A stretch of 64,000 nucleotides of DNA from a virus. Taxonomy: Duplodnaviria > Heunggongvirae > Uroviricota > Caudoviricetes. The notes below the pieces were generated by a model that was given only the letters and a program-made list of their open reading frames with translations, had not been told where the DNA came from and searched no databases. The DNA is taken from the IMG/VR virus record IMGVR_UViG_3300047667_001391. The stretch is one strand, 5' to 3'. Of the stretch, positions 1-64,000 are shown piece by piece. Numbering within the stretch: the stretch's first letter is position 1; every line of letters begins with the position of its first letter. The position numbers and the translations under genes were made by a program.

Positions 1-120
1 ACGTATGGTGACGTATGGTCCGGTATGGTCCGGTATGGTCCGGTATGGTCCGGTATGGTCCGGTATGGTCCGGTATGGTCCGGTATGGTCCGGTATGGTC
101 CGGTATGGGGTTATTATCGA
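1..120. repeat. Tandem array of ~12 copies of a 10-bp unit (cggtatggtc with variants acgtatggtg/cggtatgggg)
   Basis: Perfect head-to-tail 10-mers read directly from the sequence. They lie at the extreme window edge, consistent with a genome-terminal repeat. Confidence 0.9.
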
Positions 121-176
121 TTTTTTTTGTAATAAATTTATGGGGTTATTATCGATTTTTTTTGTATTTTGAACAT
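114..176. repeat. Two copies of a 28-bp direct repeat (tatggggttattatcgattttttttgta) at 114-141 and 149-176
   Basis: Exact duplication read from the sequence, immediately following the 10-mer array. Confidence 0.85.
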
Positions 177-281
177 TTTTTTAAAAAAAATGCCAATTGG
201 TCAAAAAATAACCATGTGGTGATTTTGACTATTAAAAGTAGATTTTAAAAATTTGATAATTTTGATTTTGACTAAAAAAGA

Positions 282-409
282 GTTATTTTCAAATTTGTTG
301 GTCGTTTTTTGAGTTTTTTTAGTCAATTTCAAATTTGTTGGTCATTTTTTAAACAAAAGTGGTTATTTTCAAATTTATTGGTCGTTTTTTGATCGGTTTT
401 AGTCAATTT
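282..409. repeat. Three iteron-like ~31-bp repeats (gttattttcaaatttgttggtcgttttttga; copies at 282-312, 327-350 partial, 362-392) plus a repeated ttttagtcaattt at 317-330 and 397-409
   Basis: Direct repeats at ~80-bp spacing in an AT-rich noncoding stretch. This pattern is typical of origin or packaging (pac) regions. Confidence 0.7.
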
Positions 410-921
410 GACGATTTAATGCGTTTTTTGACCAAAATCGATCAAAAAATAATCAAAAGTACAAAAGCTGACTTTTCTTCGTGTGTTTTCTCAAAGAAAA
501 CGCGTCTAATGTTTTTGTTTTTCGGAAATGTTTTTATTTTTTTTATTTTATTTTATAAACTAATTATTATTTATTTTATGATTCTGTACTATTATATCCT
601 AAAATAGTACAATAATAATTACATCACTTTAGTTAGTTTTCTTCGAGATAAATACTAAAAATATATTTTGGATATATTGGAAGAATCTCGAAGAAAACTC
701 ATAAACAAAAATCATTAAAATGTTCAGGTTTACATAAAATATTAATATCAATTTATTTAATAATATTTAGCTAAAATTCTAAGAAATATATTGAGGTATT
801 TCATATAAAACTTTAGATAAATTATATTAGGTTCGAATACTGTATTTTGCTTACCCCATTTTTTTCTGGGGCTTTTGAAATATCAGCAAGAGTATACCCC
901 CCTATGTTCTGGTAGTAACAA

Positions 922-1344
922 TCAGAGTTTATTTTTTCTTTTACGTCTTTCATCACCAGTCTTAGTGTTATGGTGACCATGGCATAGCGATCTAAGATTA
1001 GACCAAGTGTAGGCCAGCTTAGGGTTGTCTTTTATTTCTATAATATGATCAACCACATTAGCTATAGTAGTAACACCGTTCTTTTCGCACTCTTCACAAA
1101 ACGGCGTGACTGTGCGCTTTTTAATTGATATATTTCTCCAACGTTTTGAATCATATATTTTCGAATTAGCTCTACCTGTAAATTTTCTATCTTCGTTCCG
1201 GTCAACCATGACAGTTTTTGTGTGTTTTGGGCATGTAGTTGTACCATCACGTACTATTTCTTTACATGATGCGGCAACGCATAATATAGCTGGCATTAAT
1301 TCTCCAAATAATAATGGGTTTAGTGCATGCGGAGGAGAGATCAC
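922..1344 (-). CDS. HNH endonuclease (possible homing endonuclease)
   Basis: Cys pair CEEC, then VDHIIEI ... N ... LCHGHHNTKT, which is an HNH motif. The real start could be the internal Met (MPAIL). Confidence 0.7.
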   Translation of the reverse strand: MISPPHALNPLLFGELMPAILCVAASCKEIVRDGTTTCPKHTKTVMVDRNEDRKFTGRANSKIYDSKRWRNISIKKRTVTPFCEECEKNGVTTIANVVDHIIEIKDNPKLAYTWSNLRSLCHGHHNTKTGDERRKRKNKL

Positions 1345-1365
1345 AGAGGCACTAAACCATAAACA

Positions 1366-1767
1366 TTAAAGCTTGTGTAGGCAATTATCGCCATGATTTT
1401 TTAGATAAGATGTCTCGGTCCTAGCTTTAGAACCACAATGTGGACACACTAAGTCTTCGGGAATCTTTACTGCCTCAACGTCAGGTTCAGGTTCAGGTTC
1501 CGGCTGAGCACTAAGAAGTTCTTCATTAACACCAAGAGTCGCAGAAATATCATCTTTTTTTGTTTGAATGAAATCAGCTAATGGAACAGAACTGCTGATG
1601 GTCTGCCCAGCAACTAAGTTTTCGACTACTTCAAAAGTATTCCAAACAACTGTCTTACCAAATTTTTTATTATTATCAACAACAGATTTTCTGTTTTCTT
1701 CGGTGTCGGGAGATGGTGGATCTAGATGTAATGTGTTTCTCGATTTCATTCTATTTTTATCTTTCAT
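1366..1767 (-). CDS. hypothetical acidic protein with a C-terminal zinc-ribbon-like CPHC...H..C motif
   Basis: 133-aa ORF in the leftward operon with a PEPEPEPD acidic repeat. Confidence 0.5.
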   Translation of the reverse strand: MKDKNRMKSRNTLHLDPPSPDTEENRKSVVDNNKKFGKTVVWNTFEVVENLVAGQTISSSVPLADFIQTKKDDISATLGVNEELLSAQPEPEPEPDVEAVKIPEDLVCPHCGSKARTETSYLKNHGDNCLHKL

Positions 1768-1812
1768 TGTGCTCGCCTCATTAGTTATAATTTATAATTA
1801 ATAAACTATTTA

Positions 1813-2031
1813 TTAATCGTCTTTGTATATTTCTTTCAATGCATCTGCAAATTTAATTTGATCTTCTTCGGTTAGATTAACATCATCTGCATCTAACCAT
1901 TCTTTTAATTTTGCATCAGATGTAGTCTCTCTAGCTAAAAGAAATAAACTAGCTAATTCTTCGCTGGATGCATTTAGTTCATCTATAACACTGAATGGAG
2001 TAAAAATACATCTCAATAAATCTTTAATCAT
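1813..2031 (-). CDS. hypothetical protein
   Basis: 72-aa ORF, tightly packed in the leftward operon. Confidence 0.4.
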   Translation of the reverse strand: MIKDLLRCIFTPFSVIDELNASSEELASLFLLARETTSDAKLKEWLDADDVNLTEEDQIKFADALKEIYKDD

Positions 2032-2044
2032 ATATATATGAATC

Positions 2045-2878
2045 CTAAATGCTAATCGGTGCTTTAATGTGAGGGTGTGTATTGTAATTTACTAAATTAA
2101 AGTCATCAATTGTAAAGTTAAAAATATTATCTATTTCTGGGTTAATAGTCATTGCTGGTAAACATATCGGTGTCCGACTTAACTGAAGTTCTGCTTGTTT
2201 GAGATGATCAAGATACAAATGTGCATCACCTAATGTGTGAATAAAATCACCCAATTTTAGATTACATACTTGTGCAACCATCATTGTTAATAATGCATAA
2301 CTAGCAATATTAAATGGAACACCCAAAAATATATCACCACTTCGCTGATATAATTGGCATGATAATTTACCATCCAATACATAAAACTGAAACATGGTGT
2401 GGCATGGCGGTAAAGCCTGTTTACCCTGCTTTGCATTTTCTTTAGGTGAAAAATTTGTATCAGGTAACAAAGCCGGATTCCAAGCACTAACAATTAAACG
2501 TCTGGAGTCTGGGTTAGTTTTAATCTGTTCGATTAATTGACTAATTTGATCAATAACTTGGCCATCGACACCCTCCCAACTTCTCCATTGCTTGCCATAT
2601 ACCGGACCCAACTCACCTTCATCAGTTGCCCATTCGTCCCAAATTTTGACCTTATTTTCAGTCAAATATGCAATATTTGTATCACCTTTCAAGAACCACA
2701 GAAGCTCGTGTATAATAGCCCGTAAATTGCACTTTTTGGTAGTAACAATAGGAAACCCATCATTTAAATTATATCTCATTTGATATCCAAATACACTCAA
2801 TGTGCCTGTGCCTGTACGATCTTCTTTCTTTGTACCATTAGTAAGTACATGTTCCATCAATTCTAAATATTGCTTCAT
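2045..2878 (-). CDS. thyA: thymidylate synthase (ThyA type)
   Basis: Full-length match to the ThyA family: MKQYLELM..., the R-x-x-x-x-G-T-G-T motif, a PC-H active-site region and a conserved C-terminal ...HIKAPISI. Confidence 0.95.
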
Positions 2879-3017
2879 TATTTTCTCACTATGTTAGTTG
2901 TTTGGTTAAATATACAATAGAACCTTTTGTTAATCTACTAGGGTCAACCATACTACAACTAAGGAAGAACAACAATATAAAAATCATTCTAATATAAAAC
3001 ATTAATACTATTCCTTA

Positions 3018-3461
3018 TCATAAACTTTCTCGATTAACGATGATCCTACTATGTTTTAATGTCAACTTAATATCATCTCTAATCTCATACCAAGTCTTAG
3101 TCCAATTACCTCGAACGGTAAGGGCTAAACTTGGTTTTATTCCAATAACTTTGTGACAATTTGTACGTTTTGTGTACTTTGGGAAGAAACTAAATCCTTT
3201 GTAATTTGTTTCTTCGCCAGTAATTTTCTTTTCTAATACATGACCACTCAACCAGAATGTCAATGCATTAAATGCATGGTTATGGTATGCTTCCCTACTA
3301 CCCTCAGAAAAGTGAAGTATACCTACACTAAACACAGGTTTCCATTCAATTAGAAAATACCCAGTAACACCAGATTCTTTCCCACCATCGCATTTTTTAA
3401 AAAACAACCGAGGGCACCAATAAGATGCGTAAAACTTTTTTATTAATTTAATTATGCTCAT
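3018..3461 (-). CDS. hypothetical protein
   Basis: 147-aa ORF between thyA and the second HNH gene. Confidence 0.5.
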   Translation of the reverse strand: MSIIKLIKKFYASYWCPRLFFKKCDGGKESGVTGYFLIEWKPVFSVGILHFSEGSREAYHNHAFNALTFWLSGHVLEKKITGEETNYKGFSFFPKYTKRTNCHKVIGIKPSLALTVRGNWTKTWYEIRDDIKLTLKHSRIIVNRESL

Positions 3462-3463
3462 CG

Positions 3464-4078
3464 TTACTCACTATTTAATATTGCTCTGTAGCACTCTTTC
3501 CGCTTACCTGCATTAGACATTTGCGTTTCAGTAAAACTATATTGTACAAGAAGTCTTTTCTGTGCTAATGTGTCATTAACCTTAATCCACAAAATAACTT
3601 TCTTTTCTGTGACTGCTTCATCAAATGTAATGCAATATCTTTCTGCATATGTTTTGGCTTCATGGCAAGGCTTACAAAATATTTGAAGTTCATCGAGTGT
3701 TACATCAAGAATACTTCGAGCGAACTTCTCAATGTCACTTAATGTCTTAAGTTGGTGCTCACCTTTTATGTGGTCAACCTCAACATCTGTCATTTTAAAT
3801 AGACCCGCACAATGCTCACATCCACACAACCATTTAGTTCTGGTCGTTGGGTCCATATCAGCAATTCGTCCTTGCTCTAATTTGAGTAAACGAACGGGTG
3901 ACATCATCCATGTTTTTCTAACGCAGCTACGAAGTATGGTACACATTTTCTTATCAGATAATTTATCACCACCAATTGATTTAATTAGCGATTCTTTAAA
4001 ATCTTTTTTCTTGTCTAAGTCTGCTTTTGACGGTTTGGCCATGTCATGTTTCCTCATAACAAAAGTAATATATCTCAC
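3464..4078 (-). CDS. HNH endonuclease (possible homing endonuclease)
   Basis: CGCEHC...VDHIKGEH...CKPCHEAKT is an HNH motif. The gene sits next to thyA, a classic homing-endonuclease target. Confidence 0.65.
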   Translation of the reverse strand: MRYITFVMRKHDMAKPSKADLDKKKDFKESLIKSIGGDKLSDKKMCTILRSCVRKTWMMSPVRLLKLEQGRIADMDPTTRTKWLCGCEHCAGLFKMTDVEVDHIKGEHQLKTLSDIEKFARSILDVTLDELQIFCKPCHEAKTYAERYCITFDEAVTEKKVILWIKVNDTLAQKRLLVQYSFTETQMSNAGKRKECYRAILNSE

Positions 4079-4235
4079 ATTGAAATAGTTTACTTTTGTT
4101 ATTAGTTGATTAAAAAAGTTTACACTGGAATTTACATAAGCTACAATAAATATTCCAATGAAGAAAAATAGTAATTGTCTTTTAGTCTAACAGAGGAGGA
4201 AATAAATCATGCTCTAATTAAATATTAAAATTAGG

Positions 4236-4400
4236 AGGCACTCAGCAGCACCCCCAAATTTCAGCTGATCTCAGGTCAATCTTCACTAGGTTCCTATGCC
4301 CTGCTTTCGACGGCAGGGTTGATGGACTTTCGTTCGGCTCATGCCCTTGACTGACAGCATCGCGGCTGTTCTGAGTTAAGAAATAATCGATCTGCTCCCG
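4236..4400. other. GC-rich (~55%) structured noncoding island in an AT-rich genome; candidate ncRNA or regulatory element
   Basis: No ORF of 60 aa or more in any frame across 4089-4507. Local stems are present (ccctgc...gcaggg; ctcag...ctgag). Confidence 0.25.
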
Positions 4401-4408
4401 ACCTCTCT

Positions 4409-4469
4409 ATCTATATGGACGTCCAGCTGGAGGCGGCGAATCTATTGACGTCCAGCTGGACGTCCATAT
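4409..4469. promoter_or_regulatory. 21-bp inverted repeat (ctatatggacgtccagctgga / tccagctggacgtccatatag) containing an 18-bp perfect palindrome GACGTCCAGCTGGACGTC (4445-4462); candidate operator or endonuclease site
   Basis: Read directly from the sequence. It lies ~40 nt upstream of the ORF starting at 4508, and ~330 nt upstream of the divergent HNH gene whose 5' end is at 4078. Confidence 0.6.
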
Positions 4470-4507
4470 AGCACAAAACACACCAAATAACCAAAATAGG
4501 AGAGAAA

Positions 4508-5056
4508 ATGTACAAAAATAAGTTATCTGAATATAAAATATTAGAGGAGGAGCGTAGATATTACGGGCATTTTGTATGTAAAATTGACTTCGTGAAATGG
4601 ATGTATGATAACACACAAGCATTTGAGCCGCGATGGTCTTCATTGATAAATTCTATGTCTACTGTAGAGAAATACATTATTACCAAACGCAAAAGAGTTT
4701 ATATACCTGAGTCGATGGGTAACCCATTCTTTTTGAATTATAAACCATTGCGGTCAATTCTCAATGAACATGGGGTGATAAATTTCCCATCTAATAGTAA
4801 ACGAAAACCTGATTTAAGATTAACTGGTGCATGTAAGAAAGAATTTGAAACTTTGATGGTGATGGTAAGTGCTGTCAATAAAGATAGATCAAGTGATGAA
4901 TTTTGGGAAGTTGTATTTTCTCCTATCCGGACTTCACTGAAGAGTAAACCTCTCAAAAATGGATTTGCTGTCAAAATCGTATATCCAGATAAAAGTGTGA
5001 CTTGTGTATATCACTTAATTGGTCGATATCACATTGCCACAAATGTATTAAATTAA
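4508..5056 (+). CDS. hypothetical protein
   Basis: 182-aa ORF with an SD (aggagag) 7 nt upstream, followed by a strong terminator. Confidence 0.55.
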   Translation: MYKNKLSEYKILEEERRYYGHFVCKIDFVKWMYDNTQAFEPRWSSLINSMSTVEKYIITKRKRVYIPESMGNPFFLNYKPLRSILNEHGVINFPSNSKRKPDLRLTGACKKEFETLMVMVSAVNKDRSSDEFWEVVFSPIRTSLKSKPLKNGFAVKIVYPDKSVTCVYHLIGRYHIATNVLN

Positions 5057-5086
5057 CATCAAAATTATACGCGGGTTTGCGGCATG

Positions 5087-5140
5087 TTATACGCGGGTTT
5101 GCGATTGTAAAATGTGGTTGCAAACCCGCGTATAATTTTT
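5087..5140 (+). terminator. rho-independent terminator: 16-bp stem (ttatacgcgggtttgc / gcaaacccgcgtataa), then TTTTT
   Basis: Perfect inverted repeat plus T-run. An extra direct copy of the left arm sits at 5065-5081. Confidence 0.7.
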
Positions 5141-5623
5141 GGCTTAAAGTCATATATAGCAATGGATGTAGAGGGAAAATCGAAAAAAAAATTGAAGTAG
5201 CCTATTATATATATGTTTTAAAATTAAGTTTTACTGTACATTTATCATATGTTCGGGAGTTTATGTTGAACGAATAAATATCGTTGCAACGCAACACGAA
5301 CGTAGTGAGAACAAACATTAATACCCTAAATGGTATATTAAATACAATATACCTTTGATGGTATATATCAACTGATGTTAAGGGTTTAATTCTTAACGCT
5401 CCGGTGGAACCTCCACTAAATTAAAATTACGTCATGCTTTCCGCTATCGCTACAAACACAACTTCATAATATGTTTTTGTAAAATAAATACGATTCAAAT
5501 AAATAAAATGCGGAGCATTATGGGAACGAGCGCGAAGCGATGGTTCACAATTAAATAAAATCTTTACTTGTTATGTGTTATATAATAAGATGTTGTTATT
5601 AAATCAGCTAAAGAGAAATCATA

Positions 5624-5797
5624 ATGCGAAACAAATATAAAGTTACTTTCAATAATCACAATAAAGAATGTACCCTTAATACAGAAGTATGTAAGGTAAT
5701 TCACGCAAGTAGTGTACTCGAAGCTAAAGAGACATGTACCGATATATATGATGATATGAATGGTCATTTTAGAATATTGAGTGTAGTTAAAATATAA
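5624..5797 (+). CDS. small hypothetical protein (57 aa, Cys-rich)
   Basis: ORF just below the track threshold. A possible TTTACT-17-TAAGAT promoter lies upstream. Confidence 0.3.
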   Translation: MRNKYKVTFNNHNKECTLNTEVCKVIHASSVLEAKETCTDIYDDMNGHFRILSVVKI

Positions 5798-5810
5798 CTG
5801 GGGTGGGGTT

Positions 5811-8210
5811 GTGAGTAGAGAAAAACAATTAGAATTAGAAAAAGAAATGCTTTCGTTAGGTGAGGAGAAGTATAGAAATGAACTTAGTGTATCAGATGAT
5901 TTTGACTCAGTTCATATTCAGAAAATTGTAACCAAGATGATTATTCCATTTTCTCAGGTAATTAAGAAAGCTATCGATAAAGATATAGCACTAAATGGTA
6001 ATGGTACTATGCCGCCATTAAAGAGGCTAAACAACAAACATTTCTTCGTGAATGCATTATCCAAAAAAGAAATTGAATTAGGTAGTGAACGGGATACTAC
6101 AGTAACCTGTATGCAACTGTCGTTTCTTGTGGTTAGGGGTATATTTATTTCTCTAAGAGAAGGTAAACGAACAGAATCATCATGTAATCGAGAGTTAGGT
6201 AAACAAATAAATTCTAATGTAATAACTGAGGAGAAATACCCAGATGTTGATGAACTTAGGATTGGTGCTACACTCAATGACTTATTGGTGAATGCATACC
6301 CTGAGTGGTTTGATTTAGTGTGGGATAAAAAACACAAAATATACAAGAACCCATTTGATTTTATTGATTCAAAATCTAAGAAACGGGAATACATCATCAC
6401 ACCATCGGAAAAGTTTATGGACTTCTGTAGTGAGATTATAGAGGGTATTGCTGAAATTAGTGCGATCATTCATCCTATGATATATATACCCGATGATTGG
6501 TCAGAAGACGGACGTGGTGGTGGTTTTTATAGTGAACAGTTGAAGCGTAATATAATTAAAAAGAAGGATATACATTATCCATCTGGTATCAATGTCGATA
6601 TAGCTGCTGCAGTCAATTCAATTCAATCTACACCATGGAAAGTTAATCATCAGGTGTTGTATGTATTGGACATGTTGAATATCATGGAAAAACCCAGTAC
6701 GTTACCTAAAATATTCCCAGAAACAGTAGAAGAAACACCGAAGAAACCATGGGAATCTATAGATAAAGAAAATCACACCGAAGAACAGGTTATGGATGTT
6801 CGGAAATGGTGGCGTAAAGCAGCAAAATTAACTAAAGCGAGGCAAGCAAAGCGTTCACTTGACCTATCCACTAACTCGGTAATATTTCAAGCTAAAAAGT
6901 TTCAAAATGAGCTTTTTTTATACTTTCCCCATGACTTAGATTATCGTGACAGAATTTATAACAAATGTATGACTGGATTAAATACGCAAGGGTCTGATGT
7001 CCAAAAAGGTGTTTTACAATTTGCTCATGGTGAAGTACTGACAGCTGGTGGTGTCCGGTGGATGAAAATCAACATGGCTAATTTAGTTGGTCATGATAAA
7101 CTTAAGTTAGTGGAGCGGGTGGCTTGGGTTGATGACAATGAAATCTTACTGAGAACAGTTGCAACTGACCCAATAGGATGCAATATATGGCATACATGGG
7201 ACAAACCTATCCAAGGTCTAGCAAGTGCATTGGAATATATTAAATGGCTAGATAACCCACTAGAACCTGTTTTTTTGCACGTTCAATTGGATGGACTATG
7301 CAATGGGGTGCAACACCTCTCTGCTATCACTAGAGACGCTGCTGTTGCGCCACATGTTGGGTTAATACCAACCGAACAACGCGGTGATGTTTATCAATTT
7401 GTTTGTGATGCAGTAATTGAAGTAATTAAAAGTGATACTGATGGTTGGGCTGCCATGTCCAATGAGTGGATAGAGTCTGAATTATTAGATAGAGGTCTAA
7501 CTAAAACCCCAGTAATGACCCGCTCATATGGTGCTAAGCTATATGGAATTAAAGAAGGTATTCAGGATTATATCGACGAAAAAAATAAAGAAGATTGCTT
7601 TAGTGATGTGTTTAGTAGCGGCAATTGGATGGGTGAGCGTATCTGGGATGGGATGTCGGAATCACTCGCAGGTCCGATGGCGTTTATGGAATGGGTACAA
7701 AAATGTGCTGGTGTCTTAGCGAAGCATAATTTACCGATGAACTGGGTTAATCCAATCGGCGGGAAATGTTCACAGAGTCCGTTTAAGACAACATCAAAAA
7801 CCCTCAAAGTTAAAATAAATGGTAGGCGGGTTGATTATAAAATACATACCCCGACTGATAAAATTGACAAAGGCAAAGCAGAGGCATCGTCATCACCAAA
7901 CTTAATACATGGTAATGATGCAAGCCACTTATTACTTACTGTAATCAAATGTTTATCTGAAGGCATAAATAAGTTTGCTATGGTACATGACAGCTTTGGT
8001 TGCCATCCAAATTACGCAGATAAATTACTCCTATGTGCTAAAGAGGCGTGGATTGAAATATACAGTAAGGATTGGATGCACATTTGGTATGTGGGTTGGT
8101 GTGAACAAATGCAAAGGTCTGGGTTTGATGTTGACCTACTGCCGTTACCACCAGAAAAGGGCACACTCGATATAACTAATGTTATGGGTTCCGATTTCTT
8201 TTTTGTGTGA
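5811..8210 (+). CDS. single-subunit DNA-directed RNA polymerase, T7 family
   Basis: T7-RNAP-like motifs: DGLCNGVQHLSAI (T7 DGSCSGIQHFSAM), RSYGAKLYG, HDSFG (motif C), and a C-terminal ...SDFFFV (T7 ...SDFAFA). GTG start with a GGGGTGG SD. Confidence 0.9.
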   Translation: MSREKQLELEKEMLSLGEEKYRNELSVSDDFDSVHIQKIVTKMIIPFSQVIKKAIDKDIALNGNGTMPPLKRLNNKHFFVNALSKKEIELGSERDTTVTCMQLSFLVVRGIFISLREGKRTESSCNRELGKQINSNVITEEKYPDVDELRIGATLNDLLVNAYPEWFDLVWDKKHKIYKNPFDFIDSKSKKREYIITPSEKFMDFCSEIIEGIAEISAIIHPMIYIPDDWSEDGRGGGFYSEQLKRNIIKKKDIHYPSGINVDIAAAVNSIQSTPWKVNHQVLYVLDMLNIMEKPSTLPKIFPETVEETPKKPWESIDKENHTEEQVMDVRKWWRKAAKLTKARQAKRSLDLSTNSVIFQAKKFQNELFLYFPHDLDYRDRIYNKCMTGLNTQGSDVQKGVLQFAHGEVLTAGGVRWMKINMANLVGHDKLKLVERVAWVDDNEILLRTVATDPIGCNIWHTWDKPIQGLASALEYIKWLDNPLEPVFLHVQLDGLCNGVQHLSAITRDAAVAPHVGLIPTEQRGDVYQFVCDAVIEVIKSDTDGWAAMSNEWIESELLDRGLTKTPVMTRSYGAKLYGIKEGIQDYIDEKNKEDCFSDVFSSGNWMGERIWDGMSESLAGPMAFMEWVQKCAGVLAKHNLPMNWVNPIGGKCSQSPFKTTSKTLKVKINGRRVDYKIHTPTDKIDKGKAEASSSPNLIHGNDASHLLLTVIKCLSEGINKFAMVHDSFGCHPNYADKLLLCAKEAWIEIYSKDWMHIWYVGWCEQMQRSGFDVDLLPLPPEKGTLDITNVMGSDFFFV

Positions 8211-8213
8211 TGG

Positions 8214-8253
8214 TTTACTTTTACATTCAATCAGGTATCATATGCCTACTGAA
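8214..8253 (+). promoter_or_regulatory. sigma70-like promoter TTTACT-16-TATCAT followed by the conserved ACTGAA start region
   Basis: -35/-10 spacing plus ACTGAA 6 nt after the -10, as in the promoter family below. Confidence 0.4.
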
Positions 8254-8270
8254 ATTAAAGGGGTATTATT

Positions 8271-8474
8271 ATGATTACACTTGACCAATTACTTGAACTA
8301 AAAGAATCAGAATCTTGGGTGCCTGCTTGTGGTGGTACCGAAAAACAGTTTATTATTAAGGGTAGGACGGTGCAGTATATGTGGAATACATTTACTAAAG
8401 AACATACTTATTATGATGTTCTTCGTGATGTGTTTTTGGAAAATGACGACCTTAAAGAACTAGGTCTTTTGTAA
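8271..8474 (+). CDS. hypothetical protein
   Basis: 67-aa ORF with a GGGG SD. Confidence 0.5.
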   Translation: MITLDQLLELKESESWVPACGGTEKQFIIKGRTVQYMWNTFTKEHTYYDVLRDVFLENDDLKELGLL

Positions 8475-8489
8475 TTTTTAGGAGAGTAA

Positions 8490-9497
8490 ATGAGTAAATT
8501 ATTAGATCGAATGAAAAAGCTATCTACTGTAGTAGGTTCAAGTGCGTTATCTAAATCAGAATTTTTTAAATATGATGTAACTCCAACAGCCATTCCGATA
8601 TTAAATTTAGCGTTTGGTGGTTCGGTTTTTAGTGGGTTAACGGGCGGCATAACTATGTTGGCTGGTGAGTCAAGAACATTCAAAACTGGCTTATTAATTC
8701 AAATGGTTAAAGCATTTCAAGTTAAACATAAAACTGGTGTTTGTGTATTTTATGATAGTGAGTTTAGTTCTCTGGATTACTGGATTAGTGCAGGTATTGA
8801 TATGGACCGAATACTTCATACTCCAGTAGTTACTATTGATGAATTGAAACATGACATGGCCAAGTTATTGGATAGTATTGAGCCAGAAGATAAAATTATG
8901 TTTGTTTGTGATAGTATTGGTGGGCTTGCTTCCAAAAAAGAAGCCATGGATGCAGTCGAACGTGCTGACATGCCAGTTGATATGACCCGCGCCAAGACTA
9001 TGAATTCTTTGTTTCGTGTGGTTACTCCTGTATTAAATAAATTAAAAATAGATTTTGTACTGATCAACTCATTTTATGAAACAATGGATAAATACCCAAC
9101 CAGAGTTTATGCTGGTGGTAAGAAAGTGTTCCTATCCTGTGATGATGTTTTCTTTATTAGTCGCAGTAAGATTACACAAAAGGACACAAAAAAACTCGAT
9201 GGTTTTACATTTACTCTAAATGCAGATAAATCTCGTACCGTTATAGAGGGTAGTAAGTTTCCGATTGCAGTTACATTTCAAGGCGGCATTGATCGTTATT
9301 CTGGCCTATATGAATTAGCCAAAGAAGCTGGATTTATAGAAGTGTCCGGTGCTTGGGTTAAGTTAATGGACTTTGACACAAAGGTTATGGGTGGTAATGT
9401 GAGGGTTAAGGATATTAAGTCTGAATTTTATGAGGCATTAATAACTAACGATAAATTTACTGAGTTTGCATCAAAGAAATACAAACTAAATGGGTAA
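8490..9497 (+). CDS. uvsX: UvsX/RecA-family recombinase
   Basis: Co-linear with T4 UvsX: MSKLL..., a P-loop GESRTFKTG, VCVFYDSEFS, CDSIGGLASKKE, TRAKTMNSLFRVVTP and SRTV-EGSKF. Confidence 0.9.
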   Translation: MSKLLDRMKKLSTVVGSSALSKSEFFKYDVTPTAIPILNLAFGGSVFSGLTGGITMLAGESRTFKTGLLIQMVKAFQVKHKTGVCVFYDSEFSSLDYWISAGIDMDRILHTPVVTIDELKHDMAKLLDSIEPEDKIMFVCDSIGGLASKKEAMDAVERADMPVDMTRAKTMNSLFRVVTPVLNKLKIDFVLINSFYETMDKYPTRVYAGGKKVFLSCDDVFFISRSKITQKDTKKLDGFTFTLNADKSRTVIEGSKFPIAVTFQGGIDRYSGLYELAKEAGFIEVSGAWVKLMDFDTKVMGGNVRVKDIKSEFYEALITNDKFTEFASKKYKLNG

Positions 9498-10931
9498 TTG
9501 ATGAGTAGTGGAATAGCAGATGGGGAAATGGGGTCGATTGTACTCAATAATATAATTAACAACATTACATATGCCTCAAAAGTTTTACCGTACCTCAGTG
9601 CTGATTATTTTGTCGAGGAGACTGAGTGTTGTATTGCTCAAGTCTTGATCGACTATCACGCATTATATGGTAAGAGTCCAAACGTTAGAGAAATTGTGGT
9701 CGAACTTAAGGAATTACCACAGATAACCAAATTAGATAAAAATACAGTAAATGATGTACTCGGTAATGGTGCGTACATAGTAACTGATAATGAATGGTTA
9801 ACTAAGCACACCGAAAAATTTATACAACGCAGAAGGATAAGCCAAGCCTTCGAGAAAACATATGGTGATTTCGAAGCGGGTAATATTTTAGATTCGATAG
9901 CAAATGTATTCCAAGAAGCGTTATCATTTTCTTTTGATAATTCTATTGGTCATAACTTTATATTAGACAGTCATCTGCGATACGATTTATATTGTAGCGA
10001 AGAAGAAAGACTTAGCTTCTATCTTGAAATGTTAGATTTGGTCACAGATGGTGGTGTAGGTAAAGGTACATTGAATGTATTTCTTGCTGGTACTGGTGTA
10101 GGTAAATCTTTGCTGATGTGCTCTATTGCCGCAGCTCAAGCTATGGCAGGTAAAAAAGTACTCTATATATCATTAGAGATGGCGGAGCTGAAATTAGCAG
10201 AAAGATTAGAGTCTAATCTAATGGACGTACCATTAAACTCCTTGAAACATATGTCAAAAGAAGATTTTACTCTTCGTCAAAATATATACATAAAGAAAAT
10301 GGAAAGTTTGGGTGGGAATATAATATTCAAACAATATCCAACGAGTTCTGCCCACGCTGGTCATTTTAGAAATTTACTTATTGAATGTAAAAATAAATTA
10401 GATTTAGAATTTGATGTTATTTATATCGACTATCTAAATATTTGTGCAACTAATCGCGGTACTAACAGTGATAATTCTTACACTAAAGTTAAGAATATTG
10501 CAGAAGAAGTTAGGGCATTAGCTGTTGAATTTCAGGTACCTATTATTTCCGCAACACAAACAAATCGAAGTGGTCAGGAATCAAGCGATCTTAGTTTTGA
10601 GGATGTATCTGAATCACATGGCTTATCTGCTACTGTTGATTTATTATTTGGTCTAATGTCAAATGAAGAATGGGAGAAAACTAATAAAATAATGGTTGGT
10701 CAAATAAAAAATCGATACGGTGACCCTAACTATTATAAGAAGTTCATGATTGGTGTAGAGCGTAGTAAAATGCGTCTATATGATTTAAAACGGGAAGCAT
10801 CTAATGAAGTCAATTCTGGGCAATCGAGCAAAACAAATAGCACAGAAGGTGCGGATTTTGGTGCAATCGATTTGACAGTGCTTGGTGCATCTAGAGCTAA
10901 TTCATTAAACTTTGATAAATTAAAAACATGA
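9498..10931 (+). CDS. replicative DNA helicase, T4 gp41 / DnaB family
   Basis: GTLNVFLAGTGVGKS Walker A and YISLEMAE. The overall order matches T4 gp41, including the C-terminal IKNRYGD. Confidence 0.9.
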   Translation: MMSSGIADGEMGSIVLNNIINNITYASKVLPYLSADYFVEETECCIAQVLIDYHALYGKSPNVREIVVELKELPQITKLDKNTVNDVLGNGAYIVTDNEWLTKHTEKFIQRRRISQAFEKTYGDFEAGNILDSIANVFQEALSFSFDNSIGHNFILDSHLRYDLYCSEEERLSFYLEMLDLVTDGGVGKGTLNVFLAGTGVGKSLLMCSIAAAQAMAGKKVLYISLEMAELKLAERLESNLMDVPLNSLKHMSKEDFTLRQNIYIKKMESLGGNIIFKQYPTSSAHAGHFRNLLIECKNKLDLEFDVIYIDYLNICATNRGTNSDNSYTKVKNIAEEVRALAVEFQVPIISATQTNRSGQESSDLSFEDVSESHGLSATVDLLFGLMSNEEWEKTNKIMVGQIKNRYGDPNYYKKFMIGVERSKMRLYDLKREASNEVNSGQSSKTNSTEGADFGAIDLTVLGASRANSLNFDKLKT

Positions 10932-11191
10932 GAAATATGAGAAAAATTAAAATATATACTGCTGTTTGGTGCCCGTCATGTGTGATTTTACATGAATGGG
11001 TATCTAAAAAAATATTAGAAGGTCTGTCTATTGATGTTGAATTTGTTGATGTTGATGTAGAATTTCAAGAATTGATAGACCAAGAAATTAAAATAAAAAC
11101 CCTACCATCATCATTATATAATGGTCTATTGTATACTGGGAGTGATAAAATCAAGGAAATTATATTGAAAGCTGAAGTTAAAAATGATTGA
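10928..11191 (+). CDS. glutaredoxin/NrdH-like redoxin
   Basis: N-terminal beta-strand followed by a CPSC (CxxC) active site. The gene is immediately upstream of, and overlapping, nrdA. Confidence 0.6.
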   Translation: MRNMRKIKIYTAVWCPSCVILHEWVSKKILEGLSIDVEFVDVDVEFQELIDQEIKIKTLPSSLYNGLLYTGSDKIKEIILKAEVKND

Positions 11192-13058
11192 ATCATATTT
11201 AGGAATTGATATTGATTTAGCACGTGACGCTCTTTTACCTGAGCAAGGTAAGGTATTATTAACAAAAAAAGGGTTCTATAAAATGAACCACGAGACTAGT
11301 CCCCAACATGGTTTTGCTCGTGCAGCAACATCATATTGTTTCGGTGATTATGAACTAGCACAGCGTATATATGACGCTGCTAGTCTTGGATATTTCACTT
11401 TCGCTAGTCCGGTACTCAGTAACGCACAAGAAGTTAATTGGCCTTATATGAATGAGGAGAATGATTTTGAAAAGTTGGGGTTATGGTTAGAACAAAAAGT
11501 TAAACCACGTGGCATGCCAATTTCCTGTTTTCTTTCGTACATCCCTGACACTAAAGAAGGTTTAGTTAATGCAAACACGGAAACTAGATGGCTATCTATG
11601 CTCGGTGGTGGTATTGGAATATATCCATCTAATCGCTCACCTGACGCTAAATCTACTGGTGTTATGTCTCATCTTCGTGGTTATGATGCAGATGCATTAT
11701 CATATAAACAAACAGAAGCTCGTCGAGGTTCTATTGCAGCCTATATGAATATTGATCACCCTGAAATATTAACCTTTATTGACATGAGAAATCCAGTTGG
11801 TGGTGACTCAAACACAAAATGTTTTAATATTAATAATGGCGTAAATATCACTGATGATTTTATGTATAAAGTCATTGGCGGTGAAAAATATGAGCTGGTG
11901 GACCCCAAGCATGGCGGTACTGGTCGTATGTTAGATGCCCGTGAAGTTTGGGAAAAATTAATGGAAGTTCGTTTTGAGACTGGCGAACCTTATTTATTAT
12001 ATATTGATACCGTCAATCGAAACATACCCAAGCAAGTACGCAACCCGATGTATAATATAGTCCAGAGCAACCTATGTTCAGAAATTACGTTAATGACGTC
12101 AGAAAAAAGAACAGCTGTGTGTTGCCTATCCTCTCTTAATTTAGAAAAATATGACGAATGGAAGGATATAGGTTTAGTTGGCGATTTAATTCGTATGCTT
12201 GATAATGTATTGGAATATTTCATCAGGTTGGCACCACCAGAATTAAGCCGAGCTGTTTATTCAGCAAAAAAAGAACGTGCTTTAGGGTTGGGGACTTTAG
12301 GATGGCATAGTTATTTGCAATCCAAATCAATCCCATTTGAATCCGGTGGATTTAATAGTGCCATACAACACACTAATTTGATTTATAATAACATCAAAAA
12401 TCAGGCAGAAACCACATCAAAGTGTTTAGGTATAGAAAGGGGTGAATCTCCTGATTGCAGAGGTTCTGGGTTTAGAAATAGCCATCTTATGGCATTAGCA
12501 CCGAACGCGTCTAGCTCTCAAATGATTAACGTATCCCCTTCGGTTGAGCCATGGTCTGCTAATGCATTTGTTAGCAAAGGAAGAGCTGGTTTGTTTTTGA
12601 TTAAAAACAAACACTTAGATAAAATATTAACTCAATATGCAGCAGACATGAACAGCAATGATTATGACGAACAATGGTTGGCTGACATATGGAAAGATAT
12701 TATTGATAAAAACGGTAGTGTCCAACATCTAAATTTCTTATCTGAGCATGACAAGAAAGTCTTTAAAACATTCACTGAGATTGATCAAATGTGGGTGATT
12801 GAGCAGGCTGAGCACCGAACACCAAAGATTTGTCAGTCATCATCACTGAATATTTCGGTAGCCAAGGGAGTAACGCTGCAGGAAATGTCAGATATCCATA
12901 TGGCGGCGTGGTGGAAGGGAGTAAAGTCTTTGTATTACTGCAGAGCAGAGGCTGCAGTCCAAGCTAAAGTCTCTGATGGTGGAATCAAGGCACCGCTAAA
13001 TGCGGTTGCAGTTGAAACTGAAAATAAATATGAAGAATGTAGAAGCTGTGAAGGGTAA
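11184..13058 (+). CDS. nrdA: ribonucleotide reductase class Ia large subunit
   Basis: 624 aa with an ATP-cone-less N-terminus, the NLCSEI active-site region and a C-terminal CxxC tail (CRSCEG). Confidence 0.9.
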   Translation: MIESYLGIDIDLARDALLPEQGKVLLTKKGFYKMNHETSPQHGFARAATSYCFGDYELAQRIYDAASLGYFTFASPVLSNAQEVNWPYMNEENDFEKLGLWLEQKVKPRGMPISCFLSYIPDTKEGLVNANTETRWLSMLGGGIGIYPSNRSPDAKSTGVMSHLRGYDADALSYKQTEARRGSIAAYMNIDHPEILTFIDMRNPVGGDSNTKCFNINNGVNITDDFMYKVIGGEKYELVDPKHGGTGRMLDAREVWEKLMEVRFETGEPYLLYIDTVNRNIPKQVRNPMYNIVQSNLCSEITLMTSEKRTAVCCLSSLNLEKYDEWKDIGLVGDLIRMLDNVLEYFIRLAPPELSRAVYSAKKERALGLGTLGWHSYLQSKSIPFESGGFNSAIQHTNLIYNNIKNQAETTSKCLGIERGESPDCRGSGFRNSHLMALAPNASSSQMINVSPSVEPWSANAFVSKGRAGLFLIKNKHLDKILTQYAADMNSNDYDEQWLADIWKDIIDKNGSVQHLNFLSEHDKKVFKTFTEIDQMWVIEQAEHRTPKICQSSSLNISVAKGVTLQEMSDIHMAAWWKGVKSLYYCRAEAAVQAKVSDGGIKAPLNAVAVETENKYEECRSCEG

Positions 13059-13063
13059 AAAAT

Positions 13064-14071
13064 ATGTCAATATTTGAGAAAACAGAAACGTATCGACCAT
13101 TTAAATATCCATGGGCGATGGAGGCTACACAGGAACAGTCAATTGATTTGTATTGGGATGTTCACCAATTGGAATTTAGTGATGATATTCGTCAGTTTCA
13201 TGCTGATGGTGGGTTAGATACTACGAACGTACCTGCCAAATTTACTAAAAACTTACTAAATAAAACTCTGGCTATATTTACACAAATGGACGTAGCGGCT
13301 GGTGCTTTATATTGTAAGTTATTACCACATGTAGGTAATAACGAAATTCGTAATATGTGGATGAGTTTTGCATCAAAAGAATCGGTACATCAACGATCAT
13401 ATGCGCTGGGTGTTGAAGTATTGGATATGCCCGAAAGCACTTGGGGTGAATTTATGGAATATAAGGAAATGTCCGAAAAGATAGATATTATGGTGGATTT
13501 AGATGGCTTAGATCTATCAAAACCATTAGATTTCGGCAAAGCTTTGGCGTTACTATTATTATGTGAGGGTGTTGCCTTGTTTGGTGCATTCGCTGCCATG
13601 CTGAACCTTAAAAGGTTTGGTTTAATGATGGGACTTAATCAGGTAAATGAATATTCACTTAAAGATGAAAATGAGCACGTAAAGAATAACATGCGAGTTC
13701 TCTCTGAAGTGCGATTAGAATTAAGTCCAGATGAAAATCTAGAACTGGACTCATTCATTAATAAGTTAATAGTTAAAATGAGAAATGCTGAACATCGATA
13801 TATCGAGTTGATATTTGATATGGGTCCAGTTGAGGACATGACTGAACAGGACATGAAAGATTATATTGATTATTTATGTGACCTGCGGTTATCTCAACTT
13901 AGGCTCGGTAAGATCTTCAATACTTCTAATAATCCATTAGTTTGGATGGATTATGTTTTAGGTGGAAAACAACACACTAATTTCTTTGAGGCGAGGGTGG
14001 GTGAATATTCCCATTCCGGTCTCATTGGTGGGGTTGATTATAGTAAGTACGTAAAACAAAATACTTTTTAG
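13064..14071 (+). CDS. nrdB: ribonucleotide reductase small subunit
   Basis: 335 aa with ferritin-like di-iron/tyrosyl radical motifs (E..H pairs). It directly follows nrdA. Confidence 0.9.
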   Translation: MSIFEKTETYRPFKYPWAMEATQEQSIDLYWDVHQLEFSDDIRQFHADGGLDTTNVPAKFTKNLLNKTLAIFTQMDVAAGALYCKLLPHVGNNEIRNMWMSFASKESVHQRSYALGVEVLDMPESTWGEFMEYKEMSEKIDIMVDLDGLDLSKPLDFGKALALLLLCEGVALFGAFAAMLNLKRFGLMMGLNQVNEYSLKDENEHVKNNMRVLSEVRLELSPDENLELDSFINKLIVKMRNAEHRYIELIFDMGPVEDMTEQDMKDYIDYLCDLRLSQLRLGKIFNTSNNPLVWMDYVLGGKQHTNFFEARVGEYSHSGLIGGVDYSKYVKQNTF

Positions 14072-14107
14072 TATACTTACATGATTATCTATGTATAATG
14101 TATACAT

Positions 14108-14131
14108 CGACTAGGAAATATCTCCTAGTCG
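14108..14131 (+). promoter_or_regulatory. 9-bp perfect hairpin (cgactagga aatatc tcctagtcg) in the nrdB-downstream intergenic region
   Basis: Read from the sequence. No T-run follows, so this is more likely an operator or RNA-stability element than a terminator. Confidence 0.4.
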
Positions 14132-14143
14132 AATTAACCAAAG

Positions 14144-14572
14144 GTGTTTGTTATGTCTACGTTTAAAAAAGATTATGTGATTGAACATGGTTCCGTTTTT
14201 ACAATCGTTGAGCGTGAGTCATTTGAAAAATTTAACAAAAATAGTAGAAAGAACACAAAGATGGTTAATTTAACTGATTCTGAGATGTTAATTATTGAAG
14301 GCAGTAACATGAAATATAAAATATCTTCAGTTGTTAGCTATGCACTAAAGAACAATCAATGCCCAATAGATGCCTATGAGCGAGCTATAATGCTAGGGCA
14401 TAAAACTCACTGGATAAATGCTATACCAACTGTATTAAGTTCTACTACGCAACCTAAAAGAAAATATATTAAAGTTAATTTTGATATGATTTATAACTTT
14501 GAGGGTAAGTATTTTAGAATAGCCGAAGATTTTAATAATAACCTAAAGCTAGTACCTGCTGACCTCAACTAA
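14144..14572 (+). CDS. hypothetical protein
   Basis: 142-aa ORF with an SD (aaaggtg). Confidence 0.5.
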   Translation: MFVMSTFKKDYVIEHGSVFTIVERESFEKFNKNSRKNTKMVNLTDSEMLIIEGSNMKYKISSVVSYALKNNQCPIDAYERAIMLGHKTHWINAIPTVLSSTTQPKRKYIKVNFDMIYNFEGKYFRIAEDFNNNLKLVPADLN

Positions 14573-14588
14573 CCAAAGGGAAGAAAAT

Positions 14589-14855
14589 ATGACACTTAAT
14601 GAATTGAAATATCAAAGACGTGACGTAAAAGTTAAATTAGCAAAGATATCTACTGATATTGTCAACGTAGAAACATCAAATATTCTACATTTAATATTAT
14701 CTTGTATTACTGTGGGTACTTGGCTTGTTGTTTGGTTAGTCTGTGCTCTAATATCAGTGAAGCAGCGCAAATCTCTCCAGAAAAAATCAGTAAAGTTATC
14801 CACTGAATTAGGGTTAATTGAGGATTTATTGGAAGATGATATTGGAGTAAGATGA
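14589..14855 (+). CDS. hypothetical membrane protein
   Basis: 88 aa with one predicted TM segment (ILHLILSCITVGTWLVVWLVCALI). Confidence 0.4.
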   Translation: MTLNELKYQRRDVKVKLAKISTDIVNVETSNILHLILSCITVGTWLVVWLVCALISVKQRKSLQKKSVKLSTELGLIEDLLEDDIGVR

Positions 14856-15088
14856 TGGAAAAGATGGGAACAACACAGCGAATTGTGAATGGTCCAAGCG
14901 AAAGTTTTATTGCACTGACCGAAGTTTACATTGAGGCTGTGATAGAAAAATTTAGGTTGGTTGAGCCTACATTGAAAGTAAAAGTAGAACGAAGACAAGG
15001 TCAAGTATTCTTTATTGTATTAAATCAGGTTTATCGTTTTACAAACAATGGCCGTGAAGCTACCGTAGGTTTCGCTGGTCACGTATAA
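14852..15088 (+). CDS. hypothetical protein
   Basis: 78-aa ORF joined to the previous one by an ATGA overlap. Confidence 0.4.
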   Translation: MMEKMGTTQRIVNGPSESFIALTEVYIEAVIEKFRLVEPTLKVKVERRQGQVFFIVLNQVYRFTNNGREATVGFAGHV

Positions 15089-15129
15089 AAGGCAATGATG
15101 CCAAAACTACACTCATTTTGGAGTTTTTA

Positions 15130-16560
15130 ATGAAAAAAATCTACATTCTAGATACTAATATCTTATTAGATAATCCCCTATCTTTGGTTTCTTTTGGGGA
15201 GCATACAGTAATAGTATCGTTGGCTGTATTAGAAGAGTTAGATAATATAAAAATGAGGAAAAATGATTTATCTCGTGATGCTCGTGTAGCTATACGAGTG
15301 CTCGATGACATTATCGATGATACCGAAGCTGATTTATCTGAGGGTATTTTAATGTGTGGGTCTGGGCTTGTTAATTGCCATGAAGAAGCTCATCTAATTA
15401 TATCAAACAAACCCACACTGATAGTATCCGACTTAGATAATGATTGCGCGGATAATGTCATAATTAATACTGCACTTGAATATCAATTGACATTATCAGA
15501 TAGCAGCACTGATGTAATATTAGTTTCTAATGATATTAATTTACGATTAAAAGCTAAAGCGTGTGGTATGCGTCTCGTAGAAAAAGTCAAAAATAATATG
15601 ATATCTCAGGATATCGACTATCTACCGGAAGGTTTAATTGAAGTTCCGTGTGGATGGCATAACTCATTATCTGATAATACAGAAGTGACGCAGAAGTCTT
15701 GTGGTGGTATTATTATTCCAATTACATGCTTACCATTCGATGTAGACCCCAATAATTTTCAGTCGCTAACTGGTACTTGGTTGTATAATGAAGCTGATGA
15801 CTTTGCAGCAGAAATTGTGGGTTTCTTTGAGCACGACGACGAGAATAGAATTGGTGCTGAATTAAAATTTTCTCGCCTATCCCTGTTTTCAAAACGTCGA
15901 TGTGCTGGAGTCACTGGGCGGAGCGTCAATCAATCTATTGCGATTGAGTGTATGCTTTCTAAGGAAAAGGACTTGGTTATATTGTTTGGGCCAGCTGGCT
16001 CAGGTAAAACTTTATTGGCATTAGCAGCTGCAACTGAGATGGTAAAAGGTAAGAAGAATTATAATTTAGATGAAATTATATTTGGTAAAACCATGGATTC
16101 ACAGTTCGCCGAAATTGGATTTTTAAAGGGATCTGAGCATGAAAAACTTGCACCTTGGGCTGGAGCAGTGTATGATAATATGGAAGAAATTTCCAGAATT
16201 TCTAAGATAGAGGAATATCATCCACGCATATCAATTGATGGTGAAAAGGCACCCTTTATAACCCTCAAAAACTTAGGTTTTATGCGAGGAAGATCATTAA
16301 ATTATAAAGTTCTTATTATTGACGAGTCTCAGAATTTAAATGCCAAGCAAGTCAAAACTTTACTATCTAGGGCTGGTAAAAACTGCAAGGTTATTATGAT
16401 GGGTAACTTAGGTCAAATAGACAATGAATATGTTTCTGAAAATTCTTCTGGGTTGACATACATGTGTCAGAAGTTTGCTGGGTGGGATCGTGCATCTATT
16501 ATTCATCTCGAAGGTGTTGAGCGTTCACCGCTTGCTGAATTCGTAGAAGAAAATTTATAA
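15130..16560 (+). CDS. phoH: PhoH-family ATPase with an N-terminal PIN domain (YlaK-like)
   Basis: A PIN-like N-terminus (ILDTNILLD) and a Walker A GPAGSGKT. The ATG at 15130 has a GGAG SD 6 nt upstream, so it is preferred over the track's TTG start at 15118. Confidence 0.85.
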   Translation: MKKIYILDTNILLDNPLSLVSFGEHTVIVSLAVLEELDNIKMRKNDLSRDARVAIRVLDDIIDDTEADLSEGILMCGSGLVNCHEEAHLIISNKPTLIVSDLDNDCADNVIINTALEYQLTLSDSSTDVILVSNDINLRLKAKACGMRLVEKVKNNMISQDIDYLPEGLIEVPCGWHNSLSDNTEVTQKSCGGIIIPITCLPFDVDPNNFQSLTGTWLYNEADDFAAEIVGFFEHDDENRIGAELKFSRLSLFSKRRCAGVTGRSVNQSIAIECMLSKEKDLVILFGPAGSGKTLLALAAATEMVKGKKNYNLDEIIFGKTMDSQFAEIGFLKGSEHEKLAPWAGAVYDNMEEISRISKIEEYHPRISIDGEKAPFITLKNLGFMRGRSLNYKVLIIDESQNLNAKQVKTLLSRAGKNCKVIMMGNLGQIDNEYVSENSSGLTYMCQKFAGWDRASIIHLEGVERSPLAEFVEENL

Positions 16561-16568
16561 AATAAAAC

Positions 16569-16597
16569 TTTACATTGTATTAATTAATAAGTATATT
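16569..16597 (+). promoter_or_regulatory. sigma70-like promoter TTTACA-17-TATATT
   Basis: Consensus -35 with a 17-nt spacer. A leader hairpin (16603-16630) follows, ahead of the GAGGAG SD. Confidence 0.55.
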
Positions 16598-16648
16598 ACA
16601 CCGATGGCTTGCTAATACCAGTAAGCCATCAATAACGAGGAGAATCTG

Positions 16649-17206
16649 ATGTTTATGAAAGAAAAATCTTCAGGCCTATTAGACCGAATGAAGGCTAGAC
16701 GTGATGCACAGAAGGGTGTTAATGCAGAGGATATTGTGCAATTATGTGAAATTGTAAATGGTGGTCTTAGGATTGCAGTTGATAATCACAATAAAATTGA
16801 AGAAATTAAAGAAAATCAAGATAAAATATATAGTATATTAAAGAAACTAAGTGATAGGTCCAATCACCAGACAAAATTTAACGCTGATGTTATGTCTATA
16901 TGTGAAAAAAACCACACAGAACTTCAAGAACATAAAATGTCGACTAATGAAAGTTTTGATACCATTACCCAAGCACTATCAAGCACAGATGAAGCACTGG
17001 CCGATTTATGTTCTGATATGAATGGCGTATATGAGGACTTTAATAAATTAGGTCTTGTATCAAATGATGAGATTTGGGTAAGGAAATCAGATTCAGTCCA
17101 AGAAGAAGAAGAAGAAGAAGCCCAAAATAGATTTTTTTCTGATGTGCTGGAAGTCGACATAACTTATATTTGGGATGGTCAACGAATTTATGCTCAAGCT
17201 GAGTAA
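16649..17206 (+). CDS. hypothetical acidic protein (poly-Glu tract)
   Basis: 185-aa ORF with a GAGGAG SD, followed by a terminator. Confidence 0.5.
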   Translation: MFMKEKSSGLLDRMKARRDAQKGVNAEDIVQLCEIVNGGLRIAVDNHNKIEEIKENQDKIYSILKKLSDRSNHQTKFNADVMSICEKNHTELQEHKMSTNESFDTITQALSSTDEALADLCSDMNGVYEDFNKLGLVSNDEIWVRKSDSVQEEEEEEAQNRFFSDVLEVDITYIWDGQRIYAQAE

Positions 17207-17238
17207 TTAGGCGCTAAATATACATAATAAATTACATT

Positions 17239-17280
17239 AAATGCCACAACTCATGCAACTGGGTTGTGGCATTTGTTATT
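17239..17280 (+). terminator. rho-independent terminator: 12-bp stem (aaatgccacaac / gttgtggcattt), then a T-rich tail
   Basis: Perfect inverted repeat read from the sequence. Confidence 0.65.
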
Positions 17281-17332
17281 ACTCGTATTGCTAAGAAAAT
17301 TTAAGCTTTACGTACAAACTGAGGAGAATAAA

Positions 17333-17776
17333 TTGAGTGAACTAAGTAAAAAAGATTTAAAAAGATGGAAAGCCATTGTCAAGGAAGGTGTTTTCTTCAT
17401 GGTGGGTATTGAAATTAAAAATAAGAGAAAGGCAGCATTTATTAATATATGCCGCTTTGCTAACGGTAAAGCTGTGACCGATAAACATATGAGATATCAA
17501 GGTCATTTAGTTGGCCAATTATTTCTTGGTGAGTTTATGAAATGTAATGCTGATAAATGCTTACAAGATGCATCAGAAGAAGTATTGGATTCCCTAATAA
17601 GCGGAAAGCTATATAAATATATATCTAATTTATTTATTCATGCATTTTATAAACTAGATAAGCAAGCTATTGATGCTACTATAACCAATTGGAGTTCATG
17701 GAAGGGTGTCATTGATAGTGTCGCTGATTCACAAAAAGTTGAGCCGCAACCAGAACTAGTTCCGCAGGGGGAGTAA
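17333..17776 (+). CDS. hypothetical protein (TTG start)
   Basis: The track ORF's ATG (17264) lies inside the upstream terminator hairpin. An in-frame TTG at 17333 has a GAGGAG SD 6 nt upstream. Confidence 0.4.
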   Translation: MSELSKKDLKRWKAIVKEGVFFMVGIEIKNKRKAAFINICRFANGKAVTDKHMRYQGHLVGQLFLGEFMKCNADKCLQDASEEVLDSLISGKLYKYISNLFIHAFYKLDKQAIDATITNWSSWKGVIDSVADSQKVEPQPELVPQGE

Positions 17777-17780
17777 TAAT

Positions 17781-18836
17781 ATGTTACCGATGATTGGAGA
17801 TTTACACTTAGGTGAGGGGCGTGGTTCTGAATTAGTAATGAAGCACCAATTAGATTATTTAGCTGAAGTATTTATACCATATCTATGTAAAAATAACATT
17901 AAGGTTTTCTTACAAACGGGAGACTTATTTGATGTCCGACCAAATACAAACACATTCGTGTTAGCTGAATGGAAACGTAGATTTTTTAATCCATTGGAAG
18001 TTCTGGGTATTAGAATGATCACAATCATCGGCAACCACGACATGTTTTATAAAAATAAAATATCCCCCAATTCAATTACCGAACATTTAAGTGGTTATTC
18101 TAATATAACTATTATTGATACAGTGACAGAAATGACAATTGATAGTGTTAAAATTCTTTTCTGTCCGTGGATTTGTGATGAAAATGAAGAGCATGTCATG
18201 GACGCGATTGGAAATTCCGATGCTGATGTATGCTTTGGTCATTTTGAAGTAAAAGGCGCTCGCATGGAGTCTTCTGTATGTACTGATGGGTTACCCATCA
18301 GTACATTTAATCGGTTTAAGTTATGCGTAAGTGGCCATTTTCATTCTGCTGGTAAATATGACAATATTCAATATCTAGGTACCTGCTATCAAATGACTTG
18401 GGGCGACTTCGGTCACGAGAAAGGTTTTTGGAACTTAGACACATCTAATTTAGAGATGGAGTTTATTAAAAACAATAAAGAAATCTATCATCGACTTACA
18501 TACAATGAAAATAAAAGTATGGATGCTATAGTTGAAGGTGTGGATTATCGTGACCAACATATCAAAGTCACAATAGAAGAGCGCGAAGATTTTAATAAAT
18601 ACGAAGCGTGGTTTATGAAATTAGATTGTTGTGGTGCTGCGACACTTACTGTAATAGAACCATTTATTGATCGAGATGGGGATGAGTGTGACGTGGATGT
18701 TGATGGTGAGCTGACTGTACAGTCAACCAAGGATTTGATTAAGGAATATATAGATCAAATATATCCAGAACGAAAAGATGCATTAACCAAACTAATGCTA
18801 TCTATTCACTCCACAGCACAAAAACTTAACCCATAG
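17781..18836 (+). CDS. Mre11/SbcD-family recombination nuclease subunit (T4 gp47-like)
   Basis: Calcineurin-like phosphoesterase motifs DLHLG, GDLFD, GNHD and GHFH. The gene immediately precedes the Rad50-like gene. Confidence 0.85.
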   Translation: MLPMIGDLHLGEGRGSELVMKHQLDYLAEVFIPYLCKNNIKVFLQTGDLFDVRPNTNTFVLAEWKRRFFNPLEVLGIRMITIIGNHDMFYKNKISPNSITEHLSGYSNITIIDTVTEMTIDSVKILFCPWICDENEEHVMDAIGNSDADVCFGHFEVKGARMESSVCTDGLPISTFNRFKLCVSGHFHSAGKYDNIQYLGTCYQMTWGDFGHEKGFWNLDTSNLEMEFIKNNKEIYHRLTYNENKSMDAIVEGVDYRDQHIKVTIEEREDFNKYEAWFMKLDCCGAATLTVIEPFIDRDGDECDVDVDGELTVQSTKDLIKEYIDQIYPERKDALTKLMLSIHSTAQKLNP

Positions 18837-18852
18837 CAGGAGAAATAGACTA

Positions 18853-19128
18853 ATGAATGCTGCTAATATTTTAATGTATTCGGACAAAAAATATAAATTT
18901 TGTGTATACCATGAAAATGAAAACCGAGATTGTACGCTTTATGCACTCATGGAAACCGAAGAAGAGGCAATTACATTATCCAAAGACATGATATTGAATT
19001 ACTGTAATGACATAGAATATCATTTTTATCCAGCAGAAATAATTCGTATTACTTATGATATTACTACCATCGCAGATCAAATAACAAGAACAGTAGATGG
19101 CGCACACAGTAGAAGGTTAACAACATGA
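18853..19128 (+). CDS. hypothetical protein
   Basis: 91-aa ORF between the gp47-like and gp46-like genes. Confidence 0.5.
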   Translation: MNAANILMYSDKKYKFCVYHENENRDCTLYALMETEEEAITLSKDMILNYCNDIEYHFYPAEIIRITYDITTIADQITRTVDGAHSRRLTT

Positions 19129-21011
19129 TTAAATTTAATTTCGTAGAATGGCATAATTTTCTGGCAACCGGAAGTGAGCCAGTTAGAATGGAACTAAACG
19201 AAGAACACTCAACAATAATTAGAGGTGGTAATGGCGCAGGTAAGACTACTATCGTAGATGCCCTAAATTATGGGTGTTTCGGTAAGGTATTACGTGACGT
19301 TACGTTAAGCCAACTAATTAACACAGTTAATAAGAAAAACATGGTGGTTAAGGTAAATTTCACGGTTAGTGGCATTAACTACGAAGTTCATCGTGGCCAG
19401 AAGCCTACAATTTTTAAGGTATTTAAGGACGGTGACTTATTAGACCAAAATGCGGCATCAAAAGATTTACAGGCTAAATTGGAATCTGAAATATTAAAGA
19501 CTAATATCAAGACATTTAATCAGGTCGTGGTTATTGCATCAACCGGATATGTTCCTTTTATGGAATTAGATAAAGCTTCTCGTAGAACTGTAGTTGAGCA
19601 AATGTTAGACATCGAAGTCATCGGCCAAATGTCGTCTGTATTAAAGGATAGAGTGAAGGAAGTTAAGATCAATGGGTCAAAATTAGAAAATGACTACAAT
19701 GATACTGAGCGTTCTATTCAGGAAATTAGGAACCTAATTTCACAGGCAGAACAGATGGGTGACAAGCAAGTCGAGCAACTGGACTTACGTATTGATAATA
19801 TTGATAAAACACTATTAGGACTAGAAAATGATTTATCGGCGGTAAGGAATGACCACGAAATAAAATCAGGCGACAAGCCACAGGTCGACAAGGAAGTTCA
19901 GACAGAAAGATTTAAGGATGCTAAAGCAGAGCTAACTAACTTAGAAAATTTGATTAGCTCTGCTCGTGGAGAAATCCAATCCAGTAGAGATAAAATATCT
20001 ACAGTCACTGCAGATGTAAATAATCTAAATCGTGGTATTGCAGTGAATACTAAAACAAAATCATTCTATGTTGATAATGACAATTGTAATGTGTGTCAAC
20101 AAGTAATAGACCCTAATTTTAAAGCTAAGATAGTTAGTGCGTTAGATGCAGATATTAATATTTCAGTTGATGCGATAAGCAATAAGAAAAAACAATCGGT
20201 TTTAGATAATACCCTAGTCAACGAAAAACTTAATTATATAACATCAAATGAAGAATTAAAAAGACAACAAAATAAAGTTATTGATGATGTTAATTCTATG
20301 GTACAGCAGCTGAAAGATTGGAAAACTGCATGCGAAAATATAATTACCAAGGCTCGGGGAATCCAAACTAGAATAAAAGACCAAGTTTCTGTCAAAAATG
20401 GATTGGTTAATGATAAGCAAGATGTACTTTCACGGGGTAATACTGACACTAAAGAGTTTTTTAATCGAATTGATGTCTTTAATGGCACAATACAAAAATT
20501 AGTTAGTGCTCGGGCAGAAATAGCTGAAGAACATGAGCTATGTAAGCTAGCAGAAATGATGCTAAAGGATAATGGCTTAAAGGCTAAAATTATTAAGCAA
20601 TTTCTTCCTTTGATCAACAAGACAGTCAACCACAACCTAGAAATAATGAATGCGAATTACTCGTTTGTATTAGACGAAGAATTTAACGAAACCATTAAAT
20701 CTAGATATCGTGACAATTTCAGTTACGGTAGCTTTAGTAACGGGCAGCGCATGAGAATAAACCTTTCATTGCTACTGACATGGCGTAAGCTAGCCGAATC
20801 AAAAAATACTATATCCAGTAATTTATTGATTCTTGATGAGGTGTTGGATGGTAGCTTGGACAAAGAGGGTATCGATTCTCTATTTAATATATTCCATGAC
20901 ATGAGCAAATCTAATTTGTTTGTAATTAGCCATAGACCAGAAATTGTGGACCGTTTCGATAAAGTCATTAATGTATCATTAAAAGGAAACTTCAGTAGCT
21001 ACGATATGTAA
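19125..21011 (+). CDS. Rad50/SbcC-family recombination ATPase (T4 gp46-like)
   Basis: Walker A GGNGAGKTT, a long coiled-coil middle with a CxxC zinc hook (CNVCQ), a signature FSNGQ and a Walker B LLILDE. Confidence 0.85.
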   Translation: MIKFNFVEWHNFLATGSEPVRMELNEEHSTIIRGGNGAGKTTIVDALNYGCFGKVLRDVTLSQLINTVNKKNMVVKVNFTVSGINYEVHRGQKPTIFKVFKDGDLLDQNAASKDLQAKLESEILKTNIKTFNQVVVIASTGYVPFMELDKASRRTVVEQMLDIEVIGQMSSVLKDRVKEVKINGSKLENDYNDTERSIQEIRNLISQAEQMGDKQVEQLDLRIDNIDKTLLGLENDLSAVRNDHEIKSGDKPQVDKEVQTERFKDAKAELTNLENLISSARGEIQSSRDKISTVTADVNNLNRGIAVNTKTKSFYVDNDNCNVCQQVIDPNFKAKIVSALDADINISVDAISNKKKQSVLDNTLVNEKLNYITSNEELKRQQNKVIDDVNSMVQQLKDWKTACENIITKARGIQTRIKDQVSVKNGLVNDKQDVLSRGNTDTKEFFNRIDVFNGTIQKLVSARAEIAEEHELCKLAEMMLKDNGLKAKIIKQFLPLINKTVNHNLEIMNANYSFVLDEEFNETIKSRYRDNFSYGSFSNGQRMRINLSLLLTWRKLAESKNTISSNLLILDEVLDGSLDKEGIDSLFNIFHDMSKSNLFVISHRPEIVDRFDKVINVSLKGNFSSYDM

Positions 21012-21020
21012 TAAATACAC

Positions 21021-21048
21021 TTTACTTTTCAAATAACGTATGTATAAT
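21021..21048 (+). promoter_or_regulatory. sigma70-like promoter TTTACT-16-TATAAT
   Basis: Consensus boxes read from the sequence. A leader hairpin (21056-21083) follows. Confidence 0.55.
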
Positions 21049-21101
21049 ATTTGTTGTTGAGTTAGAAATAAATCTTACTCAACTAACAGAAGGAAAGTAA
21101 A

Positions 21102-21581
21102 GTGATTTCATTTAAAGAAGAGCGATTAACCCCCACTGTCATACGCAGAAGAGTTGCTACAGTCAAAAAGGCAATTACCAAAAATAAAGAAGCCACTGAA
21201 TTATTACAATTAAAGTACAGAAAAGATTTAGATTTATCTGATTTATCTGGCTTAAATTTAGCAACATCTGAAAGAATAGATACATCACTAGAAAACCAAT
21301 TAGTTCAATTATCTGATACAGAAAGGCTCATTAAGCGTAAACAAAACCAAGAAATAATTAGTGACCATGCAGTACTTAGGTATATTGAGCGGGTTTTAAA
21401 AATCAGCACATCACAAATCCGTGACCGCCTTAAGGGTAAAGATACCAACAGAATTAAAGAAATGGAATCTGGTTCAATTGACCGTGATGAATATTCCTTG
21501 GTCGTGGCCAATGGAATAGTGACTACGATATTAGGTGATGGTATGATTGATTTAAATCCAATGGAACAGGAAGTAGAATAA
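21102..21581 (+). CDS. hypothetical protein (GTG start)
   Basis: 159-aa ORF with an AGGAAAG SD. Confidence 0.5.
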   Translation: MISFKEERLTPTVIRRRVATVKKAITKNKEATELLQLKYRKDLDLSDLSGLNLATSERIDTSLENQLVQLSDTERLIKRKQNQEIISDHAVLRYIERVLKISTSQIRDRLKGKDTNRIKEMESGSIDRDEYSLVVANGIVTTILGDGMIDLNPMEQEVE

Positions 21582-22180
21582 TGTCAAATAATGAAGCAGT
21601 AAAGTGGGATGGTACCGGAACCCCAAAAAATGGTATGTTAATTAACCGCAGTTGGCGTGTCGCTGGTTGCGGAGTAAAAGTTAAAGAAGTTTCCTTTGTT
21701 GGTGTTGACATAAACACCGAAATGTGGGTAATTAAAAATAAAATGGGGGAGTTTATTGCATTACCGATGAATTACTTTTCTCGTATTAAATCGGCTGTTG
21801 AAATTAAAAACAATGAGTTTTTAATTCAGCTGGCCAACTTACTAGAAGAGCATAACATTTGCTTGGTTTCTAGAAAAGTTAGTGATTTATCAGAATATAC
21901 TAAAATAGTTTTTCAGAGCAAAGATGTTGATAATATGTTCCCTAATTTTGGACGCTGTCATGTATCCCCATATGACTTAAGGGGTTTATCTGGGATGAGT
22001 AGTGAAGAAGCCAATGAGTTATATCATAAATTTTCAGCTGAAAATAAGATTAGTGTCGTTGCGCATCAAGAAAATACTCTTGCTACACCTAACCTTCCGG
22101 TTAATACTTGCGTTGAATTAAATAGACAAAATTCGATGACAGCGTTCAATAACTTGACCAGATATGGAGATAATATATGA
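21581..22180 (+). CDS. hypothetical protein
   Basis: 199-aa ORF joined by an ATGA-type overlap. Confidence 0.5.
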   Translation: MSNNEAVKWDGTGTPKNGMLINRSWRVAGCGVKVKEVSFVGVDINTEMWVIKNKMGEFIALPMNYFSRIKSAVEIKNNEFLIQLANLLEEHNICLVSRKVSDLSEYTKIVFQSKDVDNMFPNFGRCHVSPYDLRGLSGMSSEEANELYHKFSAENKISVVAHQENTLATPNLPVNTCVELNRQNSMTAFNNLTRYGDNI

Positions 22181-22428
22181 TTATTGCATTCTGTATATTA
22201 TCCGCATTTACTGCAATTTTATCTTTTATATTATCTTTTGTTTTTTATGGAATTGCTCACTTAAAAGGTCAACGTGACGAGCTTATTAGGCAGTCTAGAA
22301 TTGACCACGAAAACCGCGAGCTAAGTGTAAGATTGGTTTTAGAAAAGTTTGAGTATCATCTACCGCTTACCGAAAGGGCATTAATCGAAGAAATATTTAG
22401 TAACCGTGAGTTATCGAGTAAGTTATGA
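22177..22428 (+). CDS. hypothetical membrane protein
   Basis: 83 aa with an N-terminal TM segment. Confidence 0.45.
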   Translation: MIIAFCILSAFTAILSFILSFVFYGIAHLKGQRDELIRQSRIDHENRELSVRLVLEKFEYHLPLTERALIEEIFSNRELSSKL

Positions 22429-22679
22429 GTATATTATTAACGTCAAAGCAGCGAAATAAAATTAATCGTGCCATAAAAGCTTTAAACGATGTCAGGCGAG
22501 AACTAGACAACGAGAATGGCGATTGTGATATGCAATGGTATCTCGAAGACTGTGGCAATTTAAATTTAATGACAGGCGATTCCCATGATGACACGGGGCA
22601 TGGCACTGGATATGGGCGAAGACAAGACTTGGTAATAGCTATGTTTGATTTAGAATATTCTAGCGGTGGGGGATGGTAA
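22425..22679 (+). CDS. hypothetical protein, paralog A of a duplicated small acidic family
   Basis: 84 aa, ~65% identical to the ORF at 22928..23188 (KQR.KI.RAIKALNDVRREL ... CD.QWYLED.GNLNLM.GDSHD ... GGGW). Confidence 0.55.
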   Translation: MSILLTSKQRNKINRAIKALNDVRRELDNENGDCDMQWYLEDCGNLNLMTGDSHDDTGHGTGYGRRQDLVIAMFDLEYSSGGGW

Positions 22680-22709
22680 TTATGAACAACATAATAGGAG
22701 AATAAAATT

Positions 22710-22910
22710 ATGGCTTTAAGTGATTTAAGGAAACAGGCTCGACTAAATGCAATATTGACTGCTGCTGAAAATGCACGGTCATATGGCGAAGAAGGCTCAG
22801 TGGCAGAAGACCATCAAATGACCGAAGAAGAATTTGATTTGTTTCTTGATGAATGTAAAAAGCTTTCTATTTTTCTTGAAAATAAAGCTAAAAAATTACA
22901 ATTTAGATAA
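22710..22910 (+). CDS. hypothetical protein
   Basis: 66-aa ORF between the two paralogs. Confidence 0.45.
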   Translation: MALSDLRKQARLNAILTAAENARSYGEEGSVAEDHQMTEEEFDLFLDECKKLSIFLENKAKKLQFR

Positions 22911-22927
22911 CATAGGAAAATAAGATA

Positions 22928-23188
22928 ATGTCAGTTATAACTCTAACAACCAAACAAAGAAGTAAGATAAAAAGAGCTATAAAAGCACTTAATGATGTTA
23001 GACGAGAATTACAGAATGATAATAATGACTGTGATGTTCAATGGTATCTTGAAGACTCCGGAAACTTAAATTTAATGTCGGGCGACTCGCATGATGAAAC
23101 TAGTGGAAGTGGATACGGAGATACATCGAGGCAGGATAGAGTTATAGCTATATTCGATTTAGATAATGCTGGCGGGGGTGCGTGGTAA
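22928..23188 (+). CDS. hypothetical protein, paralog B of the duplicated small acidic family
   Basis: 86 aa. See paralog A. Confidence 0.55.
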   Translation: MSVITLTTKQRSKIKRAIKALNDVRRELQNDNNDCDVQWYLEDSGNLNLMSGDSHDETSGSGYGDTSRQDRVIAIFDLDNAGGGAW

Positions 23189-23670
23189 TGAATATTGGTT
23201 CTGGTTCTGGTTACCCAGAGAGTGCGTTATCTAATTTTGCTCCACATGCATTTGTGTTTGATGGTGTTGATTGCGCTAGCATGGAAGGTCTATTGCAGTC
23301 ATTTAAATTTAAAAATGAAATGATGCAGGCACACGTTTGTACCTTGGTGGGAAAGAAAGCTAAGTTTAAAGGTAAACCAAAAAAATGGTATAAGACGCAA
23401 ACTCTCTGGTGGAAAGGTTTGGAACTAAAAAGAAACAGTCAGGAATATCAGGGCTTATTAGATGCCGCATTTACTGCCTTGGCCACCAACACTAAATTTA
23501 TTAAGGCATTGACGGCTACAAATAATGCAGTACTAAAACATTCTATTGGTAAATCTGATATTAGTCGTACAATATTAACCACCTCAGAATTTTGTAGCCG
23601 ACTTACTAAAATTAGAGATGGAATAGAAATAAAACAAAATGAAGATTTTTGGTCGTTGTTTAATACTTAG
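23188..23670 (+). CDS. NADAR (YbiA-like) domain protein; candidate ADP-ribosyl / N-glycoside hydrolase
   Basis: SALSNFAPHAFVFDGVDCASMEGLLQSFKF matches the YbiA/NADAR core (SNF..W.I.VDG..W.TSEHYFQAQKF). The ATG at 23188 overlaps the upstream stop (TAATG). Confidence 0.65.
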   Translation: MNIGSGSGYPESALSNFAPHAFVFDGVDCASMEGLLQSFKFKNEMMQAHVCTLVGKKAKFKGKPKKWYKTQTLWWKGLELKRNSQEYQGLLDAAFTALATNTKFIKALTATNNAVLKHSIGKSDISRTILTTSEFCSRLTKIRDGIEIKQNEDFWSLFNT

Positions 23671-23672
23671 TG

Positions 23673-23714
23673 TTGACACCATGATTTAGATTTAGTAAGA
23701 TATCGGTACTGAAG
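23673..23714 (+). promoter_or_regulatory. sigma70-like promoter TTGACA-17-TAAGAT plus the conserved leader start ACTGAAG
   Basis: Near-identical to the promoter at 24204 (gttgacRccatgatttagatttagtaagatatcSgtactgaag). Confidence 0.65.
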
Positions 23715-23732
23715 TAAACAACCGAGAATATT

Positions 23733-24155
23733 ATGACTAAAGTATTTGAAAATCAAGTCTGCGGTAGATGTGGTGGTACTGGACATTATTCTTATAATCA
23801 GGTTGACGGATCAACATGTTTTAAATGTCGCGGCTCTAAGACAAGGTTGACGCCTCGTGGCCTTGCTTCTCAAAATTATTATAACGACCTTATAACCATT
23901 CCAATTGGCGATGTCAAAATTGGCGATAAAATTATACCTATGACATTTGAAAGGGCGGGTGTAGTTACTGAAGTATCTGTTGATTCAAGTGGAGTGTTAT
24001 TTATAACAGTCAATAATTGTTCTTATGGGATGTCTAACACCTCAACAGTTAAAGTCGTTGTCGTGGGAGATGAAAGGCAGAAAAATATCGATTTGGCTTT
24101 ACTCTTTCAATCCAAACTTACCAAAGCGGGTAAATTAATGAAAAAACACCAATAA
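23733..24155 (+). CDS. hypothetical protein with an N-terminal zinc ribbon (CGRCGG ... CFKCRGS)
   Basis: 140-aa ORF downstream of promoter 23673. Confidence 0.5.
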   Translation: MTKVFENQVCGRCGGTGHYSYNQVDGSTCFKCRGSKTRLTPRGLASQNYYNDLITIPIGDVKIGDKIIPMTFERAGVVTEVSVDSSGVLFITVNNCSYGMSNTSTVKVVVVGDERQKNIDLALLFQSKLTKAGKLMKKHQ

Positions 24156-24203
24156 ATTAACTGGGGTTTTTTTTGGGCGGGGGTCATTGTTTGATAATTA
24201 GCG

Positions 24204-24245
24204 TTGACGCCATGATTTAGATTTAGTAAGATATCCGTACTGAAG
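24204..24245 (+). promoter_or_regulatory. sigma70-like promoter TTGACG-17-TAAGAT plus the ACTGAAG leader
   Basis: A duplicate of the 23673 promoter. Confidence 0.65.
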
Positions 24246-24265
24246 CAGACAACAGAGACAAAATA

Positions 24266-24445
24266 ATGAAAATATTAAATAAAAACATCGCTGGAATAGA
24301 ATGTATCTTAACGTGCTCAAAAACAGCAACTAAGTTAATTTCAAAAAAACACATCACAACACGTTGGAATATAAAAGAAGTTGGTGACAGTGTCGGTATT
24401 TCATTGCTTGGTGCGGAAGCAGTTCGAAGATACATATCTGCTTAA
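24266..24445 (+). CDS. small hypothetical protein (59 aa)
   Basis: ORF just below the track cut-off. Its ATG sits exactly where the conserved leader predicts (..aaaataATG), downstream of promoter 24204. Confidence 0.4.
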   Translation: MKILNKNIAGIECILTCSKTATKLISKKHITTRWNIKEVGDSVGISLLGAEAVRRYISA

Positions 24446-24455
24446 TAATTTAACC

Positions 24456-24469
24456 AGCCCTTCGGGGCT
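24456..24469 (+). other. 5-bp GC stem with a UUCG tetraloop (agccc ttcg gggct)
   Basis: Read from the sequence. It sits directly after the small ORF stop, with no T-run, so it may be an RNA stability or processing element. Confidence 0.35.
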
Positions 24470-24702
24470 ATAGGGGTTAGCATGACAACAATAACAGATA
24501 ATTTAATTAAGAGTTGCAGAGTATGAAATATTTTATTCACGACCGTCATGTAACTCTGTATTGGCGGTACCTTATTGCATATAAATTATATATAAGCGCA
24601 GAGAAAATATATAACGATGATTTATGGCAAGCTTAAACAAGCAGTTATTTAGCAGGGGTTTTAGGAAATAGTAATTAATTAAGATATAGTTGCGAATAAG
24701 TG

Positions 24703-24744
24703 TTTACATACGAATTTAGATGTACTATTATATCGCCACTGAAG
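24703..24744 (+). promoter_or_regulatory. sigma70-like promoter TTTACA-17-TATTAT plus the ACTGAAG leader
   Basis: Consensus boxes. The ORF start is therefore moved to the ATG at 24766. Confidence 0.6.
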
Positions 24745-24765
24745 CAAAACAAACGAGTAAATAAA

Positions 24766-25005
24766 ATGTCATCATGTAAAGACCTTCTAAGAATCCAAAT
24801 CGAAGATTTCAACTCAGACACTAGTGATACTTGGAGTCCATGTAAGCCTACACTAGCTGAAGAGATGAGTCAGTTGAAGTACAACGCATGTCATTATGCT
24901 TATGCGGATGAGTCTATAACTAAAGCTGAAGCCATATCAGCATTTGGCCAAGACATATATGACGAAGTAGCAACCGCTGCGTATGAGTATGAGATGGACA
25001 TATAA
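24766..25005 (+). CDS. hypothetical protein
   Basis: In-frame ATG (MSSCKDL...) downstream of the conserved leader. The track's start at 24700 lies inside the promoter. Confidence 0.5.
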   Translation: MSSCKDLLRIQIEDFNSDTSDTWSPCKPTLAEEMSQLKYNACHYAYADESITKAEAISAFGQDIYDEVATAAYEYEMDI

Positions 25006-25006
25006 A

Positions 25007-25207
25007 ATGAATGTATCTTGGAAGAGAATGAGTGACAGTGGACATTTATCTACACCTAGCAAAACCCACCTTATCTCTAGGGTTAACACTACAGCCTGTG
25101 GTAAGCCCATACCAAGGTACGGTGCTGATGTGGATTACGAAGATTCTTGTTATACAGACTGTAAGGTGTGTTCTAATGCCTATGAAAAAAATAGACACGC
25201 ATACTAA
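25007..25207 (+). CDS. hypothetical Cys-rich protein
   Basis: MNVSWKRM... with a CYTDCKVCSNAY cluster. Confidence 0.4.
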   Translation: MNVSWKRMSDSGHLSTPSKTHLISRVNTTACGKPIPRYGADVDYEDSCYTDCKVCSNAYEKNRHAY

Positions 25208-25357
25208 AATACACCGCCCCTTAACTGGGGATTTCTAGTGCAAGTAATATTATTTTTTTATTAATGTAACCACAGGGAATAAAGTAATGAATAAATAAAA
25301 ATTGATGTTGGTGGAGAGAGATAGAGAGACTGTAATAACTAAGCGAGACTAAAAAAA

Positions 25358-25678
25358 ATGATTTATCAATATATTTGGTTAGTAATTATATGGGCATTGT
25401 CGATATATTTATATAGAGTATATGCCAAAAAACTACCAAAAATTATTAAAAAGCACATCTATTTATTGCAGGTTGTAATGTTACTATCTGTAATAAGTTT
25501 TATGGGCTTACCTGTTAAATTTGAGAGTACTACTTTTAGCGGTAAACGCTCATTTCAAACAGAACATGTGATTGTGGACAAGGTTGATGCAGATGCCGAG
25601 CCAGATGCTGAAAATTTAGAAAAGCAATACGAAATTTTAAAACAAAACACTAAGGATATTCAAAATGAAATCGATTAA
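25358..25678 (+). CDS. hypothetical membrane protein (2 TM)
   Basis: Hydrophobic N-terminal half. It overlaps the downstream lipoprotein gene. Confidence 0.5.
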   Translation: MIYQYIWLVIIWALSIYLYRVYAKKLPKIIKKHIYLLQVVMLLSVISFMGLPVKFESTTFSGKRSFQTEHVIVDKVDADAEPDAENLEKQYEILKQNTKDIQNEID

Positions 25679-26522
25679 ATTTTTAATTATATCAGCATTA
25701 ATACTAACATTGACGGGGTGTGGTTTTTATACGGTACCACCAGCATCCAAAGGAAAAATATTAACCACTTCGGGATATTTACCAGAAGTACTTGAGTCCG
25801 GTAAATACACTCTTTGGGGTCGCGATAGCCTAATTACATTAGACACATCAACTAAAGTTTATAATGAAAGTGTTGATGTAATTTTATCAGACAAACTAAC
25901 ACTCAAAGTTGACGTCAGATTTGCTGGACGTATCGCGGGGTCTCCGGCAGTAATAAATACTATGTTTAATGATATTGTTGCGGGACCAGACGAAAAAATT
26001 AACTTCAATGAAGTGTATGCTGTTTATGGTCGTATGATTGTGCGTAATAAAACACGAGAAATTATTAGTGAGTATAACGTCGATGAAGTACATAAAAACT
26101 ACAAACGCATTAGTGCTCAAATCGCAGAAGTTATATCAAGTGCCTTTGTGACTACACCACTAGAAATATCTAATATAGCAATCGGTAACATTGAATACCC
26201 AACGGTAGTAACAGATGCAATACAGGCTAACGAAAAGCGTAGGCTAGCCATTGACAAAGAAAAGGCACAGGCAGCCATTGATATAGTTAAAAAGAAAAAC
26301 GAATTAGCTCTTGCTGACGCCAACTACGGTATTCAGATTAAGCTAGCTGAAGCTATACGTGATAAAAATAAAATTATAGGCCAAGGCATTACCCCCGCTC
26401 TATTGCAACTAAGAGCATTAGAAGTCCAAGAAAAAATGGCCGAAAATAAATCTGCGGTGTTTGTCCCATACGAAGCTATGGGTAGCGTAGGTGTACAAAA
26501 CCGAGTCTTTAGTAAAAATTAA
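25665..26522 (+). CDS. SPFH/band-7 domain lipoprotein
   Basis: Lipobox LTGC after a signal peptide. The C-terminal region (ANEKRRLAIDKEKAQAAI ... ALEVQEKMAE) is prohibitin/HflC-like. Confidence 0.6.
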   Translation: MKSIKFLIISALILTLTGCGFYTVPPASKGKILTTSGYLPEVLESGKYTLWGRDSLITLDTSTKVYNESVDVILSDKLTLKVDVRFAGRIAGSPAVINTMFNDIVAGPDEKINFNEVYAVYGRMIVRNKTREIISEYNVDEVHKNYKRISAQIAEVISSAFVTTPLEISNIAIGNIEYPTVVTDAIQANEKRRLAIDKEKAQAAIDIVKKKNELALADANYGIQIKLAEAIRDKNKIIGQGITPALLQLRALEVQEKMAENKSAVFVPYEAMGSVGVQNRVFSKN

Positions 26523-26550
26523 ATCGTAATTAAATCGTAAGTAGAATATA

Positions 26551-26577
26551 AAAACCCCACTAATGTGGGGTTTTTAT
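26551..26577 (+). terminator. rho-independent terminator (aaaaccccac taat gtggggtttt)
   Basis: GC stem plus T-run. Confidence 0.75.
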
Positions 26578-26609
26578 TGCACGTCATAAACTATTACTGA
26601 AAATAGGGG

Positions 26610-26650
26610 TTGACGCCATGCGTTAAATTTAGTAATATAACCCCACTGAA
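26610..26650 (+). promoter_or_regulatory. sigma70-like promoter TTGACG-17-TAATAT plus the ACTGAA leader
   Basis: Same architecture as the 23673 and 24204 promoters. Confidence 0.6.
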
Positions 26651-26674
26651 TAAATTTACCGAATCGAGAATATT

Positions 26675-26845
26675 ATGGCCAACCAGACACTAGACTTAGG
26701 CAACAATGAACAATTATCTAGCGGTGTGTTTCCTAACAGTGATGGTACTTTTACTGCATTAACCTTTACTAAAAGCAAAGATTTTAAAACTCAAGGTGGG
26801 GCGAACCGCTGGTACAGCAAAAACACCGGAGAGCAGGTCTTATGA
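26675..26845 (+). CDS. small hypothetical protein (56 aa)
   Basis: ATG at the conserved-leader position (..gagaatattATG). It overlaps the next gene's ATG (TATGA). Confidence 0.4.
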   Translation: MANQTLDLGNNEQLSSGVFPNSDGTFTALTFTKSKDFKTQGGANRWYSKNTGEQVL

Positions 26846-27165
26846 AGCTTATTATAGAAAGCGGTATATTCTGGCTGTCCGGTAGTCATAAACAAAAAGC
26901 AATGATAGACGAAATGAGGGTGCAATTAGAGCATAAGCTTGACGCTGTAGTTGCGGCTGATGAAAGTGATGATGATGAAATATGCTTAGTGTTCTGCTAT
27001 GACAAAGATGCTTACATAATAGATGATGTTAGGTGGCAATATAGAAAGATTAAGAAAGAACTTACGTTAATGAAAATGAACTCACTATATTATGTATATA
27101 AGAGGGAAGATGCACCAGAAGAGTTAATTACTCGACATCCTGTCGCCAAAGCCTATAATGGCTAA
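26842..27165 (+). CDS. hypothetical protein
   Basis: 107-aa ORF. Confidence 0.5.
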   Translation: MKLIIESGIFWLSGSHKQKAMIDEMRVQLEHKLDAVVAADESDDDEICLVFCYDKDAYIIDDVRWQYRKIKKELTLMKMNSLYYVYKREDAPEELITRHPVAKAYNG

Positions 27166-27190
27166 TTTAATAAACCCCAAGGATAATTAA

Positions 27191-27400
27191 ATGCTTCAAA
27201 TAATAGATGACGTCACCAACTCTCAAGGCATAACCACATTTGAATTTAGTGATGGTACTACTTTGAATGCTAGGCAGTTGCATCACATCTCAGGGGCACC
27301 ATTTGTGGCAATAGATAAGGTCACTGCACTGCAATGTAACTTAGTAATGGGTTGGAGCGGCTGCGCCATGCACCGTGATGCCGAACAGAGGAAATCCTAA
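27191..27400 (+). CDS. hypothetical protein
   Basis: 69-aa ORF. Confidence 0.45.
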   Translation: MLQIIDDVTNSQGITTFEFSDGTTLNARQLHHISGAPFVAIDKVTALQCNLVMGWSGCAMHRDAEQRKS

Positions 27401-27876
27401 TGAGTAAGAAGAAAATTAAGCCAAGGGTATTCATAATGAAAAATAAGCTAAGCCTTAAGCCAACTTTTATATCACAATTAACAGCATTGGCAACCACGAT
27501 GGACACTACAGTAGAATATGAATTTGATATGTATTCTTATTGCAAAACTGCATGTTGTATTTGTGGTCACCAAGTCAAAACAAATAAATTAGATTTATTT
27601 CCGCTGGCTAAAAGTTCTCGATGGCCTGAAACCAAGGCTAGGGTTCTATTAGATGACCTAAATTATGCATGTGAGCGACTGCTCGGTGAGTCATATCTAT
27701 CAATGTCAGTTCATTACTCAGGCTCAGTCAGTAGACGTAATAAAGCAAGACTTTCTAATCTACTTAATAATGAACAGCTTATGCACGAGCACCTGACAGG
27801 AGAATCAAGTCCCAAAATTTCTGCGGATTATATGAGAATGCTCATTGGTATTTTATCAAAAAATAAGTTGGGTTAA
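27400..27876 (+). CDS. hypothetical protein, tandem paralog 1 (C..CCICG..Q motif)
   Basis: ~45% identical to the following ORF: KPTFISQL..A.TMD, CCICG.Q, LDLFPLAKS, LNYACERL, SSPKI..DY.RM.IGI.SK. Confidence 0.55.
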   Translation: MSKKKIKPRVFIMKNKLSLKPTFISQLTALATTMDTTVEYEFDMYSYCKTACCICGHQVKTNKLDLFPLAKSSRWPETKARVLLDDLNYACERLLGESYLSMSVHYSGSVSRRNKARLSNLLNNEQLMHEHLTGESSPKISADYMRMLIGILSKNKLG

Positions 27877-27879
27877 CTA

Positions 27880-28605
27880 ATGAATAATAAGCTAAAAATT
27901 AAGCCAACTTTTATATCACAGTTAATGGTATTGGCAGTCACCATGGACAAAACACCATCATCGGGATTTTTTATGGGGTCTTGGTGCGGAACTTCATGTT
28001 GTATTTGTGGAAATCAAGCGATTACTAATAACTTAGATTTATTTCCATTAGCTAAAAGTGCTCGTTTGTTGGTCACGAAGGCTATGTTTGTGTCGGATGA
28101 GTTAAATTATGCTTGTGAACGCCTGACCAATGAAACAAAATTATCTCGTTCAGTATATGAAGCATTTTCTACAGCTAGGCATAACATGGCATCTAGTTCC
28201 GGCTTACTTAATAAACATCAGCTTAGACACCCCCATCTTAATGGAAACTCAAGCCCAAAAATCGCAACTGATTATATAAGAATGATTATTGGTATTGTAT
28301 CGAAACCAGAAATATTCGCAGAACGTATAATTTTAAATAAAGCACCACTAGGGGCAACTCATTACTTAATTAATCAATATAATTTTACAGAGGGTTATTT
28401 TCAACTAACTGAAGATTGTGATGTATTGGTTGATGGATTTAATGGCTGGGAGACAGTCGATATTGATATTTCAATAAACGGCAATCATGAGGTTCGGTGC
28501 ATATCTGATATAGCGCGTCAAGTAGAATTGTTCGATAAAATCACTGAGCTTGAGCAAAACAATGGGATTGTGTCGACAGTTGCCTGCCTCATGGGGGGTT
28601 TGTAG
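27880..28605 (+). CDS. hypothetical protein, tandem paralog 2 with a C-terminal extension
   Basis: See paralog 1. Confidence 0.55.
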   Translation: MNNKLKIKPTFISQLMVLAVTMDKTPSSGFFMGSWCGTSCCICGNQAITNNLDLFPLAKSARLLVTKAMFVSDELNYACERLTNETKLSRSVYEAFSTARHNMASSSGLLNKHQLRHPHLNGNSSPKIATDYIRMIIGIVSKPEIFAERIILNKAPLGATHYLINQYNFTEGYFQLTEDCDVLVDGFNGWETVDIDISINGNHEVRCISDIARQVELFDKITELEQNNGIVSTVACLMGGL

Positions 28606-29066
28606 TGAATAATATACATTTATCTATTAGTCTTAGGCAGGCCAACAAGAAAATAGGTGAGCAGAAACTTAAGATTTCGGAGCTTACCAAATACAACGGC
28701 GAACTTGTGGCTGACCAAGTTGTAAATGAAATATTATGGAAAGAGCGTATTGCAGGGCTTGAGAAAGAGAAGTCCGAAGCATTGGCTTGTATAGAATGGA
28801 CTAAACAAGGGCACGAAGAATATTTAGAGGGTGAGTATGAGGGGCAATTAGGTGATGCCGAAAGCGTTCTTAGAGAAATGAAATCTAAAAACGCAGAGCT
28901 TGAAAAAGACATTTCAATCGCTACAAAAATAATGATTGATATAACTAACGCGCAGACTGTTACGGATGACGGTCATAGTGTGGGTTATCTCGTTACAAAT
29001 AAGGTGATGAAAAAACTTGATGTATTTATTAGTAAAGCACTAAAAAATAAAAAAAAAGGTTTTTAA
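28605..29066 (+). CDS. hypothetical coiled-coil protein
   Basis: 153-aa ORF. Confidence 0.5.
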   Translation: MNNIHLSISLRQANKKIGEQKLKISELTKYNGELVADQVVNEILWKERIAGLEKEKSEALACIEWTKQGHEEYLEGEYEGQLGDAESVLREMKSKNAELEKDISIATKIMIDITNAQTVTDDGHSVGYLVTNKVMKKLDVFISKALKNKKKGF

Positions 29067-29263
29067 TGAGAATTAAATTTAATTATATTATATCCTTAGT
29101 GGGATTGTCTATACTTATTATATCGCCCTTTATTATGCCGTGGTTTATTCTAGAAATAACATTTTCTTCGGGTGCTATGGGGTATTTTAAAGTCTGGGGT
29201 TATATTTGTTGTTGTTGTGTATTCCTAATGGTACCCCATTTAGCTGATAAATGGGTGGAATAA
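29066..29263 (+). CDS. hypothetical small membrane protein
   Basis: 65 aa with two hydrophobic segments. Confidence 0.4.
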   Translation: MRIKFNYIISLVGLSILIISPFIMPWFILEITFSSGAMGYFKVWGYICCCCVFLMVPHLADKWVE

Positions 29264-29345
29264 TAAAATACAACGAAATTGCTTTACAATATGCTTGGGT
29301 TGGGTATAATTACCTAACTCAAGCATAACATCTTAGGAATTCTAA

Positions 29346-29633
29346 ATGGCAAAGGTATTCGCGGTAATTCTAGAAGACCAAGACTTAGTTTTAAAAACAT
29401 GGTCTAGTGCTAAATTATTTAATAAAACCGAGTCGTGGTTAGATGATAAATTTATTTGTATCGCAACCTCTGATGATTTTAAAGGTAATAATAGTTTTCC
29501 ACCACGTGGAGTATTCGATGATGAAATTATAGAAGGCGAGGTCTCGTTTTTTATTCGAACACAGAATGAGATTGCAGCTCACAATATTATGCATGATGCG
29601 CGTAATAATTATATGGGTTTGAGTAAATTATGA
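29346..29633 (+). CDS. hypothetical protein
   Basis: 95-aa ORF. Confidence 0.5.
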   Translation: MAKVFAVILEDQDLVLKTWSSAKLFNKTESWLDDKFICIATSDDFKGNNSFPPRGVFDDEIIEGEVSFFIRTQNEIAAHNIMHDARNNYMGLSKL

Positions 29634-29827
29634 ATTTATCACAGAAGAAAAATTGCAATGGATGTAAGGCTGGGTGGTACAATACTCATCCCCTTAATCA
29701 CAAATGTGACCTACATATACCCATTAAAAATGGAAATTATGAGGGTATACCACTCAAGCCATGCATGAAGCCATTAACTAATAAAGACTATGCTAGTCTT
29801 ATAATAATACGTAGGAATAAATCATGA
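29630..29827 (+). CDS. hypothetical Cys-containing protein
   Basis: 65-aa ORF, translationally coupled. Confidence 0.4.
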   Translation: MNLSQKKNCNGCKAGWYNTHPLNHKCDLHIPIKNGNYEGIPLKPCMKPLTNKDYASLIIIRRNKS

Positions 29828-30237
29828 AGAGTATAAATTGGAATGAATTATCACAACTTGGGTTAGTTGAACTAATTAATAGAGAAACCCTACATCCATT
29901 GGGCTTGTCAATTTCAGTAGAACCTGATACTGGAATCAGTAGAAAAATTATAGTTTCTCCCGATGGCGGTTTTCACTACAAACATATAAAGCCAGAATTG
30001 GTAAGTGATGACGTGATTACCCGCAGACTTAATGAAATTCTATCAACTCGGGACGATGGCAATGAGTTGGATACTGAAAAATCGACTGAGGTAGAAAAAC
30101 TAAATCAAAAAGCAGAAGGTGTGTTTGATGCCATTTCCACAATTCCAACCGCAAACTATTTTGGGTCGAATTTTATTAGTCTTACGGCACTTAATAATTT
30201 CGGCGTATCATTAAAGCAAAAAGCAGAGAAATTGTGA
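29824..30237 (+). CDS. hypothetical protein
   Basis: 137-aa ORF. Confidence 0.5.
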   Translation: MKSINWNELSQLGLVELINRETLHPLGLSISVEPDTGISRKIIVSPDGGFHYKHIKPELVSDDVITRRLNEILSTRDDGNELDTEKSTEVEKLNQKAEGVFDAISTIPTANYFGSNFISLTALNNFGVSLKQKAEKL

Positions 30238-30449
30238 TTAGGAAGGTGATAGTTGACGGTATTTGTCCATATATCATATCGTATGAATACAATATGATTG
30301 ACCCACCTAAAGTTTTATCAGTAGAGTACTTAGACGGTAGCATTATTTGCGACGTTACTGTATTACTTGCAATGATCAACAAACAACATTATAATATGAT
30401 TTTATGCCTTCATATATCTTCTATGAAAAACTACAAATTACTAAGGTAA
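30234..30449 (+). CDS. hypothetical protein
   Basis: 71-aa ORF with weak support. Confidence 0.3.
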   Translation: MIRKVIVDGICPYIISYEYNMIDPPKVLSVEYLDGSIICDVTVLLAMINKQHYNMILCLHISSMKNYKLLR

Positions 30450-30454
30450 ATATA

Positions 30455-30673
30455 ATGAGTAAAAGAAAAACAAAACATATTATTGCTGCGGTGCATCCAG
30501 ATAAATCTATTTTGGCCATGAACGTTTTCACTAATAAATTTTTATGGTATCGCGTTAATTCTAAAGAAATTTATTCTTTTTTAGAATCGGGTCATGGTGT
30601 AGAAATGGACGACGTTAATCCAAAATCTTGGGTACTAAAACAAATAAATAGTGGCATTAGACTAATTCGTTAA
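30455..30673 (+). CDS. hypothetical protein
   Basis: The ATG at 30455 has an AAGG SD. The track's upstream start is less likely. Confidence 0.45.
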   Translation: MSKRKTKHIIAAVHPDKSILAMNVFTNKFLWYRVNSKEIYSFLESGHGVEMDDVNPKSWVLKQINSGIRLIR

Positions 30674-30687
30674 CAATTGGAAATTTT

Positions 30688-31617
30688 ATGAGTAAAAAAT
30701 TATTATGGGTTGAAAAATATCGACCTAACACAATAGAAGAATGTATATTGCCAGAAAAGGTTAAGCAGCAAGCCAAAGGTATGGTTGCGGATGGAAATAT
30801 AAATCACCTCCTCCTTAGTGGCCCTGCTGGCACAGGCAAGACTACCTTAGCCAAAGCCATATGTTATGAATTAGGTGCAGACTGGCTGATGTACAATGGC
30901 TCTGATGGCTCACTTAACATCGAAGAATTGAGGGAGAATATTGCAGACCACGCTTATACGACTAGTCTGACTGGTCGGGATCAAACAAAAGTTATATTAA
31001 TTGATGAAGCTGATGGGTTAAGTTCGTTAGTTCAGGGTGCATTGAGAAATGCAATGGAAAAATATTCAAACAATTGCAGGTTTATACTTACGTGCAATTA
31101 CCCAGATAAAATTATTAGCCCATTACATTCTCGTTGTGCATCTATTGATTATAAATTTAATAAAACAGAACTAAATGACTTAGTTCGACAGTTTGCTAAA
31201 AGAACATTAGAAATACTAAAAGAAGAAGAAATAACATATGATGTCGCTGCAATTAAGGGCGTCGTGATGCAATATTTTCCAGATAACCGGAAGATATTAA
31301 ACGAGCTGCAGCAATATGCACGTAGGACTGGCACAATAGATATGGAAATATTAGAAGACTTAAAATCTGATATGGAAATATTATTTAAAGCCGTATTAGA
31401 TAAGAATTTTGCAGATACCAAATCTTGGATTGCGAACCATTCAGTTGGTACTATTTTTAATTCTTTATATAAACAGTCTGAGAGGTATATACCGAAACAG
31501 AACATGCCACTTTTTATAATGAGACTCGGTGAGTATCAAAAATATCATGGTATTGTTCCCAACCAAGAACTTAATATTTTGGCATGTCTGACTGAGTTTA
31601 TGTCTGATTTACCTTAA
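30688..31617 (+). CDS. clamp loader ATPase subunit (T4 gp44 / RFC small-subunit-like)
   Basis: Co-linear with T4 gp44: EKYRP.TI-ECILP, Walker A SGPAGTGKTT, DEADGL (DExD), and SRC. Confidence 0.85.
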   Translation: MSKKLLWVEKYRPNTIEECILPEKVKQQAKGMVADGNINHLLLSGPAGTGKTTLAKAICYELGADWLMYNGSDGSLNIEELRENIADHAYTTSLTGRDQTKVILIDEADGLSSLVQGALRNAMEKYSNNCRFILTCNYPDKIISPLHSRCASIDYKFNKTELNDLVRQFAKRTLEILKEEEITYDVAAIKGVVMQYFPDNRKILNELQQYARRTGTIDMEILEDLKSDMEILFKAVLDKNFADTKSWIANHSVGTIFNSLYKQSERYIPKQNMPLFIMRLGEYQKYHGIVPNQELNILACLTEFMSDLP

Positions 31618-31867
31618 ATAAAATACTTACTTTTCTGCATAAGTTAGTATACTTATACAACCTACACAAATAACCAAGGAATTGACATGTTCGAAATTTT
31701 AATTGGCATTTTATTTTATGTACTAATCGCGACTATTTTATTCATTAACTGTGTTTTAAATGACTTAAATATTAAATACGAAAAGTTTTCACATATGACA
31801 GAAACGCACCACGAAATGTATTTGTTTTTTTGTTCTATTTGGTTATTTTTGGTTATTTTAATACTTT

Positions 31868-32371
31868 ATGGAAATATTAAGGATTGGTATGTTAAATATA
31901 TTCGGGGAAACTTCAGTCGATCTGGTGGAGGAGGAGTTTAAGGCTCCACCAAACCCAAAGTTATTTGATTGGCTGGCTTCAATAAATAAATCTAAGGTCG
32001 ATTTAAGACTCACTTCACTTAGTGATAATATCGGACCTGATTCTATGATGAAAGGTTATGAACCCTTCATCATAAATAAAGGTATTGGGCAATCTGTTGG
32101 TACTATTGGCTTTGCTAATATATTAAATCGGTTACCTCATATCCCAAAGGAACAACAATATCTATTTCTTATGATGGGTATACCACGCAATAAATCATTT
32201 GCTGCATGGGCTAAAGAAGAAAAAATAAATAACTTAAAAGAAGTTATGGACAAATTGTGCTATACAAAAGAAAAGGCCAAAGAAGCTATATTGGTCTTGG
32301 GAGTTGATGGCGTTAACGAACTGCTACACGAAAAGGGTGGCATACAAAAGAAAATCAGGGGAAAGAAATGA
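31868..32371 (+). CDS. clamp loader subunit (T4 gp62-like); start uncertain
   Basis: YLFLMMGIPRNKSFAAWAKEEK resembles gp62 (YLMAAVPRGKRYGKWAKLVE). Its position after the gp44-like gene matches T4 order. An 84-aa overlapping ORF (31687..31941) may instead be a small membrane protein. Confidence 0.5.
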   Translation: MEILRIGMLNIFGETSVDLVEEEFKAPPNPKLFDWLASINKSKVDLRLTSLSDNIGPDSMMKGYEPFIINKGIGQSVGTIGFANILNRLPHIPKEQQYLFLMMGIPRNKSFAAWAKEEKINNLKEVMDKLCYTKEKAKEAILVLGVDGVNELLHEKGGIQKKIRGKK

Positions 32372-32997
32372 GTACATTTGATAGAGTTGCATTATGGAAC
32401 ACCGTTTGTGGTAAAGTTGCGCCAGAATTTGGTACACTCGATTATTTCACTACATTACGTAATCAGGCAAAAAGAATCCAAGAAGAATTGGACGAATTAG
32501 TGCTTGCAGTTGATGTTGCAGAAAATATACAAAATATTATATTAGATCAGTCTTGTTCTATTAATGTAGTTAATATTGACGGCGTATTTTATGAATGCAC
32601 CGAAGAAGAATTAAGTAAACAACATCAGGAAATTCTAGACGCTGGCTGTGATTTAGATGTAGTTGTTGCTGGTTTGAACTTCTTGTCCGGTCATGCTTAC
32701 TCTCTTGCAATCGAAGAAGTTTTGGCTAATAATGATGCTAAATACACAGGCGTAGCTGATTTTGCTATAGATTCACTAGAGTCTTATGGTGATGGTCACC
32801 GGATAGTAAGTACGCATATTGAAGTTGAGTCATCTCAACGTGATGATTTATTGGAAGGTGGCTTCACTACATACGTAAAAAATGGATTATTGTTTGCTAT
32901 TTTTCATACAGTGCATCGAGATAAAGACGATAAAATTATGAAGTTGCTCGGTCACCCTAAAGTAGACCTGATCCCATTCACAAGAACAGAAGCATAA
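32368..32997 (+). CDS. hypothetical protein (possible MazG-like pyrophosphohydrolase)
   Basis: 209 aa. QEELDELVLAV resembles a MazG EExxE motif only weakly. Confidence 0.45.
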   Translation: MSTFDRVALWNTVCGKVAPEFGTLDYFTTLRNQAKRIQEELDELVLAVDVAENIQNIILDQSCSINVVNIDGVFYECTEEELSKQHQEILDAGCDLDVVVAGLNFLSGHAYSLAIEEVLANNDAKYTGVADFAIDSLESYGDGHRIVSTHIEVESSQRDDLLEGGFTTYVKNGLLFAIFHTVHRDKDDKIMKLLGHPKVDLIPFTRTEA

Positions 32998-33050
32998 TAT
33001 AACTAATACCCATTCAAATAATCTTTGGGTGGGTATAAGGAGGGTGATAA

Positions 33051-35660
33051 TTGAGTGATACATGGTTTATTAATTGTGAGGGTAGGGGTAATAATCTATT
33101 ACTTACCTACGTTCATGACGAACAAATAAAATACGTAAAGGTACCAAATTACAAACCTATTCTTTTTACATCGGGTAATGGACAACCATCAAATTTTACT
33201 GAACTATTGACGAAAAAATCATTAGTTGCTGTGCAGTTTGATAGCATTAGGGACGCCAATGACGCCATAAGGGAGTCGCGGGATTCTGGTGAAACTTTAT
33301 ATGGTAACCGTAACTTTAAATATGCATTTCTACATTCACAATTTAAAAACATGGAAACTGCATATGATCCTAAACTAGTGCGGGGCTTTTTCTTAGATAT
33401 TGAGTGTCCAAGTGAAAATGGTTTCCCTGACCCCGCTAAAGCAGAGTGGCCTATAAACTTGATGGGCATATATGATACATTTACAAAAAAATATCATATA
33501 TGGGGATTAAATAAATATGATATTAACAAATATGCCGATAAATTACTTGAATCTGGTGTGCGCGTAGATGAAATTATATATCATGAATTTATAGACGAAG
33601 TCATACTCCTCAGTCATATGCTCAAATGGTGGAATAATAACTGCCCAGCGTATGTAACTGGATGGAATACTAGTGGTTTCGATAACCCATATTTATGTCA
33701 CAGGCTACAAAAAATGGGTCTAGATATCGGTAAATTGTCTCCGTGGGGTGTTACTACCATAAGAGAGTCAGATTACCTAGGTAAAACTATTTTTATCGTC
33801 AAAATCCTTGGTGTGGCAGACCTAGATTACATGAAGGTATATAAAGATAATAGATTTAAAACACAGGAGAGTTATAAACTTGATCACATAGCTCATGTAG
33901 AGTTAGGTAGAAAAAAAGTTGATTACTCTGAAGTTGCATCAGACCTACGCACATTACACAAAAAAGATTGGGATTTGTATGCCACATATAATGTTATGGA
34001 CTGCGCGTTAGTTAAGCAACTTGATGATAAATTGGGTTATATTAATATAACACTGGCAGTTGCCTATAACGCAGGTATAAATCTAGATGATGTTAAATCT
34101 CCGGTGGCCACTTGGGAAAATATATTATATAGAGAGCTTATTGATAAAAATATAGTTCTTCCACCCAAATCTAATAACCAAAAAGTTAATTTTGAAGGTG
34201 GGTATGTCAAGTCTCCACAGAAAGGTAAACATAAATGGGTTTGTAGTTTTGATTTGAATTCATTATATCCGCATATTATAATGGGGAGTAACATTAGCCC
34301 AGAAACTATAACTCCAGTGGTGGTACCAGAAGCTAATGTTGATAATATATTGTTAGGTATTGAGACCGGAGAACCAACTTGTATAATACCGAAAGGTAAT
34401 TTATCGGTCTGCGCATCAGGTAATACTTTTAGCAATGATCAGATGGGTGTTGCTGGTTTGCTGATGGAAAAGTTATACATCGAAAGAAAACGAATCAAGA
34501 CCGAAATGTTAGTTCATGAACAAGATGTACAGAACATCATGGCTGATCAATTAGAAGGTATGATTGAAAAATACGGCGACCTTTGCAAAGAAGATCTTAT
34601 AGCCGCGGCAGAAAAACAAGTGACATTAAAAAATGGTGGCCAGATGGTCCGAAAGATTTTGTTAAATAGTTTTTATGGGGCGCTCGCAAATGTTTATTTT
34701 TGTTTGTTTGATATCCGTCTAGCTGAGTCAGTAACAAAGCAGGGGCAATTGTCGATTCGATGGGCTGGTGATTGGGTAAATAAAGAATTGCAGAAAGTTT
34801 TTGCAAACAAAAAAGATTATATTGTTTATACTGATACTGATTCTATCTATGTTTGCTTAGATGATGTAGTGAACCGAATGGGGTTCGCTGAAAAGAGCAC
34901 TGCTGAGACTGTCGAGATGTTAGATAACTTTTGTAAATCTAAGATGATGCCTATTTTGAACAAGGGGTATGATGAATTACAGCGACACTGTAACAGTCGA
35001 GATCAGAAGATGATTATGGCTCGGGAAGTAATTTCAGATAACAGTGTGTTCTGCTCCAAAAAACATTATGCCTTGAGTGTGTGGAATTCTGAAGGTGTTG
35101 CATTTAGTGAACCATATATTAAAAATATAGGGCTTCATGTAGTAAAGTCTTCAACACCACAAATTGTTCGAAGTGCTATGAATAAAACTATAAGTTTAAT
35201 TTTAAATAGCACAGAATCAGATGTACAAAAGTACATCAAAGAATTCAAGAAAGTTTTTATTAAAAATAAAGTCGAAGATATTTCTTTCCCGAGAGGTGTT
35301 AATGGTATGGAAGATAAGTACTGTGACGCACTAGGTGACTTTTTGAGTGGTGTTACGGTGCCCATTAATAGCAGGGCGGCCATTACATACAATAAAGCTT
35401 TAAAGGCCAAGGGACTCGATAATTATCAGGAAATTGTGGCAGGGGATAAGATTAAATATGTGTACATAGAATTACCAAACCAAATCAACACTAACGTGAT
35501 GGGTTTTATTGATATGTTACCGCCAGAATTTAATCTTCATGATAGCATTGACTGGGATTTGATGTACCTCAAGGTTTACTTAGCACCAATGCGTGAAATT
35601 ATTAACTTAATTGGGTGGTCAGTAGAGCCTATAGCATCATTAGAATCATTTTTTGATTAA
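33051..35660 (+). CDS. DNA polymerase, family B (T4 gp43-like), with 3'-5' exonuclease domain
   Basis: Exo I FLDIECP, motif A DLNSLYPHIIM, motif C YTDTDSIYV and a KxY region. TTG start with an AAGGAGGG SD. Confidence 0.92.
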   Translation: MSDTWFINCEGRGNNLLLTYVHDEQIKYVKVPNYKPILFTSGNGQPSNFTELLTKKSLVAVQFDSIRDANDAIRESRDSGETLYGNRNFKYAFLHSQFKNMETAYDPKLVRGFFLDIECPSENGFPDPAKAEWPINLMGIYDTFTKKYHIWGLNKYDINKYADKLLESGVRVDEIIYHEFIDEVILLSHMLKWWNNNCPAYVTGWNTSGFDNPYLCHRLQKMGLDIGKLSPWGVTTIRESDYLGKTIFIVKILGVADLDYMKVYKDNRFKTQESYKLDHIAHVELGRKKVDYSEVASDLRTLHKKDWDLYATYNVMDCALVKQLDDKLGYINITLAVAYNAGINLDDVKSPVATWENILYRELIDKNIVLPPKSNNQKVNFEGGYVKSPQKGKHKWVCSFDLNSLYPHIIMGSNISPETITPVVVPEANVDNILLGIETGEPTCIIPKGNLSVCASGNTFSNDQMGVAGLLMEKLYIERKRIKTEMLVHEQDVQNIMADQLEGMIEKYGDLCKEDLIAAAEKQVTLKNGGQMVRKILLNSFYGALANVYFCLFDIRLAESVTKQGQLSIRWAGDWVNKELQKVFANKKDYIVYTDTDSIYVCLDDVVNRMGFAEKSTAETVEMLDNFCKSKMMPILNKGYDELQRHCNSRDQKMIMAREVISDNSVFCSKKHYALSVWNSEGVAFSEPYIKNIGLHVVKSSTPQIVRSAMNKTISLILNSTESDVQKYIKEFKKVFIKNKVEDISFPRGVNGMEDKYCDALGDFLSGVTVPINSRAAITYNKALKAKGLDNYQEIVAGDKIKYVYIELPNQINTNVMGFIDMLPPEFNLHDSIDWDLMYLKVYLAPMREIINLIGWSVEPIASLESFFD

Positions 35661-35665
35661 AAAGC

Positions 35666-35694
35666 TTTACATTTATTTTTAATTCATATATAAT
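35666..35694 (+). promoter_or_regulatory. sigma70-like promoter TTTACA-17-TATAAT
   Basis: Perfect consensus boxes read from the sequence. Confidence 0.6.
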
Positions 35695-35718
35695 TTCATG
35701 TCAATGTAGGAGAGTAGT

Positions 35719-36339
35719 ATGATTGGTATTTATTTGAGTGGGTACCAGTCATATAAATTATTTATGGCGATTAACCTTCACTTCAATCAAGAAAAATATG
35801 ATATTTTTGAAATGAAGGGGAGGACCAAAATTAATGAAAATTCATTTACTAAAAGGAACGATAAGCATTTTTTTACTACTCTAGGGAGAGAGTATAAACG
35901 CGGTGACCTTGGTGATTATTATATGGCTAATATTATGGCTGGGTGTACTCATATATCACAGTACACTGATTATAATCTACGGGAATGGAAATCAAAGATG
36001 CATAGGATAGACTACATCTTTGAGGAGGATCTCAAAAAGTTAAGTTTTCTTGTTGTGAAACATGAAATAAAATTTAATGATTTATTTTCTTCGATTACAG
36101 GGAACTTACCTCTGGTCGTGCAACTTTTGAACGGCGGCCACATTAACTTAGAGACTATATGTATAATCGATAAGATTTTGGGAGGTGGTATATTATTAAG
36201 ATTTGACGAACAAATCAGAGATAAATTTGTATGGCCGAAATTAAGGATGAGGATACATAAATATTCTCGCTGGCTTAATAAATTGGAATTATCCACTTTA
36301 AGAAAAACATTAATAAATTACACAAAACAGGAAAAATAA
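35719..36339 (+). CDS. hypothetical protein
   Basis: 206-aa ORF with an AGGAGAG SD. Confidence 0.55.
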   Translation: MIGIYLSGYQSYKLFMAINLHFNQEKYDIFEMKGRTKINENSFTKRNDKHFFTTLGREYKRGDLGDYYMANIMAGCTHISQYTDYNLREWKSKMHRIDYIFEEDLKKLSFLVVKHEIKFNDLFSSITGNLPLVVQLLNGGHINLETICIIDKILGGGILLRFDEQIRDKFVWPKLRMRIHKYSRWLNKLELSTLRKTLINYTKQEK

Positions 36340-36343
36340 ATAC

Positions 36344-37513
36344 ATGACATCATTTGCATCACTTAAAAACAATAAATCAAATGCACTAGCTGGACTAAGA
36401 GAGAAAGTTCAGGCATCCGCTGCAGGAGAAGGGGGGACACCAAAAGACCCAAGAAAGTTTAAATTGACGTGGGACAAAAAAACACATATCGGCAGTGCAA
36501 TAATTCGGTTTTTACCGTTCGGTAATGGCGATAGATTGCCGTGGGCTGAATGGGCTGAATTTTCTTTTAAAGGTAAGGGCGGTAACTACTGGGAACGCTC
36601 TCGAAAAACTATCGGAGAGGATGACCCAGTGGCTGCACTAAACAAAGCGCAATGGGCGCGTGGCCAAGGCGAAGACGAAAATCAAGTTAAAAACCGTGGT
36701 CGTAGATTACGATATATATCAAATATCGTAGTGATTAGTGACCCAGAACACCCAGAAAATAACGGCCAGAATTTTCTATTTGAGTATGGACCAGCAATAC
36801 ATAAAATGATTATTTCTGCTATGGTACCTGAGTACGCTGACCAACAACCAGTAGAAGTTTATGATATGTGGAACGGTGCTACTTTCCGTTTACGCTCGAA
36901 AGACAAGGGTGGAAATGTAAATTACGACAGCTCTGCTTTTGATGCACCGTCGTGTCTACATGCAGATGACAGTATACTAGAAAGATTTTATAATGGTATG
37001 ATAGATCTATCTGAGTTTGAATCAGCAGATTTATGTAAAACATATGATGAATTAGACAAGTCGATGCGCAAAGTGTTGGGTGGTGCTTATTGTGCCAGTA
37101 TACTGGGTGAAACTATACAGCATGGTGGTGCTGACCCTGATAGCAATAATCCATTTAGTGAGATGCAGGGTAACCAAGGTAACCAAGGTAACCAAGGTAA
37201 CCAAGGCATTCAATTCGAGAAACACCAAGCTCAACAACCACAAGGTAACCAAGGTAATGCAGACCCTTTCGCGGATCAAGGTCAACAGCCACCTTTAGGG
37301 GATGATCCGTTTGCTAACCAACAACCACAAGGTAACCAAGGTAATGCAGACCCGTTTGCAAATCAGACCCAACAGAAGGCAGCAGGAGATGATCCGTTTG
37401 CTAACCAAAATCAGGGGCAGAGCAGCCAAGGACAGAGCAATGCAGATCCGTTTGCAAGCCAATCAAGTGACTCAAACTCAGATGACCCGTTTGCTGATAT
37501 GGATATGGGGTAA
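36344..37513 (+). CDS. ssDNA-binding protein (T4 gp32-like) with a repetitive acidic C-terminal tail
   Basis: AIIRFLPF and NIVVISDPEHPENNGQNFLFEYG match the gp32 core ([31 protein letters not shown]). The C-terminus carries 5x GNQ/GNQGN and 6x DPFA(N/D/S)Q repeats. Confidence 0.8.
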   Translation: MTSFASLKNNKSNALAGLREKVQASAAGEGGTPKDPRKFKLTWDKKTHIGSAIIRFLPFGNGDRLPWAEWAEFSFKGKGGNYWERSRKTIGEDDPVAALNKAQWARGQGEDENQVKNRGRRLRYISNIVVISDPEHPENNGQNFLFEYGPAIHKMIISAMVPEYADQQPVEVYDMWNGATFRLRSKDKGGNVNYDSSAFDAPSCLHADDSILERFYNGMIDLSEFESADLCKTYDELDKSMRKVLGGAYCASILGETIQHGGADPDSNNPFSEMQGNQGNQGNQGNQGIQFEKHQAQQPQGNQGNADPFADQGQQPPLGDDPFANQQPQGNQGNADPFANQTQQKAAGDDPFANQNQGQSSQGQSNADPFASQSSDSNSDDPFADMDMG

Positions 37514-37517
37514 TATT

Positions 37518-37736
37518 ATGATTAAATCAAAAATAAACCCAGAAACTTACGCGGAACGAATTTCTGACATCCACGATATGCTATCTGATGATGTTAGTCT
37601 ACATAGACTTACCGAAAAATGTATGGATATGAAAGTTCAGGAGTTTAATAAACTCGAAGATTTTCTTATGATATTACATGAATCTGGTAATGAAGATGGT
37701 ATTGCTGCATTATCCGAAGAGCTAATGAAAGCTTAA
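37518..37736 (+). CDS. hypothetical protein
   Basis: Internal Met of the track ORF, starting right after the gp32 stop (MIKSKINPET...). Confidence 0.45.
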   Translation: MIKSKINPETYAERISDIHDMLSDDVSLHRLTEKCMDMKVQEFNKLEDFLMILHESGNEDGIAALSEELMKA

Positions 37737-37742
37737 TAATTG

Positions 37743-37767
37743 TGGCGGGGTGTACCCCGCCTTTTTT
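37743..37767 (+). terminator. rho-independent terminator (ggcgggg tgta ccccgcc tttttt)
   Basis: 7-bp GC stem plus T6. Confidence 0.75.
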
Positions 37768-37778
37768 GGTAACATTAT

Positions 37779-37952
37779 ATGAAGAAAATAATAAAAGTAA
37801 AACGTCATATTAAAAGTGATGGTTCGGTTGTCGAGTCATATAACCGAACTATAGACACGAATGATGTAAAATCGCTAAGTTTCTCTATCAAGAAGAAAAG
37901 ATTAGAAGAAGAACAAGCAAGTATATTAAATTCATTCAGAGAGGAGGATTAA
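37779..37952 (+). CDS. small hypothetical basic protein (57 aa)
   Basis: Fills the gap between the terminator and rnh. Its stop overlaps the rnh ATG (TAATG). Confidence 0.35.
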   Translation: MKKIIKVKRHIKSDGSVVESYNRTIDTNDVKSLSFSIKKKRLEEEQASILNSFREED

Positions 37953-38887
37953 TGGCAATATATCTAGATTTTTCGGGTAGTATGTTTGCTGCATTGCATG
38001 TGGACTTAAAGGCTGGAGAGAAACCTGACCCTGATTATTTACGGTATCTAATATTAAATAATATTAGATTCTATAATAAAATGTTTAGTAGTGAGTTTGG
38101 GTTGATGCATATATGCCTAGATTCTAGTTCATGGCGCGATGGTGTATTCCCGCAGTATAAATATGAAAGACGGGCGAACAGAGCAGAAGATAATAATGAT
38201 TGGGAACAAATATTTGACCACATCTATACAATACAATCTGAAATTAAAGAACATTTACCATTTCCGGTAATACAGGCTGACGGCGCAGAAGCAGATGATA
38301 TAATTGGTGTCCTATGTAGTTCCAACACAGAGCCTAGCATTTTAGTTTCTAATGATAAAGATTTCGCTGCTTTACTCAAACACAAGCACGTTAAGCGTTA
38401 TAGGCCCATAGTTAAAGGTGTAGAAAAAACCCCGATAACTGACCCAGAAAGGTTCGAGTTTGACTTGATACTCAGTGGTGATAAATCTGATGGAATTCCA
38501 TCTGTACGCTGCCATGACGATTTTTATGTAGAACAACACAGGGCTAAGTTAGCCAATGAAGCAATAGTGCGAGCGCCACCTGTCAGTGCAAAATTAAAAA
38601 ACTCTTGCTATGAAGCTTTTAATAAAAGCGAAGAAGAACTGGAAATAGTAATGGGTAAGTTTTTATATAAAAATTATTTAAGGAACCAATTATTAATATC
38701 ATTGGATTATGTCCCAGATGATGTTAAGGTTGCTATCCATAAATCAGTGCGGGACGCGTCACCAGCAAAAATAATGAAGACTTTAAATTTTCTTATGCAA
38801 AATCGTATGCAACGCCTTGTTGCTGAAATTAAAGACTTTACTCCAAACCAAACCCCACGGAAAGTAACATCCGTGTTTGATATATAA
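37952..38887 (+). CDS. rnh: RNase H / 5'-3' flap endonuclease (T4 rnh-like, FEN family)
   Basis: IYLDFSGSMFAAL, ADDIIGVL, SNDKDFAAL and LSGDKSDGIPSV parallel T4 RNase H motifs. Confidence 0.85.
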   Translation: MAIYLDFSGSMFAALHVDLKAGEKPDPDYLRYLILNNIRFYNKMFSSEFGLMHICLDSSSWRDGVFPQYKYERRANRAEDNNDWEQIFDHIYTIQSEIKEHLPFPVIQADGAEADDIIGVLCSSNTEPSILVSNDKDFAALLKHKHVKRYRPIVKGVEKTPITDPERFEFDLILSGDKSDGIPSVRCHDDFYVEQHRAKLANEAIVRAPPVSAKLKNSCYEAFNKSEEELEIVMGKFLYKNYLRNQLLISLDYVPDDVKVAIHKSVRDASPAKIMKTLNFLMQNRMQRLVAEIKDFTPNQTPRKVTSVFDI

Positions 38888-38896
38888 GGATTTGTT

Positions 38897-39601
38897 ATGA
38901 AAATCTCAGATGAGACTATAGTAATTTTAAAAAACCTTGCGACTTTTAATAATCATCTCGTCGTTAAGGCGGGTAATGTTATCAGTACAGTGAATGAAAA
39001 GAAAAGCACATTAATTAAAATTGTTGTGCCAGAAGAATTTCCAATAGAATTTGCACTGCATGATTTATCTGGATTACTGAAGACGATTACATTGTTTGAA
39101 GATCCCGATTTTGTTTTTGGTGATAATTCAATAGTAATTAGTGATTCCAGTGGGACAACCCAAGAATATTATTACTCGGACAAAGATAAACTCATCTGGG
39201 ATGAGCGAGATATTACTTTCCCTGAGTGTGATATCTCGGTAACAATTACATGTGATGTTTTAAAGAAAGTCATTAAAGCTGCTGGTATAAATGGGTTTGA
39301 AGATATTGCTATTGTCGGCGAAGACGGTAAAGTATTCTTGCGTACATTAGATAAAGAAAAAGCGACGGGCGATAACTTAACTAAAAGTAAGCGCACGTTT
39401 AGTGTATTGATTGGTGAAGAGGATAAAGGTGAATTTACTGTATTCCTCAAGCACATGAAGAAGGGTGGCAATAAGCTATCGTTTCTGCCGTTAGATTATG
39501 AACTTTCTATTTCTAATAAAAAAATAGTAAGGTTTGTATCTAACGTAGAACAATATTCAATAAGCTACATTATGGGAATAGAAGCAGATTCTGTGATTTA
39601 A
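38897..39601 (+). CDS. sliding clamp (T4 gp45-like)
   Basis: MKISDETIVILKNLATFNNHLVVKAGN compares with T4 gp45 MKLSKDTTALLKNFATINSGIMLKSGQ. The length (234 aa) fits. Confidence 0.85.
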   Translation: MKISDETIVILKNLATFNNHLVVKAGNVISTVNEKKSTLIKIVVPEEFPIEFALHDLSGLLKTITLFEDPDFVFGDNSIVISDSSGTTQEYYYSDKDKLIWDERDITFPECDISVTITCDVLKKVIKAAGINGFEDIAIVGEDGKVFLRTLDKEKATGDNLTKSKRTFSVLIGEEDKGEFTVFLKHMKKGGNKLSFLPLDYELSISNKKIVRFVSNVEQYSISYIMGIEADSVI

Positions 39602-39683
39602 TGGCATTGCAATATAGTTACTAAATTATAATACGGGTAATTATATTGCATTACATATACCTGAAACATCAAATGGTGAAAAA

Positions 39684-39953
39684 ATGATTAAAAAAATGTT
39701 ATTAGCTAGCTCAATTACAACAATTCTTCTGGGTTGCGGTGAGGCCGAACAAAAAGATATTGATGCCCATTTAAACCGCTCATTAATTAAATTTACTGAG
39801 TCATCTGGAGTCGAATGTATTTTTATTCCAACGGGTGGAATTTCTTGTAATTGGGATAAGTACAATAAATTAATTGAAAAATGCCAACAGGAATATCTAA
39901 ATTTTCCAGATATTGAAGGGCGGTGTGAGGAAGTGGTCAAAAATAATGACTAA
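39684..39953 (+). CDS. hypothetical lipoprotein
   Basis: Signal peptide with an LLGC lipobox. Confidence 0.5.
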   Translation: MIKKMLLASSITTILLGCGEAEQKDIDAHLNRSLIKFTESSGVECIFIPTGGISCNWDKYNKLIEKCQQEYLNFPDIEGRCEEVVKNND

Positions 39954-40302
39954 TAACAACAAAGAATTAATAAGGCCACATGTAAATGTTGGTACAATTG
40001 GCCACATCGACCATGGCTTTTCTAGGATTATGACTACCTTAGCGCACCATTCTAAAGCGGTTGCAGTCGTAACAACTGGCGACTATATTGATCCCACACT
40101 TTGGACCCCAGAAGACCAAGCCAGACTTTTAGTTGCTATAAAAGAAGTTCATAAACTATGCGACCCAATTGATAATGTGAAAATTGACCGTGACGGTATT
40201 GTTTCATTGGACTTAACTAAGAAGTCAGTTAGGGAGAAAGTCGCGCTACAGGCTAAAAGATTTGCTGTAATAAAAACCAATAAACCAAAGCGGAGAAAAT
40301 AA
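39946..40302 (+). CDS. EF-Tu N-terminal G-domain mimic (P-loop lost), function unknown
   Basis: RPHVNVGTIGHIDHG is near-identical to EF-Tu residues 9-23 (KPHVNVGTIGHVDHG), but GKTT is replaced by GFSR. Similarity continues downstream (IDPTLWTPEDQAR versus IDNAPEEKAR). Start moved to the ATG at 39946, which overlaps the upstream stop (ATGACTAA). Confidence 0.6.
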   Translation: MTNNNKELIRPHVNVGTIGHIDHGFSRIMTTLAHHSKAVAVVTTGDYIDPTLWTPEDQARLLVAIKEVHKLCDPIDNVKIDRDGIVSLDLTKKSVREKVALQAKRFAVIKTNKPKRRK

Positions 40303-40304
40303 TA

Positions 40305-40655
40305 ATGGATAAAAATATAGTACATGTAAAGAGTAACGTCATATACAAAATAAAGGGAGTATTAAAGGCTAAAATTAATGGGGCGTGGGTCACATTGAAT
40401 TTCGAAAATGATGCACTAGAGCAATTCGCAAAAAAAGAAAATGACTTTGATGGATTTCTTGATGTGGAGCCTGACTTTAGTGCAAATTTGGGTGCTCATA
40501 TTAAGGAACAAGGCTGTTTACAGATAGATACTTCTGCTAGATTAAGCCTTGCAGCTAAAACTCTATTAGATGAAGCAATTTCATTAGTAAAAGCAGGATT
40601 GTTGGTTGAAATTTCAGGTATACATAAAATTAGAACATTTTCGCTAGGGAAATAA
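40305..40655 (+). CDS. hypothetical protein
   Basis: 116-aa ORF. Confidence 0.5.
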   Translation: MDKNIVHVKSNVIYKIKGVLKAKINGAWVTLNFENDALEQFAKKENDFDGFLDVEPDFSANLGAHIKEQGCLQIDTSARLSLAAKTLLDEAISLVKAGLLVEISGIHKIRTFSLGK

Positions 40656-40657
40656 TA

Positions 40658-41230
40658 ATGAATTTAATAGGACTATGTGGAAGAGCTGGGAGCGGTAAAG
40701 ATTTTTTGGCTGATAAATTAGTCAGAGATTATGGGTATACTAAGATAGCATTTGGCACGGAGCTAAAGGTTATTGCAAATTCAATTTACCCGTGGGTGGA
40801 TTTGGATTATTTGCATGGCGAGAAAGAGGTGCCCATAAACCATTCAGAGAATCACCTAAAAAAGACACCAAGGGATATATGGTTACATTTAAATAAACTT
40901 AGGGAGATGGATAATAATGTATTTACGAGGGGCACAAAACTAAAGATAGAAGCACTTATTGCGGCTGAAAAAAATATTGTAGTTACTGATATAAGAAAAC
41001 AAAACGAACTTGATTTGTTGCGTAACTTAAAGTTTATTACCATTAAAATAAAAAGTCACATACATGATATACATAAAATTGAATCTGAAAATAGACTAGA
41101 TTTATTTAAATGTGATTATGGTTTCTTTAATCAAAAACACGGTGGGTTAGAAAAATGGGTCAATGCATTTAAATCTATATGTTTAAATGAGGCAATCAAA
41201 AACTTTAATTCGATAACTCATGGCACTTGA
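40658..41230 (+). CDS. deoxynucleoside monophosphate kinase (T4 gp1-like)
   Basis: LIGLCGRAGSGKDFLADKL compares with T4 dNMP kinase LIFLSGVKRSGKDTTADFI. Confidence 0.7.
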   Translation: MNLIGLCGRAGSGKDFLADKLVRDYGYTKIAFGTELKVIANSIYPWVDLDYLHGEKEVPINHSENHLKKTPRDIWLHLNKLREMDNNVFTRGTKLKIEALIAAEKNIVVTDIRKQNELDLLRNLKFITIKIKSHIHDIHKIESENRLDLFKCDYGFFNQKHGGLEKWVNAFKSICLNEAIKNFNSITHGT

Positions 41231-42761
41231 TTGCAAGGTATACTTTATCAAAAAAGATGAGGTGTATGGTCAAATACAAACTGAAGATTTTGATTTTCTC
41301 TGTCAATTAAGAAACCACTTTTCTTTCTTTGTTGATGGGTATAAATTTCAGCCAAGTTACAAGAATGGATTCTGGGATGGAAAGAAAAGACTACTTTCGG
41401 AAAGTGGTAAAATGCATCTTGGACTTTGGCCTGAAGTAGTTAAGTTCTGTAAGTCGTATGATCAACCGTATAAAATTGACCCAAAAATCAAAAAGTTTAA
41501 TTTAGATGATACTAAATTTCAAGTATTTGTGGATAAATTAGATACACGGGATGATGGAGAAAAAATCCCACCCTACGAATATCAGGTAACGGCAGCAAGA
41601 AAATCACTAGAGTGGCAGAGGTGTATATTACTATCACCAACCAGCTCAGGTAAAAGTTTAATCCAATATATTTTAATTCGAATGTACGAACGGGTTGTAC
41701 CGAAGCAGAAAATACTAATGGTGGTGCCTACCATAGCATTAGTGTCTCAGATGGCCGACGACTTTAATAATTATAGCTCCGATATAGAATGGAGTGCATA
41801 CGACGAAATTCATCAAATTACAGCTGGTGTGGACAAGGTAACTGGTAAGAAGATAACCATATCAACATATCAGTCATTGGCGAAGCAACCACCTGAATTT
41901 TTTCATGATTTTGGGGCAATCTTGGTAGACGAGGTACACACTGCAACTAGTGTTAGTGTGATGAAAATATTAGAAAATTCAATTAATGCATCTTGGCGGG
42001 TAGGGTTGACTGGTACTCTCGATGAATGTAAAACCAACTTAATGATATTAAAGGGCTTATTTGGTCCTGTGTTTAACGTAATTTCAACAAAAGAACTGAT
42101 GGACATGAATCGGGTTGCACAGCTTTCAGTAAAAGTTAAGATAATTAAACATTCAGAAGAAGATTGCAAAAATATGCGTTCTGCGCCTAGGGGAGAAGTG
42201 GACGAAAAAACAAATAAACCCAAAAGGCGCAAGGCTACATATCAGGAGGAAATTAATGAAATAATAGATAACGAAAAAAGAAATGATTATATAGTAAATT
42301 ACGCAACAAAGCTTGATGGCAATTCAATTATTATGGTTAATCGGATTGAGCATGCAAATTTATTATTTAAGAAAATTACTGAGCTGCATCCAGATAGGGA
42401 TGTATTTTTATATTATGGCGATACCAAAAAGGAAGAAAGGGATCGCATCAGAAAAATAATGGAGAGTAAAGAAAATGCGATTATTATTGGGAGTATTGGC
42501 GTCCTTAGTACTGGGATTAGTGTCAAGCGTCTTCATCATCTTTTATTGTGTCATCCGTCCAAGTCTAGAATCAAGGTTCTGCAGAGCATTGGTCGAATAC
42601 TTCGTAAATCTAAATACGGAAACAGTGTTTTTGTTCATGATTTTGTTGATGATTATACTATCGGGGCTTTTGTAAATTATGTTTATCAGCATGGCCAGAA
42701 AAGAGTAGAGTTTTATACTCAGCAACAATTTGATTTTAATGTCGAAAGTATAAAAATATAA
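41220..42761 (+). CDS. uvsW: UvsW-family SF2 helicase
   Basis: The N-terminal DFLCQLRNHFSFFVDGYKFQP...WDGKKRLL matches T4 UvsW. Walker A TSSGKS, DEVH, TYQEEI and HHLLLCHP.SKS..LQSIGRILRK are all present. Confidence 0.9.
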   Translation: MALDCKVYFIKKDEVYGQIQTEDFDFLCQLRNHFSFFVDGYKFQPSYKNGFWDGKKRLLSESGKMHLGLWPEVVKFCKSYDQPYKIDPKIKKFNLDDTKFQVFVDKLDTRDDGEKIPPYEYQVTAARKSLEWQRCILLSPTSSGKSLIQYILIRMYERVVPKQKILMVVPTIALVSQMADDFNNYSSDIEWSAYDEIHQITAGVDKVTGKKITISTYQSLAKQPPEFFHDFGAILVDEVHTATSVSVMKILENSINASWRVGLTGTLDECKTNLMILKGLFGPVFNVISTKELMDMNRVAQLSVKVKIIKHSEEDCKNMRSAPRGEVDEKTNKPKRRKATYQEEINEIIDNEKRNDYIVNYATKLDGNSIIMVNRIEHANLLFKKITELHPDRDVFLYYGDTKKEERDRIRKIMESKENAIIIGSIGVLSTGISVKRLHHLLLCHPSKSRIKVLQSIGRILRKSKYGNSVFVHDFVDDYTIGAFVNYVYQHGQKRVEFYTQQQFDFNVESIKI

Positions 42762-42823
42762 TTTGATTTAATCGTAGAGGTGAGTTATTCTCGCCTCCAC
42801 AATCAATAAAGAGTCAAAATATT

Positions 42824-43111
42824 ATGCCACAAGTTAACAATTATAATTATGGTGTATGTGATACTAATGAAGTATTTATACAAACAGAGCCGCGTCAATT
42901 GGATTCCAATAAAGGTAAAGTCTATCTCCGGAAATGTGATTTAGTTGCACTAATTCAGCTACTAGAAGACGATGAGGCGGGGGACACTATGGGTAATCTA
43001 TCAGTATCAATATTACAAAAAGAGCGCATAGCAGAATTAGAACGTAAAGTTGCCCGATTACAAAGAGCAAAGGCAGCGTTTAATGCTCACAAAAATAGCG
43101 GAGGGTGGTAG
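42824..43111 (+). CDS. hypothetical protein
   Basis: 95-aa ORF. Confidence 0.5.
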   Translation: MPQVNNYNYGVCDTNEVFIQTEPRQLDSNKGKVYLRKCDLVALIQLLEDDEAGDTMGNLSVSILQKERIAELERKVARLQRAKAAFNAHKNSGGW

Positions 43112-43608
43112 TTATGTTAAGTTTTTTTAAGAAAATTAGTGGATTGGATTCAATAAAAGGTCATGTATTTTTGGTGGGGGATATATACCAAAAAAAGAAT
43201 TATGATGAATGGCAATTAAATAATGGCCCAAAAGTGACCATAGTGGATATTAGTAGTAGGCGTGATAGGCTGAAATACAAAGAGCATTTTTCTTCGGTTG
43301 TTAGGGAGTGCAGTTATGTACGGTTTTTATCTAAGTATAATTTAGTACCAACACAAATAACACAAATAACCCCTGACCCATATTCAGTACACCCAATTAT
43401 AGTATGCAAGGAAAATGATGAGACGAACCAAAATAGCACGACGGTTGAGGTTGGCGAGGCGGTTAAGGTGGATGAGAAAGTAAAGCCAGTCGGTCCCCCA
43501 AATGAAAGATTTAGTCTTTGGTTTACAGGCAGCGAAAATTTTCCATTATTAATTAGTTGGGGTATAGTTACAATTTTATTAATTTGCATTTTAAGTGTGG
43601 TTGTATGA
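43105..43608 (+). CDS. hypothetical protein with a C-terminal TM anchor
   Basis: 167-aa ORF. Confidence 0.5.
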   Translation: MVVMLSFFKKISGLDSIKGHVFLVGDIYQKKNYDEWQLNNGPKVTIVDISSRRDRLKYKEHFSSVVRECSYVRFLSKYNLVPTQITQITPDPYSVHPIIVCKENDETNQNSTTVEVGEAVKVDEKVKPVGPPNERFSLWFTGSENFPLLISWGIVTILLICILSVVV

Positions 43609-43889
43609 ATGAATCTATTTTACTTGTAATGAAGTGGATTAAAGACCGAAAATCCGTAAGTCGTGAAGAATTAAAAGCTAATATGGATAGGGTTAATCTA
43701 AATTATAGTAATGTTGACATCGAACATAACGATATTATTAGATCTGAATATAAAGCTGCTTATTATTCATTGTTGTGTGCCTGTTATGCTCACGAAACAA
43801 CACATTTTAATAGCGCGACTAGATGGGTTAATGTGTACTTTAGTTTGAGTAATGAAGATTGCAATGATTACTTAGCGGAGCTAAATTAA
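43605..43889 (+). CDS. hypothetical protein
   Basis: ATG overlapping the upstream stop (ATGA). Confidence 0.45.
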   Translation: MNESILLVMKWIKDRKSVSREELKANMDRVNLNYSNVDIEHNDIIRSEYKAAYYSLLCACYAHETTHFNSATRWVNVYFSLSNEDCNDYLAELN

Positions 43890-44321
43890 ATGTATAATTT
43901 TGAAGACTTGATTTCTGAGATTACTGCGGATAGTAAAATCGATCAAACTAACATAGAAAGTGAAATTGTTAGATGTACTAGCCTTATTGCAAAGTATTTA
44001 CGAATACATCGAAAATACAAAGAGGGGCTGATACAAATGTGGGCCAAGAGAGATGCTACCACATTAGAAAAACAAGAGTATTATGCCGGACGGGCATTAG
44101 ATTATGTCTACAAAGAAAAACCTTTTAATTTAGAAGTCAAAAACGCTGTTGAAATGAAACGCTGGATTGACGGTGATTTAGATTTACTTAATATGAATAA
44201 AGTGATATTATCTGTCGAAGATCAAATGGAAAAGGTTGAGATGATGCTAGAACAACTCAAGTATCGCCCCAATCATATCCAAACAATACTACAAATTAGA
44301 ATGTTTGAATCGGGTGCCTAA
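43890..44321 (+). CDS. uvsY: UvsY-like recombination mediator
   Basis: Co-linear with T4 UvsY: ...YYAGR... ends in RMFESGA, compared with T4 ...YYSGR... ending in RAFEAGK. Confidence 0.65.
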   Translation: MYNFEDLISEITADSKIDQTNIESEIVRCTSLIAKYLRIHRKYKEGLIQMWAKRDATTLEKQEYYAGRALDYVYKEKPFNLEVKNAVEMKRWIDGDLDLLNMNKVILSVEDQMEKVEMMLEQLKYRPNHIQTILQIRMFESGA

Positions 44322-44354
44322 CTGGTATTTGTTGCTCAATAATTAAGGGGTTTT

Positions 44355-44645
44355 ATGTGCGGTTCTTTTGAGACAGATGATGAAAGAAATATTATGGCGA
44401 GCAGGGATGTATTGTACGCCCATATGCTTAATGAAGTAACTACGGTAAATAAAATAGGCCGTGATTACACACAGATGCAGAAATGGCAAGAAGAGATGGA
44501 TAAAGACAATGAAAACTACATGCATCTTTGGTTCGGCACCCCCGAAGATATAGAAAAGTACCATCAGTGGCACCATGTACCTCATGAAATAATCCCTTAT
44601 TGGCAGGTTTGTGTTAATAAAATAAATGATAGCTTATCTGAGTAA
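44355..44645 (+). CDS. hypothetical protein
   Basis: 96-aa ORF. Confidence 0.45.
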   Translation: MCGSFETDDERNIMASRDVLYAHMLNEVTTVNKIGRDYTQMQKWQEEMDKDNENYMHLWFGTPEDIEKYHQWHHVPHEIIPYWQVCVNKINDSLSE

Positions 44646-44710
44646 AACTACTTGACTTTTTTTTGGAAATTGAGTACACTCATCACTTACTTAATTAATT
44701 AGGAAATCAA

Positions 44711-45355
44711 ATGAATATATGTGATATATACATTACACAAGAATATCGTATGCGCCGTGACACAAGATGGATGAAATCTGGCTACAAATCACGAGCAACC
44801 ATTGTTGATATAAACCTAGAGTTGGGTGAGGTTAAGTATAAAAAAGATAGCACTGGTCAATTTTATACTCAAGGAGCATCTAAATTTTTATCTAGTTATG
44901 TACCTATAATAATTTTAGATGGTACACGACAAGATAAACCCTTGGGTGATAGTCAGCGACCGCAACCCTTAAAGGAGGAAAAGGGACTTCAGCCTGCAAA
45001 GAATCCACCTAGAATGCCACAAGTAAAACCACCTATTTCAGAATATTTAAACGGGCAGAACATGTCAGAACAAGAAAAAATGATATTAAAGAAAGCAAAA
45101 GCGGGAGCTGGCTTAGCTAGAGCAAAGATGCTCATTGTTGATGCACGTAGGTCTGGTACTGATAAAATATTTCAATCACGAGTAGCCACTACAATACCAA
45201 CACCACCACGACCACCTATTTCGGAAATATATGCACCAGATGACGCGAAAATTGAAGATACCGCATTTAATAAAATATTTTTTACTCCTATCTTTAATTG
45301 CATTCATTTAATTGCTGCATTTGTAGTTGTCACGTGCTTATTTGTTGCTCAATAA
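44711..45355 (+). CDS. proline-rich C-terminally membrane-anchored protein, tandem paralog 1
   Basis: The N-terminal ~50 aa and the upstream leader (aattaattaggaaatNaaATG) are duplicated in the next gene. Confidence 0.5.
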   Translation: MNICDIYITQEYRMRRDTRWMKSGYKSRATIVDINLELGEVKYKKDSTGQFYTQGASKFLSSYVPIIILDGTRQDKPLGDSQRPQPLKEEKGLQPAKNPPRMPQVKPPISEYLNGQNMSEQEKMILKKAKAGAGLARAKMLIVDARRSGTDKIFQSRVATTIPTPPRPPISEIYAPDDAKIEDTAFNKIFFTPIFNCIHLIAAFVVVTCLFVAQ

Positions 45356-45371
45356 TTAATTAGGAAATAAA

Positions 45372-45716
45372 ATGAATATATTTGAAAAATATTATAAACG
45401 AGGCGATACCCCGTGGTTACGGAGTGGCTACAAGACAGAGGTGACTATTATTGATATTAACCAACATTTGGGTGAGGTTAAAATTAATGAAAGTCACACG
45501 GGTGATATTCGTACAGTTCTTATTACGATATTTTTAACGCAATACGCAATAATAGTAACACCACCACCACCACCTACTACAGAAATAATGAACCCAATCC
45601 CGCCGCCAAAAATTATAAAATGTGATGATTTAAGTACTCCACCCGCGTTAGTATTAACTGCATTGATAGTTATTGTGGTGTTGACTACATTACTAGTTTG
45701 GGGCATGAAAGGATGA
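45372..45716 (+). CDS. proline-rich membrane-anchored protein, tandem paralog 2
   Basis: See paralog 1. Carries a PPPPPTT tract. Confidence 0.5.
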   Translation: MNIFEKYYKRGDTPWLRSGYKTEVTIIDINQHLGEVKINESHTGDIRTVLITIFLTQYAIIVTPPPPPTTEIMNPIPPPKIIKCDDLSTPPALVLTALIVIVVLTTLLVWGMKG

Positions 45717-46003
45717 GTGCCCATATTCAACTCATTAAAAAATTTCTAAATGATTATAGTTCAGTTAGCCCAGAAGAATTAAAAGAGAATTTGTTATCTG
45801 CTGATATAATCACAAAAAACAAATACAAAAGTGCCGATGGGTTTACCTACAAGCTAATTCTTGATGGTAGGACTGCTAGGGCTGTCAGGAATGCAGCATC
45901 AGCAGCATGTGACTTATGTGGTGCCGTTGATAAGGATTTTAGAATGTCTGCCATTTCGTCTGTTCATTTTTGGATTAATAAATATGAGGAATTATCAAAA
46001 TGA
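45698..46003 (+). CDS. hypothetical protein
   Basis: 101-aa ORF. Confidence 0.45.
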   Translation: MGHERMSAHIQLIKKFLNDYSSVSPEELKENLLSADIITKNKYKSADGFTYKLILDGRTARAVRNAASAACDLCGAVDKDFRMSAISSVHFWINKYEELSK

Positions 46004-47298
46004 AAATATATTTAGTTGGTGGTGCAGTACGGGACTTGTTTCTTGGCCTAGTACCAAAAGATTATGACTTTGTTGTGGTAGGTAGTAGCCCAAAAGAAAT
46101 GCTCGAAATGGGTTACATACAGGTTGGTAAAGACTTTCCTGTATTCCTTCACCCAGTTTCCAAAATGGAATATGCGCTGGCCAGAACAGAACGAAAAGTT
46201 GGGCTTGGTCATACTGGGTTTACCTGCGATTGGGAGAATGTAACATTAGAACAAGACCTATTGAGACGAGATCTAACGATTAACTCAATGGCTGTGCAAG
46301 TCGAAGTAGACAAAAACGGGTTGATGGTTCGTCATATTGGAATATTATGTGACCCATTTCATGGCCAAGAACATATAGAATCTAAGATGCTGGTCGCAAC
46401 ATCTAATGCATTTATGGAAGACCCACTAAGAGTTTTACGGGTTGCTAGGTTCCGAGCAAGACTTGGACCCGAATGGCAAGTAGAAACACATACACAAGAA
46501 ATGATGAAAAATATTAGTGACCGTGGTGAATTGCAGAGTATATCACCGGAGAGAGTATGGAAAGAACTGGAGTCTGCTTTAAGTGAACCACATCCAAATT
46601 TATTCTTCGAAACTTTATTTGGGTATGATATATTCCATATGAGTAAATGGATGGAGGAAACTCCTCAGCGAGCAGACCACCACCCAGAAGGTGATGTATT
46701 CATACATACCATGCTAACCCTAAAATTGGCCGCACAACGTTGTGTGAGTCCACAAGAAATGTTTGCTTGTTATGCCCATGACTTTGGTAAGCCTAGCTGT
46801 CACGACGAGTTTGGGAGTGCTCATGGACATGAAAAGGTTGGATTAAGTTTTATCGATGAATTTTGTGATTTATATAAAGTGCCTAATAAATTTAGAAAAT
46901 TAGCTTTACATGTATGTGAATATCATACTATAATTCACGGTTGTCTTGGTCGTGGACCGAATAAAGGAATCACAGCCAAGACTATAATGAAAATGTTTGA
47001 AGCAACAGGGGCATTGAAGAGTCCTGACTACTTTTTTCAAATATTGCGCTGCAGTCAGATGGATGCAGGGGGTAGGGGGTACGGAGAAGAACAAATATTA
47101 GAATATGCAAATAAACCATACCCCCAAGTAAGTTACTTACTTGGGTGCTTGCGGTGGGCTATAAATTGTGACACAAAGCCTCTGGTAAAAAAATTACAAG
47201 ATAATGGCGTTGATGGTAGAGTCATTGGAATTGAGATTAGAGCAGCCAGAATGAATGAGATAAAAAGATTTAAATGGGAATGGGAACATAATGAGTGA
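46000..47298 (+). CDS. cca: CCA-adding tRNA nucleotidyltransferase with HD domain (class II, bacterial type)
   Basis: Near-colinear with E. coli Cca. MKIYLVGGAVRD..LG...KD.D.VVVGS.P.EML..GY.QVG.DFPVFLHP and YALARTERK are present. An HD-domain histidine/aspartate set (HDFGK) follows. Confidence 0.9.
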   Translation: MKIYLVGGAVRDLFLGLVPKDYDFVVVGSSPKEMLEMGYIQVGKDFPVFLHPVSKMEYALARTERKVGLGHTGFTCDWENVTLEQDLLRRDLTINSMAVQVEVDKNGLMVRHIGILCDPFHGQEHIESKMLVATSNAFMEDPLRVLRVARFRARLGPEWQVETHTQEMMKNISDRGELQSISPERVWKELESALSEPHPNLFFETLFGYDIFHMSKWMEETPQRADHHPEGDVFIHTMLTLKLAAQRCVSPQEMFACYAHDFGKPSCHDEFGSAHGHEKVGLSFIDEFCDLYKVPNKFRKLALHVCEYHTIIHGCLGRGPNKGITAKTIMKMFEATGALKSPDYFFQILRCSQMDAGGRGYGEEQILEYANKPYPQVSYLLGCLRWAINCDTKPLVKKLQDNGVDGRVIGIEIRAARMNEIKRFKWEWEHNE

Positions 47299-47797
47299 GA
47301 TAAAAGTATTAAGAAGTTTATATTATGCGGGGAAAAGACTCAGGGATACGTCTCCAGTTGATGATGATTTTCCAGAAATGATGCATAATTTTGATGGTGC
47401 ATTATCGTTAGCCGAAAAATCAATAAATACCGGAGAACACCAAAGTATTAGTGATTTATGTAAACGCCATTTCGATTGGGTTGAACGTATGGGTTGGCAT
47501 AATAAAACTGTATTAGAATCGTTAGCATTAATTGCCAGTGAAGTCGGAGAAGCTTCAGAAGAGCTATCCGAAAATGACCCAATGCAATTAAAAATGGCAG
47601 GATTATCTAGAACTATCGCGAAAGCGGTTAATTGTTGCCGTAAAGAAAAACCGACTGATAATTTTAAAACAGAATTAGCAGATATATGTCTTCGTACATT
47701 TGACCTAGCAGAGACTGAGGGTATTGACTTACTTGAAGTAATACTAGCTAAAATGAAGGTTAATGAAGCCAACGGCACTAGAGGCCGAAAAATTTAA
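47291..47797 (+). CDS. MazG-like nucleotide pyrophosphohydrolase
   Basis: LIASEVGEASEEL and ELADICLRTFDLAETEGIDLLEVILAKMKVNEANGTRGRK match the MazG core and C-terminus. Confidence 0.6.
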   Translation: MSEIKVLRSLYYAGKRLRDTSPVDDDFPEMMHNFDGALSLAEKSINTGEHQSISDLCKRHFDWVERMGWHNKTVLESLALIASEVGEASEELSENDPMQLKMAGLSRTIAKAVNCCRKEKPTDNFKTELADICLRTFDLAETEGIDLLEVILAKMKVNEANGTRGRKI

Positions 47798-47812
47798 CAA
47801 TGGGGGAACATA

Positions 47813-48793
47813 ATGAGACTAAATGAGACACAAAAGTTGTGGCTGAATGAGAAGGTAAAAGATAAGGACGTAATATTTATGTCTGTTCATGGTAGCAGAC
47901 TTTATGGACTAGCATCCGAAACAAGTGATCACGACATCAAGGCTATATATTGCCCTTCAAAAGAAGACTTACTTATGGGTCGAGCACTAAAAACATATAA
48001 TTCAAAAAATCATAATATGAATATAGAATTAGAGCTTAAATCTATTAGTAGTTTCTTAAAAAGTGCATTGAGTTGCGACACAAACTGTATCGATTTATTA
48101 TTTACGCCACCAGAACATATTCTGTTCGATTCTAATTTATGGAATAAAATAAAATACTTTCGGCACGATATATTCTCTCAAGACATGAAAGGTATTATTG
48201 GTTATATAAAAACACATAGTTATAAATATACTAATAAAATTGATAGATTTGATGAGATTTCTAAATTATTAGAAATAACATTAAATATGCGGGATTTTGG
48301 GTCTACGTTAACATCAGATGTCGCCAACTCATCAAAATTAATTGATGGGAATTTTAAATATATAAAAAATGTAACCTTGGTTTCTGACCACGAGCAACAG
48401 TATTTGGAAGTTTGTGGTAAAAAATACATACATAATTTAAGTATTAATTCTTTAATTAGAGCACTACAACACGAAGTTTCTCGTTACGGTAACCGAACCA
48501 AGAAAGGTAGTGATGGTGGCATAGATACAAAAAGTCTAAGTCATGCAATTAGGGTGTTATCACAACTTGAAGAAATTATTAATTACGGCCGTGTGAATTT
48601 TCCTCTAATTGAGGCACCATATATTATGAATGTTAAGAATGGAAGGGTTGCACTCGAAAAAGTTATGACTGATATTGATGAACGTTATGATAGATGTATT
48701 CATCTATTAGCAAAAAACAAAAATAATTTCCCCGAAGTATCCAATGTGGATAATATGATTTCGGTAATTAGTAAATACGTTTTTGGGTATTGA
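47813..48793 (+). CDS. Pol-beta superfamily nucleotidyltransferase
   Basis: HGSRLYGLASETSDHDIKAIY fits the GS-x3-G-x5-SDxD minimal NTase motif, followed by a helical C-terminal domain. Confidence 0.55.
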   Translation: MRLNETQKLWLNEKVKDKDVIFMSVHGSRLYGLASETSDHDIKAIYCPSKEDLLMGRALKTYNSKNHNMNIELELKSISSFLKSALSCDTNCIDLLFTPPEHILFDSNLWNKIKYFRHDIFSQDMKGIIGYIKTHSYKYTNKIDRFDEISKLLEITLNMRDFGSTLTSDVANSSKLIDGNFKYIKNVTLVSDHEQQYLEVCGKKYIHNLSINSLIRALQHEVSRYGNRTKKGSDGGIDTKSLSHAIRVLSQLEEIINYGRVNFPLIEAPYIMNVKNGRVALEKVMTDIDERYDRCIHLLAKNKNNFPEVSNVDNMISVISKYVFGY

Positions 48794-48797
48794 ATGA

Positions 48798-49718
48798 ATG
48801 AGACATTCTTATTTCTATGGGTTCTACTCTAACCAACCATATTTGTGTTTTTCAAATAACTGGGAAGAGTTTTGTGGTACCATGCGTGGTTTATCTGAGG
48901 TGGCTGGATATAAACCTAGCCCGAAAGAATATGATAAATATTACGGGCTAATTTCTGCAGCTATATATGATAATGAAACTGATAAACGGGCTAATGATAA
49001 TGTAGTTGGTTGGGATTTATTAATATTAGATATCGACGACACTGATAAAAATCTAGATGAAATTAACGAAATATTTTGGGATTTTCATAGGCTGATGTAT
49101 TCTAGTGCGAGCTGTACTCACGCCAAACTAAAACTTAGGATTATTATACCACTAGATTCAACTGCACCAGCTGATAAGCTAAAGGATGTTTGGTACGCCG
49201 CCCAGATGTGGTGTGGTGGTCTGATAGACAAGCAAACTAAAGATATGTCTAGGATGCATTACATACCAGCTAGATATACCAATAAAGGTGATGATTACAG
49301 GCATTTTTTCGAGGTTAAGGCTGGTGTTTATCTAAATTGGAGGGGGTTAATAGAGAAATACCCAATGCCGCCTTCCAGTGAGCGTTTTAGGGAGAATAAT
49401 CCACTAAAAAAACTAAAGAGAAAAATATTTGTAGATAATAATCCGTTGCCTTGTTTTGATATACAATCTACTGACTGCAAGTTTGTCTGGGATTCTATGC
49501 TAAAGGAGTACGCACTGTTACCGGACGGAAGTCACCATTTGGGTATGTATCGGTTTTTAGTAAAAGTTTGTTACAATGCACAGAAATTAAACTACCCATT
49601 AACGTGTGAAGAATTAACCGATATGGGTGTACAGCTCGACGAAATAGATGGTGGTTTCTATGACGAAAAGAAAATACAAAATAGCTCATATGATGCTATG
49701 GATTTTGTTGGTTTATAG
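48798..49718 (+). CDS. hypothetical protein
   Basis: 306-aa ORF. Confidence 0.5.
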   Translation: MRHSYFYGFYSNQPYLCFSNNWEEFCGTMRGLSEVAGYKPSPKEYDKYYGLISAAIYDNETDKRANDNVVGWDLLILDIDDTDKNLDEINEIFWDFHRLMYSSASCTHAKLKLRIIIPLDSTAPADKLKDVWYAAQMWCGGLIDKQTKDMSRMHYIPARYTNKGDDYRHFFEVKAGVYLNWRGLIEKYPMPPSSERFRENNPLKKLKRKIFVDNNPLPCFDIQSTDCKFVWDSMLKEYALLPDGSHHLGMYRFLVKVCYNAQKLNYPLTCEELTDMGVQLDEIDGGFYDEKKIQNSSYDAMDFVGL

Positions 49719-49747
49719 CCAAATTACAAACAATAGGGGAGAAGATA

Positions 49748-51043
49748 TTGGTAACATTAAACGATGGTCAAGCTAACGCAAAGAAAGTGATTCTAGGTGT
49801 AATAAATAGGGGAGAAAACAGTAAGGTTGATAAATTTGTTACTTTGGTTGGTCCCGCTGGTTGCGGTAAAACATTTACTGTAGTTGAAATATTAAAATCT
49901 CTCGGCCCAAGAGTTTCAGTTGGTCTTACCTCACCAACACACAAGGCATGCGCAGTTCTTCGCCAAATGGCATTTACTGCGGGTATTGCGAATAGATGCG
50001 ATATTAGGACAATACATAGTGCATTGGGATTAGTACTAAAGCAAGTGGATGGCGCAGAAGAAATAAGTAGAGATAGATACGCAGAAGAAAAAATATATGA
50101 TGTGTTATTTATTGATGAATGTTCGATGACTGACGACGCTTTACTCGAATTTATTATAGAAAGTGAATCAACTACAATAATATTTGTTGGGGATGTTGCT
50201 CAAATTTCACCTGTTACTTCAGTTTCCGGTATGATAAGTAAAACATTTACTGAAGTTTCTCAGGTTATAAAATTGACTGATATTGTCCGGCAGGCTCAAG
50301 GTAACCCAATAATTCAGTTGGCGACTGCACTTAGATTATGTCAAGAAGACCCAAACCGAGGGTGGCCAAAAATATTACCTAATTTATTAGATGATGGGAG
50401 TGGGGTCAACGTGTTAAATAAGCCCACTTGGTTTAATGAAGCAGTTAATATATTCTCCAGCGAAGAATTTAAATCAAATCAAGATTTATGTAGATGCATC
50501 GCATATACAAATAAAACAGTTGATATGATTAATGAAAAAATTCGTAAAGCCATTCATGGCCAAGATGTACCAGAATACATGAAAACCGAAACTATTATTG
50601 CCCAAAGTGCTGGTAAATTTCATAAAAATGCAGAAGAAATGCGAATTATGGAGATCGAGCTTATAGACGATGAAGTGTACAACTTATCGTGCTGGTCTAT
50701 GAAATTATACTCTTTGCATGATGATGTTATACATAACGTATTAGTATTGAGTGATGTATCAAAAAAGGATTATGAATCAAAGTTAAATAAGTTTTCAGAA
50801 CTAGCAAGATTAGACTCCCAGAATAAAGGTCAGCATTGGAAATCATTCTGGACACTAAAAAACACGTTTGATGATTTTAAACATATTTATGCAATGAGTG
50901 CTCATAAAAGTCAGGGGTCTACTATAAAATATGTGTATGTCTACGCACCAGATTTTATTAGGTTTGGTGCTACTATGGAAATGAAACAGTTAGTATATAC
51001 TGCGACAACAAGAGCTAGTTTTCTAACTACCTTTACTTACTAG
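49748..51043 (+). CDS. dda: Dda-like SF1B DNA helicase (RecD family)
   Basis: Walker A GPAGCGKT, FIDECSM and HKSQGST...VYV compare with T4 Dda. TTG start with a GGGGAG SD. Confidence 0.8.
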   Translation: MVTLNDGQANAKKVILGVINRGENSKVDKFVTLVGPAGCGKTFTVVEILKSLGPRVSVGLTSPTHKACAVLRQMAFTAGIANRCDIRTIHSALGLVLKQVDGAEEISRDRYAEEKIYDVLFIDECSMTDDALLEFIIESESTTIIFVGDVAQISPVTSVSGMISKTFTEVSQVIKLTDIVRQAQGNPIIQLATALRLCQEDPNRGWPKILPNLLDDGSGVNVLNKPTWFNEAVNIFSSEEFKSNQDLCRCIAYTNKTVDMINEKIRKAIHGQDVPEYMKTETIIAQSAGKFHKNAEEMRIMEIELIDDEVYNLSCWSMKLYSLHDDVIHNVLVLSDVSKKDYESKLNKFSELARLDSQNKGQHWKSFWTLKNTFDDFKHIYAMSAHKSQGSTIKYVYVYAPDFIRFGATMEMKQLVYTATTRASFLTTFTY

Positions 51044-51051
51044 GAAATATT

Positions 51052-51408
51052 ATGTTTAAAAAATTATGGTTTTATGTAATTTGCTGGAAACATAGAAATA
51101 CACCGTTCTTTGATTTAGCTGATCAATATTCTCTGTTATTAAAAGCTGCTCGGAGGTGCTCATACGATATGTCTCATTGCTCAAGTGAGCTAGATATGTT
51201 GTTGTCGAGAACTAACGAAAAGGCTATTATAGATTTTCATGAACGTTCGAGAATGTGGCTTGGTTTATTTAATCCAGATGGCGGTAAAGACTACCGTCAT
51301 CGTTTACATCATGACATCGATATATTAGACTTAGAAATATCAAGACTAAAGCGTTTATGTAATGAGCATAAAATCGACCACACAGACCCAGATGGAGCAC
51401 CATTCTAA
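51052..51408 (+). CDS. hypothetical protein
   Basis: 118-aa ORF. Confidence 0.5.
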   Translation: MFKKLWFYVICWKHRNTPFFDLADQYSLLLKAARRCSYDMSHCSSELDMLLSRTNEKAIIDFHERSRMWLGLFNPDGGKDYRHRLHHDIDILDLEISRLKRLCNEHKIDHTDPDGAPF

Positions 51409-52064
51409 TGAAAAACACAGTGAATTTTGAAAAATATAATTTAGTGTTCGCATCTACCCAAGATTTTGGTTGGTTAGAACCCGACTGGAACGGCGTCCGT
51501 AAGCAAAACAAAATGGATATCATTAGACTAAAGCAAGCACAGGTAGAATCTGAAAATAGCAATTGTGTTAAGCATAGTGTTGGTTGCATCATTACGGACG
51601 TAGAGGGTAAGATTTTATCTTCTGGGTACAACGGCACACCGAAAGGTCACCAGAACTGCTGCGCTAAGTTTCCAAATTTTAAAAATGAAGTAAAAAATTC
51701 AGAAACTAAAATCGAAGCCCTTCATATGTTGCCTGAAGGAAGTTGGAACGCCGCAAGAAAACTCCTACTTAGACAAGAAGAAGATAAATTATTGCGCCTG
51801 CGTGATGAACATCATCTGTGGTCAAAAAAGAATGAAAATCATGCAGAAGTTAACGCAATGTTACGTAGTGACCCAAAATCTCGTATTGGTGGCACGGTAT
51901 ATGTAAACCTACAACCATGCGAAGAATGCGCTAAAATGATAGCAGGTTCCGGTGTTTCTCGCGTAGTCTATGGAAAGGCATATGAAAGGTCAGATAAGTC
52001 GTTTTCTGAGTCGTTTTTTAGTGCTTCTAACATCAAATACATACATATCCCTGACATTATATAA
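51408..52064 (+). CDS. dCMP deaminase
   Basis: Cytidine/dCMP deaminase zinc motifs HAEVNAM and PCEECAKMI. Confidence 0.8.
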   Translation: MKNTVNFEKYNLVFASTQDFGWLEPDWNGVRKQNKMDIIRLKQAQVESENSNCVKHSVGCIITDVEGKILSSGYNGTPKGHQNCCAKFPNFKNEVKNSETKIEALHMLPEGSWNAARKLLLRQEEDKLLRLRDEHHLWSKKNENHAEVNAMLRSDPKSRIGGTVYVNLQPCEECAKMIAGSGVSRVVYGKAYERSDKSFSESFFSASNIKYIHIPDII

Positions 52065-52071
52065 TTAATCC

Positions 52072-52099
52072 TTTACTTCTTAGTTCAGTAGTGTAATAT
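52072..52099 (+). promoter_or_regulatory. sigma70-like promoter TTTACT-16-TAATAT driving the 8-gene paralog array
   Basis: Consensus boxes, followed by an unusually GC-rich ~50-nt leader. Confidence 0.55.
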
Positions 52100-52148
52100 G
52101 CACCTGAGCTAAGGGGGTTGTCCCGAAGCAGGCTTACGGAATCACATC

Positions 52149-52358
52149 ATGTTAAATGAAAAAATGAAATCGGTTATAGCTGCCTTACGTAATGGTAAAT
52201 ATAATCAATCTAAGGTTAGCCTGCAAGATTCTGATATGCAGTGCTATTTAGGTGTTTTATGTGACGAAAAGGAAACTGGGCATAAAAGTAGACGTAACTC
52301 ATCCCCAGAAATCGCTGTCGTTGATAACACAAACACAGAAGGATTACTTATATGTTAA
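52149..52358 (+). CDS. paralog-array member 1 (truncated, central segment deleted)
   Basis: Shares an N-terminus (M.NE.MK.V.AALR.GKY.Q) and a C-terminal EGLLI with the array family. Confidence 0.5.
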   Translation: MLNEKMKSVIAALRNGKYNQSKVSLQDSDMQCYLGVLCDEKETGHKSRRNSSPEIAVVDNTNTEGLLIC

Positions 52359-52699
52359 ACGAAAATATGAAATCGGTTATAGTTGCCCTACGTAGTGGTA
52401 AATACAAGCAGACCGTAGGTGCTTTACAAAATAGCTGTGGTCATTGCATACTTGGTGTAATTTGTGAGGTGTACGAAACAGACACTGGGGAAAGTCCAAA
52501 ACGTGATTTGCGTGGTCGATTAATAGGTGAAGATTTATCTAGCCATATGGATGTACAGGAGTGGGTGGGTTTAGTGGACGGTGACGGTGATTGCGGCATT
52601 AGTAGACCATCACTAATGACTATGAACGATATACACAAAAATACATTCTCGGAAATCGCTGATTTTATTGAGTCTAATCCAGAAGGATTATTAGTATGA
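52352..52699 (+). CDS. paralog-array member 2
   Basis: Conserved N-terminus MxNxNMKxVxVALRSGxYxQT..LQ.S.GHCxLGVxCEVYE, then WVGL and a C-terminal F.EIADFIE..PEGLLV. Confidence 0.65.
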   Translation: MLNENMKSVIVALRSGKYKQTVGALQNSCGHCILGVICEVYETDTGESPKRDLRGRLIGEDLSSHMDVQEWVGLVDGDGDCGISRPSLMTMNDIHKNTFSEIADFIESNPEGLLV

Positions 52700-53040
52700 T
52701 AAACAAAAATATGAAAAAAGTGTTGGTTGCCTTACGCTCCGGTGAATTTACACAAACTGTAGCAAAATTACAAGATAGTTCTGGCCACTGTTGTTTAGGT
52801 GTGATGTGCGAAGTTTATGAGAAAGAAACTGGTGATGAACTTCCGCGTGACCAATCAGATTTTTTAGTGGGCAATAATCTTAACGACCATCAAAATGCAT
52901 TACTTTGGCTGGGGCTAAGCAGCCCTCAAGGGCATAATGAGGTTGGTAGCAGCCTTATTTGCAGAAATGATTTTAATAGAAATACATTCTTAGAAATTGC
53001 TGATTTCATCGAATCTGAACCAAAAGGATTATTAGTATGA
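52696..53040 (+). CDS. paralog-array member 3
   Basis: Same family. ATGA overlap with its neighbours. Confidence 0.65.
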   Translation: MINKNMKKVLVALRSGEFTQTVAKLQDSSGHCCLGVMCEVYEKETGDELPRDQSDFLVGNNLNDHQNALLWLGLSSPQGHNEVGSSLICRNDFNRNTFLEIADFIESEPKGLLV

Positions 53041-53411
53041 TAAACAAAAATATGAAAAAAGTGTTGGTTGCCTTACGCTCTGGTGAATTCACCCAAGCCG
53101 AAGGTATGCTACAATGTTCTGGTGGCCACTGTTGTTTAGGTGTGATGTGCGAGGTTTATGAGAAAGAAACTGGTGATGAACTTCCACATAATAGCATGGG
53201 GTTTTTGGTAGGTGGGGATCTTGATGGGCAGTTTTTTGGTAAAGTAAAGAGTTGGGTGGGACTAAAAAGTTACTCTGGAAAATTTGTTGGTTCATCGGGT
53301 AATCCCAATACTCCCAATAATTCACTAGTGGATATGAATGACACATTAAATAAGTCATTCGATGATATTGCTGATTTCATCGAAACTGAACCAGAAGGAT
53401 TATTAGTATGA
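53037..53411 (+). CDS. paralog-array member 4
   Basis: Same family. ATGA overlap. Confidence 0.65.
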   Translation: MINKNMKKVLVALRSGEFTQAEGMLQCSGGHCCLGVMCEVYEKETGDELPHNSMGFLVGGDLDGQFFGKVKSWVGLKSYSGKFVGSSGNPNTPNNSLVDMNDTLNKSFDDIADFIETEPEGLLV

Positions 53412-53761
53412 TAAACGAAAATATGAAGAAAGTTTTAGTTGCCTTACGTTCCGGTGAATATCAGCAAACTAAATGTAAATTACAAGATAGTTATGGTCAC
53501 TGTTGTTTAGGTGTGATGTGTGATGTTTACGAAAAAGAAACTGGTGTCAAACTTCGACGAGATACTGATAATTATATAAATGGATACAGTCTTGTCTTTA
53601 TACAAGAAGTGCAGCAGTGGGTTGGATTAACTGATACACATGGTACATTTATGTCACCAAGTAAACCATACTCACTAGCGACGATGAACGATCTTGAGGA
53701 TAAAACATTCCTAGAAATTGCTGATTTCATCGAAACTGAGCCAGAAGGATTATTAGTATGA
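53408..53761 (+). CDS. paralog-array member 5
   Basis: Same family. ATGA overlap. Confidence 0.65.
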   Translation: MINENMKKVLVALRSGEYQQTKCKLQDSYGHCCLGVMCDVYEKETGVKLRRDTDNYINGYSLVFIQEVQQWVGLTDTHGTFMSPSKPYSLATMNDLEDKTFLEIADFIETEPEGLLV

Positions 53762-54093
53762 TAAACGAAAATATGAAAAAGGTTTTAGTTGCCTTACGTA
53801 GTGGTGAATATAAACAAACTCAATATAGATTACAAGATTCTGGTGGCCACTGTTGCTTAGGTGTGATGTGCGAAGTTTATGAGAAAGAAACTGGTGTCAA
53901 ACTTCCGCGAGATGGTGTATCAGGTTTTATAGTAGGTTCTAATCTTAATAAATTTCCGTTAGTAAAGAGCTGGGTGGGATTACACGAAGACATCGTAGCT
54001 GATGTTAATGCGAATATCGATTTACTGGTGGGTATGAATGACACATTTAATAATTCATTCGATGAAATCGCTGACTTCATCGAAACTGAATAA
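53758..54093 (+). CDS. paralog-array member 6 (C-terminus shortened by a small indel)
   Basis: Same family. Ends ...FIETE. Confidence 0.6.
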   Translation: MINENMKKVLVALRSGEYKQTQYRLQDSGGHCCLGVMCEVYEKETGVKLPRDGVSGFIVGSNLNKFPLVKSWVGLHEDIVADVNANIDLLVGMNDTFNNSFDEIADFIETE

Positions 54094-54104
54094 AAAGGAT
54101 TATT

Positions 54105-54458
54105 ATGATAAACGAAAATATGAAGAAAGTTTTAGTTGCCTTACGTTCCGGTGAATTCACACAAACAACATCAACCTTACAAGATAGTTGTGGTCACTGT
54201 TGTTTAGGTGTGATGTGTGAAGTTTACGAAAAGGAAACTGGTGTCAAACTTCCGCGAGATATATCAGGTTTTATAGTAGGTTCTAATCTTAGTGGTTTTC
54301 CTCTAGTAAAGAGCTGGGTGGGATTAAATAAAGACAACGATGCGGGTCATGCAGATGGCAGTATATATTCACTAGTGGATATGAACGATAGGCTCAATAA
54401 TACTTTCTTAGAAATTGCTGATCATATCGAGTCTCAACCAAAAGGATTATTAGTATGA
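54105..54458 (+). CDS. paralog-array member 7
   Basis: Same family. Confidence 0.65.
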   Translation: MINENMKKVLVALRSGEFTQTTSTLQDSCGHCCLGVMCEVYEKETGVKLPRDISGFIVGSNLSGFPLVKSWVGLNKDNDAGHADGSIYSLVDMNDRLNNTFLEIADHIESQPKGLLV

Positions 54459-54799
54459 TAAACGAAAATATGAAGAAAGTTTTAGTTGCCTTACGCTCCG
54501 GTGAATATAAACAAACTCAAGAATCGTTACAAGATAAATCTGGTCACTGTTGTTTAGGTGTGATGTGTGAAGTTTACGAAAAAGAAACTGGGGATACTAT
54601 CCCCCGTAGTAGTAGTGGACTTATTATCGGTGGTGATCTTGGTGTAAGACGCCAAAAAGTAAGACGCTGGGTGGGACTAAAACATCATAACGGTTCGTGC
54701 TTGGTTGGCAAATCACTAATTTCTATGAATGACGCAAATAAGTCATTCATAGAAATTGCTGATCATATCGAGTCTCAACCAGAAGGGTTATTAGTATAA
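54455..54799 (+). CDS. paralog-array member 8
   Basis: Same family. ATGA overlap. Confidence 0.65.
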   Translation: MINENMKKVLVALRSGEYKQTQESLQDKSGHCCLGVMCEVYEKETGDTIPRSSSGLIIGGDLGVRRQKVRRWVGLKHHNGSCLVGKSLISMNDANKSFIEIADHIESQPEGLLV

Positions 54800-54814
54800 T
54801 TAACAAATAAAGCT

Positions 54815-54842
54815 TTTATATTATAAAATAGTCTGGTACACT
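54815..54842 (+). promoter_or_regulatory. putative promoter TTTATA-16-TACACT with a TACCTT leader (weak -35)
   Basis: Homologous in layout to the promoters at 57351, 59056 and 62252. Confidence 0.4.
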
Positions 54843-54881
54843 TACCTTTCTCAAATAAACAACTAACAGCAGGAAAACACA

Positions 54882-56888
54882 ATGGATTTCATGACACTGA
54901 AGATGGCAATAAACAATAAGTTTGACGAACTTCAAAAGGGCAACTTATATATTTCCAATGCAACTAAAGAAGAATTATGGGACACGTACATATCTTCGTT
55001 TCGCCCAGAAGATAACCCAATGTTTCGTGAGCGAACCGAACATGATTGTAATTGCTGCAAGTCTTTTATTCGCACTGCTGGCGGTATGTTGTCCATCGTT
55101 AATAATAAGATTGTGTCTATTTGGGATGTCGTAGATGTACCAGAGGGCTATCAAATCGTCGCCGATGCTATGTCTGCATTAGTTAAAAGTAGGGGCATAG
55201 ATACTGAATTTCTTCACTATGAAAATACTGTTGGTACGGACCATAACCACGACACAGAAACTGATGTTGTGTGGAATCATTTTTATTTAAAATTACCATC
55301 TAGATTTGTTAATAAAGACTCAGGTGCAGTAACTGGTCTAACCCGTGACCGATACAATATGGCACGTCGTTCATTAGCTGGGATCACGATGGAATCTATT
55401 AATATTGTGATTGAGTTAGTTAAAAATAAAGAAATTTATCGCGGCGAAGAGCACTTAGATTCCATTAATAAATTCGCCGGAACGAAAAATGCTTTCGAGA
55501 GTATTAGTGAGCAAAATGTCGAAGCTAGAACAGCATTTCTCTGGGAAGCCAGTAAAAGAATTGGTGCAGCATCTGGTTTTCGAACTACAGTAATTGGTAC
55601 GTTGTTATCTGATATTAGTGAAGGGGTTGAATTATATAAAGCTGTAAAGTCTTTTGAGAGTAAAGTAGCACCAAGTAATTACAAGCGACCAACTCAGATT
55701 TTATCTAAGGCTGCCATCGAAAAAGCTGAAGCTAAAATGATTGAGTTGCTTATCACAGATGCATCACTTGAACGCAGAATGTCAAGAGCTGAAGACATTA
55801 CTATAAATAATGTGTTATTTGCAGACCGCTCCGCTCAAGAAAAAATGGGTATTTTTCATATGCTACAATCTGAGGTTAAGGTTAAGGTGCCGTCATATAA
55901 AAAGGACATGGAAATGTCAATTGATGAGTTCATAAACGACGTGTTACCAAACGTATCGACGGTTGAAATGGCCATGGATAACACACATGTCGGTAATTTA
56001 ATGACCTTAGTCTCGCCAATATACGAAGAAGCTGAATCAATCCTCAAGTGGGGCAATAATTTTAGTTGGTCATATAATGGTGAAGTTACTGACTCAATCA
56101 AAGAGCGCGTAAAAGCTGCTGGCGGTAATGTAACTGGCGATGTACGAGTCTCATTGAGTTGGCACAACGCTGATGACTTAGATTTGCATGCCAAAACACC
56201 TAATGGGCGAAGAATTAATTTTAGTAATCGAACTGATGGGCGTGGCGGTGAGTTAGATGTCGATATGAACGCTAATGGTAGACATGACAGAATAAATCCA
56301 GTAGAAAACATTACGTGGCCAGATGAGTCACGGATGCATAATGGTTTATATGAAGTTAATGTTCATAATTACACGAAGCGTCAAAATGATAATATCGGGT
56401 TTGAGGTTGAGTTAGAGCATAAAGGTATAATCCATAAATTCGTTTATGATAAGGCAGTGAAGGACGGAGAATCTATTGAAGTGGTTCAGTTTGATTTTAA
56501 TACACGAAATGGTATTAGTATAATTAAGTCATTGCCATCAGTTAATTCTCAAAGACAAGTTTGGGGTGTCTCCACCAATAAATTCCAAAAGGTGAGTATG
56601 ATTATGAATTCACCAAACCATTGGGATGGTGAAGCTACCGGAAACAAGCATGTGTTCTTTATGTTAGAAGGGTGTGTTAATCCAGAACCAGTGCGCGGAT
56701 TTTATAACGAATTCCTACGCGATGATTTACACAGTGAACGCAAAGTGTTTGAAGTACTGGCTGGTAAAATGAAACCGGAACCATCAGTTAATCAGTTATC
56801 TGGTTTAGGGTTCTCAAGTACGCAGCGCAATAGTGTATTATGTAAAGTTACAGGCGAAATCAATCGCACAATTAAAATTAAGTTCTGA
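54882..56888 (+). CDS. large hypothetical protein (668 aa) with a possible TerD-like beta-sandwich region
   Basis: VRVSLSWHNADDLDLHAKTPNGRRINFSN...GGELDVDMN resembles the TerD signature (GLGWD...DLDaSa...fyn). An N-terminal HDCNCCKSF Cys cluster is present. Confidence 0.55.
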   Translation: MDFMTLKMAINNKFDELQKGNLYISNATKEELWDTYISSFRPEDNPMFRERTEHDCNCCKSFIRTAGGMLSIVNNKIVSIWDVVDVPEGYQIVADAMSALVKSRGIDTEFLHYENTVGTDHNHDTETDVVWNHFYLKLPSRFVNKDSGAVTGLTRDRYNMARRSLAGITMESINIVIELVKNKEIYRGEEHLDSINKFAGTKNAFESISEQNVEARTAFLWEASKRIGAASGFRTTVIGTLLSDISEGVELYKAVKSFESKVAPSNYKRPTQILSKAAIEKAEAKMIELLITDASLERRMSRAEDITINNVLFADRSAQEKMGIFHMLQSEVKVKVPSYKKDMEMSIDEFINDVLPNVSTVEMAMDNTHVGNLMTLVSPIYEEAESILKWGNNFSWSYNGEVTDSIKERVKAAGGNVTGDVRVSLSWHNADDLDLHAKTPNGRRINFSNRTDGRGGELDVDMNANGRHDRINPVENITWPDESRMHNGLYEVNVHNYTKRQNDNIGFEVELEHKGIIHKFVYDKAVKDGESIEVVQFDFNTRNGISIIKSLPSVNSQRQVWGVSTNKFQKVSMIMNSPNHWDGEATGNKHVFFMLEGCVNPEPVRGFYNEFLRDDLHSERKVFEVLAGKMKPEPSVNQLSGLGFSSTQRNSVLCKVTGEINRTIKIKF

Positions 56889-56898
56889 GGAGAATATT

Positions 56899-57291
56899 AT
56901 GAATAAAATAGAAAAGGCAACACGAATTAAATTACGTTTCGACACAGCTCGTGGCTTACTTCCAGTAGAAGATTTATTTTCTCTGCCATTAGATAAAGGT
57001 GCGGTATCGCTAGATTCCTTACATTCTAAGATAAAGCAAAGAATAAAATCATCTACTGAAGATAGTTATCTCAAAACACGTTCGAAAGAACAAGATATTG
57101 ATGAATTACGGATAGAAATATTAGAAGATATTATGGATGAGCGCATAGCTGAAGCTAATGCTAAAGTTCAGCAGATTGCAAAAGCTCAACGTCGTAGTTA
57201 TCTAGAATCACTTATCGCAGAAAAGGATGTTGCTGCAGATAAGAATATGACCAAAAAGCAATTATTGGCTGAATTGGACAAAATAACCTAG
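56899..57291 (+). CDS. hypothetical protein
   Basis: The ATG at 56899 has a GAGGAG SD and overlaps the upstream stop. The track's upstream start is less likely. Confidence 0.5.
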   Translation: MNKIEKATRIKLRFDTARGLLPVEDLFSLPLDKGAVSLDSLHSKIKQRIKSSTEDSYLKTRSKEQDIDELRIEILEDIMDERIAEANAKVQQIAKAQRRSYLESLIAEKDVAADKNMTKKQLLAELDKIT

Positions 57292-57312
57292 ATATAAAAT
57301 CTAAATAGACCA

Positions 57313-57340
57313 AAAACCTCGCTAATGTGGGGTTTTTTTG
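57313..57340 (+). terminator. rho-independent terminator (aaaaccucgc uaau guggggu + U7, with G-U wobbles)
   Basis: Hairpin plus T-run. Same architecture as the terminators at 26551 and 59016. Confidence 0.6.
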
Positions 57341-57350
57341 TTTTAGTCTC

Positions 57351-57391
57351 TTTACATATCACATCAGTTAGGTATACTTACCCCACTGAAG
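57351..57391 (+). promoter_or_regulatory. sigma70-like promoter TTTACA-16-TATACT plus the conserved leader TACCCCACTGAAG
   Basis: Member of the conserved promoter/leader family. Confidence 0.6.
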
Positions 57392-57415
57392 AAATACAAC
57401 CAAGAGATTAAAACA

Positions 57416-58210
57416 ATGTCAGATTTAATAAACCTCATAGAAACAATTGCTATTAAGTCAAATGAAAGATTTCATGCCATTCAACTAAGGCTCGACGAAA
57501 AATCAGCTACTGCCAACAATGATATTTATCCGACTGTAGATGCACATGGTCGACGCCATGCACCATGCGATGCGTATATGTGGGATGATGTTATGTATCA
57601 AGGTGGTGCTTATTTACATACACCTTCCGAAGTGCTGGAAATGCTAGCAGAGTCTGGGGTTTTGTTGGGGTCGTTTGATAGCAGTAAATTTATTAAACGC
57701 ACAAAACTAAAGGCCGATTTAGATATATTTAATCAAATCGAAATATTATGTAATACATATAAAATTGACATGGAAGTAAAACATGGTGCTGTGTGGAATG
57801 AAGGCGAATGTTATATTTATATGTCATCAAAAAAATCTAGTCTAATTGAAGCAATAGAGGTATATGCAAAGGAAGCCAAGGAAGCCTATTTTCAGTCTTT
57901 GCGCGTAGGCAAGGGCATTGCTCCGGTAGGTAAGTTATCTATCGATGGCGTAGTCCTCAGCATCAAAGAAGTGGTGTTCACTAGAGAGTTATATAGAGGC
58001 CGAAGCGAAACCACAATCTCATATAAATGCATAATTCAGTTAGAAAATAAATCTACTGTTTATGGTTCAGTGCCTGCAAAGATTGAGCTTGATAATCTTA
58101 TTGGTAAAACTGTTCGTCTTACTGCTAATTTTGAGCATGCACAGGGCGACCAAACGCATAGTTTTTATAAGAGACCATCGAAAGCATCGATAGTTTTGGC
58201 CACAGTATAA
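57416..58210 (+). CDS. hypothetical protein
   Basis: 264-aa ORF whose ATG falls at the conserved leader position. Confidence 0.55.
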   Translation: MSDLINLIETIAIKSNERFHAIQLRLDEKSATANNDIYPTVDAHGRRHAPCDAYMWDDVMYQGGAYLHTPSEVLEMLAESGVLLGSFDSSKFIKRTKLKADLDIFNQIEILCNTYKIDMEVKHGAVWNEGECYIYMSSKKSSLIEAIEVYAKEAKEAYFQSLRVGKGIAPVGKLSIDGVVLSIKEVVFTRELYRGRSETTISYKCIIQLENKSTVYGSVPAKIELDNLIGKTVRLTANFEHAQGDQTHSFYKRPSKASIVLATV

Positions 58211-58224
58211 GGATTAGAATAAAA

Positions 58225-59019
58225 ATGAATAATAAAATGAAGAAAGAAATAGAAGCTGGCGATATAGTCGTCGTTATTATGACCAACACACAACTGAAGG
58301 GAATTGGGTTAGATTTCACAACTAATATGGGGCAAGAATTCAAAGTCTTAGCTATATCAGCTGATAAGCAAAAATTACAGATTTATTGGGGCTGGATTAC
58401 AATTAAAGCATTTCGGTTAGTGAACCCAAACAAGTGGTCAATCTTTAATAATAAAATTAAATGGTGTGAGTTGGATGATGACCAGAAAAAGAGCTTGCTG
58501 CTTGCTGGGTATAATGGGCATAAATTTAAGTTAGATAATTCTAATCATAATTTATTTTTTACACCAAAATTTGATAGCCCAGAAGCAGTATATACTGTGG
58601 TTATTACAGATTCAGATAAAATATATAATGTAATTAAGCCAGATAAGGATTTATTAAAAGAACAAAGAGATGCTAATCATATATTATTAAGTGATATAGA
58701 ACACTATAAATCTGTGTGTGCGTCCAAGGACAAAGACATTAACACCCTTTATAATAAACTTTTAGCTGAAGAGAAGGAGAACTTAAAATTAAGAAAAACA
58801 GCCCAACCAAAACACTTAATATCTAAAGGTAAAAACAATAGCCATGCTGACAGTACAGCGCGAGACCTGATTAATCGTAATTCGGAACTGGAGCGGGTAC
58901 TTAAGCTTGTGCATTATGATTTACTTCTTCGCGCAGAGGAGGACTCAGATGGCGTTAAGGTGGTAGATGTGGGTTCATCGGTATGGGCTTCATTAAAGGG
59001 TGCCATTGGTCTAGCTTAA
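58225..59019 (+). CDS. hypothetical protein (C-terminal coiled coil)
   Basis: 264-aa ORF. Confidence 0.55.
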   Translation: MNNKMKKEIEAGDIVVVIMTNTQLKGIGLDFTTNMGQEFKVLAISADKQKLQIYWGWITIKAFRLVNPNKWSIFNNKIKWCELDDDQKKSLLLAGYNGHKFKLDNSNHNLFFTPKFDSPEAVYTVVITDSDKIYNVIKPDKDLLKEQRDANHILLSDIEHYKSVCASKDKDINTLYNKLLAEEKENLKLRKTAQPKHLISKGKNNSHADSTARDLINRNSELERVLKLVHYDLLLRAEEDSDGVKVVDVGSSVWASLKGAIGLA

Positions 59020-59040
59020 TTATTAAAAAACCCACCTATG
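59016..59040 (+). terminator. rho-independent terminator (aaaaacccac ctat gtgggtttttt)
   Basis: Hairpin plus T-run. Confidence 0.75.
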
Positions 59041-59055
59041 TGGGTTTTTTAATGC

Positions 59056-59096
59056 TTTACAATCCAATTTAGATAGGTATACTTACCTCACTAAAG
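59056..59096 (+). promoter_or_regulatory. sigma70-like promoter TTTACA-16-TATACT plus the leader TACCTCACTAAAG
   Basis: Near-identical to the 57351 promoter. Confidence 0.6.
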
Positions 59097-59120
59097 AAAA
59101 TCAACCAAGAGATTAAGCAA

Positions 59121-59471
59121 ATGGACAATAAAACAGTCGAATCTACCCTAAGTCATTCTATGCAGGCATGTGAATTACCAGAAAATGTATTTGTTTATAA
59201 CGCAGAAGAAGTAGAAGCGTTACTCGAAGAAAAAGATAATCTAATTGCAGCACAGCAACAAAATATTGTTGAGTTAGAAAAACAAATCGCTTATTATGTT
59301 ACTAACTCTGGGATAAATCGTGGAGTTATTCTTGATTTAAAAACAGAAAATAATATTTTACAAAATGAAGCAAAAACAAGACAGGAACAGTACGAGGAAG
59401 TGAGGAAGGCTGCACTTGTATGGAGAGGTGCGGCGGCTATAGCGGATAGGGATGGATGCCCGCACGTCTAA
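59121..59471 (+). CDS. hypothetical coiled-coil protein
   Basis: 116-aa ORF at the conserved leader position. Confidence 0.5.
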   Translation: MDNKTVESTLSHSMQACELPENVFVYNAEEVEALLEEKDNLIAAQQQNIVELEKQIAYYVTNSGINRGVILDLKTENNILQNEAKTRQEQYEEVRKAALVWRGAAAIADRDGCPHV

Positions 59472-59563
59472 TGAAATGAAATCCGAAATAGTGTTGACTA
59501 TACGCGACTGCACTGGTATTATCGGTAATACAGTCACAAAACAAAGCAGAAGGCGAAACACCC

Positions 59564-59773
59564 ATGGTCATATCATTAAAGATATTTCTCGCTCAAGTCA
59601 ACCTAAGTAAGAACTTTGTTACCTTAACAGAGGGTGTAAATAACGGGTTCATAATTTATCGAATTAAAAATCGAGAATTAGAATTAAATGCTCAAGTTGA
59701 CACCAAAGAATTTGAGTGGGTGTCACAAGAAGTAGCTGCCGATGGTACATTATCATATACTGGCAGTAAGTAA
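59564..59773 (+). CDS. hypothetical protein
   Basis: 69-aa ORF. Confidence 0.4.
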   Translation: MVISLKIFLAQVNLSKNFVTLTEGVNNGFIIYRIKNRELELNAQVDTKEFEWVSQEVAADGTLSYTGSK

Positions 59774-59798
59774 TTTTTAATAACTGGAGATAATAGTA

Positions 59799-60671
59799 AT
59801 GTTTAACGATATTAGGGTAATATTAAATAATAATGTGGGTATGAGTGTTATAGTCAGTCAGTTTAATGATGGGTCGGTTAATGTATGCCTACCACCTGAT
59901 GTACGCTGTCCGATTAGTGTGGGTTCGATTGTAGTGCGTGCTAAATTGACAAGTTCTGTTAGTTTAGTTGCATTGTTACTGACGGTTGATGCGTGTCGTC
60001 GGAAATTCCCAGATTTACAATTCATCTCTTTGGTTGCTCATTATATGCCATACGCAAGACAAGACCGTGTGTGTAATATGGGTGAGTCACTTTCGTCGAA
60101 AGTTATGGCTGGCCTTATTAATGGTTGTGGTTTTAGTAGTGTGACTATCGCAGACCCACACAGTGATGTGATGGTGGCGTTGATAGATAATTGTAAAGTT
60201 ATTAGTGCAGAAAGTATCATTGCTTCTAATGAAGTTCTATCTAATAGAATTATGGGTGGATTTTATACACTAGTTGCGCCGGATGCTGGCTCAAGAAAGA
60301 AAGTAGAAAAAATCGCAACACGTTTTGGACTCGATGGATTTGTGCAGGGGTCAAAACATAGAAACTTAAAGACTGGGGAATTGTCAGAAATAACATTTAG
60401 TGGTGATGTCCAAGATAAACATTGCCTTATCATAGATGATATATGCGATGGTGGTGGGACATTCGTTGGTCTAGCAGAAATAATGAAGGAAGCTGGGGCA
60501 CTTAGTGTAGATTTGTATGTGACACACGGGTTCTTTTCTCGTGGCACCGATACAGTAAATGGCGAAAATAAGGCAATAAACCAAATATTCACAACAGACT
60601 CAATTAGCAGAGACCAAGGCACACGTAAGTCTCTTAATATAATCGAAATAGGAAATAATAATTATGAGTAA
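59799..60671 (+). CDS. ribose-phosphate pyrophosphokinase (Prs)-family enzyme; candidate ADP-ribose pyrophosphokinase (Adps-like)
   Basis: FNDGSVNV, the YMPYARQDR flexible-loop region and a PRPP-binding CLIIDDICDGGGT motif, all co-linear with bacterial Prs. Confidence 0.8.
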   Translation: MFNDIRVILNNNVGMSVIVSQFNDGSVNVCLPPDVRCPISVGSIVVRAKLTSSVSLVALLLTVDACRRKFPDLQFISLVAHYMPYARQDRVCNMGESLSSKVMAGLINGCGFSSVTIADPHSDVMVALIDNCKVISAESIIASNEVLSNRIMGGFYTLVAPDAGSRKKVEKIATRFGLDGFVQGSKHRNLKTGELSEITFSGDVQDKHCLIIDDICDGGGTFVGLAEIMKEAGALSVDLYVTHGFFSRGTDTVNGENKAINQIFTTDSISRDQGTRKSLNIIEIGNNNYE

Positions 60672-62241
60672 CGTCGTACCAGCAACATTAGCAAAAGATG
60701 CATACAAGGCATTTCACCCATTAGCATATCACCCTGATGTCTCAGAAGTTTATGCAAATTACATAAATCGCTCTGGTCGTTTAAGTAATATACCAACTAA
60801 GATAAATCTTGGTGGTGTAGTTAATATTGGCGCACAAAGATTCTGTATGGATTTCTTAATTGGCGAGTTTAATGATACTTTCTTCAACCTAGATGAAGAT
60901 GTGGCCATTGAGCAGCATGCTCGTGTATTTAGAGCTATGTTAGGGCGAGCATTTAGCGACGAAAGACTACGTAAACTACATAAGTTGGGTTATCTTCCTC
61001 TTCGCCTTAAAACACTACCAGAAGGCACAATAACTCCGTATGGTGTTGCTAACATTACTGTGCGATCAACCAAATCTGATTTTCAGTGGTTAACAAACTC
61101 AATTGAAACTGTATTGAGCTGTGAAGTTTCTGGTATATCTACTTCATGCACCACAGCCACTGCATACCTAAAAACTTTTATTAAATATGCTCGACTCACT
61201 GGATTAGATGAAGAATTCTGTCAATTTCAGGGGCATGATTTTTCAATGCGCGGTATGATTTTTGGTCGACATGGCGCATACCTTTCTGGTTTAGGGCATC
61301 TTGCATCTGGCTTAGTTGGTACCGATACCATGGGTTCAGTTTTATTAGCCGAGAAATTCTATGGCGCAAACCTAGAAACTGAGTTAGTTGGTGTATCAGT
61401 TGATGCAACAGAACATAGTGTAACTTGTTCTTGGATCGAAGAAGGCGAAGAAGAGTTCTGTAAATATTTAATGAGTAAAGCTTCACCTTCCGGTATTCTT
61501 TCGGTAGTTGCTGACACTTGGGACTTTGAGAATTTTGTGTGCAATATTGTACCTAAATTAAAAGAAGCAATTATGGCACGTGATGGGTCGTTTATAATCC
61601 GCCCCGACTCTGGTTGTCCGGTCAAGGTATTAACTGGTTATACTAGCGAAGAAGTGAGCATGGATTATCGCGGTAAATTCTACCCACTTGATGATGATGG
61701 CGAAGTAGATTATTATTCTAAAGCCCTAACACAATTTGAAATTGATGGCCTCATTGAAACATTATGGAATCAATTTGGTGGCACACTAACTGATAAAGGT
61801 TATAAGCTTTTAGATGAGCATATTGGTGCAATTTATGGGGACTCAATTACATTAGAACGTCAAGAGCTAATCTTACAGCGTTTAATGGATAAGGGGTTCG
61901 CTTCTAAGGTTGTCCTTGGTATTGGTAGTTACACGTATCAACACGTGACACGCGACACACATGGCTCTGCAGTAAAAGCTACTAGTATGATTAAAGATGG
62001 CCGTCGCGTTGCTATATTTAAAGACCCTAAAGGTGATAGCAGTAAGAAATCCGCGAAAGGTTTGTTGTATGTTGGTCGCGATGAGAATGGTGTAATACAC
62101 CAATTTGATGATGTATCTGAGGAACACGAAAGAGAAGGTTTATTGGAAACTATATTTTTGGATGGTAAAATGGTTAAAACCACTACACTAAAAGAAATTC
62201 GTGCTCTAATTATGTCACAGCTCCAAACTCAACTTAAATAA
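60664..62241 (+). CDS. nicotinamide phosphoribosyltransferase (NAMPT/NadV)-family enzyme; candidate Namat-like
   Basis: DAYKAFHPLAYHPDVSEVYANY, GHDFSMRG, IIRPDSGCP and GIGSY are co-linear with the NAMPT motifs DSYK, GYRG, RPDSG and GSGGG. It overlaps the Prs-like gene by 8 nt. Confidence 0.8.
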   Translation: MSNVVPATLAKDAYKAFHPLAYHPDVSEVYANYINRSGRLSNIPTKINLGGVVNIGAQRFCMDFLIGEFNDTFFNLDEDVAIEQHARVFRAMLGRAFSDERLRKLHKLGYLPLRLKTLPEGTITPYGVANITVRSTKSDFQWLTNSIETVLSCEVSGISTSCTTATAYLKTFIKYARLTGLDEEFCQFQGHDFSMRGMIFGRHGAYLSGLGHLASGLVGTDTMGSVLLAEKFYGANLETELVGVSVDATEHSVTCSWIEEGEEEFCKYLMSKASPSGILSVVADTWDFENFVCNIVPKLKEAIMARDGSFIIRPDSGCPVKVLTGYTSEEVSMDYRGKFYPLDDDGEVDYYSKALTQFEIDGLIETLWNQFGGTLTDKGYKLLDEHIGAIYGDSITLERQELILQRLMDKGFASKVVLGIGSYTYQHVTRDTHGSAVKATSMIKDGRRVAIFKDPKGDSSKKSAKGLLYVGRDENGVIHQFDDVSEEHEREGLLETIFLDGKMVKTTTLKEIRALIMSQLQTQLK

Positions 62242-62251
62242 TAAATAAGGC

Positions 62252-62292
62252 TTTACATTTTGTTTCAGTTAGGTACAATTACCTTTCTGAAA
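62252..62292 (+). promoter_or_regulatory. sigma70-like promoter TTTACA-16-TACAAT plus the leader TACCTTTCTGAAA
   Basis: Member of the conserved promoter/leader family. Confidence 0.55.
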
Positions 62293-62317
62293 CAAAACAA
62301 CCCCAAGTGAGATTAGA

Positions 62318-62446
62318 ATGAAAAATAAATACAGATTTGAAAGTGGCTCGGTTTATGAATTCGATGAAGAAAGTAATGCTTACATTTTCATCGGTAAGCT
62401 CAATGGTCGCACAAAGAAACAATTTCTTGCTGACTGGTCTTACTAG
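62318..62446 (+). CDS. small hypothetical protein (42 aa)
   Basis: ATG exactly at the conserved leader position (gagattagaATG). Below the track threshold. Confidence 0.3.
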   Translation: MKNKYRFESGSVYEFDEESNAYIFIGKLNGRTKKQFLADWSY

Positions 62447-62459
62447 GGGGAATAACATC

Positions 62460-62990
62460 ATGAAAAACTTTTATATTATAGGTATGCCACGATGTAGGTC
62501 ATTGTGGTTTGCTCATCTACTCACAGTCAACAAAGTACATTGCTTTCATGAAAGGCTAAGTAAACGTAGGCTATGGCCAAATCCAACGCTCCCTAAGAGC
62601 ATGCACTACAAATGTGATGTAATTGGGTCAGCTGATACATATCCGAGCGGATTTGACGCAGAATTAGTAGGTAACGCACCTGTTGTTGTCATAACAAGAC
62701 CACTAAATGATGTTTTAATGTCACTCTCTAAAAATTTTGAGCTACCCGCATCACACAAATCTTATAGTTACATTAAGAGCGAGTATGCTGTTTTAAATTC
62801 AATTAAGACTGATAATATGATGACTGTCGATTTCTCTGAACTAAACTGTGTGTATAAAATTAGAGAAATATGTGATTTTATTGGCGTGACTTTATCACTA
62901 AGACATATCAGAAGATACGTGAATAGTAAAATTACCGTGGATAATAAACAGGTGATGATGTCAAACCATGCATTTTTGGATAATTTATAA
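62460..62990 (+). CDS. hypothetical protein (weak sulfotransferase-like N-terminal P-loop GMPRCRSLW)
   Basis: The internal ATG at 62460 follows the small ORF. The track ORF start at 62337 overlaps that small ORF in another frame. Confidence 0.45.
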
Positions 62991-63571
62991 TGAATGACTT
63001 AAAGATTAATTTTGGCCGAGAAGTTGTACCATACGATGATATTAAAACACTAGAAGATGTCGAAGAAGCACTTTTAGTATATACTAGTAGCATGAGCCGA
63101 CACGACCTTATGTATAAAAAAGCTGAACTAAACTCACTGAAGGGTAAGATGGACGGGCACTGCAATGTTACGCAATGCCAAAAGCCTCATGCTATTATGT
63201 GGAATAATGGAACAAATGCTTGGTATTGTAAAAGCTGCGCAGAAGATATTAATAATTCATGCAGGTTCAGTGATTTTTGGCCATTGTGTGTGTCAAAACA
63301 AACTCAACTAGATAAGTTGTCTGAGCGAGATTTACTGTATGTTGGGCACGAAGACCAACTACCACCGTTAAATGATATCAATTTTCATAACCACTCACGT
63401 CATCCCAATAAAGTGCCAAGCTCAAGGAGCTACGATAATTTTTATTACCATAAAATTGGTTTTGAGAAAGCTAAAGTGCCATACAAAAGAGAGTTGGCTA
63501 AAATAGGCCGTAATGCACCATGTCCATGTGGCCGTGGATTAAAATATAAAAAATGTTGTGGGAGAAAATAA
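62990..63571 (+). CDS. SEC-C motif (zinc-binding) domain protein
   Basis: The C-terminal [15 protein letters not shown] is the SecA-C-terminal-type metal-binding motif. Additional Cys/His clusters occur upstream. Confidence 0.55.
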
Positions 63572-64000
63572 TGTCAGATAACATGTGTACTTTGCTTGAA
63601 ATAAAGAAAACGCATTACGCATTTCATGGTAATAGATTTGATTTAAGATTTAATGGATTCGAAGATAACGTAATGTCGATAGAGAATGCTCATCCTCAAA
63701 TTTTACATTGTGACTTCACTGTTGAGCAACGTCAATCTAAAGCATTTTCTGTAAATGGCCAACAACATTATATTATTTGGTCACCGGAACTAGAAAATGT
63801 GCTTGGTGTTCCACTGTCAATATTTCAAAAATTAAATGATGAGGTTGCAGATTTACAGGATAATGTTTGCAAAAAATCCAAGAAAATCTGTTTTTTATCT
63901 AATAAAATAAGTGACATTAGTGAGAATTATGATGTAGTCGAAAAAGAATTACATAAAACACAGAGTAAACTATTAGATAGCTGTAGAATTTGCGCAGTGT
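63571..64000 (+). CDS. hypothetical protein (3' end beyond the window)
   Basis: Open frame runs to the window edge. The ATG overlaps the upstream stop (TAATG). Confidence 0.5.
   Translation, partial: MSDNMCTLLEIKKTHYAFHGNRFDLRFNGFEDNVMSIENAHPQILHCDFTVEQRQSKAFSVNGQQHYIIWSPELENVLGVPLSIFQKLNDEVADLQDNVCKKSKKICFLSNKISDISENYDVVEKELHKTQSKLLDSCRICAV

Follow-up and report, generated by a model that had tools for sequence, protein, structure and literature searches.

The DNA analysed here raises the question of how a T7-type RNA polymerase fits into a T4-like replication and recombination module, and which genes such an enzyme would transcribe. The window (the whole stretch of 64,000 nucleotides of viral DNA that was analysed) appears to represent about 60 kb of an early/middle arm devoted to replication and nucleotide metabolism.

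The polymerase gene and the T4-type replication arm

The RNA polymerase (RNAP) gene heads the replication arm and lies directly upstream of UvsX. The features of this arm and its left flank are as follows:

2045..2878, - strand: canonical thymidylate synthase ThyA (NF002497, 460.7 bits against a cutoff of 327; PF00303)
4079..4507, no strand: divergent, GC-rich non-coding region with a 21-bp inverted repeat, separating the minus-strand ThyA/HNH cluster from the RNAP arm
5563..5591, + strand: sigma70-like promoter TTTACT-N17-TAAGAT upstream of the RNAP gene (pattern scan)
5811..8210, + strand: T7-family single-subunit RNAP, 799 aa (PF00940, phrog_414, motifs aligned to T7 RNAP)
8490..9497, + strand: UvsX-like recombinase (phrog_97, E 7e-68; 44% identity to the henriette homologue)
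9498..10931, + strand: gp41-type replicative helicase, DnaB_C (PF03796, E 1.7e-21; 56% identity to henriette)
11184..14071, + strand: NrdA and NrdB ribonucleotide reductase (PF02867, PF00268)
17264..17776, + strand: conserved protein of unknown function, encoded 5' of gp47 where T4 has gene 55, not gp55-like (henriette homologue, E 4e-13)
17781..21011, + strand: gp47 (SbcD-like) and gp46 (SbcC-like) recombination nuclease (PF00149, PF02463; 43-46% identity to henriette)
30688..32371, + strand: gp44 and gp62 clamp loader (PF21328 Gp44_lid, PF16790, phrog_225)
33051..35660, + strand: gp43 family-B DNA polymerase (PF00136, PF03104)
35719..37513, + strand: gp59 helicase loader and gp32 SSB (PF08993, PF08994, PF08804)
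37952..39601, + strand: T4-type RNase H and gp45 sliding clamp (PF09293, PF09116, phrog_223)
40658..41230, + strand: dNMP kinase (phrog_139, E 4.9e-31)
41220-42761, + strand: UvsW helicase (PF21241 UvsW_N)
43890-44321, + strand: UvsY mediator (phrog_231, E 3.6e-31)
48798..49718, + strand: predicted primase of AEP/PrimPol fold, in place of gp61 (phrog_9765, E 4e-46; structure model)
49748..51043, + strand: Dda-like helicase (phrog_325, E 3e-95)
51408..52064, + strand: dCMP deaminase (phrog_174, E 2.5e-41)

The RNAP matches PF00940 with an E-value of 1.4e-77 (261.9 bits; cutoff 22), and phrog_414 spans its residues 4-798 (E 5e-164), a full-length match. In the alignment with residues 260-882 of T7 RNAP, the motifs LDGLCNGVQH, RGLTKTPVMTRSYGA, VHDSFG, LIHGNDASH and SDFFFV fall into register; DGLCNGVQH, the second and third motifs and the C-terminal SDFFFV are conserved. 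The catalytic residues matched are T7 D537 (motif A), K631/Y639 (motif B), D812 (motif C), H784 and the F-x-F-x foot. Judged by its sequence, the window RNAP is a catalytically intact T7-family enzyme, and the first-pass annotation, which had called it a clear member of that family, is confirmed by both profile matches and the catalytic motifs. Its identity to any GenBank phage RNAP is below 30%. The T7 base-contact residues R746, N748, R756 and Q758 are replaced in the alignment by T, K, V and Y, respectively, so that the similarity to the T3 promoter core is uninformative.

The constituents of a T4-type replisome (gp43, gp45, gp44/62, gp41, gp59, gp32 and RNase H) are all present in the window, and the call is based on family-specific Pfam models (Gp44_lid, Phage_clamp_A, T4_Gp59_N/C, gp32, RNaseH_C and gp45-slide_C). 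The gp43 protein is 54-55% identical to those of the henriette group and 38% identical to those of T4-like cyanophages. The near-complete T4-type replisome and recombination set with NrdAB that had been proposed is thus borne out by Pfam and PHROGs matches. ThyA, dCMP deaminase and Dda had been counted in the same set within 5811-44321; all three are present, and all lie outside that interval. By synteny with L045, the minus-strand ThyA/HNH cluster would be located upstream of a terminase arm.

The primase protein contains a DxD motif (LLILDIDD). Its AF2 model has a pLDDT of 88, and the best Foldseek match is 6zp9_A, the AEP domain of cyanophage S-2L PrimPol (E 2.4e-5). The Pfam search gave no match for it, nor did tblastn against T4-like phages; its homologues among phage records are in henriette-group phages, with one weak match (26% identity) in Phage C48C1. 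No gp61 (DnaG/TOPRIM-type) primase was found in the window, where the AEP/PrimPol-fold protein is the sole candidate. On the structure model, an AEP PrimPol replaces gp61 in this lineage. The earlier statement that a gp61-type primase is missing is literally correct, but the window does encode a predicted primase of another type.

Relatives and authenticity of the mosaic

The exact window RNAP protein is present in a JGI contig of 87 kb, and contigs of a separate assembly (Logan) match the window at 100% identity. The order RNAP-UvsX-gp41-NrdA is kept on independent contigs of 101,308, 106,815 and 60,991 bp, and the RNAP-UvsX-gp41 junction is conserved although the RNAPs of these relatives are only 47-52% identical. 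These observations bear on whether the combination could be artefactual, through chimeric assembly or because a T4-like genome recently acquired the RNAP gene of a podovirus by horizontal transfer. The top BLAST matches of the window RNAP, which are podoviruses, would fit such an origin. It is nevertheless almost certainly wrong: independent assemblies are identical, three distinct relatives share the junction, the window-clade RNAPs form their own clade with 100% bootstrap, and the GC content of the RNAP gene is unremarkable. The data do not support the label "chimeric", taken as a recent insertion. On sequence grounds, the combination of a T7-family RNAP with a T4-type replisome is a real mosaic. 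It is not unprecedented: it had been described as unusual, but the Vibrio phages henriette 12B8, 2.058.O, 3.058.O and V6Aob already have it.

The relatives' contigs or genomes are about 100-115 kb. The 101- and 107-kb contigs encode TerL proteins 50-55% identical to that of henriette 12B8, followed on the opposite strand by portal, S78 protease, HK97 capsid, tail tube and tape measure genes. Judging from these relatives, the window phage probably has a long, non-contractile tail. No nucleotide match to the window was found in 50,697 phage records, and the nearest isolates have homologues for only 24 of the 95 window ORFs, at 23-56% amino-acid identity; both results support the earlier proposal of a distinct lineage. 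As part of the overall explanation given below, the window would probably come from an uncultured marine phage belonging to an unclassified lineage with these four cultured Vibrio phages.

Promoters and the likely division of transcription

The strict sigma70 pattern (TTGACA/TTTACA-N16-18-TATAAT) places 11 of 32 + strand sites in intergenic DNA, which makes up 8.9% of the sequence, compared with 1 of 26 on the - strand (binomial 6e-5, Fisher 0.004). This enrichment agrees with the earlier view that the promoters are sigma70-like. These strict sites are located 24-57 nt 5' of start codons. The sigma70-like promoters fall into two classes:

35666..35694, + strand: class I promoter (sigma70-like only), an example (pattern scan)
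4119, 16569, 21021, 44652, 52072, 59494: other class I promoters (pattern scan)
57312..57392, + strand: composite terminator and class II promoter cassette (repeat families D8, D9, D15 and D19)
8214-8255, 23673-23715, 24204-24246, 24703-24745, 26610-26652, 29283-29324, 54815-54856, 59056-59097, 62252-62293: further class II promoters

The ten class II promoters have about 45 nt in common, including TACCyyACTGAAG 3' of the -10, which makes the earlier claim that contiguous conserved blocks are absent inaccurate. This block always occurs with -35/-10 elements, and a PWM scan found no copy without them in the window. A dyad is centred on the -10 (75.7% of cells paired, versus 26-43% when slid), and its arms can form hairpins of up to 16-17 bp. 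PeSL-type cassettes, in which an intrinsic terminator stem-loop is followed by a sigma70-type promoter, occur at 26550-26652, 57312-57392 and 59025-59097 (families D8, D9 and D19). In T4-like phages, PeSLs are composite terminator/early-promoter cassettes (PMC4122927). The 107-kb relative has at least 13 cassette copies, and the relatives carry their own genome-specific block at the same place after the -10. Their RNAP genes are likewise preceded by each genome's own standard sigma70-type cassette.

A gp55-type late sigma factor was not detected by PHROGs on syntenic ORFs, by phmmer with T4 gp55 as query against all window ORFs and the complete henriette genome, or by hhalign, searches of limited sensitivity. 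The protein at 17264-17776 does not resemble gp55 (hhalign probability 0.1% against T4 gp55). No RNAP-specific promoter motif was found in the window, in 17 kb of the late arm of each of two relatives or by cross-genome comparison, and the searches of the window and these late arms gave no repeated motif of about 20 bp independent of host elements. For the 107-kb relative, the strict sigma70 pattern gives 10 sites between early/middle genes but none in 2.4 kb of intergenic DNA within the late arm. The terminase operon of the 101-kb relative does have sigma70-like sites upstream of it, so the host polymerase could also reach late genes. Moreover, one relative encodes its own sigma70-family protein, and transcription control in the lineage is thus not uniform.

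The explanation that we consider probable is that the host polymerase serves the window's arm and the phage polymerase serves the structural arm, within a stable three-module lineage. Throughout the clade, the RNAP is co-inherited with the UvsX-gp41 block; sigma70-type promoters recur all along the arm, several as composite terminator/promoter elements. The lineage would stably join a T4-type replisome and recombination set, HK97-type capsid and non-contractile-tail genes on the opposite strand, and a T7-family RNAP. Host RNA polymerase would express the window's arm, including the phage polymerase gene, and the phage polymerase would then take over the structural arm beyond the window, filling the role of T4 gp55/gp33/gp45. 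At the dyad-symmetric class II promoters, a phage regulator or an RNA hairpin may modulate host-polymerase transcription. Late genes as the targets of the phage RNAP are our best guess from sequence data, and the support is indirect: the lack of a detectable gp55, a late arm without sigma70 cassettes in the 107-kb relative, and an RNAP gene behind a sigma70-like promoter. The missing RNAP-specific promoter motif, the sites upstream of the terminase operon in the 101-kb relative and the sigma70-family protein of one relative speak against this explanation.

Other roles for the polymerase can be weighed against the same data. The virion RNAP of phage N4 uses DNA-hairpin promoters, and the phage RNAP might also transcribe the window's replication arm, in T7 style, from dual-use or DNA-hairpin promoters overlapping the class II cassettes. 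Its gene heads the arm like gene 1 in T7, and both the block right after the -10, with its genome-specific counterparts in relatives, and the hairpin-forming arms would suit such promoters. This seems unlikely, however, given that the block is always accompanied by -35/-10, in the window and at all six exact search-pattern matches in the 107-kb relative. Conservation there extends to the spacer, which gives the entire cassette the look of a duplicated unit. In addition, the T7 promoter contacts are replaced in the window RNAP, and covariation in the dyad is weak, the observed score being reached by 43 of 500 shuffles. In what we regard as a long shot, the class II cassettes would be bifunctional and the T7-type enzyme would replace the gp55/gp33/gp45 late system. 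The host sigma70 polymerase would use the ~45-nt element first and the phage RNAP would use it afterwards, recognizing either the genome-specific block after the -10 or, by analogy with N4, an extruded DNA hairpin. If so, a T4-type replisome arm could pass from host to phage transcription with no need for separate promoters.

The RNAP might instead mainly serve replication by supplying the T4-type replisome with primers or with R-loops at origins, as T7 RNAP does at the T7 primary origin and transcripts do at T4 oriF/oriG. This would explain the place of its gene beside UvsX and gp41, an adjacency that is conserved, and it accords with the lack of a gp61-type primase and with the structured, repeat-rich non-coding DNA just upstream. 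We find it very doubtful, because the AEP PrimPol is available for priming, the henriette group has its RNAP gene elsewhere, in a block that diverges from the replication arm, and no origin was identified.

T4 is the textbook phage that reprograms the host RNA polymerase, and T7 the one that brings its own. A lineage with a near-complete set of T4 replisome and recombination proteins and a T7-type polymerase, apparently without the T4 late sigma, is a natural experiment on whether T4-style replication needs replication-coupled late transcription. As cultured members exist (henriette, 2.058.O and V6Aob), the question is directly testable. The RNAPs of this lineage, with <30% identity to any characterised enzyme, form a divergent single-subunit pool that may serve as orthogonal expression tools.

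Comparison with known systems

The nearest system comprises the unclassified Caudoviricetes henriette 12B8 (NC_021073), 2.058.O/3.058.O (MG592662/MG592672) and V6Aob (PV454620). They share with the window the replisome genes and their order, an AEP primase encoded between UvsY and Dda, PhoH/PIN, gp47/46, UvsW and a T7-family RNAP. Their genomes are the same three-part mosaic, in which such an RNAP is combined with a T4-type replisome and with structural genes of HK97/long-tail type, the last matched by the late arm and TerL (50-55% identity) of the window-clade relatives. No paper describing this mosaic in the four phages was found in the literature. The RNAP is unannotated in most of their records. 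On the other hand, henriette homologues exist for only 24 of the 95 window ORFs, and the RNAPs of the two groups are 25% identical, each scoring higher against podovirus RNAPs. The window RNAP gene lies on the replication strand beside uvsX, whereas in henriette it belongs to a block oriented divergently to the replication arm; in V6Aob it is upstream of the terminase operon and co-oriented with it. An exclusive grouping of the two sets of RNAPs has 18% bootstrap in an NJ tree, and one or two acquisitions both fit.

T4-like phages (Straboviridae, Kyanoviridae) share gp43, gp45, gp44/62, gp41, gp59, gp32, RNase H, UvsX/Y/W, gp46/47 and Dda with the window, as well as PeSL-like terminator/early-promoter cassettes (PMC4122927). 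Local T4 gene order is retained in uvsX-41, 47-46, 44-62-43, 59/32 and uvsW-uvsY. Unlike them, the window has a predicted AEP PrimPol instead of gp61, its own RNA polymerase, no detectable gp55, and canonical ThyA with no hydroxymethylase. T4-type head and contractile-tail genes are absent from the window, and its relatives have HK97 capsid, S78 protease, tail tube and tape measure genes.

T7-like phages (Autographiviridae) resemble the window in their single-subunit RNAP with all catalytic motifs, encoded behind a host-type promoter and ahead of DNA-metabolism genes. Their podovirus genomes are about 40 kb and encode a T7-type Pol A, whereas the window has a family-B polymerase, clamp and clamp loader, and its relatives' structural genes are of HK97/long-tail type on the opposite strand. 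No repeated phage-promoter motif was found, and the specificity-loop contact residues differ. Membership in Autographiviridae was rejected on the basis of the family-B polymerase, the T4-type accessory proteins and related contigs of 101-110 kb. The Xp10-like siphoviruses of Xanthomonas have a long tail, HK97-type structural genes and a T7-family RNAP, and use both host and phage polymerases. Xp10 combines these with a T7-like (Pol A) replication module in a genome of about 44 kb, whereas the window has a T4-type replisome and related contigs of about 100 kb.

Gene content of the window

The window is AT-rich (GC ~35%) without a compositional break. Nearly all ORFs from 4.5 kb to the window end lie on the plus strand, and a short cluster of minus-strand ORFs occupies 922-4078. 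Profile matches bore out the gene list of the first-pass annotation, namely a T7-family single-subunit RNA polymerase (RNAP) together with T4-type replication/recombination genes, NrdAB, ThyA and dCMP deaminase; this combination is real and far above chance. The assigned genes, besides the RNAP and a primase candidate described below, are as follows.

2045-2878, minus strand: ThyA, canonical thymidylate synthase (exceeds the NCBIfam equivalog cutoff)
8490-9497, plus strand: UvsX
9498-10931, plus strand: gp41-type helicase
11184-14071, plus strand: NrdA/NrdB
15118-16560: PhoH/PIN
17781-21011, plus strand: gp47/gp46
23182-23670: gp30.3
30688-32371, plus strand: gp44/gp62
32368-32997: MazG
33051-35660, plus strand: gp43
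35719-37513, plus strand: gp59/gp32
37952-38887, plus strand: RNase H
38897-39601, plus strand: gp45
40658-41230, plus strand: dNMP kinase
41220-42761, plus strand: UvsW
43890-44321, plus strand: UvsY
46000-47298: CCA-adding enzyme (tRNA nucleotidyltransferase)
49748-51043, plus strand: Dda
51408-52064, plus strand: dCMP deaminase

The gene set had been placed at 5811-44321; the identities hold, but ThyA, Dda and dCMP deaminase fall outside this range. Among the ORFs scanned, ThyA is the sole representative of its fold, which leaves no candidate for a hydroxymethylase, in agreement with the reported absence of dCMP hydroxymethylase.

The ORF at 5811-8210 (+), encoding 799 aa, matches PF00940 (E 1.4e-77) and, over its full length, phrog_414 (E 5e-164). 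Residues 260-882 of T7 RNAP are alignable with it, and catalytic motifs A (LDGLCNGVQH), B (RGLTKTPVMTRSYGA) and C (VHDSFG) are kept, as are the H784 region and the C-terminal SDFFFV, all of which substantiates the T7-family assignment. The promoter-reading residues of the T7 specificity loop (R746, N748, R756 and Q758) are T, K, V and Y in the window RNAP, so its promoter specificity is not transferable from T7 or T3. Its identity is below 30% to every RNAP in 50,697 phage records, among which podoviruses score best.

The absence of a gp61-type primase was upheld, but a primase does not appear to be lacking, since a candidate lies at 48798-49718 (+), between UvsY and Dda. It matches phrog_9765 (E 4e-46), has no Pfam match even at E = 1, contains the DxD motif LLILDIDD and, by tblastn against phage records, matches only phages of the henriette group (the cultured, unclassified Vibrio phages henriette 12B8, 2.058.O, 3.058.O and V6Aob) and, weakly (26% identity), Phage C48C1. 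The sole significant PDB neighbour of a structure model built from 20 homologues (pLDDT 88) was the archaeo-eukaryotic primase (AEP) domain of cyanophage S-2L PrimPol (E 2.4e-5), followed below significance by the LigD polymerase domain, RepB and ASFV PrimPol. So gp61 appears to have been replaced by a primase-polymerase of predicted archaeo-eukaryotic fold.

Several other genes were recorded. The CCA-adding enzyme is encoded although no tRNA gene was found in the 64-kb window; relatives have tRNAs upstream of the terminase. A NAD-salvage pair, PRPP synthetase and nicotinamide phosphoribosyltransferase, is located at 59799-62241. Eight tandem paralogues of ~115 aa each (52149-54799, period ~345 bp) share 61-87% nucleotide identity, with conserved ribosome-binding and start regions and no Pfam match, and an adjacent paralogue pair lies at 27400-28605 (27434-27710 vs 27878-28154, 73% identical). 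The 668-aa protein encoded at 54882-56888 (DUF8224; phrog_1735, E 4e-257) shares ~49% identity with counterparts in many phages of ~135-150 kb that infect Klebsiella, Serratia, Salmonella and Acinetobacter, and several records carry the putative label 'DNA-directed RNA polymerase' for its homologues.

Related phages and the origin of the gene combination

Queried at the nucleotide level, phage records gave no match to the RNAP gene or to 25 kb of the window, and the phage is unclassified, in line with the proposed distinct lineage. At the protein level, gp43 is 54-55% identical to its counterparts in the four henriette-group phages and only 38% to those of T4-like cyanophages. The henriette 12B8 genome (NC_021073, 107 kb) carries the same replisome genes in identical order and has homologues for 24 of the 95 window ORFs (23-56% identity). 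Its opposite strand bears an HK97-type capsid and long-tail genes. Its 745-aa 'hypothetical protein' is an RNAP homologue (E 8e-50); the homologue is likewise labelled hypothetical in 2.058.O and 3.058.O, and RNA polymerase in V6Aob. Thus, the combination had rightly been taken to mark a distinct lineage, but it is not unique: the layout is already present in sequenced Vibrio phages, essentially unremarked there. We found no paper describing it, and henriette is mentioned in passing only. In the Nahant-collection paper, whose scope includes 2.058.O-type phages, N4-like phages are the only ones for which RNA polymerase is mentioned, and a 2025 survey of T7-like RNAP promoters covers the T7, phiKMV, KP34 and Syn5 classes only.

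The exact window RNAP is present in a large protein collection (JGI, contig of 87,005 bp), alongside 26 cluster relatives that are 37-55% identical to it; contigs carrying some of these measure 101,308, 110,372 and 114,070 bp. The order RNAP-UvsX-gp41-NrdA is kept on JBFPEE010000142.1 (the 101-kb relative), VTLG01001719.1 and Ga0068473_1157259 (the 107-kb relative), and is continued by NrdB and PhoH on the latter two. On the 101-kb and 107-kb relatives, a large terminase 50-55% identical to that of henriette is followed by portal, S78 protease, HK97 capsid, connectors, tail tube and tape measure, and this arm lies on the strand opposite the replication arm. With the junction order kept on three contigs and the structural arm shared, the RNAP/T4-replisome mosaic is thus a stable trait of a family-level lineage. 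'Chimeric' in the sense of an artefact or a recent insertion does not apply: an assembly artefact is ruled out by a separate assembly, two Logan contigs of which match the window at 100% identity, and by the gene order repeated on three relatives, and a recent RNAP insertion by the conservation of that order. Another related contig, L045, was considered as the same phage and rejected; it is a relative from the same study series (67% nucleotide identity over 525 bp).

In neighbour-joining (NJ) trees, the window-clade and henriette-clade RNAPs are each monophyletic with 100% bootstrap, and they join exclusively in just 18% of replicates. For both the window and the henriette RNAP, podovirus RNAPs outscore the other member of the pair (311 vs 182 bits; 263 vs 182 bits). 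The gene also differs in location: it adjoins uvsX in the window, and henriette-group phages have it in a block that diverges from the replication arm. The RNAP may have entered the lineage once or twice.

The relatives have further features of their own. The non-coding DNA ahead of the terminase (0.9-1.3 kb) in henriette (92413-93703) and V6Aob (11669-12531) includes blocks with 78-86% identity between the two phages, compared with 72-74% for flanking coding DNA. It may represent a structured RNA or an inserted element; henriette has a duplicated terminase start. By eye from the translation, large ORFs at loci L017 and L024 of Ga0068473_1157259 resemble a thymine-hypermodification pyrophosphorylase fused to a P-loop kinase, where the window has canonical ThyA, and a second capsid-fold gene lies ahead of the terminase of this contig.

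Sigma70-like promoters, cassettes and non-coding repeats

Strict sigma70-like sites were defined by at most one mismatch to TTGACA/TTTACA, at most one to TATAAT, and a spacing of 16-18 nt. Eleven of the 32 plus-strand sites fall in the 8.9% intergenic sequence, 24-57 nt ahead of a start codon, compared with one of 26 on the minus strand (binomial 6e-5, Fisher 0.004), which confirms that the promoters are sigma70-like. A generic promoter scanner saw no excess overall, as AT-rich DNA would lead one to expect. The k-mers enriched in the window were promoter and terminator words and nothing else, and the signal of an approximate 18-mer match search was swamped by AT-rich sequence.

The promoters had been described as lacking any longer conserved block, which proved incorrect: TACCyyACTGAAG follows the -10 in ten promoters (class II; 8214, 23673, 24204, 24703, 26610, 29283, 54815, 57351, 59056 and 62252). 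The block ACCTCACTAAAG resembles the T3 promoter core and was hence tested as a possible phage-polymerase promoter; this likeness was rejected as evidence, as the contact residues differ and the block never occurs apart from -35/-10. A position weight matrix of the block found the ten sites only, with -35/-10 present each time. In the 107-kb relative, the cassette aaaaGCTTTACT-tctcgtaaaataagag-TATAAT-GGTTGTTATAGGGT occurs in at least 13 copies and -35/-10 accompanies every exact match to its downstream part, and the 101-kb relative has a third cassette type with an extended -10. That class II sites serve host and phage polymerases alike finds no positive support in these data, and the simplest reading of the sequences is that they would be duplicated sigma70-type cassettes. 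A near-identical intrinsic terminator precedes three of them (26550, 57312 and 59025), which are composite cassettes of the kind known as PeSLs in T4-like phages (PMC4122927; PMC2839356).

The block also supplies the right half of an imperfect inverted repeat whose centre is the -10 hexamer and whose stems reach 16-17 bp at most (at 29283, -25.5 kcal/mol). In five in-register sites, 75.7% of cells are paired, and sliding the partner lowers this to 26-43%. The covariation signal is weak: both sides changed in three pairs, and the score was attained in 43 of 500 shuffles. RNAalifold gave no consensus on all ten sites, because the two class II subfamilies are out of register, and no Rfam family was found in the window. 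The dyad, AGGTA-N4-TACCT, may serve a dimeric regulator as operator or, in read-through RNA, fold into a hairpin.

Other repeats were observed outside these cassettes. About eleven tandem copies of GTATGGTCCG occupy 3-112, followed by three 40-bp repeats (266-409); a Logan contig of the same phage terminates inside the 10-bp array, which could be an assembly breakpoint, genome end or origin. Downstream of the sigma70-like site at 4119, GC-rich non-coding DNA at 4225-4500 contains a 21-bp perfect inverted repeat (CTATATGGACGTCCAGCTGG...), with RNA fold z-scores of -5.0 (plus strand) and -4.2 (minus strand) and no Rfam family; it could form a long structured leader to gene 4508-5056 and the RNAP. 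Between these two genes, TTATACGCGGGTTTGCG occurs twice as a direct repeat and once inverted (5057-5140), making a 20-bp stem followed by a T-run. In henriette (95840-98275), four copies of a 15-nt motif, GGGGCACGTTGTCCC / aacgGGGCACGTTGTCCC, lie ~40 nt upstream of small plus-strand genes; henriette has no other repeated intergenic motif that is GC-rich, and this one is a candidate site of regulation.

Proposed division of transcription between host and phage polymerases

The RNAP gene is placed behind a sigma70-like site at 5563, and its expression would be of the early or middle type. Searches for gp55 were negative: two ORFs upstream of gp47, the position of gene 55 in T4, had no PHROGs match, a T4 gp55 query found nothing among all window ORFs and the complete henriette genome, and the conserved ORF 17264-17776 gave an hhalign probability of 0.1% against gp55. 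In the 107-kb relative, early/middle intergenic DNA has ten strict sigma70 sites, and 2.4 kb of intergenic DNA from the late arm has none. The 101-kb relative has four such sites upstream of the terminase-to-tail operon and none within it. By synteny with L045, the window minus-strand cluster (Zn-ribbon protein, HNH) lies ~3 kb upstream of a terminase operon in the same orientation. The probable start of the late arm is just beyond the left end of the window, with the two arms diverging at 4079-4507.

Taken together, the early-type RNAP placement, the failure to find gp55, the distribution of sigma70 sites and the L045 synteny indirectly favour a division in which, most likely, the host polymerase would transcribe the window arm and the phage polymerase the structural arm. 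However, no repeated motif was found in the late arms of the relatives, nor one common to them and window non-coding DNA, and the cross-genome late-arm search yielded 13/15 matches, only chance level. Also against this division, one relative, Ga0068473_1157259, encodes its own 302-aa sigma70-family protein (Sigma70_r2 + r4) in the early arm (L037, 2614-3522, minus strand); this gene was not found in the window, the complete henriette genome, the first 50 kb of V6Aob or parts of two related contigs. With identity, lineage and mechanism combined, we regard the overall explanation as somewhat better than an even bet, an estimate resting mostly on identity and lineage. Assignment of one arm to the host polymerase and the other to a phage polymerase has analogues in T7, phiKMV and Xp10.

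Follow-up and report, generated by a model that had tools for sequence, protein, structure and literature searches.

Early promoters of phage T5 share a class-specific discriminator motif, ATATT, and the RNA-polymerase-binding protein gp026 of this phage weakens polymerase contacts at -5 to +2 (PMC7472727). In the T4-type phages RB49 and phi1, PeSL (promoter-early stem-loop) cassettes are composite units of ~100 bp that include an upstream stop codon, an AT-rich stretch, a -35, a -10, a Shine-Dalgarno sequence (SD) and a start codon (PMC2839356). PeSL units recur before orphan genes, and recombination at them allows genes to be gained, lost or replaced (PMC2839356). Transcription most often starts 7 bp past the -10, where +1 is a purine and -1 a pyrimidine (PMC5730371); these rules derive from E. 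coli RNA polymerase, a limit on their use here. At the level of translation, ACA-type motifs act as enhancers without strict spacing (PMC3879156).

We analyzed 64,000 nt of DNA of a marine phage (hereafter, the window), which contains a family of ten promoters. The family exists, but it behaves like the reusable, recombining cassettes that were already known from T4 and T5; its closest precedents are the early promoters of T5 and the PeSL cassettes of T4-type phages. Its members are probably early or middle promoters for the host primary-sigma RNA polymerase, packaged as reusable cassettes. The sequences directly show their anatomy and statistics, their conservation and swapping in relatives and the lack of structure in their leaders; we infer that the host polymerase reads them, where exactly +1 lies and what the GAAG that follows may do.

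Anatomy of the promoter family

All ten sites are intergenic, lie on the + strand and are co-oriented with the downstream gene. Each has TT[GT]A[CT]N as its -35, TAnnnT as its -10 after a spacer of 16-17 nt, and, always 6 nt further on, the heptamer (A/T)CT(G/C/A)AA(G/A/T). The -35-like hexamer is TTGACA, TTGACG, TTTACA, TTTACT or TTTATA, and an ATG stands 23-33 nt downstream of the heptamer at every site. The family and its neighboring features are as follows.

5811..8210, + strand: gene for a T7-like single-subunit RNA polymerase of 799 aa; catalytic motifs present
8214..8270, + strand: cassette, B-like; TTTACT (8214-8219), 16-nt spacer, TATCAT (8236-8241), predicted +1 A at 8248 (ACTGAAA), ATG 8271; the RNA polymerase stop codon is 3 nt upstream
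23673..23732, + strand: cassette A1; TTGACA, 17-nt spacer, TAAGAT (23696-23701), atcggt, ACTGAAG, predicted +1 at 23708, leader TAAACAACCGAGAATATT, ATG 23733
24204..24265, + strand: cassette A2; TTGACG, 17-nt spacer, TAAGAT (24227), ACTGAAG (predicted +1 24239), ATG 24266
24703..24765, + strand: cassette A3; TTTACA, 17-nt spacer, TATTAT (24726), ACTGAAG (predicted +1 24738), ATG 24766
26553..26572, + strand: conserved intrinsic terminator directly upstream of cassette A4; AACCCCAC-TAAT-GTGGGGTT and a T run
26610..26674, + strand: cassette A4; TTGACG, 17-nt spacer, TAATAT (26633), ACTGAAT (predicted +1 26645), ATG 26675
29283..29345, + strand: cassette B; TTTACA, 16-nt spacer, TATAAT (29305), taccta, ACTCAAG, predicted +1 29317, ATG 29346
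52072..52148, + strand: C-type cassette, degenerate copy; TTTACT, 16-nt spacer, TAATAT, gcacct, GAGCTAAGGGGGTTGTCCC
54815..54881, + strand: cassette B; TTTATA, 16-nt spacer, TACACT (54837), tacctt, TCTCAAA, predicted +1 region 54849, ATG 54882
57351..57415, + strand: cassette B; TTTACA, 16-nt spacer, TATACT (57373), tacccc, ACTGAAG, predicted +1 57385, ATG 57416
59056..59120, + strand: cassette B; TTTACA, 16-nt spacer, TATACT (59078), tacctc, ACTAAAG, predicted +1 59090, ATG 59121
62252..62317, + strand: cassette B; TTTACA, 16-nt spacer, TACAAT (62274), tacctt, TCTGAAA, predicted +1 region 62286, ATG 62318 (42-aa ORF)

The first-pass annotation had cited nine of these promoters, and all nine are present at the positions given; the tenth, at 29283, was absent from its list. 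Its statement that each promoter has ACTGAAG was correct as to a box at a fixed 6-nt offset but overstated as to the letters. The heptamer is exact in only 4 of the 10 sites (23708, 24239, 24738 and 57385); four sites have one mismatch (8248 ACTGAAA, 26645 ACTGAAT, 29317 ACTCAAG, 59090 ACTAAAG) and two have 2-3 (62286 TCTGAAA, 54849 TCTCAAA).

At offset 6, the heptamer [AT]CT[GCA]AA[AGT] follows 10 of 64 -35/-10 cores of the + strand and 0 of 48 of the - strand, and at every other offset from 0 to 12 it follows at most one + strand core; the degenerate pattern was composed after the sites were known, which inflates its P value. The window contains 19 exact copies of ACTGAAG (6.7 expected), and the 15 outside promoters are all within coding sequence and lack promoter context. 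When A and B types are compared, 1 of 6 discriminator positions agrees, against 7 of 7 in ACTGAAG. Our analysis supports the proposal of sigma-70-type promoters in which conservation reaches beyond the hexamers to the region of the start site. A generic sigma-70 scan of this AT-rich window gave no enrichment (75 found vs 92 expected). [quoted passage not shown]

The whole cassette consists of a terminator in some cases, an AT-rich stretch with the upstream stop codon, the -35, the 16-17 nt spacer, the -10 and a discriminator of 6 nt, after which come the start-site box and a short leader that contains a ribosome-binding site (RBS). Related copies of the terminator lie at 57312-57337 (before the 57351 cassette) and 59028-59047 (before the 59056 cassette). 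Three small ORFs had been placed with the help of the leaders. Two of them are plausible genes: 24266-24445 (59 aa) behind cassette A2 and 26675-26845 (56 aa, phrog_751, E=7.6e-26) behind cassette A4. The third, 62318-62446, is a 42-aa ORF in a frame other than that of the longer ORF listed there, and the same gene is called in a relative.

Start-site box and leader

In Y-A-C-T, the A is the sole purine over positions 6-9 after the -10, and the box agrees with the start-site rules. Transcription would thus be initiated at the A of ACTGAAG, 7 nt past the -10, and the lone purine should focus initiation on a single nucleotide. GAAG may tune promoter escape because it would belong to the initially transcribed sequence. 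Three non-family sigma-70-like promoters, with -10 ends at 14099, 16597 and 21048, served as an internal check of the +1: stable hairpins begin there at the predicted +1 or +2 (dG -10.8 to -16.7, z -3.0 to -4.6). Two members start with T rather than A (54849 and 62286), which counts against A as +1.

In close relatives a third cassette type, C, carries ACTGAC or ACTGGC exactly 6 nt past the -10, and then a different, hairpin-containing leader. Since these cassettes keep ACTG and differ in the leader, the box travels with the promoter and not with the leader. The start-site box is thus tied to the promoter rather than to an RNA operator, and ACTGAAG...AACAACCGAGA is not the single RNA-level unit that had been suggested. 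The 52072 cassette reads TAATAT-ccaact-ACTGACTAAGGGGTTGTCCC in relatives; ACT has been lost in this phage.

A motif aACAACCgAGA near the ATG had been described as a second mark of the family. It is not specific. ACAACCGAGA with at most one mismatch has 7 matches (2.1 expected), only 3 of them within family leaders. AACC stands upstream of the start codon in 17 of 89 genes (6.4 expected), 13 of which are outside the promoter family, and GAGA in 21 (6.0 expected). As both are enriched before start codons genome-wide, AACAACC..GAGA is ordinary ribosome-binding context. GAGA, proposed as a non-canonical SD, is indeed the SD-like element of the leaders, but it is a genome-wide RBS variant and not a family signature. 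The ten leaders are 23-33 nt long and unstructured (dG 0 to -2.0). Each may be regarded as an A/C-rich unstructured 5' UTR of that length with a GAG(A)/AGGA SD element, its 3' part probably being the general translation-initiation context of the phage rather than a family-specific operator. Nothing points to an RNase processing site, another earlier suggestion.

Cassette exchange and alternative explanations

Over 77 nt, spacer included, the A1 stretch (23651-23727) and the A2 stretch (24182-24258) have 88% identity. Three members had been called near-identical over ~45 nt; this is true of A1 and A2, but the A4 stretch (26588-26664) has only 61% identity in the same comparison. For two B copies the identity is 80% over 69 nt. 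The proteins encoded downstream of the cassettes are mutually unrelated.

In close relatives (~89% nucleotide identity) the cassettes are kept, types are swapped before the same gene, and synteny is broken inside cassettes. The breakpoints are 57413, 59070, 59105 and 62298; 59070 and 59105 fall within the 59056 cassette, and 62298 is a deletion junction of the relative L096 within the leader of the 62252 cassette. One 264-aa gene has a B cassette upstream here and a C cassette in L096. The 57351 cassette differs from these relatives by 2 substitutions in 65 nt. From the -10 to +7, orthologous segments differ at ~3 of 76 nt, where a divergence of 10-11% would predict ~8; conservation there is only modestly above the background, which counts against our reading. 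At the 54815 orthologue of the Tara/ENA relatives, the -35 is TTGACG in place of TTTATA, which we count as a probable sign of selection on the -35; the heptamer there is TCTCAAG, with GGTACACTTACCT.TCTC unchanged. The +7 base shifts towards the consensus G in two orthologues. A 140-aa gene with ATTGAAGCAAAACAACCGAGA is present in an otherwise unrelated phage, where ATTGAAG stands at the same offset after a different -35 and spacer. More distant relatives have wholly different sequences downstream. The similarity within the family would result from copying and exchange of cassettes by recombination before unrelated, mostly orphan genes, together with selection that also maintains both hexamers and the start-site box. 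The first-pass annotation had missed both this recombining-cassette behavior and the T7-like RNA polymerase in the window.

The shared start-site and leader bases might instead have no function and hitch-hike with the -35 and -10 in recently duplicated or exchanged cassettes. This would agree with the A1/A2 and B identities, with the breakpoints and swaps as signs of active recombination, and with the entirely different downstream sequences of more distant relatives. We nevertheless consider it unlikely: A and B have drifted apart in the discriminator and over most of the spacer while the heptamer is identical at a fixed offset, ACTG is retained in C-type cassettes despite their different leader, the unrelated phage retains ATTGAAG in other surroundings, and +7 moves towards the consensus. 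Also unlikely, though less so, is the idea that the box labels the promoters or mRNAs of one temporal class, to be switched on or off together by a phage-encoded factor that acts on DNA through the discriminator and start-site contacts of the host polymerase or at the RNA 5' end. [quoted passage not shown] T5 early promoters with their ATATT offer a precedent (PMC7472727), and a phage with its own polymerase is expected to take over from host transcription. However, intrinsic start-site rules account for the box with no extra factor, and it lacks the dyad or repeat symmetry typical of operators. No homologue of T5 gp026 (best E=2.7) or T4 RegA (best tblastn E=3.4) was found in the window, which represents 64 kb out of a contig with a length of 87 kb or more, and searches covered a minority of the small proteins. 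A repressor of the RegA or gp32 type had been proposed to use the leader as a translational operator, and unrelated genes do have similar short leaders, as in a translational regulon. We regard this as highly improbable, given the missing RegA homologue in the window, a family-specific part 23-33 nt from the AUG at a variable distance, an AUG-proximal part generic to the genome, and the C-type cassettes, which place ACTG before a different leader.

The phage polymerase, which is apparently active, could also read the box as the core of a T7-like promoter that overlaps the host promoter, with the G of ACTGAAG as +1; the genes would be transcribed by the host enzyme first and by the phage enzyme afterwards. 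Conservation is highest over the ~23 nt between GGTA and AAG inclusive, the size of a T7-type promoter, and CCTCACTAAAG at 59080-59090 matches positions -9 to +1 of the phage T3 promoter. All box-bearing promoters in the window are downstream of the polymerase gene, the first 3 nt after it, as in T7, and the two sigma-70-like promoters upstream of it (4119 and 5563) have no box; both observations count against our reading. Yet the region from -12 to -7, which sets specificity in T7-type promoters, varies before the G (ATCGGT, ATCGCC, AACCCC, TACCCC, TACCTT and others), and only 6 of 10 sites have G as the putative +1. The -35 is conserved at the correct spacing and one relative has it restored to consensus, the specificity loop differs from the T7 loop and shares no base-contact residues with T7 or T3, and within the window the box is never seen apart from sigma-70 elements. 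Relatives with 47-55% identical RNA polymerases each have their own extended sigma-70-like family, and in two of them the equivalent cassettes also precede the polymerase gene; the phage polymerase could not yet transcribe such promoters unless it were delivered with the virion. A T7-type promoter is disfavored for the family on account of the variable -12 to -7 region, the conserved -35 and the different specificity loop, and we find it very unlikely.

Comparison with described systems

The likeness to T7-group promoters (23 bp, -17 to +6) lies in the T7-like polymerase gene, in a first promoter directly after it, and in the one member that resembles the T3 core. The specificity region, in contrast, varies here, conservation extends to the -35, not every member has G at the putative +1, and the specificity loop of the polymerase is unrelated. 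Candidates for ACA-motif translational enhancers (PMC3879156) are the A/C-rich unstructured stretches, AACAACC and AACCAA, that many genes of the phage and its relatives have immediately 5' of the SD; the known enhancers were shown in enterobacterial mRNAs.

Host-type -35 and -10, 6 nt and a heptamer common to the promoters are found in T5 early promoters as well, along with a ~20-30 nt leader and a GAGA-containing SD; annotated T5 early promoters have TATAAT, 6 nt and ATAAATT, followed by GAGAGG and the ATG, as in TATAAT-aagttc-ATAAATT-aatGAGAGAGG..ATG. The window encodes PolA, a DnaB-like helicase, SbcCD, RNR, PhoH and thymidylate synthase, a set of replication and nucleotide-metabolism genes that resembles T5 content. 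The class-specific discriminator motif shared by T5 early promoters is a further likeness (PMC7472727). Unlike T5, this phage has ACTGAAG in place of ATAAATT or ATATT, encodes a T7-like RNA polymerase and has no gp026 homologue found in the window; start sites were mapped in T5 and are predicted from sequence here.

The phage lineage is not T4-like, and the stem-loop accompanies only 3 of 10 cassettes, upstream and as a separate terminator, which distinguishes the family from PeSL. To our knowledge, a fixed start-site box is not a described PeSL feature. As with PeSL, near-identical cassettes stand before unrelated genes, breakpoints fall inside them, and the cassette type has been swapped at one gene.

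The promoter family and its box

All nine promoter sites that had been listed in the first-pass annotation are present in the window, and we found a tenth family site at 29283. Aligned on the -10 element, the ten sites (8214, 23673, 24204, 24703, 26610, 29283, 54815, 57351, 59056, and 62252) have TT[GT]A[CT]N, a spacer of 16-17 nt, TAnnnT, six further nucleotides, and a heptamer resembling ACTGAAG, called here the box. In every site the hexamers and their distance (TTGACA-like -35, TAnnnT -10, 16-18 bp) are those of a sigma-70 promoter. All ten also lie in gaps, on the coding strand, with an ATG 23-33 nt further on. The annotation had ascribed ACTGAAG to each member. This is exact for four of the ten sites; four others are one base off, and the remaining two are two or three bases off.

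A bare -35/-10 definition matches 64 cores on the + strand and 48 on the - strand. The degenerate heptamer occurs at offset 6 in 10 of the 64 + strand cores, in at most one at any other offset, and in none of the 48 - strand cores. Because the heptamer pattern was modelled on these very sites, the P value is indicative only; what is robust in the statistics is that the offset is specific and that the two strands differ. Exact ACTGAAG has 19 copies in the window versus 6.7 expected, and those outside promoters are all within coding sequence, without promoter context. Box copies lacking sigma-70 elements were also sought in the window, and coding-sequence occurrences alone turned up. A generic sigma-70 scan is uninformative because the DNA is AT-rich (75 found versus 92 expected). 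The promoter family is real and statistically solid.

The cassettes fall into two types. The A type (23673, 24204, 24703, and 26610) has TTGAC., a 17-nt spacer, and a TAAGAT-like -10. The B type (8214, 29283, 54815, 57351, 59056, and 62252) has cTTTACA, a 16-nt spacer, and aggTATACT followed by TACCyy; its exact pattern had no matches in IMG/VR. The discriminators of the two types agree at one of six positions, and the heptamers agree at seven of seven, at the same offset.

The same cassettes are found in close relatives of this phage (L096-L100 and L066, ~89% nucleotide identity). A further C type in these relatives consists of cCTTTACT, a 16-nt spacer, TAATAT, ccaact or ctaatt, ACTGAC or ACTGGC, and then TAAGGGGTTGTCCC. 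It keeps ACTG exactly 6 nt past the -10, and its leader is different, with a small hairpin. The C-type copy of the window (52072) has lost ACT. An otherwise unrelated phage (L104-L106) shares with the window a sole gene, of 86% nucleotide identity:

23733-24155 (+): 140-aa protein with CxxC motifs

Upstream of this gene, the unrelated phage has TATACA, a 16-nt spacer, TATACT, agcttt, and ATTGAAGCAAAACAACCGAGA; the start region and the leader are the same as in the window, while the -35 and the spacer have diverged. By the C-type cassettes, the box goes with the promoter and not with the leader. The 140-aa protein has 81% identity to its counterpart in an unrelated phage that contains NinG, and 63% to that of a phage which carries Cro and a VapE-like primase and looks temperate. 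It seems to be the product of an accessory gene that is exchanged widely.

Predicted start site and leader

E. coli polymerase most often starts 7 bp past the -10 and strongly prefers a purine at +1 preceded by a pyrimidine at -1 (PMC5730371). Measured against this rule, which is that of the E. coli enzyme, eight of the ten sites have an A at position 7 and nine have a pyrimidine at position 6. In Y-A-C-T the A at position 7 is the sole purine among positions 6-9; hence the box should focus initiation on a single nucleotide, the A of ACTGAAG, which is the predicted +1. GAAG then occupies +4 to +7, within the initially transcribed sequence. On T5 N25-type promoters this sequence is known to affect promoter escape, and GAAG may have such a role here.

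In three other sigma-70-like promoters (14076, 16569, and 21021) the predicted +1 or +2 is the first nucleotide of a stable hairpin (dG -10.8 to -16.7 kcal/mol, z -3.0 to -4.6). These are probably 5'-terminal stabilising stem-loops, and their predicted position supports the start register used for the family. The ten family leaders are practically without structure (dG 0 to -2.0). The hairpin-bearing promoters represent a second design:

14076-14140 (+): promoter with a hairpin at +1/+2
16569-16640 (+): promoter with a hairpin at +1/+2
21021-21095 (+): promoter with a hairpin at +1/+2

A 106.8-kb relative has an entire promoter family of the hairpin design (gcTTTACTtctcgtaaaataagagTATAAT then GGGGTTAACGGTTAACCCC), mostly directly after a conserved terminator.

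A second conserved motif near the ATG had also been proposed, and this part of the proposal did not hold. With at most one mismatch, ACAACCGAGA has 7 matches versus 2.1 expected, of which the family leaders hold only 3. We counted shorter motifs in the -30 to -5 region of 89 start codons. AACC is found upstream of 17 of them (6.4 expected), with 13 of these 17 outside the family; GAGA is found upstream of 21 (6.0 expected) and AGGA upstream of 35 (5.0 expected). As this enrichment is genome-wide, the 3' half of the leader is the ordinary ribosome-binding context of the phage, i.e., an A/C-rich stretch followed by a Shine-Dalgarno (SD) variant. It looks family-conserved only because so few nucleotides (23-33) separate the predicted +1 from the ATG. 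AAC-rich leaders also occur in the relatives and in one unrelated marine phage. ACA-type motifs just 5' of the SD are translational enhancers that do not need a fixed spacing (PMC3879156).

The phage and gene exchange at the cassettes

The window has a G+C content of 35%, and nearly all genes beyond ~4.5 kb are on the + strand. Among its genes is an RNA polymerase:

5811-8210 (+): T7-like single-subunit RNA polymerase, 799 aa (phrog_414, E=5e-164)

Also encoded are a PolA-type DNA polymerase, a DnaB-like helicase, a ribonucleotide reductase, PhoH, an SbcC-like nuclease, a CCA-adding enzyme, NAMPT, and a thymidylate synthase. Two window segments, compared by Megablast with 50,697 phage records, gave no matches; the deposited phages include none that is close at the DNA level. 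The RNA polymerase is less than 30% identical to every deposited phage polymerase. The exact protein was found on an 87-kb JGI contig, and since homologues with 41-55% identity sit on metagenomic contigs of up to ~100-115 kb, the phages bearing it look like an uncharacterised clade. Its catalytic motifs are kept; the enzyme is apparently active, and the phage, of 87 kb or more, has replication and nucleotide-metabolism genes that look T5-like. The close relatives stem from marine samples, those of Tara Oceans among them. Logan contigs belonging to this phage, identical in sequence to the window, have ends at window positions ~79 and ~65.4 kb. A metagenome scan using a flanking protein gave no matches, and scans for tRNAs and Rfam families were negative. 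Frequent AGGA/GGAG SDs and terminators made of a hairpin plus a T-run suggest a host in which promoters are of the canonical sigma-70 kind and translation is SD-dependent.

Several other features of the window were recorded:

3-112 and 266-409: 10-bp tandem repeat (GTATGGTCCG, ~11 copies), then three 40-nt repeats
~4230-4480 (-): GC-rich stretch of ~250 nt (51% G+C) between divergent gene blocks, upstream of the polymerase
5057-5623 (+): non-coding stretch of ~570 nt upstream of the polymerase operon
52149-54799 (+): eight tandem paralogous genes of ~115 aa each, period ~345 bp (DUF8296 in relatives)
54882-56888 (+): 668-aa DUF8224 protein (phrog_1735)
62318-62446 (+): 42-aa ORF opened by the cassette ATG at 62318, in a frame different from that of a longer ORF (62337-62990)

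The repeats at 3-112 and 266-409 may represent an origin, a packaging region, or an end of the genome; one Logan contig of this phage terminates inside the 10-bp array. The GC-rich stretch contains long palindromes (GACGTCCAGCTGGACGTC) with a terminator-like hairpin at its end, and folds at -101 kcal/mol (z -4.4), far better than shuffled sequences. It has no Rfam match and no sequence homology to the GC-rich stretches found at the same place in three relatives. In the non-coding stretch, the 17-mer TTATACGCGGGTTTGCG is repeated and then inverted, giving a 20-bp hairpin at 5088-5134. The array of ~115-aa paralogues has four copies in L096 and five in L097. The DUF8224 protein and its counterparts in phages of 135-150 kb (Mydo, KB57, and others; from Klebsiella, Serratia, Acinetobacter, Escherichia, Salmonella, Proteus, and Raoultella) share ~49% identity. 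Some records of these phages label the protein "DNA-directed RNA polymerase"; support for this label was not found. The 42-aa gene is also called in L098, and the larger protein of 62337-62990 probably starts near 62454 (MKNFYIIG...).

The proteins behind the ten cassettes have no mutual similarity, and most are without a functional PHROG annotation. The cassettes at 23673 and 24204 are 88% identical over 77 nt, two B-type copies are 80% identical over 69 nt, and the repeat families to which we gave the labels D8, D9, and D15 span 50-77 nt. Conserved terminators, which form a repeat family of their own (D19), lie directly upstream of three of the ten cassettes (26553, 57312, and 59028); the other seven have none there.

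Junctions of synteny between the window and its relatives are located within cassettes at 57413, 59070, 59105, and 62298, and outside cassettes at 58214 and 62448. Their enrichment in cassettes is clear by eye. Orthologues of a 264-aa gene have a B-type cassette upstream in the window and a C-type cassette in L096 (junction 57413). A half-cassette, from the -10 onward and without the -35, is found at 59070 in L096 and L098, and in L098 a 120-aa gene is flanked by cassette sequence equivalent to window positions 59070-59105. L096 is without the genes for PRPP synthetase and NAMPT, and its right junction (62298) is inside a leader:

59799-62241 (+): PRPP-synthetase and NAMPT (NAD salvage) pair with a downstream promoter, missing from L096

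The pair with its promoter is thus an accessory module bounded by a cassette.

Readings of the family and known counterparts

We regard it as fairly probable that the family consists of early or middle promoter cassettes for the host polymerase, in which the box focuses the start site and the leader is generic and unstructured, alike because of recombination and selection. In this reading, based on sequence comparison, the host enzyme would read the cassettes early or in the middle of infection, the box would direct initiation to the predicted +1, and recombination together with selection would keep the cassettes alike. The alternative of pure hitch-hiking, where the shared bases simply persist with duplicated cassettes, seems quite improbable to us. 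Even further from our expectation is the possibility that the box is a promoter of the phage's own T7-like polymerase overlapping a host promoter. It was considered because the window encodes such an enzyme and one family member, CCTCACTAAAG, resembles the T3 promoter core. In its favour, the box is missing from the sigma-70-like promoters located upstream of the polymerase gene in this window (4119 and 5563, two sites only). In T7-type promoters the specificity is set by the -12 to -7 region. With the last G of ACTGAAG taken as +1, however, this region is far from near-invariant (ATGCCT, ATCGGT, ATCCGT, ATCGCC, AACCCC, TACCTA, TACCTT, TACCCC, TACCTC, and TACCTT), and instead of an invariant initiating G the putative +1 is G in six members, A in three, and T in one. 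The -35 is conserved at the correct, fixed spacing in all ten members, with the box never standing without it. The specificity loop of the polymerase, aligned to T7 residues 735-775, has no equivalents of R746, N748, R756, and Q758, the base-contact residues of T7 and T3. On these four features (specificity region, +1 base, -35, and loop) we rejected the resemblance to T3/T7 promoters. Also against the phage enzyme, an extended sigma-70-like promoter family, different in each case, is present in relatives whose polymerases are 47-55% identical. Two of these relatives, the 106.8-kb IMG/VR contig and L004, have family members upstream of the polymerase gene, from where the host enzyme alone could transcribe unless the polymerase is virion-delivered. 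In a Tara relative, the orthologue of the 54815 site has TTGACG for TTTATA at the -35 and the same segment from -10 to +4, as expected under selection for a host-type -35. In the 106.8-kb relative, followed into the tail-fibre region, genes are tightly packed and sigma-70-like cassettes were not found there.

A different possibility is that the box tags a temporal class and that a phage factor helps to read it. Two early promoters annotated in T5 (NC_005859) have the sequences TATAAT-aagttc-ATAAATT-aatGAGAGAGG...ATG and TATAAT-atatac-ATAAATT-agttaaGAGAGG...ATG. They resemble our cassettes in having a -10, six bases, a common heptamer, and then a short leader whose SD is of the GAGA type, and differ in the box itself, which is ATAAATT or ATATT and not ACTGAAG. 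According to a T5 study, a class-specific discriminator motif is common to T5 early promoters, and the RNA-polymerase-binding protein gp026 is suggested to act via the discriminator region (PMC7472727). These two points keep the temporal-class reading alive, and we give it a small but real chance. Against it, T5 gp026 has no detectable homologue in the 64-kb window (tblastn, best E=2.7), and the same is true of T4 RegA (tblastn, best E=3.4). The leader is almost certainly not a RegA-like translational operator: such an operator should overlap the SD or the AUG, but the box lies 23-33 nt upstream at a variable distance, and the sequence near the AUG is generic, not family-specific. Finally, a broader reading would make the ACTGA box a dedicated cis-signal for a phage factor acting on the host polymerase or the nascent 5' end, with a regulon switched when the T7-like polymerase takes over and with cassettes as mobile units by which genes pass from one marine phage to another, unrelated one. 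Its last part is prompted by the same start box and leader preceding the 140-aa gene in an unrelated phage; as a whole we find it rather unlikely.

A cassette family as such is expected in large lytic phages and is no surprise to a specialist. The cassettes provide precise predicted starts of transcripts and genes, useful for annotation, in a group of uncultured marine phages (contigs of ~87-115 kb) that pair replication genes of the T5 kind with a T7-like RNA polymerase. They also extend the idea of promoter cassettes driving gene shuffling past T4-like phages. Should the box focus initiation or mark a temporal class, promoter design would gain a compact natural part, and the box would also offer a handle on the hand-over of transcription from the host enzyme to the phage enzyme.

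The closest known counterparts, along with the T5 early promoters, are the PeSL cassettes of T4-type phages, which are composite sigma-70-like promoter units of ~100 bp before orphan genes and serve as recombination sites for modular shuffling (PMC2839356). As in PeSLs, the composite repeat spans the upstream stop codon, the -35, the -10, the SD, and the start codon; the cassettes precede variable or orphan, mutually unrelated genes; and junctions of gene gain, loss, or replacement between close relatives fall inside them. Unlike the carriers of PeSLs, the phage studied here is not T4-like, having a T7-like polymerase and T5-like replication genes.

Follow-up and report, generated by a model that had tools for sequence, protein, structure and literature searches.

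A recurrent phage cca-rlaP gene pair, as carried by a marine T4-like phage, and its possible role in rebuilding tRNA 3′ tails

Depletion of tRNAs is increasingly recognised as a bacterial means of stopping phages, and phage enzymes such as T4 PseT-Rnl1 and the RNA-repair sets of jumbo phages have been proposed to reverse the damage done to host tRNAs. PseT-Rnl1 combines a kinase-phosphatase with a ligase, which heal and seal cuts in the anticodon loop. RlaP, a family reportedly named by Burroughs and Aravind in 2016, includes T4 NrdC.11 and the Pseudomonas enzymes of rtcB operons, with a GS...SDxD core and a C-terminal helical domain. E. coli Cca (PRK10885) consists of a class II head, an RNA-binding body and an HD domain, the last of which removes 2′,3′-cyclic, 2′- or 3′-phosphates. 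Published biochemistry has established that members of the Cca family rebuild C74-C75-A76 on tRNAs. RlaP enzymes add one or two NMPs to RNA 3′-OH ends in vitro, as determined for Pseudomonas enzymes only (PMC12776372), and earlier proposals for T4 NrdC.11 and bacterial RlaP couple the family to RNA ligases and to repair of the anticodon loop, not of the acceptor end (PMC7824862, PMC12776372). Both phage RlaP and the phage CCA-adding enzyme have already been listed as predicted end-restoring RNA-repair nucleotidyltransferases (NTases; Iyer et al. 2021, PMC7824862), so that phage-encoded repair by such enzymes is not as new as a first-pass annotation of the locus described here had implied.

The locus belongs to a marine T4-like phage and lies within a 64-kb stretch of DNA (64,000 nucleotides), here called the window. 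The row of Cca, a MazG-like protein and a 326-aa NTase that had been annotated there was recovered as three intact, tightly packed open reading frames, all on the plus strand (Table 1), and the same order is present in identical Logan contigs. The first 8 nt of the MazG-like frame are shared with the end of cca, across its stop, and for the MazG-like frame a 15-nt gap separates its own stop from the rlaP start. By Pfam and PHROG matches, the genes are set in a region of replication and nucleotide metabolism, adjoined by a primase-like gene and Dda. ARAGORN found no tRNA genes in the 64-kb window, in agreement with the first-pass annotation, and no Rfam family was matched there. Searches for an RNA ligase or PNK were negative, both in the window, by profiles seeded with T4 Rnl1, Rnl2 and PseT, and among its ∼45 other proteins, by PHROG and Pfam scans. 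Scans for promoter and terminator consensus sequences gave background levels, and no operon boundaries were obtained from them. Whereas PseT-Rnl1 seals anticodon-loop cuts, the cca-rlaP pair includes no ligase, and its target would be the 3′ tail. Unlike the jumbo phages, the window phage probably has a genome of about 100 kb, since the DNA polymerase closest to its own (55% identical) is that of Vibrio phage henriette 12B8, a 107-kb phage.

Table 1. Positions of the cca, MazG-like and rlaP genes and of the flanking repeat in the window
Feature	Position	Strand	Description or basis
cca	46000..47298	+	432 aa; E. coli-type class II CCA-adding tRNA nucleotidyltransferase with C-terminal HD phosphohydrolase domain
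Left copy of 14-nt perfect direct repeat, GGGAACATAATGAG	47282..47295	+	Repeat search; spacing 522 bp
MazG-like gene	47291..47797	+	168 aa; small MazG-domain NTP pyrophosphohydrolase; inserted cassette
Right copy of 14-nt direct repeat	47804..47817	+	Repeat search; sequence read
rlaP	47813..48793	+	326 aa; PF10127 (RlaP, T4 NrdC.11 family) Pol-beta RNA 3′-end nucleotidyltransferase, predicted

Like E. coli Cca, the window enzyme has a class II head, an RNA-binding body and an HD domain, together with all catalytic motifs. Its matches to the Pfam models PolyA_pol (8.7e-16, spanning model positions 1-125 of 126), PolyA_pol_RNAbd (5.1e-07) and HD (1.8e-05; 25.4 bits, cutoff 22) all exceed the gathering scores, PHROG 2244 matches it at 2.5e-117, and the NCBIfam model PRK10885, "multifunctional CCA addition/repair protein," gives a full-length alignment with it (residues 1-425 to model positions 1-404 of 409). 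In an alignment of the window Cca with phage and gammaproteobacterial Cca (alignment A1), the head motifs G7-G8-A-V-R11-D12, D21-Y-D23, R89-R90-D91 and E140-D141-P-L-R144 are kept, and the HD ligands H228-P-E, H260-D261, H277 and D355 are invariant across the phage and bacterial sequences. Pfam, PRK10885 and A1 therefore agree with the original description of a full-length class II Cca with an intact HD domain; the concern that catalytic DxD or HD residues might be missing was examined in A1, and the residues are present. The PRK10885 score of 386.5 bits is below the equivalog cutoff of 451, and identity is 42-46% to gammaproteobacterial Cca over the full length and 52% to the Cca of Alishewanella phage Slickus01. 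By score and alignment, the window Cca is a member of a diverged phage clade of the PRK10885 family rather than an equivalog. It differs from E. coli Cca in being phage-encoded and in that its CCA-adding and phosphatase activities are predicted, and its clade has insertions of its own (e.g., between motifs B and C) and carries GCLGRGxN in the HD domain. A scan of viral contigs for Cca with a single protein as query gave no match; a query built from an alignment was required.

The NTase motif reads G27-S28-RLY-G32-LASET-S38-D39-H-D41, exactly the minimal Pol-beta pattern GS-x3-G-x5-SDHD that had been quoted for it, and the accompanying guess of PF10127 was borne out by a score of 29.8 bits against Pfam RlaP (cutoff, 23) and by a match of PHROG 388 over the full length (1.3e-66). 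In BLASTP the protein is 31% identical to T4 NrdC.11 over residues 20-295 (E = 3e-35), with G27-S28, D39-x-D41 and a third carboxylate, D94, aligned. Within the C-terminal helical domain, G236, D238, K240, H244, R247 and E254 show little or no variation among 11 sequences including T4 NrdC.11, and the pattern G-x-D-x-K-xxx-H-xx-R is kept. The window RlaP is thus built as T4 NrdC.11 and the Pseudomonas enzymes of rtcB operons are, but it and its closest relatives are coupled to cca and not to an RNA ligase gene. No solved structure was matched by sequence, and no relative of the window RlaP subfamily was found in the bacterial genomes searched. We rejected two other assignments of the NTase, as an MntA antitoxin (15.9 bits; cutoff, 60) and as a CD-NTase or other defence protein (no PADLOC match among the four proteins scanned, which included Cca, the MazG-like protein and RlaP).

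RlaP is encoded 3′ of Cca in all seven related lineages examined. In five of them (L093-L095, L091, L089/L090, Slickus01 L001 and L106) the two genes are directly adjacent, with overlapping stop and start codons, and in Barba19A (L008/L105) and L092 one small gene lies between them. The identities of Cca and RlaP to their window counterparts drop together, from 87/79% in L093-L095 through 67/63% in L091, 58/55% in L089/L090 and 52/43% in Slickus01 L001 to 51/41% and 48/50%, which suggests co-inheritance. Every relative found of the window RlaP subfamily adjoins Cca, either directly or one small gene apart. Beyond this subfamily, profile searches of 80 IMG/VR Cca loci placed RlaP within 10 kb of Cca in 22, and in 19 the two genes share a strand and are no more than 3.5 kb apart; these counts represent non-independent events, as many of the loci are related. 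When Cca was grouped into clusters of at least 60% identity, this 3.5-kb, same-strand linkage to RlaP appeared in 15 of 39, and some of the linked RlaP copies in these clusters were only 19-26% identical to that of the window. Other Cca loci have Rnl1 directly downstream, and also Rnl2, PNK, a hydrolase that is possibly PTH2-like, or tRNA arrays, and at least one such gene occurred within 10 kb of Cca in 42 of the 80. We conclude from gene order and sequence relationships that Cca and RlaP form a real and recurrent two-gene unit, cca then rlaP. Their linkage in many phage lineages fits a shared role in RNA 3′-end repair; adjacency alone is weak evidence, because genes of broadly similar function tend to cluster in phages. 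RlaP does not adjoin the closest Cca relatives found in Shewanella phages 1/4 and 1/40, Vibrio phage eugene and Barba8S. A conserved small gene directly 3′ of cca in Vibrio and Shewanella phages proved to be neither MazG nor RlaP but a fragment of a Toprim/primase.

With regard to function, we lean towards the reading that, in infected cells, the cca-rlaP pair restores the 3′ tails of tRNAs, chiefly those of the host, the activities being predicted from sequence. The HD domain of Cca would clean the damaged 3′ end, RlaP would fill in nucleotides missing 5′ of CCA, in the discriminator or the last acceptor positions, beyond the reach of Cca, and Cca would then re-add CCA. Such rebuilding would keep translation going while host exonucleases, tRNA-tail-directed toxins or defences trim the ends, and RlaP enzymes may act at the acceptor end besides the anticodon loop. 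The candidate lesions put forward in the first-pass annotation are cuts by tRNA 3′-end nucleases, toxSAS/CapRel-type pyrophosphorylation and MenT-type nucleotidylation. Counting against tail rebuilding are the far greater abundance of RlaP in phages that have no Cca (1481 phage records for RlaP versus 414 for Cca, with most RlaP records coming from T4-like phages without Cca), the presence of the host's own Cca, and the emphasis of published RlaP work on ligases and the anticodon loop.

A more specific proposal, that the pair is a dedicated counter-defence which rebuilds tRNA tails in response to a system such as Cas12a3, seems to us unlikely. Cas12a3 removes the discriminator base together with CCA, and its discoverers describe viral countermeasures as unknown (PMC12851939). 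Where immunity of this kind strips the discriminator base and CCA from most tRNAs, RlaP would refill the upstream nucleotide or nucleotides and Cca would re-add CCA, so that chargeable tRNAs would be restored without any ligase; acceptor-end toxins would be a second possible target. The spare tRNAs that phages carry cannot beat cleavage of the universal CCA tail, and a compact, ligase-free cassette that might restore those tails makes a concrete candidate for a countermeasure. Were this proposal true, the pair would be the first case of a virus countering tRNA-tail cleavage, and RlaP would gain a new role at the acceptor end.

Tail rebuilding must be weighed against a housekeeping role, in which the phage Cca tops up or replaces host Cca once the host is shut off, or matures phage tRNAs, RlaP tidies RNA ends, and defence has no part. 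We regard this as possible, if on the improbable side, and were the pair only housekeeping, the result would be an ordinary one, namely another phage with two catalogued accessory genes. In E. coli, Cca is known to be needed to offset the normal turnover of CCA ends by exonucleases, and Cca-carrying phages are mostly large. As for tRNA genes, they lie within 10 kb of Cca in 14 of the 80 loci; in Slickus01 a tRNA array lies upstream of cca at a distance of 6 kb, and at a single locus, L034, CCA is not encoded by any of the 12 tRNA genes. However, nearly all tRNA genes near cca do encode CCA (87 of 104 ARAGORN predictions in relatives' loci), 12 of the 17 exceptions come from L034 alone, and the Barba phages, whose Cca is 48% identical to that of the window, have no tRNA genes in their complete genomes (PMC6715854). 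For these reasons it is unlikely that Cca merely matures phage tRNAs without an encoded CCA, and the trivial explanation named in the first-pass annotation, a phage set of CCA-less tRNA genes, finds no support in the relatives. The recurrence of RlaP, Rnl1/Rnl2, PNK and the possibly PTH2-like hydrolase near Cca also argues against housekeeping and points to damage repair.

It is also conceivable, although we think it quite unlikely, that Cca and RlaP are independent neighbours, RlaP mending anticodon-loop cuts with a ligase and PNK encoded elsewhere, Cca acting separately, and their adjacency reflecting no more than modular gene order. The predominance of T4-like phages without Cca among the 1481 RlaP records would suit this arrangement, as would the coupling of RlaP to ligases in published models (PMC7824862, PMC12776372) and the position of the cassette in a replication module beside the primase-like gene and Dda. 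What it sits badly with is the overlap of stop and start codons and the joint divergence of Cca and RlaP in otherwise differing backgrounds, as well as the finding that all members found of the window RlaP subfamily adjoin Cca and that linkage extends across 15 of 39 Cca clusters to RlaP copies as distant as those noted above.

The remaining gene of the row, the MazG-like gene, occupies a 522-bp insertion between perfect 14-nt direct repeats; the left copy contains the final codons of Cca along with the start codon of MazG, and the right copy contains the RlaP start codon. L093, the relative with 87% identity in Cca, has one related repeat copy at its Cca/RlaP junction, and no MazG gene separates Cca from RlaP in L093-L095, L091, L089/L090 and L001. 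The nearest MazG homologues outside the window lineage (64% and 55% identity) are found in early regions of lambdoid prophages, near RecT/YqaJ, and these prophages have neither Cca nor RlaP. From its absence in relatives, the flanking repeat and the unrelated contexts of its homologues, we conclude that the MazG-like gene is a recent, lineage-specific and unrelated insertion that lies outside the Cca-RlaP unit. It would represent an independently acquired, predicted (d)NTP pyrophosphohydrolase that entered at the cca/rlaP junction with translational coupling kept, and it would be dispensable for the pair. Of the single countermeasure originally proposed for Cca, MazG and the NTase, the linkage of Cca to RlaP is upheld by the cluster survey and the participation of MazG is not. 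A three-gene scheme, in which MazG might for example strip pyrophosphate or aberrant nucleotides from tRNA ends, is highly improbable: the genes are contiguous and translationally coupled here and in the identical Logan contigs, but every other lineage lacks a MazG gene at this position between Cca and RlaP, the repeat around it is typical of insertion, its closest outside homologues sit near RecT/YqaJ in lambdoid prophages, and MazG enzymes act on free (d)NTPs. Treating MazG as a bystander spares effort on such a model.

The assignment of this gene to the MazG family, also made in the first-pass annotation, is weaker by Pfam but otherwise secure: PHROG 3301 matches the protein (6.1e-21), and it is 55-59% identical to 94-aa proteins that carry PF03819, while its own score against that Pfam model, 18.5 bits, is below the gathering cutoff of 22. 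Alignments A5/A6 show that the acidic residues E84-V-G-E87 (followed by E90/E91) and E128-L-A-D131 are kept, corresponding to the E-x-x-E ... E-x-x-D core of small MazG-domain pyrophosphohydrolases (PF03819; phage MazG, MazZ), from which the window protein differs by an N-terminal extension of ∼50 aa and an internal insertion of 24 aa. Its AlphaFold model is all-helical (pLDDT 88), and the best fold match in the PDB, a weak one, is E. coli MazG. As a possible counterpart, T4 gp56 dCTPase was discarded because there was no significant similarity. The "hydrolase" encoded between Cca and RlaP in Barba was likewise rejected as a MazG homologue, having no similarity; it matches PHROG 3668 and bears a weak resemblance to PTH2.

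By its sequence, the first of three closely packed plus-strand genes across 46000-48793, all lying where the first-pass annotation had drawn them according to our ORF calls, encodes an E. coli-type class II CCA-adding enzyme. Pfam finds PolyA_pol, PolyA_pol_RNAbd and HD domains, the protein matches PHROG 2244 and shares 42-46% identity with gammaproteobacterial Cca, and it aligns over its full length with the NCBIfam "multifunctional CCA addition/repair protein" model (386.5 bits, under the equivalog cutoff of 451). The HD domain had been called intact, and an alignment checked for loss of the catalytic DxD and HD residues bears this out, as the DYD motif and HD dyad are present together with GGAVRD, RRD, EDPLR and HHPE. 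E. coli Cca is a CCA-end repair enzyme whose HD domain acts both as a 2',3'-cyclic phosphodiesterase and as a phosphatase. The third protein had been offered as a PF10127 candidate and can now be assigned to the PF10127/RlaP nucleotidyltransferases, since it scores over the Pfam cutoff, matches PHROG 388 (1.3e-66) and resembles T4 NrdC.11 (31% identity, E = 3e-35). Deposited phage records hold Cca genes in 414 cases and RlaP/NrdC.11 genes in 1481. Between the two lies a putative small MazG-domain pyrophosphohydrolase, which is sub-threshold in Pfam, is 55-59% identical to many 94-aa proteins with PF03819, and keeps the acidic E-x-x-E ... E-x-x-D residues. The Cca and MazG ORFs share 8 nt, the MazG and RlaP ORFs are 15 nt apart, and 4 nt separate RlaP from the next gene.

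Features of the window and of related phage loci
Feature	Source	Coordinates	Strand	Length
Cca ORF	window	46000-47298	+	432 aa
MazG-like ORF	window	47291-47797	+	168 aa
RlaP ORF	window	47813-48793	+	326 aa
Direct repeat, copy 1	window	47282-47295		14 nt
Direct repeat, copy 2	window	47804-47817		14 nt
Segment without counterpart in L093	window	47306-47851		
Single-subunit RNA polymerase	window	5811-8210		799 aa
Second MazG-like pyrophosphatase	window	32368-32997		209 aa
Paralogues upstream of cca	window	43105-43608; 44711-45355; 45372-45716		
Seven-paralogue array	window	52352-54799		111-124 aa each
DUF8224 protein	window	54882-56888		668 aa
PRPP synthetase and NAPRTase/Nampt-family enzyme	window	59799-62241		
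PHROG 3668 gene	L008 (Barba19A)	11245-11676		
PHROG 3668 gene	L014 (Cca locus)	12425-12916		
Split cca	L106 (related contig)	6041-7968		
Split rlaP	L012 (related locus)	11643-13470		
Gad1-matching protein	L089 (58% relative)	17910-18971		

In the closest relatives MazG is missing and rlaP directly follows cca, the stop codon of one overlapping the start codon of the other. This is the arrangement in three contigs from TARA and ENA samples with 87%-identical Cca (L093-L095), in a 67% relative (L091) that keeps the window's UvsY...Cca-RlaP-primase order, in a 58% relative of other genomic background (L089/L090), and in Alishewanella phage Slickus01 (52%). When the window is aligned with L093, the flanks match at 88.5% and 84.7% DNA identity, and a perfect 14-nt direct repeat (GGGAACATAATGAG) brackets the extra segment, its copies, 522 bp apart, falling exactly at both gene junctions and supplying the start codons of MazG and RlaP; one related copy occupies the L093 junction. 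By a rough estimate, chance alone would produce such a repeat within 700 bp in about one of a thousand trials. The nearest MazG homologues beyond this lineage (64% and 55% identity) sit beside RecT/YqaJ in the early regions of lambdoid prophages, where neither has Cca or RlaP nearby, and no MazG homologue was found in the other Cca loci searched. The absence of MazG from relatives, the flanking repeats and the unrelated contexts of its homologues argue that it is a recently inserted accessory cassette, and we found no evidence that it serves its neighbors. We thus reject the three-gene module: of the single countermeasure proposed by the first-pass annotation, MazG drops out as a partner, whereas a Cca and RlaP pair for tRNA 3'-end repair stays plausible.

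The cca-rlaP pair is probably a real unit. Identities of Cca and RlaP to the window copies drop in step (87/79, 67/63, 58/55, 52/43, 51/41 and 48/50%, respectively), and every member found of the window's RlaP subfamily is coupled to cca; an IMG/VR scan for this subfamily returned two contigs, L106 and Rheinheimera phage Barba19A, the latter already met in the scan for Cca, and in each of them Cca lies immediately upstream. A single ORF separates the genes in Barba19A (143 aa) and in the related locus L092 (73 aa). By profile searches of 80 Cca-centered IMG/VR loci, RlaP lay within 10 kb of Cca in 22, of which 19 had it on the same strand at no more than 3.5 kb; a rough yardstick is the ∼5% chance that a gene present once in a genome of 150 kb falls within 3.5 kb of another. 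The linkage recurs in 15 of 39 Cca clusters (60% identity clustering) and includes RlaP copies only 19-26% identical to that of the window. One or more genes for RNA repair or tRNAs were found within 10 kb of Cca in 42 of the 80 loci; in other phage groups RNA ligase 1 directly follows Cca, RNA ligase 2 lies close by, as do tRNA arrays, and one contig has the order PNK-Cca-hydrolase-RlaP. From these counts, phage cca habitually keeps the company of tRNA and RNA-repair genes, among which rlaP is the commonest partner. A third gene, absent from the window, recurs between the two in 13 of the 80 loci (PHROG 3668, "hydrolase", ∼145-165 aa, motif GIHAGIQSxH); its profile matches archaeal-type peptidyl-tRNA hydrolase 2zv3 weakly (E = 0.2), which is a lead only. 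The cca of L106 and the rlaP of L012 are each split by a ∼640-bp insert, perhaps a homing element.

Other members of the RlaP family add one or two NMPs to RNA 3'-OH ends with low base specificity, require Mn2+ and prefer damaged tRNA mimics (PMC12776372), and a part in replacing lost nucleotides during RNA repair has been proposed for the phage versions of RlaP and of the CCA-adding enzyme (PMC7824862). Acting together, the pair would rebuild tRNA 3' tails, with Cca unable to restore positions upstream of C74 and RlaP supplying the nucleotide(s) there. Two serious rivals are a plain housekeeping role and an RlaP that works separately from Cca, together with a ligase whose gene lies beyond the window. 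Ligase-free coupling to cca implies that the acceptor end may be a site of RlaP action. Maturation of a large set of CCA-less phage tRNAs, the trivial explanation, is argued against by the relatives, as CCA is encoded in 87 of 104 ARAGORN tRNA predictions near cca (a tally that includes the near-identical Shewanella phage regions L002, L006 and L007) and 12 of the 17 others come from a single locus. That Cca-carrying locus, L034 (IMGVR_UViG_3300017527_000512), carries 12 tRNA genes at most 10 kb from cca, all of them lacking an encoded CCA, and is the one case seen where this explanation would fit. As previously annotated, the 64-kb window holds no tRNA genes, nor was any Rfam family found in it. 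Barba phages carry Cca without tRNA genes, and Cca there must therefore act on host tRNAs or other RNAs.

Phage Cca and RlaP are already known, each has a PHROG family and both have been interpreted in print as RNA-repair enzymes, and the pair in this phage is not a new system. Their tight, ligase-free coupling in marine phages may be new; we did not find it stated in the literature searched, which did not include the 2016 paper defining RlaP. A candidate target is tail cleavage of the Cas12a3 type. The cuts made by Cas12a3 fall 2-4 nt from the 3' end of tRNA tails and can take the discriminator base as well; its authors state that phage tRNAs cannot circumvent this cleavage and that no viral mechanism of resistance is known (PMC12851939). 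The interest of the cca-rlaP finding lies mainly in this possible and testable link to tRNA-tail-cleaving immunity. In L089, a protein with a Pfam match to Gad1 (Gabija anti-defense) lies 6.8 kb downstream of the Cca-RlaP pair, which hints at an anti-defense-rich region.

The window, at ∼35% G+C along its full length, is a single long run of plus-strand genes for T4-type replication and nucleotide metabolism (UvsX, gp41-like helicase, PhoH, gp46/47, clamp loader, gp43 polymerase, gp59, gp32 and RNase H; also gp45, dNMP kinase, UvsW, UvsY, Dda, dCMP deaminase and NrdAB). Because no close DNA match exists among 50,697 deposited phages and the nearest DNA polymerase, from Vibrio phage henriette 12B8 (107 kb), is 55% identical, it comes from an undescribed marine phage infecting Gammaproteobacteria, with a genome of probably ∼100 kb. 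A single-subunit RNA polymerase (PHROG 414, 5.2e-164) lies within the T4-like replication module, an unusual combination. The second MazG-like protein (PHROG 2144, 1.4e-22; no match in a Pfam scan), with clamp loader and DNA polymerase on either side, is unrelated to the one beside cca. The PRPP synthetase adjoins its partner as an NAD-salvage pair, also present in Barba phages, that may be relevant to NAD-depleting defenses. The DUF8224 protein (PHROG 1735, 4e-257) is very strongly conserved among phages. Shortly upstream of cca lie three paralogues in which a Pro-rich linker joins a common N-terminal domain (∼60 aa, 30-45% identity) to a C-terminal hydrophobic helix; a PHROG search with the second and third gave no match. 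The seven head-to-tail paralogues (48-73% pairwise identity, stop/start overlaps) keep their N-terminal (…GHCCLGVMCEVYEKETG…) and C-terminal (…EIADFIE.EPEGLLV) parts around a variable middle, and look like a diversifying gene array.
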